A stretch of DNA of 64,000 bases from a virus. The translations under genes and the position numbers were made by a program. The stretch lies in IMG/VR virus record IMGVR_UViG_3300044710_000137, positions 20,546-84,545 of that record. One strand, written 5' to 3'. Below are positions 1 through 64,000 of the stretch, piece after piece. The notes beneath the pieces are model-generated. The model was not told the DNA's origin and ran no database searches. It was given only the letters and a program-made list of their open reading frames with translations. The stretch's first letter is position 1. Each line of letters starts with the position of its first letter.

Positions 1-181
1 CTACTTGCCGAACAGTTGCACTGACCTTACGCCGTAGCTGGAGTTTCCAATGGACATCAATAATCGCGAACTATCCGACTGGGACGATTGGGGAAGCGAA
101 GACGACGCGCCCTGGTGGTTCGGCCCGTGTTTCAGTCCAGCCCACCGTGCGCCGTGGCAAAAGCGTTGCCCCTCGACGACT

Positions 182-268
182 CGGGCATGCGGTAGGAGTT
201 GCCCGACACCCCAGCGTTCACCCATTGGCCTGACTTAACCCCGCAACAAACCGCCCGAAGCCCACCTA
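182..268 (-). repeat. family B element
   Basis: minus strand GGTGGGCTTCG...GGCCAATGGGTG...CCGCATGCCCG. Confidence 0.8.
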
Positions 269-315
269 TTTATAATTCCCTTCCCCTGTATTTCACTGTG
301 TAAGTAGAACTGTGT

Positions 316-648
316 CTATTGAGATTTCCGTCCGGACAAGAAGTGCGCGGTGGTCTCCTCTATTTGCTCGGGGGATGCCTGCGTCGGTCCAACTATAGTT
401 CGCGGCGCACCCAGACCGAGCTTCGATTCAATATCCTCTTGAATGGCGCGCATTTCTTCCGGCGTCGGTCTTCTCTTCCACATTTGCATGAAGGCCATGC
501 GGACCTCCGCTCCCACCGCCTTCATCGCTGGCGTGACGACGCACTTATTCCCCGTGTCCAGATGGAAGCAGGCTGGTTGTAATGTCTGATCTGCGCCTGA
601 GACATCCGGGTGGTGTGGAATCGCATGGATACCGATTATCTTCGCCAT
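316..648 (-). CDS. hypothetical protein
   Basis: 110-aa ORF with an AAGG RBS-like sequence; flanked by two B-family elements. Confidence 0.6.
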   Translation of the reverse strand: MAKIIGIHAIPHHPDVSGADQTLQPACFHLDTGNKCVVTPAMKAVGAEVRMAFMQMWKRRPTPEEMRAIQEDIESKLGLGAPRTIVGPTQASPEQIEETTAHFLSGRKSQ

Positions 649-658
649 CTATCAGCCT

Positions 659-750
659 TTTGTGAGCCTCGATTTACTTGTCCTCTCACGTTGCCATCGG
701 GGAACTGTAGCGCGCTTATCAGTCATGCGAAATCTCCCGCATGCCCGCCT
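659..750 (+). repeat. family B/C hybrid element
   Basis: TTGTGAGCCTCG...GCCATCGGGGAACTG (C-like)...CCGCATGCCCG (B-like). Confidence 0.8.
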
Positions 751-980
751 GGGGGATTGAGCGGCAGTTCAGCGACGTCCGGCAGCTCATACCGCGTGAA
801 GTGGGAATTGCCGCTATTCAGCCGGTTCATAAAATCCAGGTGGCGCCTGAAGTCCACCGACCGCGATCCGACTTCGCGGAGGATGGCGCCCCCGGCTAGA
901 CCCAACTGCCAGATCAGTCGCTGGTAATCCGCGCGGGTCATCTGGAGGATGACTTCATCGCCGTTTTCGGTGTAGGTCAT
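723..980 (-). CDS. hypothetical protein (likely start MTYTENG)
   Basis: ATGA overlap with the stop of the J-domain gene. Confidence 0.5.
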   Translation of the reverse strand: MTYTENGDEVILQMTRADYQRLIWQLGLAGGAILREVGSRSVDFRRHLDFMNRLNSGNSHFTRYELPDVAELPLNPPGGHAGDFA

Positions 981-1615
981 CCCGCCGCCTTCGCTTTGTC
1001 GCCAGCTTCCAGGATCGCCATCGCTTCTTGTAGCAGGTGAAATTGCTCCACGTTGGCCGTAGGTGCGTCCGGATGCCATTTCGCGGCCACCGCCCGGTAG
1101 GTCCGCTTACGCACCTCGATATCGTACAGCAGGGCGTCCTTACTGGCTAATCCGTGAACCGACAGAAACTGGGCAGCCGCATCCGCGCTCTCGAAATGCG
1201 TGCCCGCGCCCGGCGCCGCGATCTGCCGCCAGCCCTGGTACTGCTCGGCCCGTTTCGTGACTCCGTACCGATCTACCGCGCGCAGCGCTTGGAGAGATAG
1301 CCCGATGGCCCTAACGTTCGCCTGCCAGTCGGCATAGCGGTCGCACGGAAAGGAAAGTGGGCCATTGGCGCTCTCGAAGGTGAGGATCACGCCGGCGTCG
1401 GTGAACCTGGCGTTCGATTTCGGCCAGCCGTCGTTGCGGATATCCTGCCAGCCGATAGATGCTTGCAATACTACGTCTTTGGCGCGTAGCTTGGCCAGTT
1501 CGTATTCGAGGAGGTCGAGGGTTTTGATGTATGTAGAATTGAATGGGCTGGGCTTGCGCCCTCTGGTGCGCTCGCCCGGCCATTTCTCGATAGGCACAAA
1601 CCGGAGTTGAATCAT
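977..1615 (-). CDS. phage DnaJ/J-domain-containing protein
   Basis: C-terminal YR..AAKWHPD...F..LQEA J-domain motif; RAVDRYGVT..EQYQGW segment typical of phage J proteins. Confidence 0.8.
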   Translation of the reverse strand: MIQLRFVPIEKWPGERTRGRKPSPFNSTYIKTLDLLEYELAKLRAKDVVLQASIGWQDIRNDGWPKSNARFTDAGVILTFESANGPLSFPCDRYADWQANVRAIGLSLQALRAVDRYGVTKRAEQYQGWRQIAAPGAGTHFESADAAAQFLSVHGLASKDALLYDIEVRKRTYRAVAAKWHPDAPTANVEQFHLLQEAMAILEAGDKAKAAG

Positions 1616-1893
1616 CCCACCACCTGAATCAACGGCTCCTCGGCCAACGATTCAGCCTTCAACCTGGCGGACGCTTCCCGCAGCATGACGTTTATAGCCT
1701 TGGTGAAGCGCGTGTTATTTTCCGTCGCCGACGTCGCCATGGTGAATTCCGCCATCACGAATGCGAAGGCGTCGATAGATCCGTCGCAGACCGAACATAG
1801 GTCAGGCTCTACCCAGTAGCATCCCAAGGCGCAGCCGTTTTCCACCGTACACCCGCAGCTGCGGCAGACGCCGACAATAGTCTGCTCGCTCAT
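1612..1893 (-). CDS. Cys-rich zinc-finger protein
   Basis: CRSCGCT..C...CYWV..DLCSVC; similar to the ORF at 16109-16438. Confidence 0.7.
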   Translation of the reverse strand: MSEQTIVGVCRSCGCTVENGCALGCYWVEPDLCSVCDGSIDAFAFVMAEFTMATSATENNTRFTKAINVMLREASARLKAESLAEEPLIQVVG

Positions 1894-2441
1894 ACCTGGC
1901 TAGCCCCGCTTTTAGCTCCCGTCCCTTTCCCCCGCTGTTGAAACCTTGCATTCCACGCGCCCATCATAGCTGCGTAAAATTGTTCTGTCCCGTGGCCCTC
2001 CGCTCCAATCAACTCGCCGTCTTTCCCTGGGTTGTCGTGTTTGAATCTCCCTAGCGCTATCGAGCGACCCTTGTTCCGTGAGAATTGGTCATCCACGGAG
2101 GATGTGGCCTTGTGTATCATGCGCTCGTTCCATTTGCCGGTTACCAGGTCCAACTGCATTAACCGGCAGACCGTTTCCCATGTGGTTTTCGTGCGGGTGA
2201 TCGAGATCTGTTCGTTGGGACCCCGGCGAAGCTGCGCTAATCTTTCACCTCCCCGAGGCTGGTCGATTTCAATTCCCAGGATAACGGGACCTTCGGCATT
2301 CAGCGCGGTCACCTTCGTTGCACCGGTTGCAAGCCAGACTTCACCCTTGCGTCCGATCTCTATTTCTCGGGTGACTTCTTTCTTTTGGTACCTAAAACCG
2401 AATCTATACTTCTGGCCGTTGAAGTCAAATTGCATATTCAC
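1890..2441 (-). CDS. hypothetical protein
   Basis: 183 aa, translationally coupled within the leftward operon. Confidence 0.6.
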   Translation of the reverse strand: MNMQFDFNGQKYRFGFRYQKKEVTREIEIGRKGEVWLATGATKVTALNAEGPVILGIEIDQPRGGERLAQLRRGPNEQISITRTKTTWETVCRLMQLDLVTGKWNERMIHKATSSVDDQFSRNKGRSIALGRFKHDNPGKDGELIGAEGHGTEQFYAAMMGAWNARFQQRGKGTGAKSGASQV

Positions 2442-2743
2442 ACCCTCTTGTCTTTAGTGAGCCTCGTTGCTTTGGTTGCCCGGGTGGCATCCAGGCCAAT
2501 GGTGGATGATTGTTTGTTGCGCGCCTTTGGCCGCATGCCCGGCTGGGGGTTGGGTGGCATAGTAATCACGGCGTAAACCGTGGTCCGCTCTATTCTGCCG
2601 ACTACGTATGGGCGCCCTTGCTTGGTGACCGTTGTCAGGACCGCCGGCACATCGCCTTGCATTATTACCGTGATTGTGCGCCCTCCGTGGAGCGGCGAGA
2701 GCGTGACGCGGTATCCCTCTCCGGGTTCTATCCTCATCCTCAC
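2438..2743 (-). CDS. hypothetical protein
   Basis: coupled overlaps at both ends; its 3' end contains a B element. Confidence 0.5.
   Translation of the reverse strand: MRMRIEPGEGYRVTLSPLHGGRTITVIMQGDVPAVLTTVTKQGRPYVVGRIERTTVYAVITMPPNPQPGMRPKARNKQSSTIGLDATRATKATRLTKDKRV
2454..2545 (+). repeat. family B element
   Basis: GTGAGCCTCG...GGCCAATGG...CCGCATGCCCGG. Confidence 0.85.
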
Positions 2744-2916
2744 GCGATGACTCTCTTTTTAGGCGTTCGCTTTGTCTTCTTGTCCGCCGCGGCCTTCTTG
2801 GGCCAGCGGGCAGCAGCACCCTTGCGCCCGATGGCGCTCAACTCTTCAGTGCTGAGGTTGTGGGCGCGCGCCTTCCCGCCCAGCTTGCCGATCTTCGCGG
2901 TGTCGATCAAGGCCAT
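2740..2916 (-). CDS. small basic putative DNA-binding protein (58 aa, below the ORF-track cutoff)
   Basis: MALIDTAKIGKLGGKARAHNLSTEELSAIGRKGAAARWPKK..., a GG.ARA..LS...KAA.ARW-type motif. Confidence 0.7.
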   Translation of the reverse strand: MALIDTAKIGKLGGKARAHNLSTEELSAIGRKGAAARWPKKAAADKKTKRTPKKRVIA

Positions 2917-2933
2917 AGTCTTTCAATTTGACA

Positions 2934-3048
2934 GACGGCGGGCGGGAGTCGAACCCGCGCTGGCCGCGAAGGAGCTTCCGGCTGCCCCCGCACGGCCTTG
3001 ACCTTGGTTCGTAGCCAAGCGCTCTGAAATCCACTGAGCTACCGCCGC
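2934..3048 (-). tRNA. tRNA-Arg(ACG) with a 44-nt variable region
   Basis: acceptor GCGGCGG/CCGCCGT; D stem GCTC/GAGC; anticodon arm CTTGG-CTACGAA-CCAAG; T arm GCGGG-TTCGACT-CCCGC; no encoded CCA. Confidence 0.85.
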
Positions 3049-3056
3049 TATTCCGA

Positions 3057-3157
3057 ATTGTATGCCTAGTCGGCATGCAACGTCAAGCCTAGCCGCTACG
3101 CTATTGAAAACGCACAGTAAACAACTATTGACACTACCTAGCCGCTAGGCATATACT
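3057..3157. promoter_or_regulatory. divergent sigma70-type promoters with three operator-like repeats
   Basis: minus TTGACG-N18-TACAAT; plus TTGACA(3128)-N18-TATACT(3152); CCTAGYCG-type 13-mers at 3065, 3088, 3137. Confidence 0.7.
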
Positions 3158-3180
3158 TGTGTCTGGAGGTACACATAACG

Positions 3181-3453
3181 ATGACCGATAACGCGAAACG
3201 GCGAGGGGGCGACGGGGTGAACCGGCGAAGCCTTACCGAAAAGCGGTACACCAACATCCTCGATGCCATGGCGATCACGCACAGGATGGTCGAGATTCTG
3301 GACAGCCGCGTGAAGATTCTTGAGTCTCTAGTCCCGCGCATGGAATGGCTCGACGATCAAATAACCACCTACCTCTCTAAGCAGGATCCAGCGATCCGGC
3401 GCGGAGCGACGGGCGCGGCATCAAACCCAAAAGACTTGAAAGGTGGAAATTAA
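3181..3453 (+). CDS. hypothetical protein
   Basis: GGAGG RBS; first gene after the rightward promoter. Confidence 0.55.
   Translation: MTDNAKRRGGDGVNRRSLTEKRYTNILDAMAITHRMVEILDSRVKILESLVPRMEWLDDQITTYLSKQDPAIRRGATGAASNPKDLKGGN
3387..3426 (+). repeat. family A hairpin element
   Basis: CCAGC-stem-GCGGCATCAAAC. Confidence 0.85.
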
Positions 3454-3927
3454 ATGACTCATCAACAACCCCTCGCCTTACCATCCGCCCCCCTTCAGTG
3501 CATGCACTGTGGCGGCACTCGCTCCTCAGTAGAACTGGAACGCCAAACCATCGACACCCGTTTCACGCGCTACTCCAAAGGACTGCCCTGGAGTAAAGCA
3601 CCCTGCTGTGAACCACCGGATATCGAAGCCCCTTTGCTCGACGACGAAGCCACCGTTCTGCGCTGCCCGGAATGCGCCGGCGAGGACTTCGATATCCGCT
3701 CCTACGATTTCGGCACCGACAACCAAACCGGCTACCACGACGCCGGCGAACGCTATGAATGCTCATGCGGCGCAACCGGCGACGCGGCGGACCTGGAGCG
3801 GGTAACCATCGTCCTCAATCACGAGCTGGCTCCGGAGTGGCCCGAGATCCCCGTGTTGAAGCCCATCGGCGTGAAGGTGCATAAGTTCACGGCGCCGGAA
3901 TTCACCAAGCTGCCGGAGGTGGCGTGA
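3454..3927 (+). CDS. zinc-ribbon hypothetical protein
   Basis: several CxxC motifs. Confidence 0.6.
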   Translation: MTHQQPLALPSAPLQCMHCGGTRSSVELERQTIDTRFTRYSKGLPWSKAPCCEPPDIEAPLLDDEATVLRCPECAGEDFDIRSYDFGTDNQTGYHDAGERYECSCGATGDAADLERVTIVLNHELAPEWPEIPVLKPIGVKVHKFTAPEFTKLPEVA

Positions 3928-4141
3928 TGCGCCCAAAACGCCCCAACCGTTTCGGAGTAGGCCAAGCGGGCCCAGGCTTCAAGATGGACGCGCCAGGGCC
4001 GGGTAGGGTGATAGTTGATCGCCCGCAAGTCATCGCGCCCTATCTATCCCGATGCTGCGGTGTTGCTACCAAGTTCGTCGCCCGGCGCGGAGAGCGGGAC
4101 CTTCGCAGGTGCGGCCAGTGCGGCCAGGAGGATATTTACTG

Positions 4142-4495
4142 ATGACCATCGTTATCCGAGGCTTCATAGGCCAGAAGTGCGTATTCGAAGACACCCTGGA
4201 CCTGGACACCCAAAAGGAATTAGAAGCCATCATCCCGCAAATCGCCACCAAACACGCGGAGCTGCTCATGGACTCACCGCACATGATCGAAATGGAATTC
4301 CTGGACGATCCCGACCCCGCCTCCCGATTCTTCCGCTTCGGCACCGATCCACGCGGGATGGTGTTGCCTGTCGAACTAAACCTGCCGCCCTCGCCCGAGG
4401 GTCTACCAGCAACCGGCGCGGATGCGACGGGTGCGGCAGCAACGACTGAAGATTTTAATGGTGGTGAAGACGACACCGAACGAGGGAGGCGCTGA
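4142..4495 (+). CDS. hypothetical protein
   Basis: GGAGG RBS; MTIVIRG start. Confidence 0.6.
   Translation: MTIVIRGFIGQKCVFEDTLDLDTQKELEAIIPQIATKHAELLMDSPHMIEMEFLDDPDPASRFFRFGTDPRGMVLPVELNLPPSPEGLPATGADATGAAATTEDFNGGEDDTERGRR
4405..4443 (+). repeat. family A hairpin element
   Basis: ACCAGC...GCGGCAGCAAC. Confidence 0.85.
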
Positions 4496-4849
4496 ATGCC
4501 CCTCGTTCCCAGCTTCGACGATCTACTCCGGAAAATAGACGGGCGCATCGACAAATTTCTGGAGCCGCCTTACGACAAATACCTCCAACCCGCCGAAGGG
4601 CACCTGGAAGTGGGTCTGCTGCGGCAGGATCTATTGGCCTCAATAGGCGACGATATCGACGAGTACAACGCCGGTGCGTTCGTGGATATCGAACTAGAAG
4701 CCGAACCCCGCGCCGACGGATGGGATTTGAGATGCAGATTTCATAAAAACTGGGCACCGCGCCACCTGGAAAAGAAGGACGGCTGGACACAGGCTCTCAT
4801 AAACCAACTGGAACGGATCATCAACGAACTGCCTGGGGAGGGTCAATAA
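4496..4849 (+). CDS. hypothetical protein
   Basis: GGGAGG RBS; adjacent in operon. Confidence 0.6.
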   Translation: MPLVPSFDDLLRKIDGRIDKFLEPPYDKYLQPAEGHLEVGLLRQDLLASIGDDIDEYNAGAFVDIELEAEPRADGWDLRCRFHKNWAPRHLEKKDGWTQALINQLERIINELPGEGQ

Positions 4850-4881
4850 ATGTCGGTAGATCTACCCCGCGACAAATGGGA

Positions 4882-4920
4882 CCCAGCGCGGGACGCGGCG
4901 GCGGCACGCGCGGCATCAAC
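4882..4920 (+). repeat. family A hairpin element
   Basis: CCAGC...GCGGCATCAAC. Confidence 0.9.
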
Positions 4921-4948
4921 CCCTAAAGATTTTCAGGATGGTGAATAA

Positions 4949-5164
4949 ATGTACTTCACCCTTGAACTGAATGGAAAAAGAGAAATGGTAAAAGCCAGGA
5001 AAGGAATCTCTATCGGTCAAGTAACTCAACAAGCCTTCGGACCAACGGATAAAGACGCGCGAGTAGTCATCGCCACAAATCATCGGGATACGGCCCTCGG
5101 TGCTCTGTGTAAATGCTGGCCGCTATTCGATGAGCATAAGGAGGCTCATTATGGAAGTGCTTAA
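4949..5164 (+). CDS. hypothetical protein
   Basis: start directly after an A element. Confidence 0.5.
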   Translation: MYFTLELNGKREMVKARKGISIGQVTQQAFGPTDKDARVVIATNHRDTALGALCKCWPLFDEHKEAHYGSA

Positions 5165-5717
5165 ATTGCAAACGAACGTGCCGGTTCAGGTGGCATTCAA
5201 ATACCCCACCGGCAAGCCCTGCGACGGCCTGAGCGGCCCGCAAAAGATGTTCACCCTCATAGACGGCCGCATTCTCTTTTTATCGGTGCCGGCGGCTGAG
5301 CGGATCGAGCAGCAGCTCGGGGCGTTGGGGGTAGGAATCGGCGATGTGGATATATGCAAAGCGGAAGTCAGGAACGGCAACCGCAAAGGGATCGAGTATC
5401 AGGTCAAGCGGGTAAATCCACCCGCTCCACAAGACAACGGCGCGAACGGAGTCAAGCCGCCCGCGCCGCCTACGCCAGTTTCGCAACCGGCGCCTCGCTC
5501 AGATGGACAATCCAATGGTAACGCAACCAACGGGCATGCGGCCAATGGGAATGGCGCGAAAAGCAAATTAGGTACGGTTCTCTGCGAGGTCATCGACGCC
5601 TGCCACCAGGGAAGGCAGCACGCCAAGGATATCGGCTACGAAATGCCGGTATTCAACGGCGACGAGATCGTACGGATGGTCAATACGGTCATGATCCAGA
5701 ATGGAGGCTCCCGATGA
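5151..5717 (+). CDS. hypothetical protein, possibly a recombination or ssDNA-binding partner of the nuclease
   Basis: AGGAGG RBS; low-complexity linker; coupled to the PD-(D/E)XK gene. Confidence 0.55.
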   Translation: MEVLKLQTNVPVQVAFKYPTGKPCDGLSGPQKMFTLIDGRILFLSVPAAERIEQQLGALGVGIGDVDICKAEVRNGNRKGIEYQVKRVNPPAPQDNGANGVKPPAPPTPVSQPAPRSDGQSNGNATNGHAANGNGAKSKLGTVLCEVIDACHQGRQHAKDIGYEMPVFNGDEIVRMVNTVMIQNGGSR

Positions 5718-6517
5718 GCGCCGCGGCCGTTATCCCCATTACTACCGGCGTGGCCGATATTCTCTCGCCATCCCAGGTGAGCACCTTCCGCGACTGTGAG
5801 GCCCGCTGGGCGTACAAGTACCTCATAGGCCTCCCGGACCAGTCGAGCCCCGCCTTGGCCCTGGGAACCGCCGTAGACACGGCTATAAAAGCGACGTGGC
5901 ATCACAAACTGGACACCGGCATCGACCTACCCGTCGACGAGCTCGTGGAAATCTTTGCGGCCAAGTGGCTGGAAGAATCCGCGGAAGTGGAATTCACCCC
6001 CAAACAGGACAAAACCGAAATGGCCGCTCAGGGTGCCACCATGATCGATATCTACATGCGGGAAGCCGAACCAGCCATCCACCCCCGCGATGTAGACCTG
6101 GAGGTCCGGGGCAAGATCGCCGGCGTCCAGGTGCGCGGCTTCGTGGACCTGATCGACATTTCCGGCCGGGTAATTGAATTGAAGACTGCCGGCCGGACGC
6201 CATCGAATATCAGCCCCAACCACGCCTTCCAGTTGGCCACCTATGCACAACTGGCTCCGGATGTTAGCCCGCAAATGCGGGTGGATACTCTGGTCAAGCT
6301 GAAGAAACCCAAACTGGTGCAGATCGAGCACGAAATCACGCTGCCCGATTACCACTACCTAAGGTCCAGCTACCCCCTCGTGCAAGAAAAAATGCGCGAG
6401 GGTTTATTTGATTGCAACCGGAATAGTTGGCTTTGCCGTAGGGGTTCCTGCAGTTACTGGCAACGTTGCGAAGCCGAGTACGGCGGAATTGTGCCCGGCG
6501 GGGATGGTGACGAATGA
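5714..6517 (+). CDS. PD-(D/E)XK nuclease (RecB/Cas4-like exonuclease)
   Basis: LSPSQ...C, G.VD....IELKT, QLATY and a C-terminal Cys cluster. Confidence 0.88.
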   Translation: MSAAAVIPITTGVADILSPSQVSTFRDCEARWAYKYLIGLPDQSSPALALGTAVDTAIKATWHHKLDTGIDLPVDELVEIFAAKWLEESAEVEFTPKQDKTEMAAQGATMIDIYMREAEPAIHPRDVDLEVRGKIAGVQVRGFVDLIDISGRVIELKTAGRTPSNISPNHAFQLATYAQLAPDVSPQMRVDTLVKLKKPKLVQIEHEITLPDYHYLRSSYPLVQEKMREGLFDCNRNSWLCRRGSCSYWQRCEAEYGGIVPGGDGDE

Positions 6518-6653
6518 GCGCCAAACCATCCGTTCTTCTCGATGAGCCCAGGGTTGAGTCGCGCACGTCCACTCCCCTATTGCTCTGGTGGACTCTTTTG
6601 ATTGGCGTAGTCCTTGGGTGTGGATGTACATTGTTAGCTGTTTGGAGCCTTCA

Positions 6654-7016
6654 ATGAAAGCAAAAAGCAAATCAGGCAAATCAGTTGTTGATGCCGCCGG
6701 GGTCACGCCAGTGCCCCCGGCTGGTAGAACCGCACCGTCGCTTAAAGAGGCACCACCCTTTACTAGGGCGCAGAAAGACGAGGTGCTGCTCCTTGTATTC
6801 AGTATTTTATCCGCGGCTCACGGAATTGTGGAGGCGGCTATCGAAGACCGGGCTATTTCGGCACATGACGTCGAGTCTTACTACGGCACTTGGACCGAAC
6901 TACTCTGCACGGTGGACGGCGGCTATTATCAGGGTAGTTTGCTACGCGGCGATCTCTTCGACGACATCGAAGCCCGCTGCTTTCCTGGTGTGAAAATCAA
7001 AGGCGGCCCAGAATGA
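6654..7016 (+). CDS. hypothetical protein with an A-element-encoded N-terminus
   Basis: GGAG RBS; MKAKSKSGKSVVDAAGVTPVPPAG. Confidence 0.6.
   Translation: MKAKSKSGKSVVDAAGVTPVPPAGRTAPSLKEAPPFTRAQKDEVLLLVFSILSAAHGIVEAAIEDRAISAHDVESYYGTWTELLCTVDGGYYQGSLLRGDLFDDIEARCFPGVKIKGGPE
6687..6725 (-). repeat. family A hairpin element
   Basis: GTTGATGCCGC...GCTGGT on +. Confidence 0.9.
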
Positions 7017-7366
7017 CGCGTCTCACCAAGCCCGTCAAGCGCGAGGCTGCCACCGGGAGCCACGGCGGCAAGAAGTACAACCCGGAGGCCTACTTCCTTG
7101 AGCAATGTGGCTGGCGCATCGCTGCGAACGGCCAGTGGCTGAAACAAGGCTGGTACTTCACCGCAGATGAAGCTATGACCGTGCAGGTCGCGCTGGATGG
7201 CGGTGTGCTGAAATACCTGCCTCTGAAGCGTGATGCCACGCCGATCATGCAGCACAAGATTCGGGCCATCACCGAAGCCTGCCGAAAGCCGGAACCAGCG
7301 GCGGACACGGCCGTGGCCGACGCAGCTCCAAACAATAATCTTCCTGAGAAGCGAGGCCCAGAATGA
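7013..7366 (+). CDS. hypothetical protein
   Basis: ATGA coupling at both ends. Confidence 0.6.
   Translation: MTRLTKPVKREAATGSHGGKKYNPEAYFLEQCGWRIAANGQWLKQGWYFTADEAMTVQVALDGGVLKYLPLKRDATPIMQHKIRAITEACRKPEPAADTAVADAAPNNNLPEKRGPE
7294..7333 (+). repeat. family A hairpin element (degenerate tail)
   Basis: ACCAGC-stem-GCAGCTCCAAAC. Confidence 0.7.
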
Positions 7367-7710
7367 AAGAAAAAAGTAAATCAGGCAAATCATTTGTTGA
7401 TGCCGCCGGGGTCACGCCAGTGCCCCCGGCTGGTAAACCTGACAAGACTAACCTTCCGCCTATGAGTAGCCGAATACACCTCGCCCGCAGGTCGCCCTCC
7501 GGAAGACCGCAAGGACCTCTCCGGCTGGTTGCTCAGCACTTAGGTGGTTCCGGCACTGTAATTCTGGAATGCGGGCATCGGATTTATCGCGACACCACCC
7601 ACGATAAGCGGCGCCGATGCCCGGTCTGCCCGACGCAGCACCAAACAAAAAGCCTCTTACAAAACGGAGCAAGAAATGACGCGCCTCACCCGCCTCACCA
7701 AGCCGGTTAA
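7363..7710 (+). CDS. hypothetical zinc-ribbon protein
   Basis: LECGH...RRRCPVC; N-terminus shared with the 6654 gene. Confidence 0.55.
   Translation: MKEKSKSGKSFVDAAGVTPVPPAGKPDKTNLPPMSSRIHLARRSPSGRPQGPLRLVAQHLGGSGTVILECGHRIYRDTTHDKRRRCPVCPTQHQTKSLLQNGARNDAPHPPHQAG
7396..7434 (-). repeat. family A hairpin element
   Basis: identical to the 6687 copy. Confidence 0.9.
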
Positions 7711-7892
7711 GCGCGAAACTGCCACGGTCGTGCGCCACCGCGCCCTCATGGCCGAATTGCACGCCGGTTACCTGACGCTCCGCGAGAAAAGGGCGCCGCG
7801 CCGGCGTATCGGTCGATTACCGCGCCATCTACGACCTGGGATGGAAGATGCTGGCGCGCCAGAAGGCGGCGGAAAGGAAGGCTGCGCGATGA
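7676..7892 (+). pseudogene. small gene with an apparent +1 frameshift (or read error) in the A-run 7787-7790
   Basis: removing one A gives ...LREKGRRAGVSVDYRAIYDLGWKMLARQKAAERKAAR*, ending in an ATGA overlap at 7889. Confidence 0.55.
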
Positions 7893-8314
7893 ATGCTATC
7901 AAACTTATCTTGGACCTTCACAAGCACGACGGCGCCGATCCAGTATCAAAGCTCCCCGGCCTCTGGGAACGCAAACTCGACGACCGGTGGACGTTCTGGG
8001 TAAACGGCCACATGGAACCGCTACCCGTTCCGCACGATGCGGGCGCCCCGGAAATGCGCGTGCTGCCCGGTGAATGCTACGTCGAATACAACGGCTGGCC
8101 GGCTGCCACATTTTCGATAATCTGCCCCGGAGATGGTATTTTCGCCGCTGGCTCAGCCGCCAACTACCACACGTTCTGTGCGGCACTCGAAGCAGCCCTA
8201 TTGTCACCCATCTGTACCAGCGGAACTCCCCCGACAGCCAAGCCGGGCTCAGCTCCGGGTCTAACTGGCGATTTCCAACGCCGCAAAGCTCACAAGCAAA
8301 AAGGAGTGGATTGA
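7889..8314 (+). CDS. hypothetical protein
   Basis: MNAIKLIL start with AGGAAGG upstream. Confidence 0.6.
   Translation: MNAIKLILDLHKHDGADPVSKLPGLWERKLDDRWTFWVNGHMEPLPVPHDAGAPEMRVLPGECYVEYNGWPAATFSIICPGDGIFAAGSAANYHTFCAALEAALLSPICTSGTPPTAKPGSAPGLTGDFQRRKAHKQKGVD
8216..8295 (+). repeat. family C element
   Basis: ACCAGCGGAA...CGACA...CAGCTCC...GCGATT...AAGCTCACAA. Confidence 0.85.
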
Positions 8315-8315
8315 A

Positions 8316-8675
8316 ATGCTAAACCTCAGCACCCTTGTATATCTAATAACAGGTAGTATCCAACCCAGAAGGAAGAAGCGTAAGAAATTCCGTTCCCACC
8401 CAAACCGCTCAAAACCATACTTGGCCTGGATACGGACGCTCGATTGCCTCGTCCCCTTCTGCGAGTTCAAACCGATTCAAGCAGCCCACACTGGATCGGA
8501 CGGAGGAACCGGTATTAAGGCATCCGACTGGAGCGCGGTCCCATTGTGCCTGATTCATCACGCCCTCTATCACCAGATTGGCAAGCGGGCATTCGCAAAA
8601 CGGTATCGCCTCAATTTCCAGGCTATCGTAGAACGGCTGAACGCGATCTTTAAGAGTGGGGAGCGTGCGGCATGA
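8316..8675 (+). CDS. DUF968-like HNH-type nuclease
   Basis: YLAWIRTLDC...C...AAH...KASD...VPLC..HH..YH. Confidence 0.8.
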   Translation: MLNLSTLVYLITGSIQPRRKKRKKFRSHPNRSKPYLAWIRTLDCLVPFCEFKPIQAAHTGSDGGTGIKASDWSAVPLCLIHHALYHQIGKRAFAKRYRLNFQAIVERLNAIFKSGERAA

Positions 8676-9400
8676 AAACGCGTAAACCGTGCCCCGGATG
8701 CGGACAAGTCATCCATGGCAGGGAGGCTGAGAAGGTTTGCGTCGATTGCCGCCGCGCGATCGATAGTTGGAACAAACATATCGCGACCATTAAGGCTGCG
8801 CCGGATCAGTGCATGGTCTTACTGAAAGGCGTCTATCACTGGTATCCGATGTTTTACTTCGGCGGACCGCGATGCAGCATTTTTGAACTGGACGAGATGC
8901 GCGGGGAACTTGCCGAGTTTTTCGAGGAGTTAGCGACGCGGCTATGCTCCCATATTGTGGAGTGGCAGGACGCGAGAGGCGAGAAACCTGAAGAACTATT
9001 TCCGGTGCCCGACGTGCGGAAGCCGCTAAAAACCGGCCAAAACTACGCGGAGCCAGTCGGATATCCAGCCACGCATGGGGAAAGTAGCTACCACGATAAA
9101 ACGGGCCTGATCGACCGCCGCAACCTGGAGCTACTGCGCGGACTCTGGGACAGGACCGCCCGCTTTACGGATCTCGCCTACATCGCAGGATTGACCGACG
9201 GGCGCAATCTATTGCTGCAACTTTCAAGCGGTGCGCTGTCCGTGGACGATCTCCAGGAACACGACGTCAAGGTGGCGAGAGACCGCCAGAACGCCGCGTA
9301 CCTGCACCGGAAGCTCAAGGGGACGCCCAAGCGCACTCGGCAGAAACCAGCGGCCAACACGGATGTGGTGGACGCGGCATCGACATCAAAAGATTTGTAA
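8672..9400 (+). CDS. hypothetical protein with an N-terminal zinc finger
   Basis: CPGC...CVDC; coupled start. Confidence 0.65.
   Translation: MKTRKPCPGCGQVIHGREAEKVCVDCRRAIDSWNKHIATIKAAPDQCMVLLKGVYHWYPMFYFGGPRCSIFELDEMRGELAEFFEELATRLCSHIVEWQDARGEKPEELFPVPDVRKPLKTGQNYAEPVGYPATHGESSYHDKTGLIDRRNLELLRGLWDRTARFTDLAYIAGLTDGRNLLLQLSSGALSVDDLQEHDVKVARDRQNAAYLHRKLKGTPKRTRQKPAANTDVVDAASTSKDL
9346..9384 (+). repeat. family A hairpin element
   Basis: ACCAGC...GCGGCATCGAC. Confidence 0.9.
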
Positions 9401-9504
9401 ATGACCACCACCCACCCCACCCTCTTAGACTGGATCTGCTGGAAGCTCTTTATCTTCTTCCATCGCTCCCGTTGGAGCTGGCTCTGGCATAGACGGAGAA
9501 TTCG

Positions 9505-9801
9505 ATGAAGAAGGTCCGCATCGTTCAATGTCTCTGCCCTAAACGTCACTGCATGGCCGCCATGGCGTATCAGACGGAGGATGGCCAGGAGAACCCCGAG
9601 ATCCGAAAATTACTCCAGAAAAAATTTGAGCAGTTGATCGAGGCGCACCTTTGCAACCCTTGGTGCGGGTTGTGTAAAGCCCCCTATTCCACCTTCTTCT
9701 ACGAGGACATGCCCACCATCTTCGCCACCATGGAGGAGGCTCGCGTTTTTCATGGGAATGGTATTTGGGTCTCTCGGTACACTGGTAGTTATATGGAGTA
9801 G
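9505..9801 (+). CDS. hypothetical protein
   Basis: GGAG RBS; CLCP..HC and NPWCGLC motifs. Confidence 0.6.
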   Translation: MKKVRIVQCLCPKRHCMAAMAYQTEDGQENPEIRKLLQKKFEQLIEAHLCNPWCGLCKAPYSTFFYEDMPTIFATMEEARVFHGNGIWVSRYTGSYME

Positions 9802-9804
9802 AAC

Positions 9805-10158
9805 GTGAAAGAAGAAAAATCAGTTGTCGATGCCGCCGCGGTCGCCTCCACGCCCGCGGCTGGTAAAGGCGAACGCTGGTCGGGATCTGTGCAGGTTTGT
9901 CTTTTTCGCACGCATGACGATTCCGGCATCCGTATTGAGGTGTGGCTGAAAACCGAGGGCAACTGGAAGTTATCCTCGGACACCGACCACACCTGGCAGT
10001 CCCTGCATTGCCTGATCCACGAAGAACAACGCGAGGCGGGGCAATCCTCTGCCGCATCGCCGACGGCCTATTGGAAGCTGAACGCCATGGAACCAGCGGC
10101 CAACACGGATGTGGTGGACGCGGCACCAACACCTAAACATTTGAAAGATGAACCATGA
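9805..10158 (+). CDS. hypothetical protein bracketed by inverted A elements
   Basis: KSVVDAA at the N-terminus and PAANTDVVDAA at the C-terminus both derive from A elements. Confidence 0.55.
   Translation: MKEEKSVVDAAAVASTPAAGKGERWSGSVQVCLFRTHDDSGIRIEVWLKTEGNWKLSSDTDHTWQSLHCLIHEEQREAGQSSAASPTAYWKLNAMEPAANTDVVDAAPTPKHLKDEP
9826..9864 (-). repeat. family A hairpin element
   Basis: GTCGATGCCGC...GCTGGT. Confidence 0.9.
10092..10130 (+). repeat. family A hairpin element
   Basis: stem identical to the 9346 copy. Confidence 0.9.
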
Positions 10159-10384
10159 ACATCCGTACAGGCGCTGGTATTGCCGCGCTATTCGAGGAGC
10201 CAGAGATTGAGCACAAATGCAAGCGCTGCGGTGCCGCATTTTTCTCCCGATGTCGTAGTGTTAAACGATGCCCACCATGCCGAGCTGCGGTGAAGGACGA
10301 GCGCCAGAAGCGGCGGGATGCGGCGCGGCCAAAGCCCTAAGCCCAGATCGGCAATCCAAGCGATCCCTGGCACCCAAAGGTTCT

Positions 10385-10424
10385 ACCAGCGCGGGACACG
10401 GATTGTGGCCCGCGCGGCAGCAAC
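10385..10424 (+). repeat. family A hairpin element
   Basis: ACCAGC...GCGGCAGCAAC. Confidence 0.9.
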
Positions 10425-10465
10425 ATCAAATTTGACGTTTACGGCATCCTCCAATCCCGTAAGAA

Positions 10466-10792
10466 TCACCCACCCGCGGTCATGGTCTTCACTTGGCGCT
10501 TGGCAGCCTTGGCCCGTTTCTGCGCGGCCGCGCGGAGCTTCTCTTTGTGCGCTTCGGTTAGCGGGGCCCTCACACGGGTTACGTGGACCGTCGGCACGGA
10601 AGCTGTCCCGCCCAGCACCTGGTGATCGACTGCATTCCATGTGTTTGCGATCCCCACGATAATCGCACCGGCGAGCATAGCCCGCTGGCTGTCGGATAAC
10701 TGGCGCTGGCAGGTCAAGTAGATTGCCTCGGTGGTTGGATCCAAGCGAGGGGTATTGATTGATAGAGCTGGCTTCTTTGGTTTGTTTGGCAC
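10466..10792 (-). CDS. small basic putative nucleic-acid-binding protein
   Basis: C-terminal LTEAHKEKLRAAAQKRAKAAK. Confidence 0.5.
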   Translation of the reverse strand: MPNKPKKPALSINTPRLDPTTEAIYLTCQRQLSDSQRAMLAGAIIVGIANTWNAVDHQVLGGTASVPTVHVTRVRAPLTEAHKEKLRAAAQKRAKAAKRQVKTMTAGG

Positions 10793-10835
10793 TTGATTCT
10801 CCCTGAGGGACAGGGTAACGCAAAATCATTATAGG

Positions 10836-10922
10836 CTGGCGAGCTTCGGGCTTTTGGCGCCCACGCGCGATGGGCAAATGGGTGAGCGAATGGCTGTCGC
10901 GCATCACCTACCGCAGGCCCGG
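10836..10922 (+). repeat. family B element
   Basis: TGGCGAGCTTCG...GGCAAATGGGTG...CCGCAGGCCCGG. Confidence 0.85.
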
Positions 10923-11440
10923 TTCGTACTGATTTCGGCACTTACCTCACGGCCCAAATCTACCTCAAATAAATCTTCCGATTGGCAGAATAGGAAATGG
11001 AACGCGCTCGCCATTTCGAAAGCGCTGGGAGAACCTGAAAAGGCTGAAGCGCGCATTCTCCCACTGCTGCATGGCGGGAACCGGGTGCCGTCGCGACCTA
11101 TCGAGTTCAGTCCGGCTCTCCCATAGTTCCGCATTGCCGCAGGGCGGAGCATCGTCGGGCACACAGAACAGCACTCGCAGTTCCGGCATATCACGATAGA
11201 GGAGCGGCCGGTCGCGTCCGGACTCAAAGAACAGCAGCGATGCAAGCCACGCCTGCGATGTTTGGCTGAAACCCGCGGTGCAACGTTTGACGTGCGTGGC
11301 CGCGCAGTGAATCAGGGTGCTGCCGCCTTCGACCGCTACGATTTCGACAGATTTCGGAGGGGGTAGCATTATAAGCAGCATCGTGGATTTACCCTTGGGC
11401 CTAGCCATTTTGTTCAATATATCCCAGCGCCCCTGTGACC

Positions 11441-11520
11441 ACCAGCGGAATCCGCCCGACACAAAACCGGTCTCCAGTTCCCCGATGGCATCGCGCGATT
11501 TCCATAGATCGAAGCCAGAA
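11441..11520 (+). repeat. family C element
   Basis: ACCAGCGGAA...CAGTTCCCCGATGG...CGAAGCCAGAA. Confidence 0.85.
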
Positions 11521-11802
11521 AAGGCTCAATGCTGTTTTGGGTTACTTTTTACAGGTATGTTTGGTGGAACAGAATTGACCCCTGGTGCGTTCGCAAGCTT
11601 CATCCAGGCTTCGTAGTCCCAGTGAAGGATAGCGAGCTGTTCTAGGCTAATATGGCCGTGCTGGTAAAGATATTCCAGGAAGGTCATCGAGATCCATACT
11701 TCCTCTCCCACCGCTCACAGGATTTACGGTTCTCAGCTCGCATGCGTTCCTGTTCTCTCAACCGGCGCCAGTGGATTAGGTTATAGAGGCGTCTTAACCA
11801 GG

Positions 11803-12060
11803 TCAATTGAACCCCTCGATCCATTTTCTAACCTCATTCGGGTCATTGTGACCACCATAGAACATTGGGGCGATCATCTTGCCAGGGTGATCTTTCAACT
11901 CTGGATGTTTGCTCAGGTCTGAGAGCATCGAGGTCATCGCATTTACCGGATCGCCGGGAAGATACTCAAGGGCTCGGCGCTTGGCCCACTCCAGGTGTTC
12001 AGCGCGATTGCGAATGGTTGATTGTGGAAGACCGGCATAGTCTTCAGCATCATCGTTCAT
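11803..12060 (-). CDS. conserved phage hypothetical protein
   Basis: R.EHLEWAK.RALEYL...SMLSDL.KH...WIEGFN. Confidence 0.65.
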   Translation of the reverse strand: MNDDAEDYAGLPQSTIRNRAEHLEWAKRRALEYLPGDPVNAMTSMLSDLSKHPELKDHPGKMIAPMFYGGHNDPNEVRKWIEGFN

Positions 12061-12362
12061 TTCAGTCCACCTTCAGAAGTATTCGGTGTTGATGCCGCTT
12101 CCGTCGCCGCGGCGCCGGAAGCTGGTAGAACCAGTTCGGGTTCGCCTCCGACGCCCCTGAGTGCTTCGAGTACCGCTGCAGCTATGCCTATAGCGGGGGA
12201 ACGGTCGGTATTGTTGATGGCCGGCTTGAATTCCGCCTGGACATCCACACCGCCCCCTTCTACGTCGCTGATGGTGAGGGTGAAGGTGATGCGTCGACCA
12301 GCCGCAGGCACGGCGGTGACTGCGGCGGCATCAACAACTGATTTGCCTTTTAATTTTCGCAT
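12057..12362 (-). CDS. hypothetical protein bracketed by inverted A elements
   Basis: coupled at both ends. Confidence 0.55.
   Translation of the reverse strand: MRKLKGKSVVDAAAVTAVPAAGRRITFTLTISDVEGGGVDVQAEFKPAINNTDRSPAIGIAAAVLEALRGVGGEPELVLPASGAAATEAASTPNTSEGGLK
12088..12126 (-). repeat. family A hairpin element
   Basis: GTTGATGCCGC...GCTGGT. Confidence 0.9.
12297..12335 (+). repeat. family A hairpin element
   Basis: ACCAGC...GCGGCATCAAC. Confidence 0.9.
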
Positions 12363-12685
12363 TATACTATTGCCTCTAATAATGGCCGTGCTTTATCCTT
12401 CCGGATAATCCTGGTTTTCCGCGCCTTCCGCTTCCACACCCGGTAGTCGTGCTTCTTATGACACGGCTCGCACCAGGCCGCCAGGTTGTCGTCGGTATCA
12501 TGCCCCGGTGTTCGATCGATATGCGCGATCGATAAACGTAAACCCTCCCGCTTGCACTTCTCGCACCTGCCGCCGGCGCGCGCCAGTATCCGCGGGCGGA
12601 TGACATACCGCCAGTGATAGCCGTAGAATTTTCGGAGTTCCGGGCGCACGGGCACGGCTATCTCAATCTCCTCGACGCGGCCCAA
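12362..12685 (-). CDS. HNH endonuclease
   Basis: RAGGRCEKC...AHID....DNL..WC..CH..HD. Confidence 0.85.
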   Translation of the reverse strand: MGRVEEIEIAVPVRPELRKFYGYHWRYVIRPRILARAGGRCEKCKREGLRLSIAHIDRTPGHDTDDNLAAWCEPCHKKHDYRVWKRKARKTRIIRKDKARPLLEAIV

Positions 12686-13409
12686 TCGCTGAACTCCTTA
12701 TCCGCGACGGCGGCCGCCAAGCGTGCACCTTCGGGATCCGCCTCCAGACAGCGCAGCCATGCTTGGTGGTTAATGTTGGCCTGAACGCGGTTTGGCGGCT
12801 TGCGCGGACGCGGCGCGTGGTCCGGTTGATTTACGACTATACGGCGGATCCTCAGTATTTCGCGGACATCTTCCAGGCGGGCGACCCCGTACCGGATGAC
12901 CTCCTCGGCTAGGCCGAGCTGGCGGGGTGTCCAGCCATGCCGCAACAGTATCGCGGCACTCACCGATAGTGGGTGGGCGCCCATTTCACCTACCCCTCGC
13001 CTTAGCGTTGAGGATGTGCCGCGAAAGCTCGGTACATTTGCGGCAGTTCACGCGCTTCTGGGTGGGCGATAGGGCGGCGAGCTTCCGGATGAGGTGGTGG
13101 CCGCATTCCAGGCTAAGGTCCACGCGCGGGCCGCCGATGGAGTTTTGGGGCGGGCTGAGGAAGAGTATTCGCCTTAGGGTCACGGCTTTACTCTCCTGGT
13201 GTAGGTTTTGGCGAGGCGTGGGGGAATTACTTTACGGCGAGGTGGATGGCCATCGAGGATATCCTGGGCTTCTATTTCCTTGGTGAGCTCGTCCAGGATC
13301 TTGGCGCCCTCGCGGACTTCTTTATCGTGGGCCCGCATCATTCTTTTGGTGGTTAGGCTTTCTAACTGATTAGCCATAATTACCCTCCAAGTTCAAAATC
13401 AAAATCAGT

Positions 13410-13446
13410 GTTTGATGCCGCGCCGGTCAGCCTGCCCGGCGCTGGT
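13410..13446 (-). repeat. family A hairpin element
   Basis: GTTTGATGCCGC...GCTGGT. Confidence 0.9.
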
Positions 13447-13576
13447 GCCTGCATCTTCTTTTTCTGCCGCTTCTGTCTGCGTGCCGCCAGGCGCAAAGGC
13501 AAACCCGCCAGGCGCTCATTGACGAATTCCTTCTTGGTCTTCGGCTCGATCTCCAGCAGCCGCATTTGACGGACGG

Positions 13577-15319
13577 TCACGCCCCGGCTCCTTTCTCGGC
13601 CTTCTTCTGTCTCCACTCATCGAAGGTGGGGAGCTGTTTGGCGAGGTCGGCCCGGATCATTTGCTCGATCCTGCCGGCCCGGTTCTCCGCGGTTGCGCAG
13701 TCCCACCATATGACGGATGAACCGTGCATTGTGGTGATCTTCTCAGCTTTAAGAACGTGGCGCTTCTCGGCCTGGAGCCGTTTGAGTTCGTCTATTGACA
13801 GCGCTTGGTAGCACATATCGATCGCCGCATTATTCTCGGCGGTGTATTCGTGCAAGAGAAGCTGCTGGGCGTTGTAGGCTTCGTCAGCCTTACGCTGGCG
13901 CTCTTCGTCGGCCTTGAATTCAGCGCGAGCCTTCGCGCCACGTTTCCACTCGATCGCGAACTCTGCCACCTGGTCGACCAGCGCGCCAACTCCCTTGGTG
14001 CGGTCCATCCTGGCTTGGCCTTTTGGCCTCAACAGAAAGTTTTCGAAGTCTTCGAGTCCGGCATCTGCCGGCCATAACTTCCAAGCTGCGGCGAGTAGGG
14101 TGACGCTGGCGACTCCCTTTTTGTGCGTGCGGTAGAGTTCCGTGACGTGCTTGTAGAACTCGCCGTCAGCCACGAGCGTCTTGTCCGGGGCTGTGTAGGT
14201 ACTTGTGCCCGCGCCTGTCCGTCCGTCTTTGGATCCGGATGGTGGCAAGACGGCCGGATTAGCGGGACGGACAGAGTAGGACGAAGGGGTTTCTGGCCTC
14301 TGCAGGTGGTCAATAAGGTGGCGGGCTCGGGTACCGATGTTTCCGTAGGTTTTTCGCTCGGAGTACCTGAGGTTTTTGAGGCTCGATAAAAACGCAGTAC
14401 GGGCGTCGAACAGATTCTCCCAGACAAGAGTACGGTAGTCTTTGACCAGCATCTCCTGGGGGGCTTCGGCCTCCTCGCCGTCCTGGCGCGCCTCCGGGGG
14501 CACCAGGATAGTATCGGTATCGTCGCCTAACTTATTGAGAAGATTGGAAAAAGTACGTAACACGGCAGGCTCTAACCGGGGTCCTTCGAGCCCCGTTCTG
14601 ACAACAGTACTGTTGACAGAAGCTCGCTCCTCGGCGGTCAGGAAGGGTCTCGGCTCGGGGTACACCGCGTAGCCATTCCGGCGCCCCCGCGGAATCTCCA
14701 CGCGGATGCGCTTCTCGGCCAGCAGACTGGCGGTGATGGCTGACACCCGCTGCTTACTCATGGCCAACAGGTCGGCCACGGCCTGCATGGAGAACAGCAG
14801 GTAGTGGCGGTTGCTATCCTCACGCAAGATCTCATGGCGCCCCGCATCTAACACTACGGCGTAGGGCATACAAGCCGGCCAACACCAGGATTGCCAGATG
14901 TACGCGGCCAGCACGCGGTCCTGCGCGTGGCCGGGGAGCGGCTTCCAATTGGCGCGCTCGATCTCGTTCTTGGGGGGGAGGTCCATCTGTGCTTCGATGA
15001 GGTTGTTGGGGAATTTGGCCCAGAGCCAGGAGGATGCCTGTCGACCGCCAAGACCCATCTGCTCCCCCAGTTCTTTGGTCAGGGCAATCTGCCGGCGTTT
15101 CGCAGCCGTGTCGTCTACCCGGTCCGGCGGTGCTTCGTCGGCTAATGGCGCGTCGGCGTCGATCTGCTCGTACTCGCGTTGGCGCTCGTCCGGCGGCCTC
15201 TTTCGATCTGGCGGGCGGTTGCTCAACGGGCGCCTTTCGCCGGCATCTTTGCCACGTCCTCGTGTTTGCGTTCTTTTATTAGTTTTTCGTATTCGGTGCC
15301 AGGAAGCCCGAGTGCCCAT
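13577..15319 (-). CDS. putative replication initiator / HTH-containing protein
   Basis: 580 aa; internal HTH-like SMQAVADLLAMSKQRVS...L; position in the early operon; function inferred. Confidence 0.45.
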   Translation of the reverse strand: MGTRASWHRIRKTNKRTQTRGRGKDAGERRPLSNRPPDRKRPPDERQREYEQIDADAPLADEAPPDRVDDTAAKRRQIALTKELGEQMGLGGRQASSWLWAKFPNNLIEAQMDLPPKNEIERANWKPLPGHAQDRVLAAYIWQSWCWPACMPYAVVLDAGRHEILREDSNRHYLLFSMQAVADLLAMSKQRVSAITASLLAEKRIRVEIPRGRRNGYAVYPEPRPFLTAEERASVNSTVVRTGLEGPRLEPAVLRTFSNLLNKLGDDTDTILVPPEARQDGEEAEAPQEMLVKDYRTLVWENLFDARTAFLSSLKNLRYSERKTYGNIGTRARHLIDHLQRPETPSSYSVRPANPAVLPPSGSKDGRTGAGTSTYTAPDKTLVADGEFYKHVTELYRTHKKGVASVTLLAAAWKLWPADAGLEDFENFLLRPKGQARMDRTKGVGALVDQVAEFAIEWKRGAKARAEFKADEERQRKADEAYNAQQLLLHEYTAENNAAIDMCYQALSIDELKRLQAEKRHVLKAEKITTMHGSSVIWWDCATAENRAGRIEQMIRADLAKQLPTFDEWRQKKAEKGAGA

Positions 15320-15472
15320 CGGAGCACGTCTCTTAGCGCGATGTGCTCGCCCTGTTCCCTGCCCTGCTGCTTAGCGAGGATCTCTCCGTCTTCAAACTGA
15401 ATAGCTCTACGGATCTCAGAAGATGATCTCCTCATTTCTTAAATTTCTCCTGGAGTGCCTGAGGGATTTGGT

Positions 15473-15511
15473 GTTGCTGCCGCGCGTGCCGCAGCCGCGT
15501 CCCGCGCTGGT
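15473..15511 (-). repeat. family A hairpin element
   Basis: GTTGCTGCCGC...GCTGGT. Confidence 0.9.
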
Positions 15512-15663
15512 TCCTGCCATCGGACAGTGGGCGGATTAGTTCTGATGTCCAGCACCCACCAGTAACCGCAGGTTTGGCACGTAGCCCGCAGCGACATACC
15601 GTACCTAAGTACTGGACCGCAACCATTTGGACAGTTGCGGGCATCCCAGACGATATCGCTTTT

Positions 15664-15702
15664 ACCAGCCGGGGGCGCGGCGGCGACACCGGCGGCATCA
15701 AC
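15664..15702 (+). repeat. family A hairpin element
   Basis: ACCAGC...GCGGCATCAAC. Confidence 0.9.
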
Positions 15703-15719
15703 AACTGATTTTTCTTGGC

Positions 15720-16112
15720 TCATGATCCTCCTCCTGCAGCCATACTTCGTTCCCCTTTCCACTTCAGCCTTAGAGCTTGGGCTGCTTTCTCTACTTCCAC
15801 TGCACTTGGTCTCAATCCACGCTCTGACGTCTTCACTACCGCTGCATTGAGAACCGCCGGCAATCTCATGATTTGAGCTGCTGCCACCAGGTTGTCCAAC
15901 TCCGATACGAACGTCGCTCCGAACTTCCCCGCTATTGATCTCTGTTGGTCACTGGCGTGTCTCCAAGCGGTTAGCCATACTCCAGGCCCATATTTTCGCT
16001 GGCTATAAACCCGGGCGTCCCGCAGCTCGCAATCCTCGATCCGGGCGATGGGGCGCTGGCTCTCGGTTTCGATGGCGATCCAGCAGAGTTTCTTGTGTTT
16101 GTGGTGCATCAA
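15720..16112 (-). CDS. hypothetical protein
   Basis: coupled to neighbours. Confidence 0.5.
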   Translation of the reverse strand: MMHHKHKKLCWIAIETESQRPIARIEDCELRDARVYSQRKYGPGVWLTAWRHASDQQRSIAGKFGATFVSELDNLVAAAQIMRLPAVLNAAVVKTSERGLRPSAVEVEKAAQALRLKWKGERSMAAGGGS

Positions 16113-16438
16113 GACGCCGCCTTTCGAGCCCTCACCGTGCCTGCACGCTCCAGCCGCTTCATCTCACGCGTGAGAACCTTCACCACGCTCACCTTCCCCC
16201 TCGCCGTGCCTGCACGATCGAGCCGCTCCATCTCACCCACTTCCGCCAGCAGGCGCGTCATCATCGGGCGGCGGGCAGTCTCACGCCATTCCCTAATGGC
16301 AGCAGCAGCGTCCCTGCAGGTAGTACAGAGATCCTGGCCGTCCACCCAGGCGCACGAATTGGCGCAGGCGTCCAGATCGGTGCAGCCGCACACACGGCAC
16401 CTTACAAGTCCGTTTCGATCAAACTTTGGTTTATGCAC
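16109..16438 (-). CDS. Cys-rich zinc-finger protein
   Basis: CRVCGCT...C...CAWV...LCTTC; GAAGGGAG RBS. Confidence 0.65.
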   Translation of the reverse strand: MHKPKFDRNGLVRCRVCGCTDLDACANSCAWVDGQDLCTTCRDAAAAIREWRETARRPMMTRLLAEVGEMERLDRAGTARGKVSVVKVLTREMKRLERAGTVRARKAAS

Positions 16439-17029
16439 GAACGCGCTCCCTTCAAAAATGCGCGGTGAAATTCACGCCGCGCGGTTGCGCGATGGGGGAA
16501 GGACTCGATAAAATAGGCAGTGAGTCGCAGCCCTCCAACGCTTGTGTTGAGGCTTGTTTGCCGCGCTCTGACCGGCCAAAAGTTAAAGAGCGGCGAATAA
16601 GAAAACTACAGTGTCAAATGGGGGTGACCTTCCGCGACTCACGGAACGGTGGTCCGGTGGTGCAATTCTGAATGTTTCGGATTGTGGACCAGAGTTTTTC
16701 ATACCACTCCCATCAAAGAGTGATCGAGGTCCGGGCGGGGTGATGTCCACTGGGTGGCACCCGCCCGGCTCGAAGAAAAATCGTACAACGACTGCACACC
16801 CGGTTGCAACTTTCCGCGAAAGTTTGTATGCTCGTTGGTGAACGCGCTAGACAAAAGTAAATACTAGGAGGCTGGGTTGTTCCAGCCTCCGTCCTTTCCC
16901 GAAACTGCTAGAGTAGCACCCCCTCAGATCGCTGCCGTACACTTCAGTGGTCAATATTGAACAGGTTCACCGAAACTTCGCCTGATTCCTCACGCCCAGA
17001 CAACTTGTCGGACTGTCCATGAACTCAAC

Positions 17030-17500
17030 TTACGTCAGGCGTTCGAGCGATACCCGGTTGATCCGGAGCCAGCGCGTGCGCCGGATGACCATCAACCGAC
17101 CCTCCTGGATAGCGTCCCGCAGATAGGACGCGGGCAGGCCCCAGTACTCCTCAGCCTCTTCAATCGTGAGCCATCCCTTGATCTGCGGGGGCGTGGCCGT
17201 CGACGGGGGCGCCGGCTTGATAGCATCCAGGAACGCACCCAGGGCTGCGGGATTTGGAGACTTCCCCGGCTCCGGAAGGAGCACGGCCCGCACTTCGGTT
17301 TCGGCACGCTGCCGTTCGACGTGCTCCGGATTGTACACGCCCAGCGAACGGCGGCCGTCCTCGGACTCCCGAAAGCGCTGTTCTAATTTGCCGCGGGATA
17401 CCAAACGCTCCACGGTCTTTTCCGCGCAATTGAGGATGCGCGCCACCTCTGGCTTGGTAGGCCAATTAGAAATATCGGTTTTGGTTTGAGGGGACATCAT
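17030..17500 (-). CDS. excisionase-like (HTH_17/MerR-type) DNA-binding protein with two HTH modules
   Basis: TKPEVARILNCAEKTVERLVSRGKL and WLTIEEAEEYWGLP..YLRDAIQEGRL. Confidence 0.8.
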   Translation of the reverse strand: MMSPQTKTDISNWPTKPEVARILNCAEKTVERLVSRGKLEQRFRESEDGRRSLGVYNPEHVERQRAETEVRAVLLPEPGKSPNPAALGAFLDAIKPAPPSTATPPQIKGWLTIEEAEEYWGLPASYLRDAIQEGRLMVIRRTRWLRINRVSLERLT

Positions 17501-17588
17501 GTCCGACAGTCTAGCAGAGGGCTAAGGACATAGGGTGTCCGACTGTCGAAAAATAGCTTGATGGGATATATGCAGAATTGCATTTTAT

Positions 17589-17624
17589 GTTGCTGCCGCG
17601 CCGGTCAGCCTGCCCGGCGCTGGT
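17589..17624 (-). repeat. family A hairpin element
   Basis: GTTGCTGCCGC...GCTGGT. Confidence 0.9.
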
Positions 17625-17966
17625 AGAACCTTTAGTCGACTCACGCGGCGCTGGCGGGCACTTGCGTCCCTCATGTCGCGCGCCGCACTTCTGGCACGCC
17701 CCGCAGCACCAACAGAACCGGCGCTCTCCTATTCCCGCTCCGCACCATTGGCACTTCGTTCCAGGCATATTTCGCATCCGCGCACAATCGTGTGGGTTTC
17801 GGGCAGAGCTAAATATTAACACTTGTGGTTGCGTTGCGTGGCCCTAGCCACGGTCATCAACCCACAGGGGCACCGCGGCCCTTTGCGCCAGCCCACAGGT
17901 CGCCCGGAGCCCGCGCCGTGGGTTTTACGCAGCGCAGCCATCGCTCGCGCTTGACGGCTGGTGAGT

Positions 17967-18290
17967 TTACGCATCGGCGCCAAGCAGTGTAGCCGTATCT
18001 CTCAGCGGATCGGCAACCGGGGGTTGCACGGCTATCCAGGCGTCAATGCGCGCCACGAGTGCAATCTCTCGCGCGGTGTAGTTGCCTATCCGCGCCTCAT
18101 CCGCCCGCCGTATCGACAGGCCACGCAACTCAGCCCGAGCGTTGGCAATGCAAGCGTCGAGGGATAGCATACCTCTGCATTCCGGACAGCCTTCGTGGTC
18201 CCGCTCAAGTTCCGTCTTGGCTAGGATCTGCTGCGCTTCTTCGATATTCTCGATTCCGTACACAGTGCCGTAGGCTGTTCTGACGTTCAT
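17967..18290 (-). CDS. hypothetical protein
   Basis: downstream of a canonical promoter; AGGAG RBS before MNVRT. Confidence 0.5.
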   Translation of the reverse strand: MNVRTAYGTVYGIENIEEAQQILAKTELERDHEGCPECRGMLSLDACIANARAELRGLSIRRADEARIGNYTAREIALVARIDAWIAVQPPVADPLRDTATLLGADA

Positions 18291-18350
18291 TGTTTCGCTC
18301 CTGCCGTGGTAGCGGCTTTTGATCGATCTCATATCCTCGATCTGATAATC

Positions 18351-18379
18351 AGTGTACTCCAGAGCTGTTTATGTGTCAA
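18351..18379 (-). promoter_or_regulatory. sigma70-type promoter
   Basis: TTGACA-N17-TACACT on the minus strand. Confidence 0.65.
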
Positions 18380-18407
18380 GCACTATTTCGAACTATTTTT
18401 GGCGGGC

Positions 18408-19088
18408 TCACCAATTCACCAATTTTTCGGCGGCCGCATCCAATCGGATATTCGCCACTCTCAAGTAGATCATGGTGTTTTGGATGTTTCGATGTCCGAG
18501 CCAATCCTTCACCTGGTCGACGCCCAGGCCCTGCAGGAGCAAGTGGACGCCGCAGGAGTGCTTCAGCGCATGGAAGTGCCGCAGCTCCGGAGGAAGGGCA
18601 GCCAGCTCTCCGTACCATTTCATCAGCGCATCCAGCCGCTTCCTGGATATTGGCCGCCTTCTCGAGCTAGGGAATATCGGGCCATCGTAATCCCCGCGGA
18701 CCCTGAGCCAGGCGCGGAGTTCCTTGTTCTCGGGCTTGGTGAGCTGGTAGATCTTCGAATCGCTGTCCTTGAGCCGGCGCACGTAGAGTTTGCCGGTGCG
18801 CTCGTTGATCGTGGGAGGGGTGTAATCCCTCATCTGCAGCAACCCCACCTCGGAGGCACGCAAGCCACGATGGTAGGCGACCGACCAGATAGCCCGGTCC
18901 CGCGGCGCCACAATAACCGCCATGAGCGATTTGATTTCACTCATACTCAGCCAGGCCAGCGGCTTCGAGCCACGCTTTGCTTGCTTGGCGTCGATCGCGG
19001 CGGCTTTATCGACATGGGACAAAATAGGTATTCTGTCCCGTATGGGGTCAATTTGAGCTTCTATCTCGTTGATTCCAGGCTCGGCCAT
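18408..19088 (-). CDS. small tyrosine recombinase (FimB/FimE- or Xer-like, catalytic domain only)
   Basis: RD.A....Y..GLRASE, RRLK, HALKHS, LGH.NI..T.IY. Confidence 0.92.
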   Translation of the reverse strand: MAEPGINEIEAQIDPIRDRIPILSHVDKAAAIDAKQAKRGSKPLAWLSMSEIKSLMAVIVAPRDRAIWSVAYHRGLRASEVGLLQMRDYTPPTINERTGKLYVRRLKDSDSKIYQLTKPENKELRAWLRVRGDYDGPIFPSSRRRPISRKRLDALMKWYGELAALPPELRHFHALKHSCGVHLLLQGLGVDQVKDWLGHRNIQNTMIYLRVANIRLDAAAEKLVNW

Positions 19089-19219
19089 GGCTTCGCTTCC
19101 CGTCTGTACTGTCCCATCCGACGCGTTTTAGGCGCATTTTCAGTGGTTTACGGCTCACCTACCATAGTCGTGCCTGGGGGAGGTCCTCGCCAAGACATCG
19201 CGCGATGACTACTGGCCTG

Positions 19220-19260
19220 TTTTTCCCCTGGTTTTCCCCTGATTTCCCCGGATTTTCCCG
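19220..19260. repeat. four 10-11-bp tandem repeats (TTT(T)CCCCTG-like)
   Basis: tttttcccctg gttttcccctg atttccccgg attttcccg upstream of the recombinase. Confidence 0.7.
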
Positions 19261-19466
19261 CCGGGACTGTCGGATTAGCCGTAATTCCGACGACGCACCG
19301 GTGTGGACATCCCTTTGTTTTGTTCGCAGCGCCCGCGCCGGCCGCCCCCAATCCGACACTTCCGACAGCTAAACGCTGTTTTTGCGAAAAAACGCACGTC
19401 GAGGGCCAAACGAGCGGGGCTGGGTGATAGGCGTTGGGGCGTTGGCGAGCGGTCAACCGCGCGTCT

Positions 19467-19505
19467 ACCAGCGCGGGACGCGGCGGCGGCACGCGCGGCA
19501 TCAAC
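19467..19505 (+). repeat. family A hairpin element
   Basis: same core as the 4882 copy. Confidence 0.9.
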
Positions 19506-19576
19506 AACAAATCCTTCTGGTATGTATCGCACGATGTCTATACAGGGAACGTCCGAACGAACAACAATAGGTAAGC

Positions 19577-20008
19577 ATGCCGAAATCGGTTACCCCAATC
19601 GAAGGAATCCTGGCCGAGCTGGTCGACGACTTCGCCCCGCTGCGCATCGCCGTAGACCACTTCCGCACTACATCCAACCTCCACGACCGCCTGTGGGAGA
19701 AAATCAAAGTCCACCTGGCCAAGCACCCGGGCGACAAAACAGTAACCCTCTGCGGTAACAAGTACGTGATCGAGGTGGACGCCTGCCAGCCGAAGCGCGT
19801 GGTAAAACCGTTGGCCGCGGTATATGAGCGGTTGAAGAAGCTGTTCGGCGCCAAGCGATTCTGGGAGCTGGTGACATTTCCGGTGACGCCCATCGACGCG
19901 ATGTTCTCGGACGACGAGCAAAAGAAAAACTTCATCGATACGAGCCAGACCGGCGCGCGCAAGATCATCAGCGTGGAGTTGATTGACGGCGTGGCTAAGG
20001 CAGCTTGA
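19577..20008 (+). CDS. hypothetical protein
   Basis: 143 aa with typical codon usage. Confidence 0.65.
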   Translation: MPKSVTPIEGILAELVDDFAPLRIAVDHFRTTSNLHDRLWEKIKVHLAKHPGDKTVTLCGNKYVIEVDACQPKRVVKPLAAVYERLKKLFGAKRFWELVTFPVTPIDAMFSDDEQKKNFIDTSQTGARKIISVELIDGVAKAA

Positions 20009-20163
20009 AATCGGTGGTTGGTGGCTGGTGGTTGGTGGCTGGCAAAGATGCCGGTTTAGCGGAGTGGCCGCCCTGCCAGAGGCTTGTCCGTTGAGACGAG
20101 AAGGGGCTGCGGATATCAGCGGGAAGAGGCCAGAAGGCCCCCGTGGCGCGGCCTCAGATTTAT

Positions 20164-20239
20164 GCCCTTGGGTAGAGAAATGGTAACTCGCCGGGAATAG
20201 ACTCCTGGAGGTGTGGGTTCGAATCCCACCCCGTTGGCT
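20164..20239 (+). tRNA. degenerate tRNA-like gene (pseudo-tRNA)
   Basis: T arm GTGGG-TTCGAAT-CCCAC and D arm GAG-AAATGGTAA-CTC are intact; 8-nt anticodon loop AATAGACT; mismatched acceptor stem. Confidence 0.55.
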
Positions 20240-20533
20240 TTCCTTTATGAGCAGATTCCGCCAAGGCGAATCGTCCCGGCAGCCGGCTGCACGCCGTCCC
20301 GATATTTCTGGCTCGCGCTTGTGCCCCGGTAGCGTGCATGGCCCGGACCCGAAGTTGATCTCGGCGAATAAGCGCTGGTGTGCGGCGTGTTGCGAAACGG
20401 AATGGAAGAAGCTGCTGGAGCAGGTTCGGGCATCGAAGATGCTGCAAGGGACTACGCCGGAAGTCCAGAAGGTTCTTGCCGCGTGTGCGGAAGGCTCCTT
20501 GGATCTCACTGGCGGGGTCGAGGATGCCTCGGC

Positions 20534-20749
20534 ATGAAGAGCTTGGGCCGTATCGCATACGAAGCGCGCCACCCTCCGGTCTACCGAGCCTCCGAACCCT
20601 GGCCGACCATGACGCCGAGCGCTCAGAATAAGTGGGACGCGGTTGGCCGTGCGGTGCAGGATGAAGTATTGCGCCGGCTGAAACAGGAAGACATGCGCCG
20701 CGGCATCAACTTCACCGAAGCAGTCTACAGCGTATTGGCAGGGGCATAG
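20534..20749 (+). CDS. hypothetical protein
   Basis: MKSLGRIAYEA...W..L/M....Q.KW.AV motif common in phage small proteins. Confidence 0.55.
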   Translation: MKSLGRIAYEARHPPVYRASEPWPTMTPSAQNKWDAVGRAVQDEVLRRLKQEDMRRGINFTEAVYSVLAGA

Positions 20750-20750
20750 C

Positions 20751-21320
20751 GTGATCCTGGAGTTTCCGACCCCCGACCCCCGATCCCCGACCCCGGCAGC
20801 GGGCCGGCCGCTGCCCTGGTATGCCCTGCGCGTCAAAGCCCTCCACGAATTCCACGTCGAGCGCGAGTTGTGCCGGTACGGTATCGAACCCTACCTGCCG
20901 ACACGTAAAAGGAAACACTGGCGCAACACCGAAGTGGACGTACCCCTGATCCCTGGCTACGTCTTCGCGCGCGCGGAAGCTTGTGATATATATGCCACAC
21001 TGCGTTGGACCAACTGGCTCACCAATATCTTGGGAGACCGGCATGGCCCTACCGAAATCCCCGCCGATCAAATCGAAACGCTCCGCCTGATGGTCGCCAA
21101 TTCGAAAATCGAAGTAATCCCGCTGGCCGATATCTGGAAGGGCGGGGAAGAGGTCGAGGTCGTGAGCGGCCCGCTGCAGGGCGCCAAGGGGCGCGTGGCC
21201 AGAGTCAAGAACAAGACGCAGCTCGTCATCTTCATCGAGATGCTGGGATCCGCGATCTGCACGGAACTGGACGCCGCCAGCGTGCGCGTCATTCCCGTGG
21301 ATCTACCGCTCGCGGCGTAG
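20751..21320 (+). CDS. NusG/RfaH/UpxY-family transcription antiterminator
   Basis: NGN domain (WYALRVK...E, PL.PGYVF) plus KOW domain (GEEVEVVSGPLQG..G.V). Confidence 0.9.
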   Translation: MILEFPTPDPRSPTPAAGRPLPWYALRVKALHEFHVERELCRYGIEPYLPTRKRKHWRNTEVDVPLIPGYVFARAEACDIYATLRWTNWLTNILGDRHGPTEIPADQIETLRLMVANSKIEVIPLADIWKGGEEVEVVSGPLQGAKGRVARVKNKTQLVIFIEMLGSAICTELDAASVRVIPVDLPLAA

Positions 21321-21365
21321 CCCCAACACCCAGCACCCAGCACCCAGAACCCAGAACCCGCCACC

Positions 21366-21578
21366 ATGAACCCCGCCTGGATTCCCGCCTTCGTCACCGT
21401 CACCGGACTCATCGCTAACGCAGCGTGGGGGCTATACAACATGGGCGAACGCGCAGCCATTCAGGTGGCCATCCAGAAGCAGGAAGCGGCCATCCTGTCG
21501 ATCAAGGAGTGGGCGCTTGAGGAATTCGTGACCAAGGAAACGCTGAAACTCCGCATGGCCGCCCAGCAACACGCATAA
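21366..21578 (+). CDS. small membrane protein, possibly holin-like
   Basis: N-terminal hydrophobic helix followed by coiled coil and FVTKE. Confidence 0.45.
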   Translation: MNPAWIPAFVTVTGLIANAAWGLYNMGERAAIQVAIQKQEAAILSIKEWALEEFVTKETLKLRMAAQQHA

Positions 21579-21585
21579 AGGAATA

Positions 21586-21999
21586 ATGGAACCTGCAACG
21601 GCCCGCCGTCCGATCAAGCTGCTGTCCGACATCATCCTGGTCCACGTGGACCAAGAGGAACTCCTGGAGTGCGGGCTTTACGCGCCGGCCGAAGCGCAGC
21701 CCGGCAACGTGGACATCGCGGAAAAGCACGCGCTGATGCGTAGTGGCACGGTCGTGCATTCCGATCCCGATCACGTGTTCGAAGTCTATTCCGGCACAGG
21801 TCCGGGCCTGAAATCGAGAAAATGCGCGCGGCTGACCATGAGCATCGCGGTCGGCGATCGCGTGGTCTTCTCGGCGTGGGTGGGGACGAACCAGGCGATT
21901 CAGTACGGATGGGGCCCGGAGTATTTACTGATGCGGGAATCCGAGGTCCTGGGGAAGTTGGAATCAAAGACGGAACGCAAGCGTAAAGTGAAAGCATGA
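21586..21999 (+). CDS. groES: GroES/Cpn10-family co-chaperonin
   Basis: IKLL.D.ILV, VGDRVVFS.W.G, EYLLMRESEVLG. Confidence 0.85.
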   Translation: MEPATARRPIKLLSDIILVHVDQEELLECGLYAPAEAQPGNVDIAEKHALMRSGTVVHSDPDHVFEVYSGTGPGLKSRKCARLTMSIAVGDRVVFSAWVGTNQAIQYGWGPEYLLMRESEVLGKLESKTERKRKVKA

Positions 22000-22484
22000 A
22001 GATCCTGCGAGCACTCCTGGCGGCCCTGGGCCTGTGCGCCCTCGCGGCCGCGCAAACGCCGTCCACGACAACGACCCTGGCGATGGTGCGCGAGATTCAG
22101 CCGTTGCTGGCGAGTCCCGTGCCGTGCTTGGTCTACATCGCGGCCGGTAAAACGATGTGCGCGTCCCTCGGCGCGAATATCGTCGTAACGGCAAATCCGA
22201 ACGGCGTAACGCTCAGCGTCTCCAACCCCAGCCTCACCATGGTGTTTCCGTCACCGGTCTATTTTCCGGTGACCACCGCGGGCACACAGACGTTCACCAC
22301 CACGCAGCCGTCCACCGCGAGCGGTAACGCCGCGAACAGCAACCCTCACTACTGGGTATTCCGCGATGGCGTGCTCCTGAACTACGGCACAGATTACACG
22401 CAGTCGGGGAACATCGCGGGGTCAACGGTCACTCTTGGGGGGGCCCAAACCACCGTCCCTGGCGACGTCATTCAAATCTGGTAA
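21996..22484 (+). CDS. signal-peptide-bearing putative virion/fibre protein
   Basis: MKILRALLAALGLCALAAA-Q; C-terminal VFRDGVL...G.DYT..G..VT beta domain. Confidence 0.6.
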   Translation: MKILRALLAALGLCALAAAQTPSTTTTLAMVREIQPLLASPVPCLVYIAAGKTMCASLGANIVVTANPNGVTLSVSNPSLTMVFPSPVYFPVTTAGTQTFTTTQPSTASGNAANSNPHYWVFRDGVLLNYGTDYTQSGNIAGSTVTLGGAQTTVPGDVIQIW

Positions 22485-22487
22485 CTG

Positions 22488-23102
22488 ATGGATTTTACCC
22501 CGTTCCACATGCAGCCTGGCGACGTAATCGCCTTCGCCGGTAAAGAGCCGCTTTCGTTCCTCATCGACGCCTATACCGGTTCGAAGCTGTCGCACCTGGC
22601 GATGGTCAAGTCCAACACCTCGGGTGAGGTCTGGGTCACCGAAAGCACGATCTTCACCGATCCCCTGACCAAGAAAAAGATCAGCGGGCCGCAGACGCAT
22701 CCCCTCGAACAGGTCCTGACCGTGGATTACGCGGCGCCCGGCTCTTGCGCATGGCACCTGGCGCTCTCGGACGACGTGCGGGCGCAGATCGATTGGACAC
22801 AATTCTCCGCATTTATCGCGCATTGCGAGAACGGCTCCGTGGCCTACGATATCCCCGGCTATATAGCGTTCCTGCTGCGATCAATCCCATTCCTGGGCGC
22901 GCGGGTGTGCCAGTCGGAAAACTATCGCAGGATGTTCTGTTCGGCTTACGATACGGCCATCTTCGAGAACTGCGGCGTGCCCTTACACCGCGACTTTTCG
23001 GCGACGTCGCCGGCGGACCTGGTGCGCATGCGGATTTACAAGTCGTGCACGCAGATTCTGGGACTGACGACGGTGATCGATCCAGCCTTCAACACGCTGT
23101 AA
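22488..23102 (+). CDS. permuted papain-like NlpC/P60 (YiiX/YebB-like) amidase
   Basis: PGDVIAF.G, SHLAM, YD, FCS, SP.DL (His precedes Cys). Confidence 0.8.
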   Translation: MDFTPFHMQPGDVIAFAGKEPLSFLIDAYTGSKLSHLAMVKSNTSGEVWVTESTIFTDPLTKKKISGPQTHPLEQVLTVDYAAPGSCAWHLALSDDVRAQIDWTQFSAFIAHCENGSVAYDIPGYIAFLLRSIPFLGARVCQSENYRRMFCSAYDTAIFENCGVPLHRDFSATSPADLVRMRIYKSCTQILGLTTVIDPAFNTL

Positions 23103-23116
23103 TCTTTCCCTTTTCT

Positions 23117-23197
23117 GCCAGCGGAATCCGCACGGCAAACAAGCGGTCTCCAGTTCCCCGATAACATCGCGCGATTGACAGCGCATCGAAGCCACAA
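23117..23197 (+). repeat. family C element
   Basis: CCAGCGGAA...CAGTTCCCCGAT...CGAAGCCACAA. Confidence 0.85.
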
Positions 23198-23333
23198 GCT
23201 TATAACAAGATTACCGGCACATCCGGTAAAGGCGCTCCTTACAGTAAGGAATCCAGCGCCGGGCACAGGGCTCCAACAACAACGGTCCACTCCTACCGTT
23301 GGGAGTCCTGTCGCCTTCCAATAATTCTCACTT

Positions 23334-23960
23334 GTGAAAGACAAAACTCCACCGACGGACACAACAAAAGAGCAGCTCGACGAGTCCTTGATAAACCCCG
23401 CTCTCATGGCCCGCATCCAGGCTATGGGATCTCCCATCGTTCCAGGACCGGCCCAAATAGAATTGGACAAGCGCGCATCGAAGAAACAGCGCATGCTGAT
23501 AGCCTTCGTGGTGACCGCGGGAAACGTCACGAGGGCAGCTAAAGCCGCCGGCATCGACCGCGACACCCACTACGCCTGGCTCAAGGACGATTCCGAATAC
23601 GCCGCGTCGTATCGTGATCGTGTACCCAACGCCGCCGGCGTCCTCGAGGACGAAGCCCGCAGACGGGCAGTCGAAGGTACACTCAAGGGCGTATACCACA
23701 AAGGCACGCTCGTAGACATGGAAGTGGAGTACTCGGATCGGCTCCTGATCCAGCTTCTGAAAGCCCACCACCCAGCGCATAAGCCCACCCTGACCATCGA
23801 CGGCCGGGGTAAGAACGGCGCCATCGCGATAGAACAAACCACCGCCGAAGACCTCGCCAAGCTGCCGGAAGAAACACTCCTGGAGCAAATCAAAGTGGCC
23901 CGCGAAACCCTCGAATGGCTAAAAGCGAGCACCCATGCAACAATCGAGCGGGCTCCCTAA
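23334..23960 (+). CDS. terS: terminase small subunit
   Basis: GNVTRAAKAAGIDR.T.Y.W...D; LEDEARRRAVEG; YSDRLLI.LLKA; directly upstream of TerL. Confidence 0.85.
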   Translation: MKDKTPPTDTTKEQLDESLINPALMARIQAMGSPIVPGPAQIELDKRASKKQRMLIAFVVTAGNVTRAAKAAGIDRDTHYAWLKDDSEYAASYRDRVPNAAGVLEDEARRRAVEGTLKGVYHKGTLVDMEVEYSDRLLIQLLKAHHPAHKPTLTIDGRGKNGAIAIEQTTAEDLAKLPEETLLEQIKVARETLEWLKASTHATIERAP

Positions 23961-23968
23961 AGGAGCTC

Positions 23969-24697
23969 TTGGAACTCAGGGCGGAATTGGAAGCTCAACT
24001 CGAGAAGCGCAATACCACCATCCGCGAGATCCGGACCAATAGGATTCAAGACCAGTTTCCTTTCACCGGTCCGTTCCGCCGCGAGCTCTACCCCAAGCAC
24101 ATGGAGTTCTTCGCCGCGGGCGCGGAACACACGGAGCGCTGCTTTATGGCGGGAAACCGCGTGGGCAAGACCCGGGCGGGCGCCTGCGAAGCGACGTACC
24201 ACCTCACGGGAAGCTACCCCGATTGGTGGGTGGGGAAGCGCTTCGATCATCCTGTCGAGGGCTGGGCGGCCGGCTCTACAAACCAAACGGTACGGGATAT
24301 CATTCAGGCTGAATTGCTGGGCAAACTGGCGCCGGACAAGGAATCGCGGCCCGAGGATCCCATCGGGCTCGGTACCGGCATGATCCCGGCTGATGCGATC
24401 CGCGCCATCAACCGGCGATCCGGCGGCGTCAAGGACTCGATCGAATCGGCGTATATCCGGCATGTCTCCGGAGGGACGTCGCTTCTCGGATTCAAAACTT
24501 ACGACCAGGGGCGGCGTAGCTTCGAGGGCACCGGCAAGCATTTCGTATGGGTGGACGAGGAATGCCCGTTCGACGTCTATATCGAAGCGCTGACGCGTAC
24601 GATGACCACGAAGGGGATCATCTACCTGACGTTCACGCCGTTGAGGGGAATGTCAGAAGTGGTCCTGCACTTTCTTCCCAGCACGACGCTGGATTGA
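23969..24697 (+). CDS. terL: terminase large subunit, N-terminal ATPase part (P22 gp2-like)
   Basis: Walker A MAGNRVGKT, Walker B FVWVDEE, motif III LTFTP; probable TTG start after AAGGAG (ORF open from 23915). Confidence 0.92.
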   Translation: MELRAELEAQLEKRNTTIREIRTNRIQDQFPFTGPFRRELYPKHMEFFAAGAEHTERCFMAGNRVGKTRAGACEATYHLTGSYPDWWVGKRFDHPVEGWAAGSTNQTVRDIIQAELLGKLAPDKESRPEDPIGLGTGMIPADAIRAINRRSGGVKDSIESAYIRHVSGGTSLLGFKTYDQGRRSFEGTGKHFVWVDEECPFDVYIEALTRTMTTKGIIYLTFTPLRGMSEVVLHFLPSTTLD

Positions 24698-24703
24698 AAA
24701 ACT

Positions 24704-25141
24704 ATGAGCGTGCCGCACATTTTCACCCAGCGATTCACGGGATCGGTCGTTGTTTGCTACTCGGTCTCGCATACTGAGCTCGACTTCGCGCGGGACATAC
24801 CAGCGCTGCTTTTGAATGTTTTCGATCTGCTGGATGCTCTTACCAGACATTTTATCTATCCACCGCCGACGCGCGAGCAAAGGAATGCGTATTACGACGC
24901 GGTAATGAATCAACGGCCGTGTCATCCACCGCTAAAGGCTCCCTGGCCGGATCGCTCCGAACAAATCCTTCCGGAGCCCATTTGGACGAACATCCACGCC
25001 GAGGACTACGAAACCATATTCGAGCGCTGCTACGGTGGAACGCTGGTACGACCGCCTGTTGAACCCGGCTTAGGCACGACCAGCACCACCGGCGGATCCA
25101 CGGGCAGCACCGCGATCGGCTTACCCACACGCTGCCCATAG
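24704..25141 (+). CDS. hypothetical protein
   Basis: starts 6 nt after the TerL-N stop. Confidence 0.45.
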   Translation: MSVPHIFTQRFTGSVVVCYSVSHTELDFARDIPALLLNVFDLLDALTRHFIYPPPTREQRNAYYDAVMNQRPCHPPLKAPWPDRSEQILPEPIWTNIHAEDYETIFERCYGGTLVRPPVEPGLGTTSTTGGSTGSTAIGLPTRCP

Positions 25142-25434
25142 CGGACGCCCCAACAAAAGGGCGCACCGCATTTGCAGTCATCCGGATGCAGGCCCGGGGA
25201 GACTGCGAAGCCGGCAAGGCACTCCGGGTGCGTCAAGATAAAGCGCACCAGCTCCACGATGGAAGTGAGCCGCAACGGTCCCGCCACGTGCGCTATGTGA
25301 GTCTTTAGGGTCTCCGGCGCGATCTGCAGCCGCTCTGCAATTTCCTTACGCGGTACTCCTAAAACCAGCAGGTACGCTATTTCCTGTTCTCTTTGCGACA
25401 GCGAAACCTGGTGGATTAACGTATCGATCTTCAC
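25030..25434 (-). CDS. LuxR-type HTH regulator with a C-terminal Cys cluster
   Basis: LSQREQEIAYLLVLG...KEIAERLQIAPETLKTH. Confidence 0.85.
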   Translation of the reverse strand: MKIDTLIHQVSLSQREQEIAYLLVLGVPRKEIAERLQIAPETLKTHIAHVAGPLRLTSIVELVRFILTHPECLAGFAVSPGLHPDDCKCGAPFCWGVRYGQRVGKPIAVLPVDPPVVLVVPKPGSTGGRTSVPP

Positions 25435-25555
25435 AAGTGAGTGGCTATCGTCCCCCCGTCAGGGGATGGTCCGCGATGGCCTTTACCGGCGGTATCCTAC
25501 CCCGATTATAGGACTTCCGCGCACGAATCAAATTCTGGGATCATCGGTACGCCAC

Positions 25556-25855
25556 ATGGAAAAACCCACGTTGACGAGCCTTCCCCCACGGCAGTTGGCG
25601 ATCGCGCGCCTGGTGCATCAGGGTCTGAGCAACGAGCAGATTGGGATTGATCTGCAGATCCAGCGTTGCACGGTCACCACCCAGCTGCACAGGATCTACG
25701 AGACGCTGGGTTTGGTCTGCCGGCAATATCCGAGGATGCGGTTGGCTCTCATCATCCAGGAACACGAAAATGCGACGGCTAAAAACTCTGATCTTCAACT
25801 GCCTGCTGCTGCTTTGACTGGTGGCGGCATGAGCATCCCGATGGAGCGAGTGTGA
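25556..25855 (+). CDS. LuxR-type HTH regulator
   Basis: LPPRQLAIARLVHQGLSNEQIG..L.I...TV.TQLHRIY..LG. Confidence 0.85.
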   Translation: MEKPTLTSLPPRQLAIARLVHQGLSNEQIGIDLQIQRCTVTTQLHRIYETLGLVCRQYPRMRLALIIQEHENATAKNSDLQLPAAALTGGGMSIPMERV

Positions 25856-26352
25856 CCGCTTGAGGGAGACAATTTCGTTTTTGGCTAATCTGGCGCTCTG
25901 CAAGCTGCAGAACGACATTGGCGGCCACCTCGTATTAGCGGAGTTTCCCGATCCGCCGGCGCCCCCGCGGTACGACCTCAGTCCACTCGGCCGGTATCTG
26001 GGCCAGTGCATGATAACCACGGAGCTCAAGGCTTTGTGGCAACTGCCGGCGAGACGCGAGAACCTGGAGTCCTCCTGCAGGACCGCGCTGTCGGATATAG
26101 TGCGGGACCTCCGCTCGATCACCGAGGCGGACCCCGGCTGTCCCGAAGAAGGGTGGGACGACAAACCGAACTTGCCTCAGATGCAAATCGTCTTCGCCCG
26201 ACCGGCGATGACGGGCGAAGTGGAGCAGGCTATCTGTTCGGACCGCCAGGCAGGCATCGCGCTGCGCGCCACTCGCATGAATGAAGACACCATCGCCATA
26301 GCCGTGAATTTCGGCGTGCGACGGCTTCTCCAATGCCGATTCGAGTAGAACC

Positions 26353-26775
26353 ATGCAATACCTGACCACGCGCCAGCTTGCGGTTGCCGAATGCCTCGGG
26401 CGCGGTTTACGCAATAAGGAAGTGGCTAGTGAGCTAGGCTTGACCGAAGGCACGGTGAAGGTCTACATCTCGTACATCTTCACTAAACTGCAGATCGATT
26501 CGCGGCTGAAACTCGGCCTATTATTTAACGCCGGCGAATTAGGAGTCTGGCCGGCATCCGAACCGAAGCCGAAGCGGGCATACGCGACCCGCGCGCAAGT
26601 GGCCATCACAGCGAATGAAACAGGCGCACTTCGGCCGTTGCGGCTTACTGTTCGCGGTCCGTTGACGGAAGTCGATAAAAAGTGGGATCGCATCTTCGAC
26701 GAGAAGTTTGCGGACCCAGCTTACTACGTCCAACCACCTACGGTATCCGTCGGCTCGACCCTAGGCCGCGCATAA
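26353..26775 (+). CDS. LuxR-type HTH regulator
   Basis: LTTRQLAVAECLGRGLRNKEVASELGLTEGTVKVYIS.IF.KL.IDSR. Confidence 0.88.
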   Translation: MQYLTTRQLAVAECLGRGLRNKEVASELGLTEGTVKVYISYIFTKLQIDSRLKLGLLFNAGELGVWPASEPKPKRAYATRAQVAITANETGALRPLRLTVRGPLTEVDKKWDRIFDEKFADPAYYVQPPTVSVGSTLGRA

Positions 26776-26880
26776 TACGTCGGAGCCCGAGGAGACGGAA
26801 CCCTGCGGTTCCTTCCCCTCGAACCCCTTCTTCCCCTATAACCCAACACCGAGCACCCAGCACCCTCAAAGGATTTCCTC

Positions 26881-27231
26881 ATGTCCAACGCAGTCCGCGG
26901 CCGCAAGAAAACCGGCCTCAAACCCGTGCCGAAAGGCAAGATGACCCACATGCACGTGCGCCGCATGGATAACGGAGGCTTCACCGTCGATAGCGACCAC
27001 GAGCTGCCGGAGAAGAAAAGCATGACCAGCAAGAAGGCCATGGGCAGCGCCATGGGTTTCGGGCCGTCCACGGAGTCGCATTCCGCGAGCTTCACGGGCC
27101 CCGACGATGCCCTGGCGCACGTGGGCCAGTTGATGGCGTCCGGACCGCCCAGCCCCGAGGCTCCCCCAGCTCCGGCCGGCGGCGCGCCCGCGCCTGGCGC
27201 GACCGACAGCACCATGCCGGAAGGCGAGTAA
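26881..27231 (+). CDS. hypothetical protein
   Basis: AAGGA RBS. Confidence 0.55.
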   Translation: MSNAVRGRKKTGLKPVPKGKMTHMHVRRMDNGGFTVDSDHELPEKKSMTSKKAMGSAMGFGPSTESHSASFTGPDDALAHVGQLMASGPPSPEAPPAPAGGAPAPGATDSTMPEGE

Positions 27232-27473
27232 AACGGTGAGCCCCGAAGCCAACGAGATCGTCGCGGCGCTTCGTGCGGCCGGGCAGCGGGCACGCCAGGA
27301 TGTCACCACTATCCCGGCGTATCGGATCACTCCGGACCGCTTGCGCTCGATGCGGCAGCAGTATGAAGTCGCGGAAGTATTGCTGGAAGACGATACCGAA
27401 GCCTTTCTTATTACAGCGTGGGACGTGCAGCGCGCCAGACCGCTCGCGCGGATCTTCGTGCTGAAGCCTGAAA

Positions 27474-27923
27474 ATGCCTGAAACTATACCAGCCACCAGC
27501 CACCAGCCACCAGCCACCGCCTCACTGGCGAAGGCCGTGGCCGACCACATCGACGAACGCCTGGAGGGTCAGCCCGCGCGCTTCAGCGACAAGCCGCTGC
27601 CCGGGCGGAAGATCCGGCAGATCTATCGGCTGGAGAAGATGGGCTGGCCCGCGGCCCCGCTCGACGCCGAGTCCGCCGCCTTCGCGCTGAAGGTAGCCGA
27701 CGACCTCGCCGGGCAACTACTCACCGCGATTAATCGCAACCCCGGCTGTGAATTGGTTTCGTGGGCGGGAGAGATCCCGCGCAGTATCGCGGAAGCGGAC
27801 TTTCACAACGGCAAGACCACCTCCGTGCGCGTCTTGGGCAATCACGATATTCACGAGAACTGCTTTCTGGTGCGCTTCGACGTGATCTACCGGATGGTGA
27901 AACTGCCTCCGAAGAAGGTATAG
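27474..27923 (+). CDS. hypothetical protein
   Basis: 149 aa; heptamer repeat inside the N-terminus. Confidence 0.55.
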   Translation: MPETIPATSHQPPATASLAKAVADHIDERLEGQPARFSDKPLPGRKIRQIYRLEKMGWPAAPLDAESAAFALKVADDLAGQLLTAINRNPGCELVSWAGEIPRSIAEADFHNGKTTSVRVLGNHDIHENCFLVRFDVIYRMVKLPPKKV

Positions 27924-27925
27924 AA

Positions 27926-28096
27926 ATGGCCATTAAAATCAAGCCCAGCCATAAGGGCATGCTTCACGCCGAACTTGGAATCGCCTCGGATAAACCGATC
28001 CCCCTTTCCCGCATCGCCGGCGCTATGAAGAACGCCGGTCCCAAGGAAAAGAAGCGCCTCGTCTTCGCGGAGAACGCACGCAAATGGAAGCACTAA
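27926..28096 (+). CDS. small basic phage late protein
   Basis: MAIKIKPSHKGMLH..LG....IP......FAENARKWKH. Confidence 0.7.
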   Translation: MAIKIKPSHKGMLHAELGIASDKPIPLSRIAGAMKNAGPKEKKRLVFAENARKWKH

Positions 28097-28410
28097 CGGC
28101 GAATGGATTTACAGTGCCACTGACTGGCGCTGCGGGCGGCGTCGCGGGCGCTAACGGCAGTGGCGGCTGCACCTGCGGCTTGACGACGAACATCTCATGC
28201 CCAGTCCACGGCATCCGCTACGACTCTTGGACATACACCCAACAAGTTCCATACTCGACCGAGAAGTGGGGTTTTTGTCCCTCCGACGGGCACAAGCTCG
28301 ATACGAACTGGAAGTATTGTCCGTCCTGCGGGAGGGCTATAGGCACGATGCAAACCACTTGGCCGCAGATCGTCCTCTACAACGGGACGCACAACCAAGG
28401 CGCGGATTAG
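28084..28410 (+). CDS. double zinc-ribbon protein
   Basis: FCPSDG.KL...WKYCPSCG. Confidence 0.6.
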   Translation: MEALTANGFTVPLTGAAGGVAGANGSGGCTCGLTTNISCPVHGIRYDSWTYTQQVPYSTEKWGFCPSDGHKLDTNWKYCPSCGRAIGTMQTTWPQIVLYNGTHNQGAD

Positions 28411-28441
28411 GCTCCGCACCCAACATCACAAAAAAGGAAGA

Positions 28442-28798
28442 ATGACGAAACAACAGGCAACGAAAGAACTGGGCGCGCAGACGCATCGCGTGGCCTATCT
28501 GGAGCAATTACTCGAGGAGGCTTTCGCGGACCGCGAGAAGTTGAGCGACGGCGTGGAGTCTTACAGCCGCCGCGCGGCCTACGCCGAGTCGTGCTTTAAG
28601 AAAGCTGAATGGCAGAATGGGGCACTCAGGGAGCAGGTAAACCAATTGAACGCCCAGAATCAGCAGCTCGCCAAGGACAACCTCCAGATGAAGAACAACC
28701 TGGACGTGTTCCGCAACCGCTTCGTCTCGCGCCAGATGGACATGAAGAGCGAAGCGCTCTTCTGGAACATCGACATCCAGTCCCTAATCAAGAGCTAG
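28442..28798 (+). CDS. coiled-coil hypothetical protein
   Basis: AAGGAAG RBS; heptad pattern. Confidence 0.6.
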   Translation: MTKQQATKELGAQTHRVAYLEQLLEEAFADREKLSDGVESYSRRAAYAESCFKKAEWQNGALREQVNQLNAQNQQLAKDNLQMKNNLDVFRNRFVSRQMDMKSEALFWNIDIQSLIKS

Positions 28799-29412
28799 GG
28801 CGCGGTCTTCTCCGCGGTCTTCTCCGCTGGCTTCTCCTCCGCGATTTCCTTGATTTCCACACACAAAGGCGTGACTGCGGCCATAAATTCTCTTGGTTTC
28901 GCCTTGGCGACCCGAATCCAATGCTCCGCGCCAATCAACCCGTTCGCCTGGTCAAAGTTGCGGAATCCATGCTCGGCTCCCTTCTGTTGCTCTTCCGTCA
29001 TTGAATTACCTCGCTTTGAACGGGCGCGGCGGGTGTGGTCTCACCGCGCCCATTGGTTAGGGCTCAGTTAAACGCCGGTACCGGCGCCGCCGGCGCGCTG
29101 CGTTTGCGGCCAGACTTCGTTGACCAGATCCACCAGGATGCTGGGATTCTCGCTCTGGTTCACGTAGATCGACGCGGCCATGACTGGCGTAAGGTCCAGC
29201 GTGCCGACGCAGAAGTCGATCAAGTTGCCCGTGGGTGGGGTGGTGCGGAGCACTTTACGGAAGGCGTCGATGTTCGAGCCGATCCGTCCATACACGGATT
29301 GCGCTGCATCCGTTGTCAAATGCAGGGTTCCAGTGCAGTACTGGATGAATTTTTCTTTCAAGTTGATTTGGTACCTCCTGACTTGAACTATAGCGCTTCC
29401 AAAGATTTATAT

Positions 29413-29449
29413 GTTGATGCCGCGCCGGTCAGGCCTGCCCGGCGCTGGT
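29413..29449 (-). repeat. family A hairpin element
   Basis: GTTGATGCCGC...GCTGGT. Confidence 0.9.
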
Positions 29450-29795
29450 AGAACCGTCCCAATGAAAATTCTGTCAGGGTCCGCTACAGTATGTGGAAAT
29501 AGGGTATACCGCGATAGCGGCGATCTCTTCGCCCTGGACTTGCCCATCCGCCTCTCGATCAATAACGACGCCTGCACACTACCGCCAAAGACCACCACGG
29601 CTTCGGAGCATCGCATCGTCTGGGAGGACCACGGGGTTGTCACGGTGTCCAGGATCCCCCCGGCCGGCGCGCCGATTTACTGGTGCCAGATGCGTCCCTC
29701 CAGATGGCGCGATATCGCCTCGGGCCTGGTCCGCGCGGTCTTCTCCGGACTAGGCGCTTTTCAGGGAAATTGACGCCCGCCACCCGAATGCTGGA

Positions 29796-29835
29796 ACCAG
29801 CGCGGGACACGGCTTGTGGCCCGCGCGGCATCAAC
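29796..29835 (+). repeat. family A hairpin element
   Basis: ACCAGC...GCGGCATCAAC. Confidence 0.9.
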
Positions 29836-29851
29836 ATATAAGCCTTTGCAA

Positions 29852-29992
29852 ATGCCATTCGTCAGCCAAGCACAAGAGAAGAAATTCCGAGAACTCGTAG
29901 CAACCAAGCAGATGAAGCAATCAGTCTACGACGAATGGTTGAAAGCCACCCCCGACCTGAAGAAGCTTCCCATCCGTTTAAAGAAGAAGTAA
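29852..29992 (+). CDS. small phage late protein (MPF.S.AQ type)
   Basis: MPFVSQAQEKKF...EWLKATPDLKKLP; follows an A element. Confidence 0.65.
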   Translation: MPFVSQAQEKKFRELVATKQMKQSVYDEWLKATPDLKKLPIRLKKK

Positions 29993-30813
29993 TCAATGCC
30001 ATTCCAGCAAATCCTATGGAACTCGGAGACGTTCACGTGGACAAGATATCCAGCTTTGCTCGCCGAACTCGGGTTTCGAACCAACGCGGCCGGATTTCTG
30101 TTAGCCCAGGAAGCAAAAACACATCGGGACAGGATTTACAAAATCCTGGAGTAGCCGGCATGACCGTTTCACTGCCGCGCATCCCAGATCCGGCAGCCGA
30201 AGCGGACGTGCTGTGGGAAGGCTTGGAATTCCTTCTGACGCATAAATGCTGCGGATTCACTTGCTCCGAGTGCGACCGCTTGAATGCCGTGCGGAGTATT
30301 TTACTCGCCCGGTGGACGTGAGCCGCTCGCTCGCTGTTTTGACCACTGCATCAGGTATCGAATCGGCGAATCAATAGAGCGCCGGCTGACGTCCGGATGC
30401 GGATCGCTGGCGACCCAATTAACGAATAGCCTCTGAAGGGCGGCATGCTGGATCTCAGGCTCGCGGCGCAGTAAATGACGCCGGGCAAGAAACGCGGAAA
30501 GAAACGCGGAAGCAAAGATGGCGGCGATACAGGGCCACGCGTGGACCACCTTTACGGTGCTCCAGACGCCTTCGGCATCGCATCGCCCCACACCCACCCG
30601 CTGATTTTCGATAGGGCGAAGAACCCGACGATCTCACCGGCGAGACCACGCAGTTCAAAGTGAACGTCCGTACCGTCGCCGCTGGCTTTCTCCTCGACCG
30701 ATACAGCCTGTAGCTTCACAATCCCCGCGGCGCTGAAGACGTAGAAGTCGCGCATCTTCGGCTTCGGACTCGCCACACTTGCCGCTTTAGGCATACCCCC
30801 AGGATACCGCTTT

Positions 30814-31200
30814 ATGTCCGCACTCCCCATTTCCGCCCAAGCCGTGCTCGCTTATAACAACGGCGCCGGCATCAACATCCAGCTCCCCGAGACATCCAGC
30901 GCCACAGCCGTAGCGATCGCGGGCGTGAACTTTAACGGCAGCTCCATGGTTGTGCCCACGACTTCCGGCGGTACCGCAATCCCTCTCGGCGCATTACAGA
31001 ACCTCGGGCTTGCCTGCTTCCAGAATCTCGACCCCACCAATTATTGCGAAATCCTGACCGCTGTCAGCGGCACCGCCATCATAAAGCTGAACGCCGGCGA
31101 TCCGCCGTTCCTATTCCGCTTCGGGCCTGGAATTACCGCGCCTGCGCTTATTGCACATACGGCCACGACGCTCGTCCAGTGGCTCATTTTGGAAAATTGA
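30814..31200 (+). CDS. putative structural beta-sandwich protein
   Basis: Ala/Gly/Thr-rich; NLD.TNY motif. Confidence 0.55.
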   Translation: MSALPISAQAVLAYNNGAGINIQLPETSSATAVAIAGVNFNGSSMVVPTTSGGTAIPLGALQNLGLACFQNLDPTNYCEILTAVSGTAIIKLNAGDPPFLFRFGPGITAPALIAHTATTLVQWLILEN

Positions 31201-31369
31201 TGACGGACTTCCGCGCCTGGCGCGAAGACCTCGACCATCGCGAGTACGAATATCTGCTGGCGCGCGAAGAACCCCCGCGGGTCGATCCGCAGCGGCGTTT
31301 CGGGCTGACCGCGGACGATGGCGCGTTTCTCGGCGCGATTGAGAAGGCTTTCCGGGACGAGGTGCGGTA

Positions 31370-32158
31370 GTGCCGTTTTTGTGCACCTGCACTTGGGAAG
31401 AGGTGCCCCATCTCGGTGGAAAAGAGAAAACCGAACTCCTCCTCACCTATCCTCCCCACCAGCGCGATGCCCGAACCAAAGGGGTACCGCAGTTAGGCGC
31501 GGGCGCGGTCTATCCGATGCTCGAAGAGGAAATCCTCTACGATTATTTCGACATTCCACCATACTGGCCGCGAATGTTTGCGTTAGACGTAGGTTGGAAT
31601 CGTTCGGCAGCACTGTGGGGCGCGCTGGACCGGGACAGCGACCGGCTGTTCATCTATAGTGAACACTACCAGGGCAGGCTGACGCCACACGAGCACGCGC
31701 GCATCATCAAGGCGCGTGGGTCCTGGATACCCGGCGTAATCGATCCAGCCTCGCGCGGATCGAGCCAAGCGGACGGCGAAAAGATTGTCGAACTCTACCG
31801 CGCGGAAGGGTTGGATCTCACCTACGCGGACAATAACGTCGAAGCCGGCATCTATGACGTTTGGCAGCGGCTACAGAACAACCGGCTGAAGATTTGCAAG
31901 ACGCTCATCAATCTGCGCCAGGAATACCGGCTCTACCGGCGCAACCCGAAAGACGGGCATGTCGTCAAGCCGAGATTGCCCCAGGAATTGCCTGAAGGGC
32001 GAACGGCCGCGGAGTACGGCGATCATTTGCTCGACTGCCTCCGCTATATGTGCCGTGGATTGCAAGTTATGAAACAGGCGCCCGTGGTGCCGAAGCGCGG
32101 TCCCGGATCGCAAGCCGAATGGAAGCAGCCAACCGGGCCCCTCGGTTGGATGGCGTAA
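31370..32158 (+). CDS. terL: terminase large subunit, C-terminal part (lid/linker plus RNase H-like nuclease)
   Basis: TWEEVPHL...YPPHQRDAR.KG.P.LG.G.VY; ALDVGW; DPAS; DHLLDCLRY; GTG start coupled to an upstream TAG. Confidence 0.92.
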   Translation: MPFLCTCTWEEVPHLGGKEKTELLLTYPPHQRDARTKGVPQLGAGAVYPMLEEEILYDYFDIPPYWPRMFALDVGWNRSAALWGALDRDSDRLFIYSEHYQGRLTPHEHARIIKARGSWIPGVIDPASRGSSQADGEKIVELYRAEGLDLTYADNNVEAGIYDVWQRLQNNRLKICKTLINLRQEYRLYRRNPKDGHVVKPRLPQELPEGRTAAEYGDHLLDCLRYMCRGLQVMKQAPVVPKRGPGSQAEWKQPTGPLGWMA

Positions 32159-32162
32159 ACGC

Positions 32163-32465
32163 CTACCGCTTTACTGCCGTATTCAGGGTGAACACCATGC
32201 GCGCAGTACCCCCGCTCGGCCGCCATCCCAAGCTTTGAAGCCTTTCGAGGCTGATGCGGCGGCGCTCCATGGCCTCTGCTATCTCGGCTTCCAATGCACG
32301 GCGGTTATGGATCAAGCGCACTTTGAGCCATACATTGACGCCCACCAGCACGGATTCCAAGACAAACCACCAAACCTTCCGGTAATATCCTGTCGGAATG
32401 CCGACCCCCAGAACAATCGCGACCAGCAAAAGCACGATCCACCACTCGCGCAAGAAACGCCGCAT
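32163..32465 (-). CDS. two-helix membrane protein
   Basis: two hydrophobic segments; TAAACT-N6-ATG start context. Confidence 0.6.
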   Translation of the reverse strand: MRRFLREWWIVLLLVAIVLGVGIPTGYYRKVWWFVLESVLVGVNVWLKVRLIHNRRALEAEIAEAMERRRISLERLQSLGWRPSGGTARMVFTLNTAVKR

Positions 32466-32706
32466 TGGCTCAGTTTAACCCCAAAAAAGGAAAAAGCAAT
32501 GACCACCGATAAAACAGTGAACACGGGCATCAACTATAAGGAAGTGCCCATGGGAACCGGATCGTATGGAACTCCCAAAGGAACGCCGGATGTAAAGAAA
32601 GCAGGGACAGTAGCGGACCTGAAATCGAAGACGTCGGATGATTCCAGTGGTAAGGCGGAAAATCTGGGAGCCATGGGCGACTATTGTTGCAAAAAGTAAT
32701 TATGGG

Positions 32707-32800
32707 TTGGTGAGCCTCGGAAGCTGAGGCCGCCAGCCGTTCACCCAGGCCAATGGTGAGCGCTTGTTTGCCGCGTGTCACTTACCGCATGCTTGCCTGG
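32707..32800 (+). repeat. family B element
   Basis: TTGGTGAGCCTCG...GGCCAATGG...CCGCATGC. Confidence 0.85.
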
Positions 32801-32828
32801 TGATGGTGCCGCATCCCCGCCACGCCGA

Positions 32829-33308
32829 TCATCGCGGCTGGCCAATCAAAATAATCCGCTTCCCAACCATGGGCAGCTCCGTTCGCTCGACAGTGTGCGT
32901 CCGGCTCGCCAGCTTGCATAGATGCTCCAGCCAGGGGCGCTCACTGTAAGTCTCCCAGAACGGGACCGCATCCGGTTTAATGCAGCACGGGCAAATCACG
33001 AACGGGACGCCATGACGCGCTGCGTACAACACGATATGGTCCGTAGCTTCATCCGGGTGCATGCCCAGCACCAGGCGATAGTCTTCAGGCCCGTCGTATC
33101 GGAAGTACGCGTACTTTTGCCCGGGGCGCCCTTTGGCTAACCGGTGCCGTTTGTCGATGGTTATGACGCGCCGGAACCCGCGCTCGCGCAACGCCGCCTG
33201 GAGATAACCCTTACCGCCAGCCACGTCTGCGACCAGGGAATTGTGGAAGCGCGAAAATCTGGACTCCACAAGAGTGGCGAACAGATCGAACCTCCGCGCA
33301 TCGCCCAT
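32829..33308 (-). CDS. SAM-dependent methyltransferase-like protein
   Basis: VADVAGGKG.L motif I; GMHPDEATD; PCC. Confidence 0.7.
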   Translation of the reverse strand: MGDARRFDLFATLVESRFSRFHNSLVADVAGGKGYLQAALRERGFRRVITIDKRHRLAKGRPGQKYAYFRYDGPEDYRLVLGMHPDEATDHIVLYAARHGVPFVICPCCIKPDAVPFWETYSERPWLEHLCKLASRTHTVERTELPMVGKRIILIGQPR

Positions 33309-33466
33309 TGGCTACAGTCTACAGTGCCCGGCTACCAAATGCCAGGACAGTGCCGCTACCCAAGACCGGTCGGGCCATAGCCTAAAGCCGCGTGGCACAC
33401 CAGCACTGACGAGGTACAACTCAAGCGCGCGGGATGACCACAGCCGCGTAGCTCCCAAAAGACTGC

Positions 33467-33925
33467 ATGCGCATATCCCCTCCCGATTGGGTAGCTAAAC
33501 TCTCGAGTGAACTTCATCGCCTTCGTGACGCTGAAGACACTTCCATTGAAGCTGTAAACCTTCGCGCCAGGGAAGTAAGAGACCATGGCCCCGCGGTATT
33601 CAAGCTCCTCGTGGAACAAGCCCGTAGCGCTTCCGCCATGCTTGGGCTCCTCTGTGATTCAAGAGCCAACTGGTTGATGATCAAGAATACCGGCGCACCC
33701 TTCAGGATGCTCCAGGCCACCTTGGATATCGAAGGCATGGGGATCGCCGTGAACTACACCTTGGGCTCGTTGATCGGCGGAAGGAACCCGGCCATCACCA
33801 AGGATTTCGTGGACATCCGCTTGTCGCCGCCCGAGAACTATCTGGTATTGGTTCACGCCGGCACGCAGTTGAAAGCGGCGGATGTGCTGGAAGTGCTATT
33901 CAGGAACGCGTTTCTCCCGAACTAG
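33467..33925 (+). CDS. hypothetical protein
   Basis: 152-aa ORF. Confidence 0.55.
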   Translation: MRISPPDWVAKLSSELHRLRDAEDTSIEAVNLRAREVRDHGPAVFKLLVEQARSASAMLGLLCDSRANWLMIKNTGAPFRMLQATLDIEGMGIAVNYTLGSLIGGRNPAITKDFVDIRLSPPENYLVLVHAGTQLKAADVLEVLFRNAFLPN

Positions 33926-33931
33926 GGCGCA

Positions 33932-34378
33932 ATGATTCAAATCACGCAAGACGAGAACGGGGCCTTACTTTCGGACGACCGCGCCATCCTGCCGGCCGGA
34001 ATGCTCGATCCGATCTTCGAATGGCTCCAGGATCTCAACAGCGACCGTCCGGACCAGCACCGGCGCTTCCGGCTGCCGATGGAACTCCCCGTCTGGCCGA
34101 TGGATGGTGAGTCTCCGGACTTCTCCGCGACGATAACCGAGAGGGTCCTCCTCTTCGAAAAGACGCAATGGGCGGCAACCAGCGATAACGTGACACGGTT
34201 GTTTATGGCCGCGAGATCGCTGAATTCCGACGAGCCAAAATATGAGATTCTGGGCCCGGAAGTTGCGCGGCGTCCCACCGTGGGCGGCTATCGGCTAATC
34301 TGTCGCGATCCGATCAGTGCGCAGTTAAAGTACCAAGCCTATCGCTTGGGATTACCACGCCCAGCCACCAGCCACTAG
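33932..34378 (+). CDS. hypothetical protein
   Basis: 148-aa ORF. Confidence 0.55.
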   Translation: MIQITQDENGALLSDDRAILPAGMLDPIFEWLQDLNSDRPDQHRRFRLPMELPVWPMDGESPDFSATITERVLLFEKTQWAATSDNVTRLFMAARSLNSDEPKYEILGPEVARRPTVGGYRLICRDPISAQLKYQAYRLGLPRPATSH

Positions 34379-34389
34379 CCACCGCTTTT

Positions 34390-35331
34390 TCAGCCACGGT
34401 ACTTAGGCTCGTCCCACCGCTCGATGACGTGCATCTTGAACACGCCCGCGGGCGTCTTCGCGCCTACCCCCGCGAACGGATCGCGGATACGCTCCACTTC
34501 GGTGACGCAGATCCGCACATCGTCGCCAAAGCGCTCCGCGATGGTCTTCACCGTTTCGAGGACGGGGAAGGGAACTGGGGTCTTACCCTCCGCGTTGTAG
34601 AGCCGTTTTCCAAGGCCGAAGTTGGACATGCCCACACCTTCGAGATCCTGCTTGCGCAGCGGGTACCAGTTCCACTTCGCATAACCGCCGATGCCATCCC
34701 AGTTCTGCGATGGCTTACATAGGCCGTCCAAGTAGGCTTTCACGGATTCGATGGGATACACCTCGATGAAGTTCTCCGCGAGGAACGCTTCCAATTCCGC
34801 ATTGATTGCCGCCGGATCGTAAATCCCCAGCGAACGCGCCAGAGTGCGGTATTCTTCGTCGCAGCCGGGATCGAGCGTGGAAACGGCCACGGCGGATTTC
34901 GTGGGCGCGATTGGTGGTGTTGGCTTTGATGGCTCGGTGTGTTGCCTAATCCGCGGGAAGTCTATCGTCCACCAGTCGAGAGAGCCAGTCAGCCTCGACG
35001 GCGGATCGAACCTTATCGGCGGACGCATCGACGCACTCCAATCATCCGGCTGGCGCATGTACCGATCCTCATGGCCGGGATTAGCCATATCCATAGCCAA
35101 ACGCTCCGCGTAGCCGGGCGGCAGAATCCGGGTGTCCACGATATCGCGGATAGCGTGCTGGATGGCCTCCATTCGAAGTATTGGATCGGCCGAGGCGACC
35201 CGCTCGCGCAAAATGTGCCGCGCAATAACTTCGGCACCCTGGCCGCTGCGAATCATCCTTTCCTCGAAGCTGCGTACTTCGATCTCGTGGGCCAGCGCCT
35301 CCGTTTCCATCACCGCTGTTTGAGTAGGCAT
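34390..35331 (-). CDS. hypothetical protein (antisense insert)
   Basis: start MPTQTAV preceded by TATGCT-N6. Confidence 0.6.
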   Translation of the reverse strand: MPTQTAVMETEALAHEIEVRSFEERMIRSGQGAEVIARHILRERVASADPILRMEAIQHAIRDIVDTRILPPGYAERLAMDMANPGHEDRYMRQPDDWSASMRPPIRFDPPSRLTGSLDWWTIDFPRIRQHTEPSKPTPPIAPTKSAVAVSTLDPGCDEEYRTLARSLGIYDPAAINAELEAFLAENFIEVYPIESVKAYLDGLCKPSQNWDGIGGYAKWNWYPLRKQDLEGVGMSNFGLGKRLYNAEGKTPVPFPVLETVKTIAERFGDDVRICVTEVERIRDPFAGVGAKTPAGVFKMHVIERWDEPKYRG

Positions 35332-35395
35332 ACCTGAAGCATAGCGCTTTCGCGCACCCAACACCCAGCACCTAGAACCCAGCACCCACCCCCAA

Positions 35396-37777
35396 TTGAC
35401 CAAAAAGCAGCAGCCGTCCTTCTCGATGCCCGCGCCGACGCCAAAAGGCCGAAGGCCGCGCAACCTCCGGACGACCGTTTCAAGCGGCCCCGAGCCGAAC
35501 AAGGATTTGACGGCGGTATCGGCCATCGATCCCGTTCCCGGTATTGACGGCGATCCCGAGAAGATCCGGCACGGCGAAATACTGATGCGCGCCAAAGCGC
35601 GATTTCGCAAGGCCAACGATGCCGACCAAAACGATAGGGCCGAAGCCTTATTGGATCTCAGGTTCTACGTGGGCCAGCAGTGGGACGACGGCGTATACAA
35701 CGAAAGATTTACGTCTGGCCGGCCGGCCGAGACGTTCAACCGCATCCAGCCCATCTGCCGCATGGTGGCGAACGAGTTTCGCCAACAGCGTCCCTCCGTC
35801 CAGGTGCGGCCCGTGGGATCGGGCGCCGACATTAGTGTTGCCGAACTATACGAGGGAATCGTCCGGCACATCGAAACGCAATCCGACGCGGAAACGGCGT
35901 ACGACTTCGCGGACGAAATGATGGTGGTCTGCGGGCGGGGCTCGTTCCGCTTCGTGTGCGAGTGGGTGGACGAACTGGACGAGACGGGCCACCCGCTGTG
36001 GATCCAGGAAATCAAAGTTCAGAAAATCCTGAATCCCTTCGCCGTCTATTGGGATCCCTCCGCGGTCCAGCCCGACAAATCGGACGCGCTCTACTGCTTC
36101 ATCACCGAGGACGTGGATCGCGACGAGTTCAAGGCGCAGTACCCGAATGCCTCGTTAACCTCGCTCTCCAATTTCCGTGGAACGGGCGACGAGCAGCTCT
36201 GGTTCCCGGAAGGCAATCGCATCCGGGTAGCCGAGTACTTCGAGATAACGAGTACGGAACGCAACGCCTGCATCATGCAGGATGGCACCGTGCGCTGGGA
36301 AGACGAACTCGCCGGTGAGAAACCGTTAGCCACGCGCGCCGTCAGCACGCAAAAGTGCGACTGGTACAAAATCTCGGGCGTTGAAGTCGTCGAGGAAGCC
36401 GTTATCCCCGGCGAATTCATCCCCGTGGTGACCATGCAGGGGCACGAGTACATCGTGCAGGACAAGCGCATGTCTATGGGCCTCGCCAGAACTATGCGGG
36501 GCGCGCAGCGCATGTACAACGTAGCCAGGAATGGGGCTATCGAGTGCGTCCTATTGGCTCCCAGGGCTCCCTGGATCGTGTGGGAAGGCCAGACCGAGAA
36601 CCACGAGCAGGAATGGAAACAGGCCAACATCCGCAACATGCCGTACCTGACCGTGCGGCCCGTCGCCGGTCCCGATGGCACGCTGTTACCCGCGCCAACC
36701 CGGAACACGTGGGAAGCGCCCATCCAGTCCATGACGCAGCTCATGGGCCAGGCGGATAACGATGTCAAGGCCACCAGTGGGATTTATGACGCAAGTCTGG
36801 GTAATAAAGATTCGCAGGACCGCAGCGGAAAAGCGATCCAGGCTCTCCAGACGCAAGGCGCCACCGCGACCTTCAGCTACTCGGACAACGCCGCACGGGG
36901 AATAAGGCAAGCGGGCGCCATTATGACGTCCATGATTCCGCACATCTACGACACGGCGCGGGTTCAGCGCATAGTCAAGCCGGACGGCTCGGCCGAGATG
37001 ATCCCGATCAACCAGCACTTCCAGTTGGTACCGGGCGAAGACGGACGCATTGAAAACAAACTGCTGGACGCCGCTATCCCCGGCATGTCCAAATTCCACG
37101 ACTTGACCATCGGCAAATACGATGTCGTGGTGGCGATGGGTCCTTCCTTCCAGACCAAGCGGCAGGAAGCATTTTCGTTATTGGTCGATCTCGCCAAGGC
37201 GTTCCCGCAAATTATGCAGGTTGCGGGCGACATCATCACCGCCAACTGGGACGCGCCGTTCGCGCAGGAATTGTCGAAGCGCCTCAAATTCCTGTTGCCT
37301 CCGGCCATTCAACAGGCCGAAGCGCAAACCGCCGGCCAGCAGGCTATCAGCCCCGCCGCCTTCGCCCAACAACAGCAGATTATCCAGGGGTTACAGGCAC
37401 AATTGCAACAACTGGTTCAGGTATTGCGCGAGAAGAAGATAGAGGCGGACGGCAAGACCAGGATCGCGCTGATGAACAATATCGCGGGCATCATCGAGGC
37501 GGAGGTCAAGGCCGGAAGCGTTTCGGCTGGCGGACTGGCCCAGATGAACATGGACGCCGTAGGGCGCATGGTGGATATGATGATGGCCTCCGCGCAAGCA
37601 GACCAGGCGGACGCCGCGGCTACGCAGGAGCAAACGCATCAGGCAGGATTGGCGCAAGCTCAACAGGGCCACGAAGCGGACCTCGCGGCTCAACAGCAAC
37701 AGCACGAGAAAGATTTAGCCGCTATGCCGCCGGCAGCCGCGCCCCAGGGTAGCGGTTCAATGCCTCTTGCCGCGTGA
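35396..37777 (+). CDS. portal protein (P22 gp1-like)
   Basis: D..FY.G.QW, GRP..TFNRI, G.G..R, Q..YN, SGKAI.A...QG, G.YDV....GPS..T.RQE; Gln/Ala-rich barrel tail. Confidence 0.95.
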   Translation: MTKKQQPSFSMPAPTPKGRRPRNLRTTVSSGPEPNKDLTAVSAIDPVPGIDGDPEKIRHGEILMRAKARFRKANDADQNDRAEALLDLRFYVGQQWDDGVYNERFTSGRPAETFNRIQPICRMVANEFRQQRPSVQVRPVGSGADISVAELYEGIVRHIETQSDAETAYDFADEMMVVCGRGSFRFVCEWVDELDETGHPLWIQEIKVQKILNPFAVYWDPSAVQPDKSDALYCFITEDVDRDEFKAQYPNASLTSLSNFRGTGDEQLWFPEGNRIRVAEYFEITSTERNACIMQDGTVRWEDELAGEKPLATRAVSTQKCDWYKISGVEVVEEAVIPGEFIPVVTMQGHEYIVQDKRMSMGLARTMRGAQRMYNVARNGAIECVLLAPRAPWIVWEGQTENHEQEWKQANIRNMPYLTVRPVAGPDGTLLPAPTRNTWEAPIQSMTQLMGQADNDVKATSGIYDASLGNKDSQDRSGKAIQALQTQGATATFSYSDNAARGIRQAGAIMTSMIPHIYDTARVQRIVKPDGSAEMIPINQHFQLVPGEDGRIENKLLDAAIPGMSKFHDLTIGKYDVVVAMGPSFQTKRQEAFSLLVDLAKAFPQIMQVAGDIITANWDAPFAQELSKRLKFLLPPAIQQAEAQTAGQQAISPAAFAQQQQIIQGLQAQLQQLVQVLREKKIEADGKTRIALMNNIAGIIEAEVKAGSVSAGGLAQMNMDAVGRMVDMMMASAQADQADAAATQEQTHQAGLAQAQQGHEADLAAQQQQHEKDLAAMPPAAAPQGSGSMPLAA

Positions 37778-38338
37778 GGGTTTCGTTAATGATGACGCCG
37801 CTGTAGAATTGCAGGTCGCGGCAACGCTCCTCCTCCAATTTCTCCCAGTGTGCCTGTATTCGCGCCCACGCGGGTCGCATGTAGCACCTGTCGAATTCTT
37901 CTAAGCTGAGGTAATACGGCCAGGGAAAAGCCGCCTTCGGTATTGAGATGAGCCTCGCCCCCGGACGCCATAGCAGCTTCTCCGGGTCCAGCGCGGCTCC
38001 AGCCAGGATAGCGAACAGGGCGCGGCGGGTTAAGGCAGCGTTCGGCATCACAGCCCCTCCGACTCGTCTGCATCGGTAATCCGTACCGGGTCCATACCCC
38101 GTTCCTTCATGGCCTGCTCTTTCAAGAGCACGTTCAGGTGCGGGCGTATTTCAGCCTCTTTCTCGGATGGACAAGGCAACGCAAGAATCTCGAAATGCGA
38201 ATTAGCGTCGTAGTCAATCTCGAAACAGTATGTACCCACATGCCGTTGGCCTTCGGGTTTATGCTTGTCCACGATTGAGACGCCGATAATCATAGGCTCA
38301 CGACTCCGATCTTACCAGCCCCTACCCCTTTTTAGGTA

Positions 38339-38428
38339 TTGGCGAGCTTCGAGCTTTTGGCGCCCGCGAACATCGGGCCAATGGGTGAGCGCTTCACTGC
38401 CGCGCACCTTTCGCCGCATGCCCGACTG
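38339..38428 (+). repeat. family B element
   Basis: TTGGCGAGCTTCG...GGCCAATGGGTG...CCGCATGCCCG. Confidence 0.85.
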
Positions 38429-38688
38429 ATGACGGCGCTGCATTTCCCCCACGTCCAGCCACCAGCCACCGACCACCAGCCACCGCCTTTATGACGCGCG
38501 CCCAATCCAAAAAACACGGCAAGATCCCCTCGGACCTGGTGCCGTCGATCCTGCGCGGCCGCGGAAACAACCCGCCAGTGCCCGCCAGCCAATTGCGTAA
38601 ATGGTCCCGCATGCGCCTCGAAACCTTCCTGCGTAACGGCCAGCCTCCAACCCCGGTAAACAAGCGTTTCTAAAAAGGATTTCTCTCC

Positions 38689-39141
38689 ATGTACACTCCC
38701 GCGTTCATCTCGAAGCAAGGCTCGTTCGATAGCGATATCAACGGCCAATTGAATCTGAATTTCCTCCTGGCCACCCTCTCCATGGGTCTTGGCGCGCCCT
38801 CCGCGATCGCCGCGTCCGGCGCCGTGAATCCGAACGTCTCGGGTTGCTACGTCATCACCAAATCGACTGCCTTAGCGGCTCTGACTTTGGCCGCTCCGAT
38901 TGCCGGCGCGCCGCAGTTCAATGCGCAAGGCGTCAACGTGGGCGGCAACGACGGAACGATTATCTTCTTCACCTCGAATTCGGCGTATGCGCACACCGTC
39001 ACGGCGACGGGACTCTACCAGGACGGCGCGGGCGATGTGAACCTGGCGACGTTTGCGGCGCATGCCGGGGCGTCGTTCGCCATCTGGGCGTACAACGGCA
39101 AGTGGAATACGCTGTTTTTGCAAAACGTCACGATGAGCTAG
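38689..39141 (+). CDS. putative capsid decoration/cement protein
   Basis: ALTLAAP....DG..I...S..AYAHTVT...A.NG.W motif; located between portal and scaffold. Confidence 0.55.
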   Translation: MYTPAFISKQGSFDSDINGQLNLNFLLATLSMGLGAPSAIAASGAVNPNVSGCYVITKSTALAALTLAAPIAGAPQFNAQGVNVGGNDGTIIFFTSNSAYAHTVTATGLYQDGAGDVNLATFAAHAGASFAIWAYNGKWNTLFLQNVTMS

Positions 39142-39374
39142 TCTCTGGCCGTATTCGCTCGACGTGGAATGAACCGATAACTTTATCGCATGCGGCGCAA
39201 GTCACCACGAGTGTCCGGGTAGCTTTGTCGTAGGCGACTTTAGCCAGCGGGCTCCGGTGACACTTCGAATACAGGATCAACTGGCAGTCGTCATGGTTGC
39301 ACCCAGGCGTAGCGCAATGCGCGTTCTGCAGGTCCTCGCTGTACAGCGCCATGGGCCAATCGTAACCCATCTCT

Positions 39375-39455
39375 ACCAGCGGAAGGTGCGCGGCAGACAG
39401 CCATAGCAAAGGTCACCACAAGCCCGCGCGCCACTGAACACATCGAAGCTCCCAA
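39375..39455 (+). repeat. family C element (divergent middle)
   Basis: ACCAGCGGAA...CGAAGCTCCCAA. Confidence 0.75.
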
Positions 39456-39566
39456 CCTATAAAGATTTTCCAACCTCGACCCTAGCGGCTGGGTCAGGGA
39501 ATACCAACCTTCCCAGAATTAAAACCGTGACAAAAATATCATCCCCCAAAGGACGAAAGAACAATA

Positions 39567-40625
39567 ATGGAAATAGTCAGCACTACTGACAGCTACGAGC
39601 AATCAGCCGCAGCGCTCGCAGCTCACGGTTACGAGGCAGAGCCCAAACCGACCGCGGCGCCACCCTCCGCCGATTCCCCGGTTGAACAAGTAACACCCCC
39701 TACCGAGGAAATCAAAACCGATCCGGACCCGGACGCCGGACTTTTGGAACAGGTACAGCCGGGAGTAAAACCAGCTCCCAAGAAGAAGCAGAGCGCCCAG
39801 GAGCGCATCGACGAGATAACCGCCCAGCGTTATGAAGAACGCGGACGCTTACAGGCTGAAATCGACCGCCTGAAAGCCTCCATCGAGGGAAAGCCCGCGG
39901 ATAAGCCCATCCCGCCTCCCGTGGTGGAACCAATGAAGCCGGAACGGCCCAAGCGTCCCAAGCAGTCGGAATTCGACACCACTGAAGAATTCGAGACAGC
40001 CGATGGCGTTTACGACACCGCCATGGAGAAGTACGAAACGGACCTGGCCACCTACACCGAGGACCGCGCCGTAGCCAAATTCCAACAGCAGCAGGCCCAA
40101 GAAGCCTCCGTTGCCAGAGTTACGGCTATCCACGCCGCCGGGCTCGATAAATATTCGGACTACGAGGACGTCGTGCAGAAAAACGACGCCATCACCATCT
40201 CGACAGCCATGTTGGATGCTATCGGCGAGTACGAAAACGCCGAGGACTTCCTCCACTTCATCGGGACTCATCCCGCCGAAGCCGCCGAGTATGTCGCGGA
40301 TACCTTCACTCCAGGGACAACGATGTATAGCCCCCGTGAGGCGCGCGCCGCCGGCCGCATCGTGGCCAACCTCGCGGCGCAGTTCGCCGCCGCACCCGTC
40401 GCTCCCTTAGCTCCTCTTGCAGCTCCTGCAACCGATTCACCCGCCGCGCCCCCCGCGGTTCCTCCCGTCGCTGCACCTGTTCCAACCCGCAGAATAACCG
40501 CGGCACCCGCTCCCATAGCCCCGCTCCGCCCCTCCGCCGCAGCCGGTCAACCCGATCCCAAAAGGGAAATCGGCAAGAACGGCTGGACGGTCGCCAAAGA
40601 GCGCGAGCTGATGAAGCGCCGCTAA
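39567..40625 (+). CDS. scaffolding protein
   Basis: QERIDEIT, P.P...FD..EF, KY.DY..V, AP.PI.P; directly upstream of the coat gene. Confidence 0.85.
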   Translation: MEIVSTTDSYEQSAAALAAHGYEAEPKPTAAPPSADSPVEQVTPPTEEIKTDPDPDAGLLEQVQPGVKPAPKKKQSAQERIDEITAQRYEERGRLQAEIDRLKASIEGKPADKPIPPPVVEPMKPERPKRPKQSEFDTTEEFETADGVYDTAMEKYETDLATYTEDRAVAKFQQQQAQEASVARVTAIHAAGLDKYSDYEDVVQKNDAITISTAMLDAIGEYENAEDFLHFIGTHPAEAAEYVADTFTPGTTMYSPREARAAGRIVANLAAQFAAAPVAPLAPLAAPATDSPAAPPAVPPVAAPVPTRRITAAPAPIAPLRPSAAAGQPDPKREIGKNGWTVAKERELMKRR

Positions 40626-40631
40626 CCCGAG

Positions 40632-40681
40632 AACGGTGATTGGTGGCTGGTGGCTGGTGGCTGGTGGATTAGTTTTCCACC
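40632..40681 (+). repeat. 50-bp direct repeat, copy 1 (heptamer array plus hairpin), upstream of the coat gene
   Basis: 47/50 identical to 41983-42032. Confidence 0.85.
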
Positions 40682-40729
40682 GGCCACTGACCACTGCCCA
40701 CTGACCACTGCTTTCTTCTAAGGATTTCC

Positions 40730-41977
40730 ATGTTTCCTCCCAACCAAGAGCTGACGATCAGCATGATTACCAATCGTGCCTTGATCGTCCTCGAAAACGA
40801 CCTCAGTTTCTCAAACACCGTCGATAAGTCGTATAACGACTCGTTCGGCGTCGATGGCGCCAAAATCGGCGCAGTCATCAACATCCGCAAGCCGGCGCAG
40901 TACGTTGTGAACGTCGGACCGGCCATGCAGCCCCAGAGCTTCGTCGAGACCTATGTCCCGCTGACGCTCACCACGCAGGCGCAAGTCAGCGTGAACTTCA
41001 CCACCACGGAACTTCTGTTGAACGTCGACGAGTTCCAGGACCGCGTTCTGAAACCGGCTATCGCGGCGATCGCTAACAAGATCGACTCCGATGGAACGGC
41101 TCTCGCACAGCTCGTTCCCAACTTCGTCGGCATCCCCGGCGTGACGCCCAACCAGATCCTGACCTACCTTCTGGCAGGCGTGCAATTGGATAACAACAGC
41201 ACCCCGGACGATGGGGAGCGCTCCGTCACGGTTTATCCGCTGGCGCAAGCCACCATCGTAGACGCCTTGAAGGGCCTCTATAACCCCCAGAAAATGATTG
41301 GCGACCAAAACATCAAGGGCGCCATGGGCTCGGGGTTCATCGGCGAATGGTACAAGGACCAGAACGTTTGGACTCAAACCATCGGCGCGCTCGGCGGGAC
41401 TCCCGTCGTGAATCTCGGCGCCCAGACCGGCAGCTCCATCAACATCACCGGTTGCACCGCGAACATCGTCAATTGGCTGAACCAGGGCGACAAGGTGCAA
41501 TTCACGGGCGTTTATGCCGTGAACACGCAGTCCAAGGCCCAGATCAACACCCTCCAGGGCTTCACCCTAACGGCGCCGGCTTCGACCACCGCAGGCGGCA
41601 CGGCAGTCCTGCAAATCTCCCCGGCCATCGTGACCACGGGAGCTCAGCAGAACGTCTCCAATTCGCCCATCAACGGCGCGTCTGTTCTGCCTTACGGCCT
41701 CTCCACCACTTCGACGCCCACCGAAAGCACCATCGCCGGCGTCAACACCCCGCAGTCGATGCTCTATCACAAGGACGCCTTCACGGTGGCCTCGGTCGAT
41801 ATGTTCGTTCCCAAGAATGTCGAAATGGGAGCGCGGGCTTCGGACAAACAGGTCGGTTTCTCACTCCGCATTCTGAGAAATTACGACATCTATCAGGATG
41901 GTCTACCGTGCCGCGTGGACGTGCTCTACGGCTGGCAGGCGATCCGTCCGCAGACGGCCTGCATCATCACCGGCTAA
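40730..41977 (+). CDS. major capsid protein (P22 gp5 coat family)
   Basis: LT..MIT..AL..LEN.L, GAKIG..I.IRKP, L.PA...IAN.ID, YHKDAFT, R.DVLYG. Confidence 0.95.
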   Translation: MFPPNQELTISMITNRALIVLENDLSFSNTVDKSYNDSFGVDGAKIGAVINIRKPAQYVVNVGPAMQPQSFVETYVPLTLTTQAQVSVNFTTTELLLNVDEFQDRVLKPAIAAIANKIDSDGTALAQLVPNFVGIPGVTPNQILTYLLAGVQLDNNSTPDDGERSVTVYPLAQATIVDALKGLYNPQKMIGDQNIKGAMGSGFIGEWYKDQNVWTQTIGALGGTPVVNLGAQTGSSINITGCTANIVNWLNQGDKVQFTGVYAVNTQSKAQINTLQGFTLTAPASTTAGGTAVLQISPAIVTTGAQQNVSNSPINGASVLPYGLSTTSTPTESTIAGVNTPQSMLYHKDAFTVASVDMFVPKNVEMGARASDKQVGFSLRILRNYDIYQDGLPCRVDVLYGWQAIRPQTACIITG

Positions 41978-41982
41978 TTGAA

Positions 41983-42032
41983 AACGGTGGCTGGTGGTTG
42001 GTGGCTGGTGGCTGGTGGATTAGTTTTCCACC
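41983..42032 (+). repeat. 50-bp direct repeat, copy 2, downstream of the coat gene
   Basis: 47/50 identical to 40632-40681. Confidence 0.85.
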
Positions 42033-42088
42033 AGTTGCCAGTCCATAGGCCCTAGCCACTCTCTCTTCAACAAGGAAAAACCACTACC

Positions 42089-43132
42089 ATGAAAAACCTC
42101 ACTCGCAACTTCTTCGCCGGCCTCGCACTCGTCGCCGCGCTTCCCTTTTTGGGCCTGGCGCAGCTCGCCACCCAATCGACTACCACCACCGCGGCTATTT
42201 CCGCGCCCAACGCGGCCACCCCGTCCACCCTGTACGACACGTTCTACGTGACGTCCACCACGGGCATGCTGGCGCAAACCTCCCTCGGCACCATTCAGAC
42301 CTGGCTGTATCTCGACAAAGAGGCGGCTCCCGTCATCGCGGTCCCCAGCACCACCTCTGTGACCGTGGCTCGCGGCAGCGGCAGCTATAACCTGGCGACT
42401 TCGCCCGGCGCGCACGTCTCGGGCGTCACCGTATTATTCGGCCCGTTCAACAACTTTGTCGGCTCCGATCCGTCCGGATCTTGCGTCTCGACGAACTACC
42501 AATACCTCCCGCTCGTCGCTACGGCCACCGGCCACCTGATTAACTGCGACTCGATCTCCTCGACTGCGCAGATCTTCGCCCGGACCGGCCCCTCGTATTT
42601 CGTCAGCCCTGCCGGCTGCGGTATCTTGGCCACCACGACCGCGACTACCGACGATGGCATGGTGACCCTGGCCGCGGGTAATGCCGTTCGCAAGCTGGTG
42701 ACCAACACCACGGCGGGAACGACCAACTTCACCTGTCCCATCAATCCGCCCAGCGACGCGCTGGCTAATGGGAAGGGCATTATCATCACCTCGGTCTCGG
42801 AAATGTACGGCGTGCAAGGTACGGGTGGTCTTTACACCTCTACCACGTCGCCCATTATCGACTCCGTGACCTATGCCGCGGCTGGCGGAACCGCCAAGGG
42901 CACCGTGACTACCACGGCATGCGGAACCCTTACGCAAACGCCGGCGTCTCTGGTAACGGCCGTAACCACGTCGGGGGTGTACAACACCGTCAATATGGCT
43001 TGCGGAACTCCGTTCTATGCCAATAGCGCAAGTCCGGTTTCACTGGTGTTCGACTTCCTGTTGGGAAACACCACTACAGCATTGACCTATCAATTGCCTG
43101 GGTTGGTTGTTTACTACGATCAACCTCTCTAA
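42089..43132 (+). CDS. signal-peptide-bearing putative virion protein
   Basis: MKNLTRNFFAGLALVAALPFLGLA-Q; Thr-rich beta protein. Confidence 0.65.
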   Translation: MKNLTRNFFAGLALVAALPFLGLAQLATQSTTTTAAISAPNAATPSTLYDTFYVTSTTGMLAQTSLGTIQTWLYLDKEAAPVIAVPSTTSVTVARGSGSYNLATSPGAHVSGVTVLFGPFNNFVGSDPSGSCVSTNYQYLPLVATATGHLINCDSISSTAQIFARTGPSYFVSPAGCGILATTTATTDDGMVTLAAGNAVRKLVTNTTAGTTNFTCPINPPSDALANGKGIIITSVSEMYGVQGTGGLYTSTTSPIIDSVTYAAAGGTAKGTVTTTACGTLTQTPASLVTAVTTSGVYNTVNMACGTPFYANSASPVSLVFDFLLGNTTTALTYQLPGLVVYYDQPL

Positions 43133-43164
43133 GACTGAAGTTCTTGGATGAAACTGCTCAGGGT

Positions 43165-43257
43165 TTGGTGAGCTTCGCGGCTTCCAAATCCTGAGCGGCA
43201 TCCAGGCCAATCGTCGATGGTTGTGTGGCGCGCACCTTTGGCCGCATGCCCGGCTGG
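43165..43257 (+). repeat. family B element
   Basis: TTGGTGAGCTTCG...GGCCAAT...CCGCATGCCCGG. Confidence 0.85.
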
Positions 43258-43584
43258 ACAAAAGCGCTGTATCATCGCCACGGATTCAATCGCTCTCGAA
43301 CTCGAAGTAGCGTGCTCCGGGCCTAGCGAGGTAAGCCTCAGGCGGAAGACAGTGCGCCAGAAACTCTTCGCGCGTGGCCTCGCGAATGGCGCGCACAGGT
43401 TGCATAACGGCACCGCCGGCGAAACCGAAAGCTACAGCGCTCCGCCCGACGGCTCCGCATGTCCACTCCATAATGAGTGGGTGGGCCGCCGCAATGTGCC
43501 GCTGCAAAGCCTCCATTTCAGGCTGGGTCTCCATCGCCTAGACCGTACCACCGCTCGACTCAAATCCGCAAGCTGAGGAATTCT

Positions 43585-43623
43585 ACCAGCGCGGGACGCG
43601 GCTGCGGCACGCGCGGCAGCAAC
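43585..43623 (+). repeat. family A hairpin element
   Basis: reverse complement of the 15473 copy. Confidence 0.9.
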
Positions 43624-43642
43624 ACCTAAGGATTTTGATCTT

Positions 43643-44284
43643 ATGAAGCTCTTCTCCGCACTTCTCCTCCTTATTCCATCCCTCCTATTAGCCCAGCCCA
43701 CCCAGCCGAAACAACCCGCCTCGCCGCTTCAAGCCATCCAGGACGAAGGCGTCTTCGATTCGACGGTGCGCAACGCCGTCAACTACAACTTCTACGCGCT
43801 CCAACTGCTTCCCAACGCCGACGCCGGACAAATCCGGTCGGTCACCGTCTGCACGCTGAACCTCATCGACACTTACGTGTTGACGTACAGCGCCTCGGGG
43901 AATTGCTTCCATACGGCGGCGGGTGGCGGGGGCGGCGGATCGGGATCGTTCACGGGTTTGACGGTATCCGGCGCGGCCGCGTTTGGAACGGGATCAAACC
44001 TGCCGACGGCTATCTCTATTTGCGATACGAGCTGCTCAAACCCCACGACCATCGGGGGATTCACCACCGGGTCGGGCTTCGCCGTGGGCGGACCGCTACA
44101 GGACACCATCCCCACTACGGTCGCCGTGATTGGAACCACCTGCACCGCAGGTCAGCTTGGAATCTACGGCGTGGTCGTGACTGACGCCACCTCTCCCAGT
44201 ATCGGCTCTACCGTTGCCGGATCGGGAAGCGCCAAAGCGCAGGTTTGGTGCAATGGCTCGCACTGGAGCGTGACGGGCGTCTGA
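43643..44284 (+). CDS. signal-peptide-bearing fibre-like protein
   Basis: MKLFSALLLLIPSLLLA-Q; C-terminal VTDA...G..VAG.G......WCNG..W fibre tip motif. Confidence 0.65.
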   Translation: MKLFSALLLLIPSLLLAQPTQPKQPASPLQAIQDEGVFDSTVRNAVNYNFYALQLLPNADAGQIRSVTVCTLNLIDTYVLTYSASGNCFHTAAGGGGGGSGSFTGLTVSGAAAFGTGSNLPTAISICDTSCSNPTTIGGFTTGSGFAVGGPLQDTIPTTVAVIGTTCTAGQLGIYGVVVTDATSPSIGSTVAGSGSAKAQVWCNGSHWSVTGV

Positions 44285-44285
44285 T

Positions 44286-45620
44286 ATGCGAAAGCTCCTC
44301 ATTGCCCTCCTATTCTCGCTGCCGCTCGTCGCCCAGCCGAATGTCTGCCAAGTCGGTGGAACCAACTCGGGATGCCCGACGAATGCCGCGTTAAATCCGA
44401 CAACCCAGACTTGGATCGGCGACGTTTCAACTGCCTATATCGCAGGGGTCGGAACCATGAACCTCTTGCCGCAGCCTAAGCTCTCGCTCGGGACGGGCGG
44501 CCAGATCGTCGGGCTTTCGGACAGCTTCATCACTTCAGATCCGTCGAATTGCCAAGCTCTGGGCACCTGCATTTACAGCAACGTGGGGTACGAGGAAAAC
44601 TACGTCAACGCGATCATTGCGGCCGGCGGCGCGTGCGTGGACGTCAATGTCCTACCGGATATCTGGATTGTGGCGGCGGAATATACCGGTTCAGCGACTG
44701 TTCCCAGCGTCTCCAGATTCAAGGGCTTTCTCGCCTCGATCGACACCACACTGCTGTACGCCCAGTCGAAAGGCCTGTGCATCCGGTTCAGCCCGGCGCC
44801 CACCGCGGCCACCTGGACGAATTGCGGCGTTGCCAGTCCGGGAACCGTTACGCCAGCAAATCAAGCGCTTTGCCTGGGCCCTGAATATGCGGCCATGGTT
44901 GCCCACGCTACCGCTAAAGGCTATACCATCCGGGACTTCACGCTCTGCCATGAACCTACCGCCAGGTGGAAGCAGACCACGTACCAATTGACCACGGTCC
45001 AGTGGAGCGCCTTGATCGCTGATTTAGCGCCTTATGTGGTGGGGCCGAACCTGGGTTCGGGATTCACGGGCGGGGAAAACGCCTGGGTCGTTTACGCCAT
45101 CGCCAATAACGCGCAAATCGTTTTCATCGGGGTTGACGTTTACTTTGGCCTGGACGACGGCAGCTACAACACGCTCCTAGCGAATTATGGGGCGTTTTGC
45201 ACCGAAGCCATCGCGGGAAGCCTTAATTGCGCCGTCAACGAATCCGCCCCCTGGCGGCATTGCCCAGCGGGGGCTCCAGTTTGTTCCGAGAACGTGGCCT
45301 ATGATAATTGCGCGGATCCCAACCTGAGCACCTGGAACGTCAACGGGGCCTTTGGATTCCTGCCACGCTATTTCTCTACCGTGGGAGCCTACTACGTCTC
45401 GGTGTTCTCCACGCAGCCTTGGGACGGGTCTTCGCCCGCAAATCTGGTCACCACATCGAGCTGTGCGGATAGTTCGCTCACCGGATTGACGGCCTGGATT
45501 TTACAGAATCAAACCGGACCCACGCCAGCCGCGCTTGCCTGGAACGCAAATGCACTTTGGAACACGAAGATCTGGGAAGGCTTTCTCAACATCACCGCGG
45601 GACAGATCACCATCCAATGA
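44286..45620 (+). CDS. secreted Cys-rich protein, putative clan-A glycoside hydrolase
   Basis: signal peptide; HEP acid/base-like, GVDVY and VNES nucleophile-like motifs. Confidence 0.5.
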   Translation: MRKLLIALLFSLPLVAQPNVCQVGGTNSGCPTNAALNPTTQTWIGDVSTAYIAGVGTMNLLPQPKLSLGTGGQIVGLSDSFITSDPSNCQALGTCIYSNVGYEENYVNAIIAAGGACVDVNVLPDIWIVAAEYTGSATVPSVSRFKGFLASIDTTLLYAQSKGLCIRFSPAPTAATWTNCGVASPGTVTPANQALCLGPEYAAMVAHATAKGYTIRDFTLCHEPTARWKQTTYQLTTVQWSALIADLAPYVVGPNLGSGFTGGENAWVVYAIANNAQIVFIGVDVYFGLDDGSYNTLLANYGAFCTEAIAGSLNCAVNESAPWRHCPAGAPVCSENVAYDNCADPNLSTWNVNGAFGFLPRYFSTVGAYYVSVFSTQPWDGSSPANLVTTSSCADSSLTGLTAWILQNQTGPTPAALAWNANALWNTKIWEGFLNITAGQITIQ

Positions 45621-46030
45621 AAACACTACGCTTGCTCGCCCTATTCGCTTTCTTTGCCCTGCTCGGGCGTTCAGCCTCGATCTCGGTTTCCTTCGGGTAC
45701 AACTTTGTGGGCGCTGTCCCCTGTAGTTCGACCGTCACCACGAACTGCTGGAACCATTTCGAGGTAGGCACGATCACGACCGTCGCCGGGGTGAGCACCT
45801 TTACCACCCTGACCTCCATTCCTTTACCAGCCACGACTTCAGGGACAGTCAACGGAATCACCGGGACGTTTACCCAGAACTCACTTTTCGGCCTTGAAAC
45901 ATTGGGGTTCATTATGGTGGCCAATGACGGAGGTGGGAACCGCATCATCTCAAACCCTACTTCTGCGAGTGTAAGTGTAAGTATCCAACCAGAAGGACCA
46001 GTAAATCCATCTGCGTCTGTGACTCCGTGA
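45617..46030 (+). CDS. signal-peptide-bearing Ig/Fn3-like protein
   Basis: MKTLRLLALFAFFALLG; beta-sandwich pattern ending SNP....P..P. Confidence 0.55.
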   Translation: MKTLRLLALFAFFALLGRSASISVSFGYNFVGAVPCSSTVTTNCWNHFEVGTITTVAGVSTFTTLTSIPLPATTSGTVNGITGTFTQNSLFGLETLGFIMVANDGGGNRIISNPTSASVSVSIQPEGPVNPSASVTP

Positions 46031-46048
46031 AAAAGTAATTATTAGGCT

Positions 46049-46135
46049 TTGGTGAGCTTCGGGCTTTCGATGCCCACGCACACCGGGCAAAATGGGTGAT
46101 CGCCTGTTCGCCGCGCACCTCCGACCGCATGCCCG
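46049..46135 (+). repeat. family B element
   Basis: TTGGTGAGCTTCG...CCGCATGCCCG. Confidence 0.85.
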
Positions 46136-46174
46136 AGTTGTCTAATCGCGACACCAGCCCCACGTCCACCACCC

Positions 46175-46741
46175 ATGACCATTCACCATCTTCCCCTCAT
46201 CCTCATCGCCCTTGCAGGCCTCGCCTTCGGGCAGGGCGTGAAATCGTCTAATGCAAGGTCCATCCAGGGCGTGCCCGTGGCAGCTACGACACCCACGAAC
46301 ACGCAGGTCATCGTATTCTCCCTGGCGTGCGGATGCTGGGAGCCCGGCTCGGCTTCCACCGCGAACCAGAAGACGCGCGCCATCGTTGCCGACTTCGGGG
46401 ACTTCACGAGTACCGCCTCGGCGCTTTCGGGCTCCGCCCAAGCCTGCGTGATCGTTCCATTCTCCGGTACGATCACCACGGCGCAACTGATCGCCACCCC
46501 CTCAGGCAGCGTAACCGTGGGTGTGCAGACCGTGGCGTTCGGGTCGTACACCGGCCCATCCTCCACCAGCTCCATCGCGGCGTCCGACATTCCGGCCCTG
46601 TCCTCGGCCGCGAAGTACACCGATTCCACGCTCACCGGATGGACCACGGCGGTGACCGCAAACACGGTCTTCTGTTTCTACCTCTCCAGCCCTACGACTG
46701 TAACGGGCGTCGAAGCAATCATCACCGTGGCGGCTAACTAA
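46175..46741 (+). CDS. signal-peptide-bearing putative virion protein
   Basis: LILIALAGLAFG-Q; IQG.PV....PTN.QV.......WEP fibre motif. Confidence 0.6.
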   Translation: MTIHHLPLILIALAGLAFGQGVKSSNARSIQGVPVAATTPTNTQVIVFSLACGCWEPGSASTANQKTRAIVADFGDFTSTASALSGSAQACVIVPFSGTITTAQLIATPSGSVTVGVQTVAFGSYTGPSSTSSIAASDIPALSSAAKYTDSTLTGWTTAVTANTVFCFYLSSPTTVTGVEAIITVAAN

Positions 46742-46743
46742 AG

Positions 46744-47415
46744 ATGCGAAAGCTAGTACTGCTTGGCGTCCTTTTTGCTTCATCTACCTTTGCCGCAACC
46801 ATTCGCGGTTCCGGCATTCAGGTGGCAGATGCCAGTAGTTATGTCGTTTCCTGGCCTGCGGGAACGGTTTCCGGCGACCTGGCTCTCGTTAGCTGTAGCC
46901 AAGCGTTCGGGTGCAACAACACCCCATCGGGGTGGACGCAAATTTATTATTCCGGGATACCCATCGACACCGCGGGCGCGATCTACTCGAAGGTCCTGAA
47001 TTCAACCGACATCTCCGCCGGATCCGTAACGATTACTGCTGGCGGTACATATTACGGGCAGGTATCCATAGTCACCTTCGTCGGAGCCCCAACCGTCAGG
47101 GAGGCGGACGGAGACGGGCCGCCGGGTAGCTCCGGAACGTCCAGCACGATTTCTACGACCAGCGCCGTACGCTACGGAGACTTGGCCCTCTATTTCGGAT
47201 CTGGCCGCGCCGACAGCGCGAACCCAACCTGCACCGTAAATGTTGGCGCACAAATTCAGGCAGCCACGGACCTGTCTTGGTGCGGCTGCGTATATACGCA
47301 AACCGTCGGCGGACCCGCAACGGCAATATTCAACTTTTCCACCACCGTGTTTTATGTGGATGCCATCGTCATCATAGAAGGCTCCGGGAAAACACCCCGC
47401 GCCTACCTGCGGTAG
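46744..47415 (+). CDS. signal-peptide-bearing lectin/fibre-like protein
   Basis: MRKLVLLGVLFASSTFA; P.GTV.GDL.L....TPSGWT motif of minor tail proteins. Confidence 0.6.
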   Translation: MRKLVLLGVLFASSTFAATIRGSGIQVADASSYVVSWPAGTVSGDLALVSCSQAFGCNNTPSGWTQIYYSGIPIDTAGAIYSKVLNSTDISAGSVTITAGGTYYGQVSIVTFVGAPTVREADGDGPPGSSGTSSTISTTSAVRYGDLALYFGSGRADSANPTCTVNVGAQIQAATDLSWCGCVYTQTVGGPATAIFNFSTTVFYVDAIVIIEGSGKTPRAYLR

Positions 47416-47745
47416 AACGCTCGCCAGCCGCCAGTCACCGACACTCTTGATATGCTCCTCCCCTCCATCCTCGCCACCATCGCCCTAATCCTGCTTGCCT
47501 TCTTGAATTGGCAGCTATGGAGCCAGCGGCCGCGCAGGCACGCCGCAGTGCGCGTCCAAGGCAATGATACGCCGCAAAGTAAACCCGCAACGCGCAGCAA
47601 GGACGTGGAGCTATTAAAGAACATCGGCGGCAAGTGGATACACCACTCCTGGAAGCCTGAAGGGCACCCGGATATTCAGGAAGCGCTCGATACCCCCGGC
47701 CTTGCCATCCGGCGAGATGGCGTGCTAGACGAGGGCCGACAATAA

Positions 47746-48429
47746 ATGGCCGTCCGCTCCCATTCCGCCGAAACAACGAAGCTCGGGAACGCATTTCCGG
47801 GAACCGTCGTGCCCGTGGCCGTCGCCAAGGATTCGAGCGGCGATGTTGCCACGCTGAACCTGGACAGTTCCGGCAATCTTCTCGTTTCATCGGGCGGCGG
47901 CGGAAGCAGCAATCCGGCAGCCGGTCCCACCGGAAGCGCAGTCCCGGCAGATGCCGATTACCAGGGAATCAACGTCGCGGGCGACTTGCAGGGCGCTACC
48001 GGCTTCGATCTGGACACGTCCGGGGTCACCCACGAATACGACCAGGGCGTCTCCGTTCGCCTTCCGGCATCCGGCGGCTCCGTGGCGGGCGCCACGCTTC
48101 TGAATCCCCTGCGCGTCGATCCCACCGGAACCACGACGCAGCCGGTTTCCGTACAACCCTCCTCCTCGATCGCGGCCTCCGGCCAGGTCACGGTAAACCC
48201 CACCGCCGCCCTGTTGCCCGCCCAGGCCTGCCGCCGAGCGCTGATCCAATCCAGCTACACGAACACCACCGCGACCCTGGTGATCTACGTAGGCACGTCG
48301 GGCGGCGAGAAATGGGAAATGGTGGCGGGAGACTCGCTCACCTTGAACGTGTCGAACCTGGACGAAATCTCAGTGAAGTGTACGGCGGCTCTCACGGCGG
48401 CGCTGAACTACATCGCGGAGGCGGCTTAA
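47746..48429 (+). CDS. putative virion protein
   Basis: NPLRVDPTGTTTQPVS; C-terminal jelly-roll-like segment. Confidence 0.6.
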   Translation: MAVRSHSAETTKLGNAFPGTVVPVAVAKDSSGDVATLNLDSSGNLLVSSGGGGSSNPAAGPTGSAVPADADYQGINVAGDLQGATGFDLDTSGVTHEYDQGVSVRLPASGGSVAGATLLNPLRVDPTGTTTQPVSVQPSSSIAASGQVTVNPTAALLPAQACRRALIQSSYTNTTATLVIYVGTSGGEKWEMVAGDSLTLNVSNLDEISVKCTAALTAALNYIAEAA

Positions 48430-50427
48430 ATGCGGTGGCTGGTGGCTGGTGGCTGGTGGCTGGCGCTCGTTTTCGCTGGACTTGCCTTTGGGCAGGGCGC
48501 TTCCCATAATGCCACGCTTCTTTGGTCGCGTCCGATCAACAGCGCCACACCCGCGAACAATTACGTCCTCTGCTACAACTCCTCCAGCGTGCTCTGGACG
48601 TTTTGCGCGCCAGCGGCTCAGACCTACCCCTCGGCAGGCATTATGGTCTCCACCGGCTCCGCCTTCGGCACCTCCCTGGCCGATCCGATCACCGGGACGC
48701 ACGGGGGAACCGGCGTCAACAACGGATCGAGCATATTCACCATCGGAGGAAATACAGCCTTCTCTGGGGCGTACACCTTTACCGGCACGTTGACCGGCAA
48801 TACCGGGGTCACGTTTCCCACGTCGGGCACGCTCTCCACCACCACCGGCACCGTAACCTCCGTCACCTGCGGCACGGGCTTATCCGGCGGCACAATCACG
48901 GCAAGCGGAACCTGCGCAGTCACCGGCGCGGCAGGCGAGATCCTGGCGGGCGCAACCCCGGCGCTGACGTACACTCCAGTCCTCGGAGTGGATAATGCGA
49001 CGGCGGGCACCCTCACAACGGCCAATGGATCAGCCAATGCCCATACGATCTGGGGCAGTGGCGCAACCACAAGTAATACGATCTTGGGCTTTGCGACGGC
49101 TCCGACGACCGGGCATATCGTCACGGCGACCGTTTCCGGCACGACGACGACCCTCACGGATGGCGGTGCAGTACCCACCAGTGCCACTTGCACGTCTACA
49201 TGCGTCACCAGCGCGGCATCGCTTACCAGCACGGCCATTATGACCGGCGCAGGATTACAGGCGTCTCAAACCCCTAGCGCGACCGCAACGCTGGATAGCA
49301 GCGGCGATGCGTCCTTTCCAGGCACTCTCGCTGCCACCGGGCATGTCACGTTCGAGGGCGTCACGAGCACAGGGGCGACCGGCACAGGAAAACTGGTTTT
49401 TGCCACCAGCCCTACGATTACCACTCCAACGGTCTCGTCCGGTCAATTGCTCATTCAAACAGCTGGAGCCGCTTCCGCCCCGGCCCTCCTCCTCAACGGC
49501 GCGTGCTATACCGGTGGCACCGGCACAACGACATGGCCCTGCTTCCTAGTCCAACCCAGCGGCACGACCAGCAGTGCGTGGAGCACGTCAGGCACGATGA
49601 CTGGGGTGAATGCGGCGAGCGGGTTTGGGGGAAACCTGCTGGATTTGCAAGTGGCGGGGACGAGCGAAATGAGTGTCACAGCAGGCGGACAACTCAAAGC
49701 GTCTCAGGTCCTTTCGCCGCAGATTTCTACTAGTAGTGGCGCACAAACCCTCAACCTTCAGGTGTCCAACAATGGATCTACAGCCCATACCGGTGTGCAA
49801 TTAGGCCAAACTGGAATAACAAATTCCGCAGGTGCGTATATAGCTCTGGACATCGCCCCATCCTACAATCAAACCGGCACCGCCAGCAGCACTACTTTAC
49901 TGCTTCAGGAAACCGATACCGCACTCGGAAGCGGCACGCATCTAATTGCAGATTTTCAGGCAGGTTCCACCCCAACATCCAAGTTCAATATTAATACAGC
50001 AGGCGTCATCACCACAGTCCTTGCGGCCTCCTCTGGCGTCTATACCAACGCCACCAGCCAGTTGACCACGACCGCCCCATCGACTCTTGCCATCTCGGGA
50101 GCCACCTACGCCACTGCCACTAATTGCTCGAGCGCGGCGTCCCCTGCCGTTTGCGGATCTGCGGCAGCCGGATCGGTTGCCATCCCTACAGGCACAGTGA
50201 GCGTCAGCCTTACGGTGAACACTACAGCCGTCACAGCCAACAGCGAAATCTTCTTTGAACCGGATGACAGTGTGACCATCGCGGCCACCACCTGCAACAG
50301 CACCCTGTCCACTCTCGTGGGCGGCGTTGCGGTAACGGCGCGAACGGCGGGAACCAGCTTCACCATTACGTACAACGGCAGCATCGCCTCTAATCCACTC
50401 TGTGGGAGCTTCCACATTATCAACTAG
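48430..50427 (+). CDS. long signal-peptide-bearing tail-fibre-like protein
   Basis: LALVFAGLAFG-Q; HGGTG, GTVTSV..GTGLSGGTIT, TGTG.LVFATSPT motifs; Thr/Gly/Ala-rich. Confidence 0.7.
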   Translation: MRWLVAGGWWLALVFAGLAFGQGASHNATLLWSRPINSATPANNYVLCYNSSSVLWTFCAPAAQTYPSAGIMVSTGSAFGTSLADPITGTHGGTGVNNGSSIFTIGGNTAFSGAYTFTGTLTGNTGVTFPTSGTLSTTTGTVTSVTCGTGLSGGTITASGTCAVTGAAGEILAGATPALTYTPVLGVDNATAGTLTTANGSANAHTIWGSGATTSNTILGFATAPTTGHIVTATVSGTTTTLTDGGAVPTSATCTSTCVTSAASLTSTAIMTGAGLQASQTPSATATLDSSGDASFPGTLAATGHVTFEGVTSTGATGTGKLVFATSPTITTPTVSSGQLLIQTAGAASAPALLLNGACYTGGTGTTTWPCFLVQPSGTTSSAWSTSGTMTGVNAASGFGGNLLDLQVAGTSEMSVTAGGQLKASQVLSPQISTSSGAQTLNLQVSNNGSTAHTGVQLGQTGITNSAGAYIALDIAPSYNQTGTASSTTLLLQETDTALGSGTHLIADFQAGSTPTSKFNINTAGVITTVLAASSGVYTNATSQLTTTAPSTLAISGATYATATNCSSAASPAVCGSAAAGSVAIPTGTVSVSLTVNTTAVTANSEIFFEPDDSVTIAATTCNSTLSTLVGGVAVTARTAGTSFTITYNGSIASNPLCGSFHIIN

Positions 50428-50434
50428 GAGAACT

Positions 50435-50989
50435 ATGAAAACCCTTCTACTCGCTCTCTTCGCAGTCTCGGCCTTTGCCCAGGCGACCTTTACGATTTCC
50501 ATCCCAGGCGACCCAGGGTCAGTATCCATGACCATTTCAGCCCAGGCTGTGCCTTCTATGATCGCGGGAATTGAAAATTCGCCAGCGGTTGGAACGTCTC
50601 CTTCGACGTTGACATCTGCTGTGACCTCGACGGCTACGACCTTTCCCGTGGCTCAGGATACCAACGTCATCGCAGGTATGGGAGTATGCTTTGGGACAGC
50701 CCCATCTTGCACCGAAGTGGCGTTCATCTCAGCCGTCTCGGGGTTGAATTTGACGGTGACCCGTGCTCTCTTGGGAACGACAGCAGCAGCATATCCGAGC
50801 GGGCAAGCCTTCACGTACATCCGTTCGGGAGACTCCGGCGTCTTCATCGCCAACCTGATCCACGACGCCATCGTTCCGTTCATAACGGCCTTTCCAGGGC
50901 CAACTATTGCAGCGGCTAATGCGGCCATCGCCACGCAACAGGCAACTATCACTTCGACGGTAGCGGCAGGATTTTCCCAAACACCGTAG
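50435..50989 (+). CDS. signal-peptide-bearing putative virion protein
   Basis: MKTLLLALFAVSAFA-Q; LTV.R...GT.AAA...G domain. Confidence 0.6.
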   Translation: MKTLLLALFAVSAFAQATFTISIPGDPGSVSMTISAQAVPSMIAGIENSPAVGTSPSTLTSAVTSTATTFPVAQDTNVIAGMGVCFGTAPSCTEVAFISAVSGLNLTVTRALLGTTAAAYPSGQAFTYIRSGDSGVFIANLIHDAIVPFITAFPGPTIAAANAAIATQQATITSTVAAGFSQTP

Positions 50990-50999
50990 AATGGAAGCT

Positions 51000-51398
51000 A
51001 TGAAGACGCTACTGATTTTGCCACTCCTCGCCTACTGTCTCTTTGCGCAGGGGGAAGAAGGGGGTGCGGGGAAGAAACCGCCCGAGGTTTCGTCTCCGCA
51101 GGCTGCAAACAATCTCGTTGATCTCCAACCAGCCGCCAAAGATGTGATCAAGATTTTGGAAGCTCGGATCACAAGGTTAGCAGCTCAAGTATCTCAGCTC
51201 CAAAAGCAAATGACCGTCATGAGTGCAGCCCTAAATGCAGCTCAACAAGAATCAGCCACGGCAGTTCAACAGGCAGGACAGCTAGAAAATACAGCTATTG
51301 AAGAAGCAAGTAAAGCTCTAAAGTGTCCCAATGGATTAGACCCAGATACTCTAATTTGTAAACCAGAAGTGAAACCAGAAGCCAAACCAAAACAATAA
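51000..51398 (+). CDS. signal-peptide-bearing coiled-coil protein
   Basis: MKTLLILPLLAYCLFA-Q; coiled coil; C-terminal Cys pair. Confidence 0.6.
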   Translation: MKTLLILPLLAYCLFAQGEEGGAGKKPPEVSSPQAANNLVDLQPAAKDVIKILEARITRLAAQVSQLQKQMTVMSAALNAAQQESATAVQQAGQLENTAIEEASKALKCPNGLDPDTLICKPEVKPEAKPKQ

Positions 51399-51402
51399 AG
51401 GG

Positions 51403-51492
51403 TCTGGAGCTTCGAGCCTTACCCCTCCATCGACCTTGCGTTGCACCTCGTCAGTAATTGCCCTGCCAGGCACCCTCTACCGCATGCCCGGC
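51403..51492 (+). repeat. family B element (divergent middle)
   Basis: TGGAGCTTCG...CCGCATGCCCGG. Confidence 0.75.
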
Positions 51493-51544
51493 TTGACGAA
51501 TCAATAAGCACCATCCCCACGCCCCACATTTCAAAGGAATCCCC

Positions 51545-51889
51545 ATGCAGGCCGCTAATGAGTTCGTGATCGCCTCCGGTACCGCCCAGCAATTGTGCAC
51601 AAGCTTATCCAGCCCCACCCGCTACGTCACCCGCCTCATCATCCAATGCCAACCGGCAGCGGGCGACGGCTTGATCTACGTGTTCAATGGCGTGCCGATC
51701 GGCGTAACCCCGACCATCTCGACCTTCCCCTATATCACTCTGGCAGCGGGAAGCGCCGCTGCGGGCAGCGATGAATACGATGACCGCCTGGATACCGGAG
51801 ACACGTCCAATATCGACCTGTGCAGGATCTGGATCGACGGATCGCACACGGGGGATGTGGTGACGTTTTCGCCTAACGTGAAAGTGTAA
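51545..51889 (+). CDS. putative virion protein
   Basis: AAGGA RBS; small beta protein. Confidence 0.55.
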   Translation: MQAANEFVIASGTAQQLCTSLSSPTRYVTRLIIQCQPAAGDGLIYVFNGVPIGVTPTISTFPYITLAAGSAAAGSDEYDDRLDTGDTSNIDLCRIWIDGSHTGDVVTFSPNVKV

Positions 51890-51978
51890 CGAAGGGGCTA
51901 CGGGCTGGGTCCTGGGTGCCGGGGCGTGCCCCTTTGCCATTCCTAATAAATTAGGAAATTCCCATCGCTCCCGTGCCC

Positions 51979-52057
51979 ACCAGCGGAATCCGCCCGACAC
52001 CCAAAAACCACTCAGCTCCGAGAATCGCTTGCGATTGAAAGCGCCGGAAGCTCACAA
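51979..52057 (+). repeat. family C element
   Basis: ACCAGCGGAA...GAAGCTCACAA. Confidence 0.85.
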
Positions 52058-52085
52058 GCCCAAGACTTCTTCAAAGGATTATTAA

Positions 52086-52739
52086 ATGCCCGAGATTTCT
52101 CCTCTAAACGTCATCACCCAAAACAAGGATACAAGAGCCATCCCCGTGGTTCAGAACAGAATCCCGATTCCAGTTCCCCCAGTAGTCCATACGGAATTTC
52201 CATGCTATGCCTATTACCAAGGCGCAGCGGACGTTGCCGCCAAGACCGTCAAAACCAAGGAAGCATTGGCGCTCCTCGGTCCGGACTGGGGTCCCTTCCC
52301 GTTCACTACGGAGAAGTTCGAACGAACCGGCCCGGAGATCCCCGGCGTATCCTTCACCACCGAACCGGTAGGCACCGAATTTTCCCGCTACTTCTACAAC
52401 CAGCGCGCCAAGAACGTGCCGGAAAGAATCGTTGCCGACCCCATCGCGGCCGAGAAGCTGGGCAAGGATTGGGGACCGCTGCCGTTCAGCGAGGAACGCC
52501 TGGCGCTACTTCAGGATCTCGACAAAAAGGAAGCCGAGCTGAAGGCCCTCGCGCCGGCTGGTCCTCAGGCGCCCGAAACGAAACCGCCCGAAACCGAAAC
52601 GAAGCCGGCCGCCGGCGAAATGAAACCGGTTGAGACCAAGCCGGAAACCGCCCCGGCCGAGACGGAAGCACCGAAGCCGGAAGCGCCGCGGCCCCTCCCG
52701 CCGCCGATTCTGCCCAAGATCCCTAACGGGAAGGGGTAA
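52086..52739 (+). CDS. head-associated protein with two EF(P)..Y...LG.DWGP.PF repeats
   Basis: internal repeat and Pro/Glu-rich tail. Confidence 0.6.
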   Translation: MPEISPLNVITQNKDTRAIPVVQNRIPIPVPPVVHTEFPCYAYYQGAADVAAKTVKTKEALALLGPDWGPFPFTTEKFERTGPEIPGVSFTTEPVGTEFSRYFYNQRAKNVPERIVADPIAAEKLGKDWGPLPFSEERLALLQDLDKKEAELKALAPAGPQAPETKPPETETKPAAGEMKPVETKPETAPAETEAPKPEAPRPLPPPILPKIPNGKG

Positions 52740-53144
52740 GCGCTCAGCGGCGGCGGCTGTCCAGAAGCTTCCCGACTTCGGCGCGGATGGCCGTGCCGAT
52801 CAGCTCCTGGAGATCCACATCCTGAAGGGCCTTGCGCGCGTGATCCGTAACCTCGTTTTGGAGCGCGTTAGCCATAATCAGGTTCACGGTTTTCGCTATC
52901 TCCCCCGCGTAGTCGAAGTGCTGGACCGCGTACGATACTTCGGCCTCGATCCTGGCGTGGATCGACGGCATTTCCCTCTCGATGGCCCGCGCAACGGAGA
53001 CTGCCATAGCGCCCAAGCCGCCGTCGTTGACCTCAAAGTGCTTCGCTTGGGATGCCACTGGTTCGGGATTCAGGAAATGCCCCGGCTCCATCTCGGGGCC
53101 CAGAACCACAAGCCCCTCCTTCTCGGCGTTCTTGCCAAATAGTT

Positions 53145-53879
53145 TCACGCCGCATCCTTGAGCGTCTTCCTGCACGCCGCGCAGAGCACCTGCACCCGCA
53201 TGGGCTTGCCGCGCCAGCTTTTGAGAATCTTGGGCTTCGCCTCTCCACCGCAGGAGCGGCAGACGCTCAGGTCAATCGAGGCTAAGGCGGCCAGTCTGGC
53301 GCGTTCGTCGGTGAAGGGCAGCGGCCCCCAGTCCGGGCCCAGCGCCGTGGATTCCTCGGCCGTGTTCACCGTTCGCTCCTTGATGCCGGGGTCGAGTTGG
53401 TGATAGCGGGCGGCGGGGTATTCGCTTCCCGGCTCCGATGGCTGGGTCTGTGGCTTGAACTGTACGGCGGCCACTTCCCGAATAGAAACCGTTGCGGTCT
53501 GGCCGTAACCTTGGCTTGCGGCGAACACGCCATCGTCAATTTCCGCTAGATGCTCGGGAAGCTTCAGCGCCACCTGGCGGATTTCCTCTTCGAGCGCGAT
53601 GCACACGTCCCGATATTCGGACTGCAGAAATTCGGTCATCGCGCGGGCCATGTCTTCCATGTCGCCCTTGGTTCCGTCGAGGGTGACTTCCAACTCTGGT
53701 TCGAGTACCAGTGTGTATGGCCACGTTCCCATGTCGCGCCGGTATTGCTCTGCGGTGTAGCCGTCTTTTCCGATTTGCTTCCTTGGATCGAGACTGCCTT
53801 CGGCGTATTTCAGGACGAATTTGCGCGAGCGAAGAACCTCCAGGCGGGAAGCGAGTTTCTGCAGTCTCTCTGTGTCCAT
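53145..53879 (-). CDS. hypothetical protein with one EYP...LGPDWGPLPF repeat and a zinc ribbon
   Basis: shares a domain with 52086-52739. Confidence 0.6.
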   Translation of the reverse strand: MDTERLQKLASRLEVLRSRKFVLKYAEGSLDPRKQIGKDGYTAEQYRRDMGTWPYTLVLEPELEVTLDGTKGDMEDMARAMTEFLQSEYRDVCIALEEEIRQVALKLPEHLAEIDDGVFAASQGYGQTATVSIREVAAVQFKPQTQPSEPGSEYPAARYHQLDPGIKERTVNTAEESTALGPDWGPLPFTDERARLAALASIDLSVCRSCGGEAKPKILKSWRGKPMRVQVLCAACRKTLKDAA

Positions 53880-53921
53880 TTCTCTTCAAGTATAGACTCT
53901 TTGGAGCCCATAGAGTATAAG

Positions 53922-54010
53922 TTGGTGAGCTTCGCAAGCTGAAGCCGCCAGCCTCTCACTGGTAAAACGGGTCAGCGCCGCACTGCCGCGCAACTCCTCC
54001 CGCATGCCCC
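53922..54010 (+). repeat. family B element
   Basis: TTGGTGAGCTTCG...CCGCATGCCC. Confidence 0.85.
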
Positions 54011-54043
54011 ACTGCCGCCGTTATTGACATCCTCCGAACGTCT

Positions 54044-54124
54044 ACCAGCGGAAGCCGCACGACAAGACAGCGGTCTCCAGTTCCCCGATGGCATCGCGCG
54101 ATTGACAGCGCATCGAAGCCACAA
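54044..54124 (+). repeat. family C element
   Basis: ACCAGCGGAA...CGAAGCCACAA. Confidence 0.88.
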
Positions 54125-54143
54125 CTCCTAAAAGACTTTTTCC

Positions 54144-54911
54144 ATGCCTGCAACAACCCCACAAGCCGTAATTACTAATGCTTTGACTTTACTCCCCGGT
54201 ATTTTATGGCCAGGTAGTTCTCCTTCTACCATCATGTCTGCCGATGGATTAGTAAAGCTGAACGACATGATCGACTCCTGGTCAACCGAACGGCTGATGA
54301 TCTACGGCTATTCGACGCAATCCTATGCCATGGTCTCGGGGACAAACGCCTACACCTTTGGAACGGGAGGAACCTTCACCCCCCGGCCCATCGCCATCGT
54401 AGCGGCCAACATCATCACCGACGCCACCCTGAAACTGCGCTACGCCATGCGGCTGATCACCATCGACGAGTGGAACGCCATCCGCGACCGCCAGGCCGGA
54501 TCGCTTCTGCCCAAGGTTCTGTACAACGACGGCCAATATCCCTTGTCCACGCTCTCGATGTGGCCAACTCCGAATTCTTCAACCAGCCTATTGGAACTTT
54601 ACACCTGGCAGCAGATCGCAGACTTCGCGGCGCTCAATTCCACCTTCGACCTCCCCATCGGGTACGAACGGGCCATTACGTACAACCTGGCGCTCGATCT
54701 CGCTGGGGAATATCGCGTCTCCGTGCCAGCCGAAGTCTTGAAGGTGGCCATCGAGTCCAAGGCCGACCTGAAGGCCCTCAACGCCCCCCCGACGCACATT
54801 CCCGGCATGGCCCAGGAACAGATGGCGCAAGCGCAGGTAGGCGAAGCCTCCCAGCCGAACGCCGGTGCTCCACCGCCGCCTCCAGGAAGCATGCAGGGCA
54901 GCGTCACGTAA
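54144..54911 (+). CDS. head-tail adaptor (P22 gp4-like), paralogue 1
   Basis: I..AL...G......S....DGL..LN.M.DSW; P..LY.D; P.GYE.A..YNLA..LA.EY. Confidence 0.75.
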   Translation: MPATTPQAVITNALTLLPGILWPGSSPSTIMSADGLVKLNDMIDSWSTERLMIYGYSTQSYAMVSGTNAYTFGTGGTFTPRPIAIVAANIITDATLKLRYAMRLITIDEWNAIRDRQAGSLLPKVLYNDGQYPLSTLSMWPTPNSSTSLLELYTWQQIADFAALNSTFDLPIGYERAITYNLALDLAGEYRVSVPAEVLKVAIESKADLKALNAPPTHIPGMAQEQMAQAQVGEASQPNAGAPPPPPGSMQGSVT

Positions 54912-55004
54912 CGGGCCGGGGGCTGGGGCCCGGGGTCAGGGACTGGGGTTTACTTTTTACCATTCCTAGCCAACTAGGAATCCATCCCCACCGCCGATGT
55001 GACC

Positions 55005-55085
55005 ACCAGCGGAATCGTCACGACAGACAACCGCTCTCCAGCTCCCCGATGACAACGCGCGACTGACAGCGCATCGAAGCCACAA
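55005..55085 (+). repeat. family C element
   Basis: ACCAGCGGAA...CGAAGCCACAA. Confidence 0.88.
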
Positions 55086-55103
55086 CTCCTAAAAGACTTC
55101 ACC

Positions 55104-55853
55104 ATGGCGACAACTCCACAAGCTGTAATCACAAATGCCCTCGTAGTATTAGGCGTCACCTTCCCAGGTCAAACACCCAGTTCTTCGATGCTAAATGATG
55201 CCTTCACCCGCTTGAACAACATGCTCTTGTCCTGGTCCGTAGACAGGGGCATCATCTACGGCATTCTGAAACAGGATTTTCCTTTAACCACCACGGTAAA
55301 CAGCTACACTATCGGAGCCACGGGAACCTTCGCCGGCACGCGCCCCAACTCCATCGTCGCCGCTCAAATCCTGGTAGGCCCCTTGGGACTGCGCTCGAAA
55401 CTGCGTTTGATCACCACCGAGGAATGGGACGCCATCGAGGACCAGGGCGCCACCTCGACAGTTCCCGAACTCCTGTACGACGACTACGAATACAATAATT
55501 CCACGTTGTACTTCTGGCCCACCCCCACGTTCGGCTCGGGATCGTACTACGTCGAAATCCAGACCTGGCAGGAACTCGAAACCTTTTCCACCCTGGCCGA
55601 CGACTTCGACATGCCTCCCGGTTACGAAGAGGCCGTGACGTACAACCTCGCCCAGGTGCTCTCCATGGTCTATGGACGAGCCATGTCCCAGGAAGCCATG
55701 GGAATCGCGCAAATGTCGCTGAACAACCTGAAAACGGTCAACGCGCCGCCCACGCACATCTCGGGTATGGCGGAGGAAGCCGTGGCCCGCGGGCAGGTAG
55801 CGCAGGGCGCCGGGCCGATGCTCGGAGACGCGGTAATGCCGATTAAACGGTAA
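55104..55853 (+). CDS. head-tail adaptor (P22 gp4-like), paralogue 2
   Basis: same motifs as paralogue 1. Confidence 0.75.
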   Translation: MATTPQAVITNALVVLGVTFPGQTPSSSMLNDAFTRLNNMLLSWSVDRGIIYGILKQDFPLTTTVNSYTIGATGTFAGTRPNSIVAAQILVGPLGLRSKLRLITTEEWDAIEDQGATSTVPELLYDDYEYNNSTLYFWPTPTFGSGSYYVEIQTWQELETFSTLADDFDMPPGYEEAVTYNLAQVLSMVYGRAMSQEAMGIAQMSLNNLKTVNAPPTHISGMAEEAVARGQVAQGAGPMLGDAVMPIKR

Positions 55854-56631
55854 ACCTGCAAAAATAGGCTTACGATGAAACCCACGGGTTTGGGTGGGCG
55901 TGTTCAGCGCCAGTCCGCTGGTGTCGCATAGCGGGAGCGGTCACCCGTCTATCCCGGGTCGAAATTCCGGGGCCAGTCCAGCACGCGTGCAAGACCTCAC
56001 GTCAGCGGCCCGGTGAACGCGACTCCGGGCCGCGTAATTTAGCAGTCGCACGCGAAGCGCTGTCATCCTTCATGGATAATCCCCCGCGCGCCGCATCGCA
56101 TACAGATAGCCGCCGTGGTAACGAATGCTGGAAAGATGATGGCGAATTGGTCGCTGCCGCACTTGCATTTCATCGGCGATTCGCTACCATCCCAATCCCC
56201 GCCATGATCGTGAACGAAGGGATAGGCGTCGTCTATCTGACTCGGGAAGGAATCGCGGCGCCGCTCGGCTAGTGCCACCAGCTCGGGATCTTTGGAATAG
56301 AGGCCGGTCAAAATTCCCCTAATGGGCGAGCCTATAGCTCCGCTCGAAAACTGCCTTCAGTTCCAAATATTTGTAGCCGTCGTCCCTCACTACATAGTAA
56401 TCGCCGACCCTGGGCGTCATTCGCGCCAAGAGGGGAGCGCCCACTAGGACCTCACTCCCATCGCTCAACCGCAACGGGAGGCAGGTAACACCCCTGCCGA
56501 ACGCCACTAGGTCGCCTGGATCGATGTCGGCGATAACAAAGGCCTCTACCTCGACGGGATTGGCGATGCACTTCACGCCTCAACTCTACCATTCCTGATC
56601 GGCTGAATCCATCCCCACCACCGATGTGACC

Positions 56632-56710
56632 ACCAGCGGAATTCTCACGACACCCAAGAACGGCTCAGCTCCGAGAGTCACGCGCGATTGAAGCGCCGCA
56701 AAGCTCACAA
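56632..56710 (+). repeat. family C element
   Basis: ACCAGCGGAA...AAGCTCACAA. Confidence 0.88.
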
Positions 56711-56727
56711 GCCCTAAAAGTCTTCAG

Positions 56728-57522
56728 ATGTCAACTAATACTCTTACTCCTCCTTCAACTCAACCAGTATCTCTCCCTACTGTAAGGGTATCCGACATCA
56801 TCTACACAGGCTATCGTTTAGCAGGTATTTTAGCCGACCCAGGCGTAACCCCCTCCCCGGAAGAAACCACAGACGGATTCAACACCTTAAACGCCATGTT
56901 GGACGACTGGAACTCCCAGCGCTTCATGATCTTCACCATCATCCGCTATTTGTTCAGCTTCGTCTCAAACCAGCAGTCCTATCAGATTGGACCCGGCGCC
57001 GCGGATTGGAACTTTCCCAGGCCCCCAAGAATTGAAGGCGTTTCCGTGGTACTCGAGAACGATCCCACATTGCCATTGGAACAGCCCATCGCCATGCTGT
57101 CCTGGCAGAACTTCCAGAGGATCAGCGTCAAAACCATCCTTTCACCCATCCCATACGCCTGCTATTACGACCAGCAAAACCCCATCGGCAACTTGTGGTT
57201 CTATCCTGTTCCGGAAGGCCCGCTCAACTACGTCGCGCTTTATGTGTGGCAGACGATAGCCGCCATCCAGACCGTCAACGATAAAATCATCTTCCCGCCG
57301 GCGTACCTCCGGTGCATCGAATACAACCTGGCCGTTGAACTCGCCGCGCGCTTCCCACTTCGACAGAAGATGTCGCCTATCACGGTGAAGATAGCCGAGC
57401 AGTCCATGCGGAACGTAAAGAGCTTGAACATGCCGACGCTCGATATGACGATTGATCGGGCAGCGTTGCCGGGAAGACAAGGAATTTATGACTGGCTCAG
57501 TGACTCGCTCAGGTGGCCGTAA
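56728..57522 (+). CDS. head-tail adaptor (P22 gp4-like), paralogue 3
   Basis: GIL...G.TP..EE..DG...LN.MLD.W; FPPAY...I.YNLA.ELA. Confidence 0.75.
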   Translation: MSTNTLTPPSTQPVSLPTVRVSDIIYTGYRLAGILADPGVTPSPEETTDGFNTLNAMLDDWNSQRFMIFTIIRYLFSFVSNQQSYQIGPGAADWNFPRPPRIEGVSVVLENDPTLPLEQPIAMLSWQNFQRISVKTILSPIPYACYYDQQNPIGNLWFYPVPEGPLNYVALYVWQTIAAIQTVNDKIIFPPAYLRCIEYNLAVELAARFPLRQKMSPITVKIAEQSMRNVKSLNMPTLDMTIDRAALPGRQGIYDWLSDSLRWP

Positions 57523-57619
57523 ATAAAGCCTGTTCAACGCTTTACATTGCGTGGACAGTTAGAGCATAATCAAAGAGTGAGGCCGCGCTGTTATCAGCAA
57601 CGCAGCCCCGCAGATCAAG

Positions 57620-57636
57620 ACCTCTGGAGGGTCTCG
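57620..57636 (+). promoter_or_regulatory. RBS-sequestering hairpin upstream of the endonuclease
   Basis: AGACCTC-TG-GAGGGTCT traps GGAGG. Confidence 0.6.
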
Positions 57637-57638
57637 AA

Positions 57639-58469
57639 ATGCGACCCAATTCTACCATCACCACCAAGCGCTGCCGCGGCTGCAACGAAACGAAGGACAT
57701 CCAAAACTTTTACTGGCGAGAGGACCGCCAAACACATTTCACGCTTTGCATTGTCTGCTGGAACAAACATGCCGAGGATCGCCGCAGGGCTAGCCGCGAA
57801 AAGGCTCTCACCTACCCGGGTGGCGAGAAGCGCTGCTGGCGCTGCAAACAGTCCAAGCCCTACGCGGACTTTCCGCGTTGCTCCACGAATAGTTCCGGAT
57901 TCAGCAAGGCGTGCCGTCCTTGCAACGCTATATTACACAGTCTTTGGTACGAGAAAAATAGGCTAGCGCAGCCGGAGCCGCCGGCAGAAAAACGCTGCCG
58001 CTGTTGCAAAGAGAACAAAGCGCGCGTTGAGTTTAGTATCGACCGCGCTTCCTTGGATGGCCTGAAACAATGGTGCCGCGAATGCTCCGCCCGCGCTTAT
58101 CAGGCGCGCAAGCGCCCACTCCTTTATTCCAGGCCGGCCAATATTCGGCATGATTACGGACTCTCGACCGAGGGATACGACGCCATCATTCAGCGCCAGA
58201 ATAACCGCTGCGCAATCTGTGGCAAAACCCCTCCCAGGCTCGTAGTGGACCACGATCACAAGACAGATGCGATCCGGGGGATGCTCTGCTCGCCCTGCAA
58301 CCAATTTCTTGCTGTAGTCGAAATCGCCGGAATGGTCGAAAGCGCCCAGCGCTATCTCATTCTGAGTAAAATCACCGGCGACTTGCGGCCCATCGTCCAA
58401 CCGAACGGCTTGCCGCACCCGCGCCGGGACGCGTACCTGAAGAAGATCAAGATGGGCAAGCCGGCCTAA
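57639..58469 (+). CDS. free-standing endonuclease VII-family endonuclease with N-terminal zinc fingers
   Basis: three KRC..C...K....F repeats; YGL...Y......Q..RCAIC...VDHDH....RG.LC..CN. Confidence 0.9.
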   Translation: MRPNSTITTKRCRGCNETKDIQNFYWREDRQTHFTLCIVCWNKHAEDRRRASREKALTYPGGEKRCWRCKQSKPYADFPRCSTNSSGFSKACRPCNAILHSLWYEKNRLAQPEPPAEKRCRCCKENKARVEFSIDRASLDGLKQWCRECSARAYQARKRPLLYSRPANIRHDYGLSTEGYDAIIQRQNNRCAICGKTPPRLVVDHDHKTDAIRGMLCSPCNQFLAVVEIAGMVESAQRYLILSKITGDLRPIVQPNGLPHPRRDAYLKKIKMGKPA

Positions 58470-58478
58470 CAGTTCGTT

Positions 58479-58790
58479 ATGCGTCTGCTTCTTTTGCTTT
58501 TGCTCATACCCCTGGCAGCCCAAGACGTGCGCGTGATCCACCTCTCGCCGGCGGATGCAAAGATCCTCGCTCAGATCGGCAACGCCAAATTGCAAGCCGA
58601 CGAAAACTGGCGCCAGGCCGAGAAATACGTCCGTTGGAAGTACGCGGCCGAGCCGGGCATCGCACAAGCTGGTGACGCGCAGGTAGACGTCAAGAATCCC
58701 AGGAACGGCTGGGAATACGGCGTTCAGTTCTCGCAGGACTTCAGTGTCATCGTTCCGAAGCCGAAGCCTTGCGAAGACGATGAGCATTAA
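58479..58790 (+). CDS. small secreted protein
   Basis: MRLLLLLLLIPLAA-Q. Confidence 0.6.
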   Translation: MRLLLLLLLIPLAAQDVRVIHLSPADAKILAQIGNAKLQADENWRQAEKYVRWKYAAEPGIAQAGDAQVDVKNPRNGWEYGVQFSQDFSVIVPKPKPCEDDEH

Positions 58791-58807
58791 GGGGCGCTGC
58801 TATCCAT

Positions 58808-59305
58808 TCAATCGGACCGTTTGCCGGTGCGCGGGGTGGCATCCGGGTCTTTGGATGCGTCGTACACGGAAAGAATAGCCGCCGCAAGCGCGTTCAGGCC
58901 GCGCTGGGTATCCACATGATAGGACCCAACCCCGAAGCCTTTGTACCACTCGCGCGGTGATGGACAGCCACAGTGACCGGCCACGCGCACCTCGCGCCCT
59001 AATTCAGCATGCAGTTTCTCCGCTACTTCGACGGGCAATCCAGGGCCCTCGGCGCACCAGTAGTACCAAGCACGCTTAAAGCTCCACATCGATAAACTCC
59101 CGAATGCCAGCGAGGGAACCTCGCCTTGAATAACGTTCCAAAGCATCGCTACTTCAATTCCAGCTTCTCGCAGCTCAGCCTCGGCTGTCGCGGTCACTTC
59201 CGCAATCGTGGCAGGGTCGAACGGCTGCGGCCGCGCCAGATTCGGCAAGTTGTTTTCGCCAACACATGACGGCGAGACGCCCGCAGAACTGATGGTCAAG
59301 CTCAT
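58808..59305 (-). CDS. conserved hypothetical protein (antisense insert)
   Basis: W.F.RAWYYW; RVAGHCGCPSP.EW; YHVDTQ.GL. Confidence 0.65.
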   Translation of the reverse strand: MSLTISSAGVSPSCVGENNLPNLARPQPFDPATIAEVTATAEAELREAGIEVAMLWNVIQGEVPSLAFGSLSMWSFKRAWYYWCAEGPGLPVEVAEKLHAELGREVRVAGHCGCPSPREWYKGFGVGSYHVDTQRGLNALAAAILSVYDASKDPDATPRTGKRSD

Positions 59306-59329
59306 ACCCCCAGTCTAGCTAAATCTGAA

Positions 59330-59369
59330 ACCAGCGATCCGGCGCGGAAGCGACGGGCGCGGCATCAAC
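59330..59369 (+). repeat. family A hairpin element
   Basis: near-identical to the 3387 copy. Confidence 0.9.
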
Positions 59370-59394
59370 ACCTCATTTTCCTTTTGCCCCTTCA

Positions 59395-62181
59395 ATGTCA
59401 ATTCAGCAAGACAGTCAGCTCCTTCAGTTCAAATCCATAAGTCAATCCAAGACAGGACTTTTTCAATTCATTGGCCCCAGCTATCAGTCCTGGAGCCCCG
59501 ATCAGGACGATCAAGAACTCCTGAACATGTACGTGGAAATGGATGAGGCGGGAACCGGTAAAAACGTAAAAGCCCTTTACGGAACACCAGGCATTCAAAA
59601 TTTCTGCTTCCTTCCTCCCGGCCCTACCAGAGGAATATACGCAGGAGAAAACCGCCTCTTCGTGGTATCCGGTCCTAACCTCTACGAAGTATTCGCAGAT
59701 ACCAGTTTCACGAACCTCGGAGCAATCGCTAACGACGGAAACCCCGTCTACATGTCCGCCAATGGAACGGGAACCCAGCTTTGCATCGCAGCCGGATATT
59801 TAGCCGCAACCACAAACTACACCGACATCGCCATCAACAGCGGTAACGACCTCGAAATCAGCAGCGCCCTCAACCCCTTCACGGCACTGTTGAACGCCGG
59901 ACAAACCCTGACTATCTCGGGCGGAACGGGATTCACCCCAGGCAATTACACCGTCGAATACGTGGACGGCAACGGCAACGCCTTCCTGAATGCGTCTCCC
60001 GGCGCGGCTTCATCCACTGGAGGAACCGGCAGCCTGGTTTACGGGCCCGGCGGCTATTTCTATTGCGATCCCGGAACCGGACCCGTGGCGCAGCGCTTCT
60101 CGGTCGCCTATACGGACCTGGCCATCAGCGCGGGATCCAGTTCAGTCGTTTCGAGCGCCGCCCAGCCCTTCGCGGCGGATACCGACGACGGGTACACCCT
60201 CGTCATCAACGGAGGCGTCGGCTTCACCCCCGGCACTTTCACTATTGTTTCGGTGGACGGATCCGGCAACGCCACCTTGAGCGGATCCGCCGGCACGGAA
60301 GGATCCATCGCAGGAACGGGAATCGAGTACCTGAGCTACGTCCCAGCGGTTCAACTGGCCTATCTGGATACGTTTTTTGTGGCCCAGGCGGGATACAATT
60401 CGCGTCTTTTCTACCTCTCCGCGTCCGACGACGGCACTATGTGGGACGCCCTGCAGGTGGCCCAGAAGGAGTCGTATCCAGACAATATCACCGCGATCCT
60501 GAGCGACCACGAAGAATTGTGGCTCTTTGGATCCCAACAGTCCATCGAGGCTTGGTCGAACGTGGGCGGCGCCGTCTTCCCGTTCGCGCGCAACGATTCG
60601 GCCGAAATGCACTACGGCTGCGAAGCCCCCTTCTCGCCCATGCGGTTCATGTTGGGTTTTGCTTGGTTAGCCAAGGACCAGGTGCGCGGAGGCCGCATGG
60701 CGTTCTACGCCCAAGGATTCGTGCCCGTCCGGATCTCGAACCATGCGGTCGAATCCATCTGGAACACTTACCCCTACGTGGCGGATTGCATCGCCTACAG
60801 CTACGAGGAAAACGGCCACCCATTCTACGTTTTGAACTTCGCCAGCGCCAACGCCACGTGGGTATATGACGGCCTTACCCAGATGTGGCACCAGCGCGCC
60901 TGGTACAACGGCGTGGGATCCGGAGGCGTCCAGGAAGTTTCCATCAACACTGCGGGGTCCGGATACGTGCAGGTCTCGGGTGCCCTTACCGGGTTTGCCC
61001 TCGTTTCGCCGGGTTTTGGCTATGCGGCGGCCGCCGGCGCTCTGCTTTACGGCGATCCTCCATACGTGCCCTACGTCACTATCGACGTTGCGGGAACGGG
61101 ATATCAGGCCAACGAAGTCGTCGCCCTCGCGGGAGGAACCGGGGGAACCATCCTCATCCAAACCGTCAACGGGAGCGGCGTCCCTACGGCCATTGTCGTG
61201 TGGAATCCCGGCAGCGGCTATTCCGCGACCACGGGCCACGCTACCTCCGGAGGAAGCGGTACCGGGCTAACCGTCAGTATTGGCGCGGTATCGACTGGAG
61301 CCAGCGTTGCCACGGTCGTATCCGCGGTGGGTTCCGGCGCCACAATACAGGTCGATACGGTAGGCCCTTATGGAGCGGTTACGGCCGCGCACATCTTAGC
61401 CGCGGGATCCGGGTATGGCATCGCCTCGGGCGTTCCGACAGTTGGCGGGTATGGCCTCGGCTTCTCGATCGCCATCACCGCTACGGCGAATACTTTCCCC
61501 CAAGTAACTATCAGCCAGGTGGGATCCGGCGACAATTGCGTGCTGCAGATCAACTCCGTCAACTCGGCGGGTGGGGTGGTTTCATTGTCGATCATCAGCC
61601 CGGGAAGCGTCTACACGGTCGCTAACGGGGTTGCTACGACGGGCGGAGCGCCAGGAACGGGGCTCACGGTCAATATCGGAGCCGTTTCGTCTACGGGAGC
61701 GGGAACCAATGGGCGGCAAAGGCAATCCTTTCATGGATACGTGAACCTTGGAAATGGCGATACCCACTTCGTTTCTGACTGGGAGACAGGTCAGGTTTTT
61801 ACGCAATCCGTGAATTATTACACCGACGCCGGCGTGCAGATCCAGCGCATCAGAATTGCCCCGCATATTGCCGAGGAAGACACGCTTCAGTTCTTTCACC
61901 GCTTCAGGCTGGATCTCGAAACCGGGAACGCGGCGATGAACAACATTACCCTGGACTGGTCGAGCGATGGTGGACATACTTTTCATGGATACAATTTAGC
62001 CCCAGCGTTAGGGTCTCCTGGCGTAAACCAATTTCAATTTTCAGTGGACTGGCTACCTTTAGGATCGGATGGAACCAGAACATTCAAAGTTAAGATTACC
62101 GACCCAGTGAAGATTGCCATTGTAAATGCTTACTTGGATGTTACGGCTGGGACAGTGCCTGCCGGAACACCTGGACTTTAG
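59395..62181 (+). CDS. tail hub / DNA stabilisation protein (P22 gp10-like) with inserted repeat domains
   Basis: N.Y.E, L..TPG, E..PD.I, LWLFG....E.W.N.G, R.S.HA.E, TWVYD..T..WH.R, L.WS.DGG.T. Confidence 0.85.
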   Translation: MSIQQDSQLLQFKSISQSKTGLFQFIGPSYQSWSPDQDDQELLNMYVEMDEAGTGKNVKALYGTPGIQNFCFLPPGPTRGIYAGENRLFVVSGPNLYEVFADTSFTNLGAIANDGNPVYMSANGTGTQLCIAAGYLAATTNYTDIAINSGNDLEISSALNPFTALLNAGQTLTISGGTGFTPGNYTVEYVDGNGNAFLNASPGAASSTGGTGSLVYGPGGYFYCDPGTGPVAQRFSVAYTDLAISAGSSSVVSSAAQPFAADTDDGYTLVINGGVGFTPGTFTIVSVDGSGNATLSGSAGTEGSIAGTGIEYLSYVPAVQLAYLDTFFVAQAGYNSRLFYLSASDDGTMWDALQVAQKESYPDNITAILSDHEELWLFGSQQSIEAWSNVGGAVFPFARNDSAEMHYGCEAPFSPMRFMLGFAWLAKDQVRGGRMAFYAQGFVPVRISNHAVESIWNTYPYVADCIAYSYEENGHPFYVLNFASANATWVYDGLTQMWHQRAWYNGVGSGGVQEVSINTAGSGYVQVSGALTGFALVSPGFGYAAAAGALLYGDPPYVPYVTIDVAGTGYQANEVVALAGGTGGTILIQTVNGSGVPTAIVVWNPGSGYSATTGHATSGGSGTGLTVSIGAVSTGASVATVVSAVGSGATIQVDTVGPYGAVTAAHILAAGSGYGIASGVPTVGGYGLGFSIAITATANTFPQVTISQVGSGDNCVLQINSVNSAGGVVSLSIISPGSVYTVANGVATTGGAPGTGLTVNIGAVSSTGAGTNGRQRQSFHGYVNLGNGDTHFVSDWETGQVFTQSVNYYTDAGVQIQRIRIAPHIAEEDTLQFFHRFRLDLETGNAAMNNITLDWSSDGGHTFHGYNLAPALGSPGVNQFQFSVDWLPLGSDGTRTFKVKITDPVKIAIVNAYLDVTAGTVPAGTPGL

Positions 62182-62183
62182 GT

Positions 62184-62274
62184 TTGGTGAGCTTCCCGCG
62201 CGTAGCGCCCGCGAACATCCAGGCCAATGATCCGCGCTTGTCTGTTGCGCGCGCCCTGCCGCATGCCCGGCTGG
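62184..62274 (+). repeat. family B element
   Basis: TTGGTGAGCTTC...GGCCAATG...CCGCATGCCCGG. Confidence 0.85.
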
Positions 62275-62431
62275 ATCCAGGTAGTGATTTGGCGGGCACG
62301 TCCTGAAGGCGCGAACCAGCGCGGGCGGCTGAGTTAGTCCCTCCCCTTTCCCCGGGTTGCCCGAGATCATCGCAACCGCCCGTTGGCCTTCGCGCCCCGG
62401 TTTCACCGATTTCTAGAATATCACTCCCACC

Positions 62432-63810
62432 ATGAACCGCCGCGTCCCGCTCAATCCAAGAATCGTATTCTGCGTGACGTGCAAACACCGCGCGGGACAC
62501 CTGGCGCAGACGTTGCCGGCGAACATCGCGGATAACGCGGGCTATGGGAATCACAAGTTCGTGGTGCTGGATTACAACAGCCGGAAAGACAATCTGGCAG
62601 CCTACTTGCGCACCAAGCACGCCGCCGATATCGCGGGCGGCCGACTCGCGGTATACCGGTTTACCGAACCCACCAGCTTCCGCATGGCGCATGCGAAGAA
62701 TATGGCGCACCGGCTGGGCATCCGGGAAGGCGCCGACGTTCTCGTGAATCTCGACGCCGACAATTACACCGGTCCGGGCTTCGCATCCGCCATCGCAAAA
62801 GTTTTCAACGGCCATGCTGACGCATTCATGCGGCCGCTCAAGGGTAGCGAGGTTCGGGGCGGGGCGTATATAGGGGGCGTCCCGAACGGCGCACACGGCA
62901 GGATCGCGATTGCGGCATCCGCGTTCCTTGAGGCCGGCGGGTACAACGAGCGCTACGCCAAATGGTCGCCGGACGACGAGGATTTCTTCTGCCGTCTACG
63001 GCGCATGGGATTCAAGCCGGTCAATATACCACGCGAACACCTCACCGTGATTGCGCATGACGACGAGACCCGCTTCGAGCAGTACCCGGACGTCCAGCCG
63101 ACCTGGCAGCAATGGCATGAAGTTCACGCCGCGAAGGACACGGTAGTAAACTATGGCCGGTTCGGGTGTGGCGTGGTCTACCGGAATTTCGAGCCCGAAC
63201 CCATAGAGCTATTGCCCATGCCAACGCGAATCTTCGGAATCGGCCTGCACCGGACGGCCACCTTCGCGCTTCACCGCGCCCTACAAATCCTGGGCTATCA
63301 CAGCGCTCATTGGGAATCGCCACTCTGGGCAAAGCGTGTGTGGAATGAAATGCGGACGCTGGGCGTCTCGCGGACACTCGAAGGGCACTACGCACTGTCG
63401 GACCTGCCAATTCCACTGCTGTATGAGGCGATCGACAAATCCTATCCGGGATCCAAGTTCATCCTAACCTTCCGCGACGAAAGCGCGTGGTTGGACAGTA
63501 TGCGCAGGCACTGGAGCTTTTCACATAACCCCTGGCGCAAGGATTGGGCAACCGATGGCTTCTCGGACACAATCCACCTGGCCGCCATGGACGGACGGAT
63601 TTCGACGCGGAAACCTTCCTCGCGCGGTACCGGAAGCACAATGCCGATGTACGGCAGTACTTTGCCGGACGTCCGGACGACCTTCTGCTGATGGACATGA
63701 GCGCCGGCGCCGACTGGCACGAGCTGTGCGGCTTCCTCAGGCAATCCATACCGGACGTTCGCTATCCGCAAAAACACATCGCTGAAGACGGTTTAGAGAC
63801 CGCCGCTTAA
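62432..63810 (+). CDS. glycosyltransferase-sulfotransferase fusion with an apparent frameshift near 63587
   Basis: GT-A motifs VVLDY, NLDAD, GGYNE...W..DD.D; sulfotransferase IFGIGLHRTAT, SKFILT.R...W..S; domain continues in another frame (Y..HN..V..YF..RP.DLL...W..LC.FL). Confidence 0.8.
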
Positions 63811-63821
63811 AGGAATCATTT

Positions 63822-64000
63822 ATGGCAACCATCGCAATTCCCCTCGTCACCGCCGCGCTCGGCTCCCTCGGCCCCTTAATCGCCAAAGCCGCTAGCGGAC
63901 TCATCAACGTAGCCGAAGCCTACCTGCCCAAAGGAACCAAGCTCGACGCTGTTCTCGCCGGCGTGGAGGCGTGGCGCGCTCCGCCCGGGGCCCCCCGCGC
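63822..64000 (+). CDS. partial hydrophobic hypothetical protein (runs off the window)
   Basis: AAGGA RBS; MATIAIPLVTAALG. Confidence 0.45.
   Translation, partial: MATIAIPLVTAALGSLGPLIAKAASGLINVAEAYLPKGTKLDAVLAGVEAWRAPPGAPR

Follow-up and report, generated by a model that had tools for sequence, protein, structure and literature searches.

Why should the repeated elements of a phage genome otherwise dense in CG be followed, on one side only, by AT-rich and CG-depleted sequence, even where that sequence is coding? A preliminary description of a 64,000-nt stretch of a soil phage genome (the window in what follows) had reported such halos, about 80-140 nt long, beside repeated elements (A and B/C), and had proposed for them either a mutational footprint (cytosine methylation or deamination, or exposed single-stranded DNA) or a selected unwinding or loading zone.

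Elements and the composition of their flanks

An iterative nhmmer search of the whole 84.5-kb genome (84,545 bp) gave 54 elements, i.e. 28 A hairpins and 26 blocks in which B and C were merged; 41 of the 54 lie inside the window. Genes were modelled with a crude caller and the element classes were sorted manually. Family A is a covarying hairpin (compensatory pairs, 7/12) followed by GCGGCA(T/G)CAAC, and its halo lies beyond the CAAC end; for the B/C blocks, whose 3' end is CGAAGCTCACCAA and for which no RNA structure was supported, the halo side is that beyond the GAAGCTCACCAA end. Past these ends, all three families have in common an A at +6 (83% of copies) and T-rich sequence at +10..13. 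For sense elements the next feature is a start codon, at +7 to +136; 12 elements meet a convergent gene at its 3' end, and two are antisense within a giant gene.

The halo beside the elements is real and one-sided. Averaged over the 54 elements, GC was 0.37 at +1..20, 0.46-0.48 to +80 and 0.52-0.56 to +240 (genome, 0.59); upstream, the elements themselves being excluded, it was normal (0.56-0.63), and the metaplot is not symmetric about the elements. Over +1..80 there were 0.26-0.81 CpG per 20 nt, where the genome averages 1.97 (CG density in the window is 9.9 per 100 nt). The mean number of CpG in +1..100 was 4.0 for sense elements (n = 31), 3.9 for convergent ones (n = 12), 3.8 where the N-terminus of an opposite gene is overlapped (n = 5) and 2.2 in the interior of the giant gene (n = 5). 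The controls were near 10, with 10.7 for element-free gene ends (n = 39), 9.4-9.6 for element-free gene starts (n = 32) and 10.5 for non-element 100-nt windows (n = 605), which ties the halo to the elements, gene termini lacking one showing no such depletion. Four CpG or fewer were found in 36/54 halos, in 1/54 upstream windows (-250..-151) and in 2% of the non-element windows. In a test independent of gene calls, with a first-order Markov simulation as null, CpG is absent from 36 runs of 60 nt or more in the genome (simulated mean 9.65), 25 of which overlap +1..+200 of an element; for runs of at least 80 nt the corresponding numbers are 15, 0.95 and 14. The length first reported was nevertheless understated, since a deficit of G at four-fold sites persists at +101..200.

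The elements of the window are given below by the interval +1..100, with the anchor and the number of CpG in that interval in brackets. On the plus strand, family A halos lie at 3426..3525 (anchor 3425; 4 CpG), 4921..5020 (4920; 1; CpG-free run 4912-5014), 7334..7433 (7333; 5), 9385..9484 (9384; 2), 15703..15802 (15702; 1), 29836..29935 (29835; 5), 43624..43723 (43623; 4; an 80-nt window with G=7, C=35) and 59370..59469 (59369; 0; start of a gp10-like gene). The halo at 12336..12435 (12335; 6) is short, with GC at 0.2-0.4 across its first 60 nt and an opposite-strand gene start inside, and that at 10131..10230 (10130; 7) is weak. On the minus strand, family A halos lie at 6587..6686 (6687; 1; CpG-free run 6607-6695), where a gene on the opposite strand begins and then reads through the element, 7296..7395 (7396; 7), 9726..9825 (9826; 4), 13311..13410 (13411; 4), 15373..15472 (15473; 3), 17489..17588 (17589; 3; gene start at +89) and 29313..29412 (29413; 1), with a weak one at 11988..12087 (12088; 6). 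The elements anchored at 7333 and 7396 are opposite each other at 62 nt, and the CpG counts of both halos are raised because of the facing element. Halo strength is uneven: four elements (anchors -19345, 4443, 10424 and 19505) have 8-9 CpG and no halo, the last three being A(+) elements with intervals 4444..4543 (9), 10425..10524 (8) and 19506..19605 (8), this last at the head of the operon of a NusG paralogue.

Family B halos on the plus strand lie at 8297..8396 (8296; 2), 11521..11620 (11520; 3; no gene called), 39456..39555 (39455; 4; gene start at +112), 52059..52158 (52058; 3), 54125..54224 (54124; 2; ATG at +20 without Shine-Dalgarno), 55086..55185 (55085; 3; ATG at +19) and 56712..56811 (56711; 1; ATG at +17), which holds the G-poorest 80-nt window of the genome (G=6, C=28); a weak one is at 23199..23298 (23198; 7; gene start at +136). 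The minus strand has one, at 559..658 (659; 5; gene start at +11). Those of family C on the plus strand are at 267..366 (266; 4), entering the 3' end of a convergent gene, and, weak, at 33460..33559 (33459; 6), past the weakest element match (nhmmer 20.2). On the minus strand they are at 2354..2453 (2454; 4; gene start at +13/+19), 10736..10835 (10836; 2), 43065..43164 (43165; 1; conserved C-terminus of a 347-aa gene), 45949..46048 (46049; 3), 51303..51402 (51403; 0; across the end of a plus-strand gene), 53822..53921 (53922; 5) and 62084..62183 (62184; 3; conserved C-terminus of the gp10-like gene), with weak ones at 32607..32706 (32707, directly past the stop of a plus-strand gene; 6) and 38239..38338 (38339; 7). 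The genome's longest CpG-free run is 51260-51413.

Five stretches previously described as free of CG, 8284-8378, 11512-11587, 51261-51400, 56699-56792 and 59362-59498 (halos anchored at 8296, 11520, 51403, 56711 and 59369, respectively), have 0 CG each on recount, and 43052-43175 (anchor 43165) has the single CG reported, at 43117. GC in the six is 0.39-0.45 against 0.59 in the genome. The dominance of A/T-ending codons at the end of the gp10-like gene was found again, GC3 being 0.36 over the last 66 codons and 0.71 in the body.

Strand polarity and anchoring on the element

The halo crosses coding sequence at synonymous sites, and there it is polar. Four-fold sites of gene bodies are A in.12, C in.43, G in.34 and T in.11 of cases (n = 10318). 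Where halo and gene are co-directional, G3 was.09 and C3.32 (n = 415); where they are opposite, gene-sense C3 was.19 and G3 still.24 (n = 232). Read in the sense of the element, G at four-fold sites was.11 for sense and.18 for convergent elements, and in the giant gene.02 for the same direction and.17 for the opposite one (expected,.34 or.43). Losses at these sites amount to 58-94% for G and 23-42% for C. C exceeds G in +11..100 of 9/12 convergent, 5/5 N-terminal-antisense and 5/5 giant-gene halos, and 26 of the 45 G-poorest 80-nt windows on both strands are in halos, 23 of these 26 matching the element's orientation and 3 not. The halo is strand-specific: element-sense G is lost regardless of the direction of the overlapped gene, a property that is new here and that speaks for a signal on one strand rather than for codon bias of the usual kind. 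Halos are G-poor rather than C-rich, their C fraction (.26-.29) being below that of the genome (.31). Predicted RNA folding per 100 nt was -17.6 kcal for the sense strand, -21.6 for its reverse complement (paired p = 8e-6) and -28.4 for random windows; the low value for halo RNA is wholly compositional (z = -0.05 versus dinucleotide shuffles).

This polarity bears on the possibility that the flank acts as duplex, as a DNA-unwinding element (hairpin or cruciform extrusion, open complex) or as a place where an H-NS-type silencer nucleates. The covarying hairpin of family A does have AT-rich tracts of 80-150 bp next to it, in an arrangement that resembles the classic origin layout, where an AT-rich region lies on one side of protein-binding repeats, in some cases within genes. 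A duplex property should however deplete G and C alike, whereas the depletion differs between the strands and turns with the element; this disfavours an unwinding zone. Moreover, no 10-11-bp AA/TT phasing was found, and the B/C elements have the same halo with no supported hairpin. We consider a duplex function very unlikely.

Bias around translation initiation is a second candidate: the elements would precede first genes, and the halo would be an AT-rich 5' UTR followed by low-structure first codons, exaggerated by the GC-rich genome. A start codon is indeed present in 36/54 halos (31 co-directional, 5 opposite), several starts have no Shine-Dalgarno, and the leaders of two highly expressed structural genes without A, B or C (starts 40730 and 42089) are CpG-free and G-poor too. 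But the depletion is equally strong in the 18/54 halos without a start (3.9 and 2.2 CpG for the convergent and giant-gene classes), convergent genes lose gene-sense C and not G, and element-free starts are near normal in CpG, as given above, and in GC3 (.67-.76, with.67 over codons 1-10; n = 37). The depression also extends to codons 40-60 and goes with the element: for genes whose start is at most 60 nt from an element (n = 26), GC3 was.43,.48,.56,.60,.64 and.70 over codons 1-10, 11-20, 21-30, 31-40, 41-60 and 61-100, and for those starting farther away (n = 5) only codons 1-10 were low (.52). Position relative to the element, rather than to the start codon, is what the halo tracks. As a complete explanation initiation bias, which had already been thought insufficient, is contradicted by the convergent and in-gene classes, and it is an unlikely account of the halos.

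Conserved genes are recoded where a halo covers them. The 347-aa protein has a C-terminus that is conserved in 7 homologues; GC3 over the last 40 codons is.55 here, versus.88 in contigs L004 and L013 and.70 in L012, whose copies have no adjacent element. In the gp10-like gene C3 is.18 at the C-terminus versus.48 in the body, and its L004 orthologue, with an A(-) element after the stop, shifts in the same direction (C3.36 versus.49, G3 unchanged). The halo recodes conserved C-termini that are GC-rich in relatives with no element next to them. The pattern recurs in the one related contig, whose 8 halos have G 143 versus C 240 of 800 nt and a mean of 4.9 CpG versus 11.1.

Damage, recombination or selection

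A process anchored on the element might expose or resynthesise some 100-200 nt on one side (through an R-loop, or through a nick with resection or nick translation); universal GC-to-AT damage would then accumulate wherever purifying selection allows it. Such a process would account for a halo that is one-sided, fades with distance and hits synonymous sites in any gene orientation; the strand asymmetry is as expected from damage to an exposed strand, and CpG observed/expected is 0.75 in halos versus 1.17, with slight rises of TpG and CpA. What it does not predict is the equal gain of A and T at four-fold sites (from.12/.11 to about.30/.29), which fits selection on composition better than one lesion type. 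With the antisense strand exposed, mainly G-to-A changes are predicted, and with the sense strand exposed (in an R-loop or transcription bubble) a loss of C at least as great as that of G, contrary to the losses given above. The equal gain of A and T also disfavours simple deamination of either exposed strand. As to cytosine methylation, no match to a cytosine-5 methyltransferase family was found in the phage, the TpG/CpA rise has the size expected from the loss of G3 and C3 codons alone, the GpC control is likewise lower in halos (0.98 versus 1.12), and fewer NCG codons and C3|G1 junctions account for the CpG deficit. The conserved motif in the first 13 nt points to constraint there, not decay. 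A footprint of damage is thus improbable, and the halo is best read as a tract maintained by selection rather than as a mutational scar. The loading zone of the preliminary description stands in the form of a one-strand zone, in RNA or single-stranded DNA; its methylation or deamination and its duplex unwinding are disfavoured.

Single-stranded DNA fits the polarity as well as RNA does. The elements could be recombination or mobility junctions, set as inward-facing pairs around genes and protein domains, and the G-poor strand an unstructured landing site for a recombinase, annealing protein, helicase or primase. Neighbouring elements alternate in orientation (38/53 pairs, p = 0.002), and facing pairs bracket single genes and, within the giant ORF, two domains, their halos directed inward. 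A elements are translated in frame as Ala/Pro/Gly linkers, and gene order differs from that of L004 at elements, A taking the place of B or C where junctions are orthologous. Among the phage's own genes are those for a PD-(D/E)XK exonuclease and a tyrosine recombinase. On the other hand, a search for Y1/RAYT transposases gave no match, neither target duplications nor excision variants were seen, and 5'-to-3' resection from the junction would leave the C-poor strand, which folds more, and not the G-poor one. Shuffling of cassettes also leaves unexplained the fixed -10-like motif and the Shine-Dalgarno and start codons found 17-50 nt past most elements; we regard it as rather doubtful.

A possible role in transcription control

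Our tentative preference, held at somewhat less than even odds, is that selection maintains the halo as a rut-like stretch, low in G and unstructured, of RNA transcribed in the direction of the element. A candidate factor for the elements is the 189-aa NusG paralogue encoded at 20751..21320 on the plus strand (PF02357, E 7.5e-15), which belongs to the UpxY family (NF033644, 104.4 bits for a cut-off of 100). According to PMC11685472, UpxY is recruited at ~40-bp sites that combine a pause hairpin with a GCG-N-AGC motif in the non-template strand; family A likewise is a hairpin, followed by GCGGCA(T/G)CAAC, and the B/C blocks end in CGAAGCTCACCAA. YGCGNAGC occurs in only 3/26 B/C copies, and the next base is T in all three, whereas the published 9-mer has a purine there. 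Rut sites are presented in PMC9160355 as unstructured 'C>G bubbles', rich in C and poor in G, which are scored in windows of 70 nt; the halo is only partly rut-like because it is G-poor but has less C than the genome. RfaH is described in PMC12360218 as blocking Rho-dependent polarity and recruiting ribosomes.

No sigma-70-type -35 was found at the elements, and the promoter-like sites scanned in 43000-62500 numbered 6, no more than in shuffles (6.9), with 0 at the -10-like motifs of elements. Should the -10-like motif be a promoter, transcription would start downstream of the ops-like core, which could then not act as an ops site; the promoter and ops sub-models compete. Elements that bracket protein domains within one ORF are odd for transcription signals.

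Under the transcription reading, the target of selection would be the strand reading 5'-element-halo-3', in which G is strongly avoided, C mildly, and A and T are interchangeable. The likeliest carrier of the signal would be RNA made in the element's own direction, and such RNA is assumed at the 12 convergent and two giant-gene antisense elements. The elements may serve as transcription entry or loading sites, by means of their conserved ops-like 3' core and the fixed -10-like motif that directly follows them, and the first 100-200 nt of RNA past them would have to be unstructured, with C > G. Where a halo holds a start codon (36/54), it would offer an open region for ribosome loading; where it holds none, as in antisense-facing and in-gene copies, it would have the composition of a Rho-utilisation site, at which transcripts that are untranslated or unmodified by the antiterminator would be terminated. 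The UpxY-family NusG paralogue would then make RNA polymerase resistant once past an element.

The repeated elements and their setting

Iterative nhmmer searches of the whole genome returned 28 copies of family A, together with 14 matches to family B and 17 to family C which overlap and merge to 26, making 54 elements in total. Family A forms a hairpin between constant flanks; 12 pairs are predicted, seven of them with compensatory changes. The B and C blocks, ~90 nt long, are related and have conserved sequence in common, and folding of their RNA yielded no supported consensus structure, or a weak one at best. That B and C are coding repeats was ruled out by eye from the alignments: copies differ by single-base indels and there is no three-base conservation pattern. 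Positions are counted from an anchor, i.e. the last base of the CAAC end of A or of the GAAGCTCAC(C)AA end of B/C (seven anchors were set by hand), and the halo is the stretch of 100 to 200 nt past it.

Manual sorting by context placed 31 of the 54 elements before a co-directional start codon located at +7 to +136. A further 12 point into a convergent gene from its 3' end, and five, all A copies, are in an opposite-strand gene, within the part coding for its N-terminus and with its start inside the halo; five others lie inside a giant gene and one was left unclassified. A start codon is present in 36 halos and absent from 18. The giant gene (8902-19095 of locus G000/L001, outside the window) codes for a DarB-like protein, and its five A elements are in frame, in alternating orientation, between aa ~350 and ~860. 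Facing A pairs bracket a ~75-aa domain and a 2H-phosphoesterase/RNA-ligase-like domain, the ends of which are AT-rich, and a Pro/Thr/Ala-rich linker separates back-to-back copies.

Orientation alternates in 38 of the 53 pairs of neighbouring elements, as expected of recombination junctions. Facing elements bracket genes, and also the two domains within the giant ORF, with their halos directed inward, as such junctions would. Gene order in the phage and in its one relative differs at the elements, and A is found in place of B or C at orthologous junctions, again as recombination would give. The halo might on these grounds be a landing strip of single-stranded DNA at recombination junctions, an explanation which we nonetheless regard as improbable.

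Several small genes are in contact with A elements. Those at 6654-6730, 7363-7440, 9805-9870, 12290-12362 (-) and 15660-15762 (-) have a Lys-rich, AT-rich start followed by an antisense A element, read-through of which gives them a common N-terminal peptide of the type K-S-V-V-D-A-A...P-A-G; the 3' end of other small genes is contained in a sense A element. Three paralogous genes (54144-54911, 55104-55853 and 56728-57522), 31-64% identical to their homologues in L004, the locus on the sole related contig with elements, have a B element upstream and an ATG at +17 to +20 without Shine-Dalgarno sequence; their L004 orthologues have A elements instead. Heptad arrays are found at gene junctions as (GGTGGCT)n (20013-20040, 40635-40662, 41986-42013 and 48434-48461 (+)), and as the complement (CCAGCCA)n at 27489-27516, 34361-34374 and 38455-38468. 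They contain the word ACCAGC which also opens the A and B elements. That the arrays in general form a fourth type of halo-casting element was rejected: only two arrays out of 10, those preceding the coat gene and the 347-aa gene, have a CpG-poor side.

Anchoring of the halo to the element

The preliminary description had reported an AT-rich, CG-poor tract on one side of the elements, and recounting bore out every coordinate in it. The genome has a GC content of 0.59 and a CpG observed/expected ratio (o/e) of 1.14. In the metaplot of the 54 elements, GC was 0.37 over +1 to +20, 0.46-0.48 up to +80 and 0.52-0.56 up to +240, while upstream values were near 0.60. In a test independent of gene calls, runs without CpG were located in the genome. 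There are 36 that reach 60 nt, versus a mean of 9.65 in Markov simulations, and 25 of them fall in the +1 to +200 region of an element; of the 15 that reach 80 nt, 14 do. The number of CpG per 100 nt was 2.2-4.0 in the halos of each of four context classes, against 9.4-10.7 at the starts (n = 32) and ends (n = 39) of genes without an element there, which lack the depletion. Four CpG or fewer were counted in 36 of the 54 halos, and an equally poor upstream window was found once. From the metaplot, the CpG-free runs and the element-free controls we conclude that the halo is genuine, confined to one side and element-specific, as had been claimed; it is also uneven, four elements showing no effect.

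The further claim that translation-initiation bias is not a sufficient explanation also held. At 37 element-free starts, GC at third codon positions (GC3), calculated on approximate gene models from a simple purpose-written codon-usage caller with a few starts corrected by hand, was.67,.74,.70,.76,.72 and.74 for codons 1-10, 11-20, 21-30, 31-40, 41-60 and 61-100, respectively; moreover, the 18 halos without a start codon are depleted as strongly as the rest. The corresponding values were.43,.48,.56,.60,.64 and.70 for the 26 starts at most 60 nt away from an element, and.52,.72,.80,.54,.72 and.71 for the five starts located farther than 60 nt, where the shift is confined to codons 1-10. The position of the halo is set by the element and not by the start codon.

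The halo could have been foreign DNA of lower GC content brought in by the element, a possibility rejected at two conserved C-termini. That of the 347-aa protein (42089-43132) is conserved across seven homologues. A C(-) element starts 33 nt past its stop codon, and GC3 over the last 40 codons is.55, against.88 (L004 and L013) and.70 (L012) in relatives without an element at the stop; two short contigs recovered by a metagenome scan with the alignment of this protein were used in the comparison. Likewise, the C-terminus of the gp10-like protein is conserved and its last 66 codons have a GC3 of.36 versus.71 for the body of the gene; in L004, where this end stands beside A(-) instead of C(-), C3 is reduced and G3 is not. 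Because these conserved C-termini were recoded, the halo is not imported low-GC DNA. As side observations, the 347-aa protein, whose gene adjoins that of the coat protein, begins with a signal-peptide-like segment, carries no precomputed Pfam assignment and has only six homologues with 50-75% identity, all of them metagenomic, and a 135-aa gene (50991-51398) has a GC3 of 0.39 throughout, versus about 0.7 elsewhere. For the latter, either the halo of the C(-) element at 51403 covers most of the gene or the phage acquired a low-GC gene recently.

Strand polarity of the halo and its possible origins

At four-fold sites, read in the sense of the gene, base frequencies were A.12, C.43, G.34 and T.11 in gene bodies (n = 10318), A.30, C.32, G.09 and T.29 in halos under co-directional genes (n = 415) and A.28, C.19, G.24 and T.29 in halos under opposite genes (n = 232). 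On the element-sense strand, i.e. the one reading 5'-element-halo-3', this amounts to a decrease of 58-94% for G and of 23-42% for C in every class, with a G deficit still present at +101 to +200. The polarity is independent of gene direction: C outnumbers G in 14 of the 17 gene-antisense halos, where the gene-sense baseline predicts the opposite, and more generally in all context classes (G.16-.21, C.21-.29, the latter below the genome value of.31). The best halo windows contain 6-10 G and 19-37 C per 80 nt (about 7.5-12% and 24-44%). Among the 45 G-poorest 80-nt windows of either strand, 26 are in halos, 23 of which match the orientation of the element; on the one related contig, eight halos add up to 143 G and 240 C.

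Two explanations had been put forward in the preliminary description, a selected loading or unwinding zone and the mutational footprint of a site-anchored enzyme. The first survives in part: the tract is best read as being of the loading type, but the signal belongs to one strand and not to the duplex, G and C being unequal and 23 of 26 windows following the orientation of the element. A property of the duplex (unwinding element, cruciform-promoting flank or silencer) should deplete G and C equally; their unequal loss and the lack of AA/TT phasing at 10-11 bp in the halos disfavour models of that kind. As to the second, the halo is probably not a scar. Under simple deamination just one of A and T should increase, and the two rise equally; deamination of an exposed sense strand predicts that the loss of C at least equals that of G, and C is largely spared. 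A 5-methylcytosine deamination footprint is disfavoured as well: CpG o/e is.75 versus 1.17, with TpG at just 1.05 versus.94 and CpA at 1.07 versus 1.00. GpC also falls in the halos, and the loss of G3 and C3 codons would yield the same CpG deficit. The cytosine-5 methyltransferase profile (PF00145) found no match among the phage genes, though a host enzyme might act instead, and did match control genomes. Given the equal rise of A and T, the sparing of C and the strand polarity, the halo probably reflects selection on the composition of one strand.

The predicted minimum free energy per 100 nt was -17.6 kcal for the element-sense RNA, whereas the complementary strand gave -21.6 and random windows -28.4. 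This low predicted folding is purely compositional, with no sign of selection against structure beyond composition (z = -0.05). A k-mer enrichment analysis over +21 to +120 gave weak CTTC/GAAG-type words and no motif. Closer to the anchor, families A, B and C have the same continuation, with C at +3, A at +6 (in 83% of copies) and a T-rich segment at +10 to +13; 35% of copies have T at +5 and 48% have it at +10, making with A +6 a weak TAnnnT-like motif. Sense-class copies then have, within 17-50 nt, either a Shine-Dalgarno sequence or an ATG on its own, and the whole looks like an entry point for transcription and translation. A sigma-70 consensus scan of the 43000-62500 region found six sites (6.9 in shuffled sequences), none at the -10-like motif of an element, and no -35 hexamer 16-18 nt upstream of that motif. 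Inspection by eye revealed TTGACA or TTGAAG 21 nt upstream in four B copies (anchors 23198, 54124, 55085 and 56711).

The phage, its NusG paralogue and a possible mechanism

The viral contig, of 84,545 bp (the window being bases 20546-84545) and 97% complete according to CheckV, encodes a P22-type portal, a head-closure (gp10-like) protein, a P22-type coat protein, the 3397-aa DarB-like protein, a tyrosine integrase, an HTH protein and a PD-(D/E)XK nuclease. No close relative was found among 50,697 phage records (megablast with a 24.6 kb query), and protein searches returned distant P22-like podoviruses only, below 60% identity. Scans of IMG/VR proteins gave one fragment (31%) for the portal and no relative for the NusG paralogue described below; pattern scans of IMG/VR gave three loci for C elements and six for A elements, with true elements, as judged by nhmmer, on the L003/L004 contig only. 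In bacterial genome contigs, the A-element pattern matched at least 120 loci (L015-L134), mostly from Burkholderiales and Pseudomonas, over an identical 44-nt span; none of the matches listed is a true A element (nhmmer, E<=1e-4), and they probably represent one conserved coding sequence which happens to fit the pattern. The phage is present in two sequencing runs, both of soil DNA, and in no RNA run among those listed; its depth in a soil sample is about 15-20x. The contigs from these two runs are near-identical to the phage and broken at the repeats, and therefore provide no usable substitution spectrum.

With Rfam at gathering thresholds, two tRNA-type matches were obtained, none of them at elements: 2934-3048 (-), which is 115 nt long on a 71-position model, and 20166-20238 (+). 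ARAGORN retained only the tRNA at 20166-20238 (+), whose two-base anticodon was not determined. ORFs were also called at 23969-24697 and 31370-32158. The Y1/RAYT transposase profile (PF01797) matched control genomes but not the phage; the T7-type RNA polymerase profile (PF00940) gave no match in the phage, but none in 14 control genomes either, which makes that search uninformative.

A UpxY-family NusG paralogue of 189 aa is encoded at 20751-21320 (+) (NF033644, 104.4 bits for a cut-off of 100; PF02357, E 7.5e-15); four relatives only, ~59% identical, were found among 5.8 billion proteins, one of them on a 53-kb contig. UpxY proteins are described as joining RNA polymerase that has paused at sites of ~40 bp, made up of a pause-hairpin region and a non-template motif of the YGCGNAGCR type, near the first start codon, the motif of ops/opsX pause sites being of the GCG-N-AGC / GCGGTAGC type (PMC11685472). 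RfaH is described as blocking Rho-dependent polarity and recruiting ribosomes (PMC12360218). The elements bear some resemblance to such sites. The covarying A hairpin is followed by the flank GCGGCA(T/G)CAAC, of which GCGGCA(T/G)C is the ops-like part, and B/C have a CGAAGC core and end with CGAAGCTCACCAA; an exact YGCGNAGC is present in three of the 26 B/C copies, where the next base is T instead of the purine of the published motif. As with ops/opsX, these would be oriented leader sites, ~40 bp long in the known cases, near a first start codon, and with the gene for a UpxY-family paralogue nearby (PMC11685472). However, the ops systems described in the cited literature have one site per operon and few per genome, none phage-encoded, whereas ~54 sites are found here, in both orientations and some inside ORFs, the comparison being one of sequences; the leader position applies to 31 of the 54 elements and not to the other 23. 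No compositional halo is described for ops sites in the passages cited.

What is observed is the composition of the halo, its strand polarity whatever the direction of the gene, and the gene for the paralogue; the following mechanism is proposed tentatively, the roles of RNA, Rho, ribosomes and recruitment being those we infer. RNA polymerase would start or pause at the element, where it may take up the NusG paralogue, and the next 100-200 nt of RNA would be kept G-free and hence open. A start codon within the tract would allow ribosome loading; a tract without one would be a good Rho substrate and lead to termination of the transcript. If the -10-like motif acts as a promoter, then the core lies upstream and is never transcribed, so that the two cannot both work as named at one copy. 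The alternating orientation of the elements, the inward-facing pairs and the differences in gene order at the elements also sit badly with this mechanism. A broader scheme, which appears doubtful to us, is an elongation control of the phage's own acting over the whole genome. The ~54 elements, with their three families and ops-like core, would be oriented loading sites for the UpxY-type paralogue, each with a Rho-sensitive, G-free 'runway' at synonymous sites; inward copies flanking genes and protein domains would act as gates for sense expression and would quench transcription in antisense, and the junctions would be in-frame borders of shuffleable modules.

Parallels exist for several of these features. 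Regions of low structure at translation starts usually span roughly the first 10-15 codons and, like 36 of the 54 halos, are A-rich, G-poor and weakly folded over the start codon; unlike them, the halo reaches codons 40-60, is anchored to the element and occurs also at gene ends and inside a gene, and the translation-start effect is almost missing at the element-free starts of this genome. In the phage T4 gene 32 mRNA leader, a structured nucleation site precedes an AU-rich tract that is unstructured and binds protein cooperatively. This leader shares with the halos a folded element and a long unstructured tract, on the 3' side only, which covers the start codon; it is a single T4 locus and the resemblance is one of logic. 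AT-rich unwinding regions beside origin repeats, as in lambda ori inside gene O or T4 oriF inside uvsY, are also one-sided tracts next to a binding or promoter element and tolerated in coding sequence, but they act at the level of the duplex, once or twice per genome, while the halos are strand-asymmetric and in ~54 copies. Finally, the T4 PeSL promoter/stem-loop cassettes and the start-associated sequences of cluster K mycobacteriophages are, like the present elements, short conserved repeats found before many genes and at mosaic junctions. To our knowledge, no phage gene-junction repeat has been reported with a strand-specific compositional halo overriding neighbouring codon usage.

The rut sites are C-rich, G-poor, unstructured 'C>G bubbles' scored in 70-nt windows; as described (PMC9160355), they resemble the halos, taken as RNA, in forming unstructured tracts of ~70-100 nt where C outnumbers G, whether at the start of a gene, within it or on an antisense RNA. 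Unlike them, the halos are on average G-poor and not C-rich, C being below the genome mean, and they recur at a constant position next to a repeated element, in ~54 copies over 84.5 kb. The halo is akin to rut-like or open-leader tracts and to ops-type sites, and unusual in its number, its strand logic and its overriding of the codon usage of conserved genes.

A non-coding signal borne by one strand which overrides codon usage over 100-200 nt in conserved structural genes, at ~54 places, is rare and cleanly measurable, and it gives a sequence-only read-out of the strand and direction in which a repeat family acts. If the link with the NusG paralogue is false, the strand-specific halo still constrains models for the A, B and C elements, purely duplex and simple deamination models being disfavoured. 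If the link is true, the phage would possess its own antiterminator of the RfaH/UpxY type and dozens of sites for recruiting it, a strategy for evading or exploiting Rho that would be new among phages, and would offer a natural test bed for the interplay of rut-like tracts, ribosome loading and NusG paralogues.
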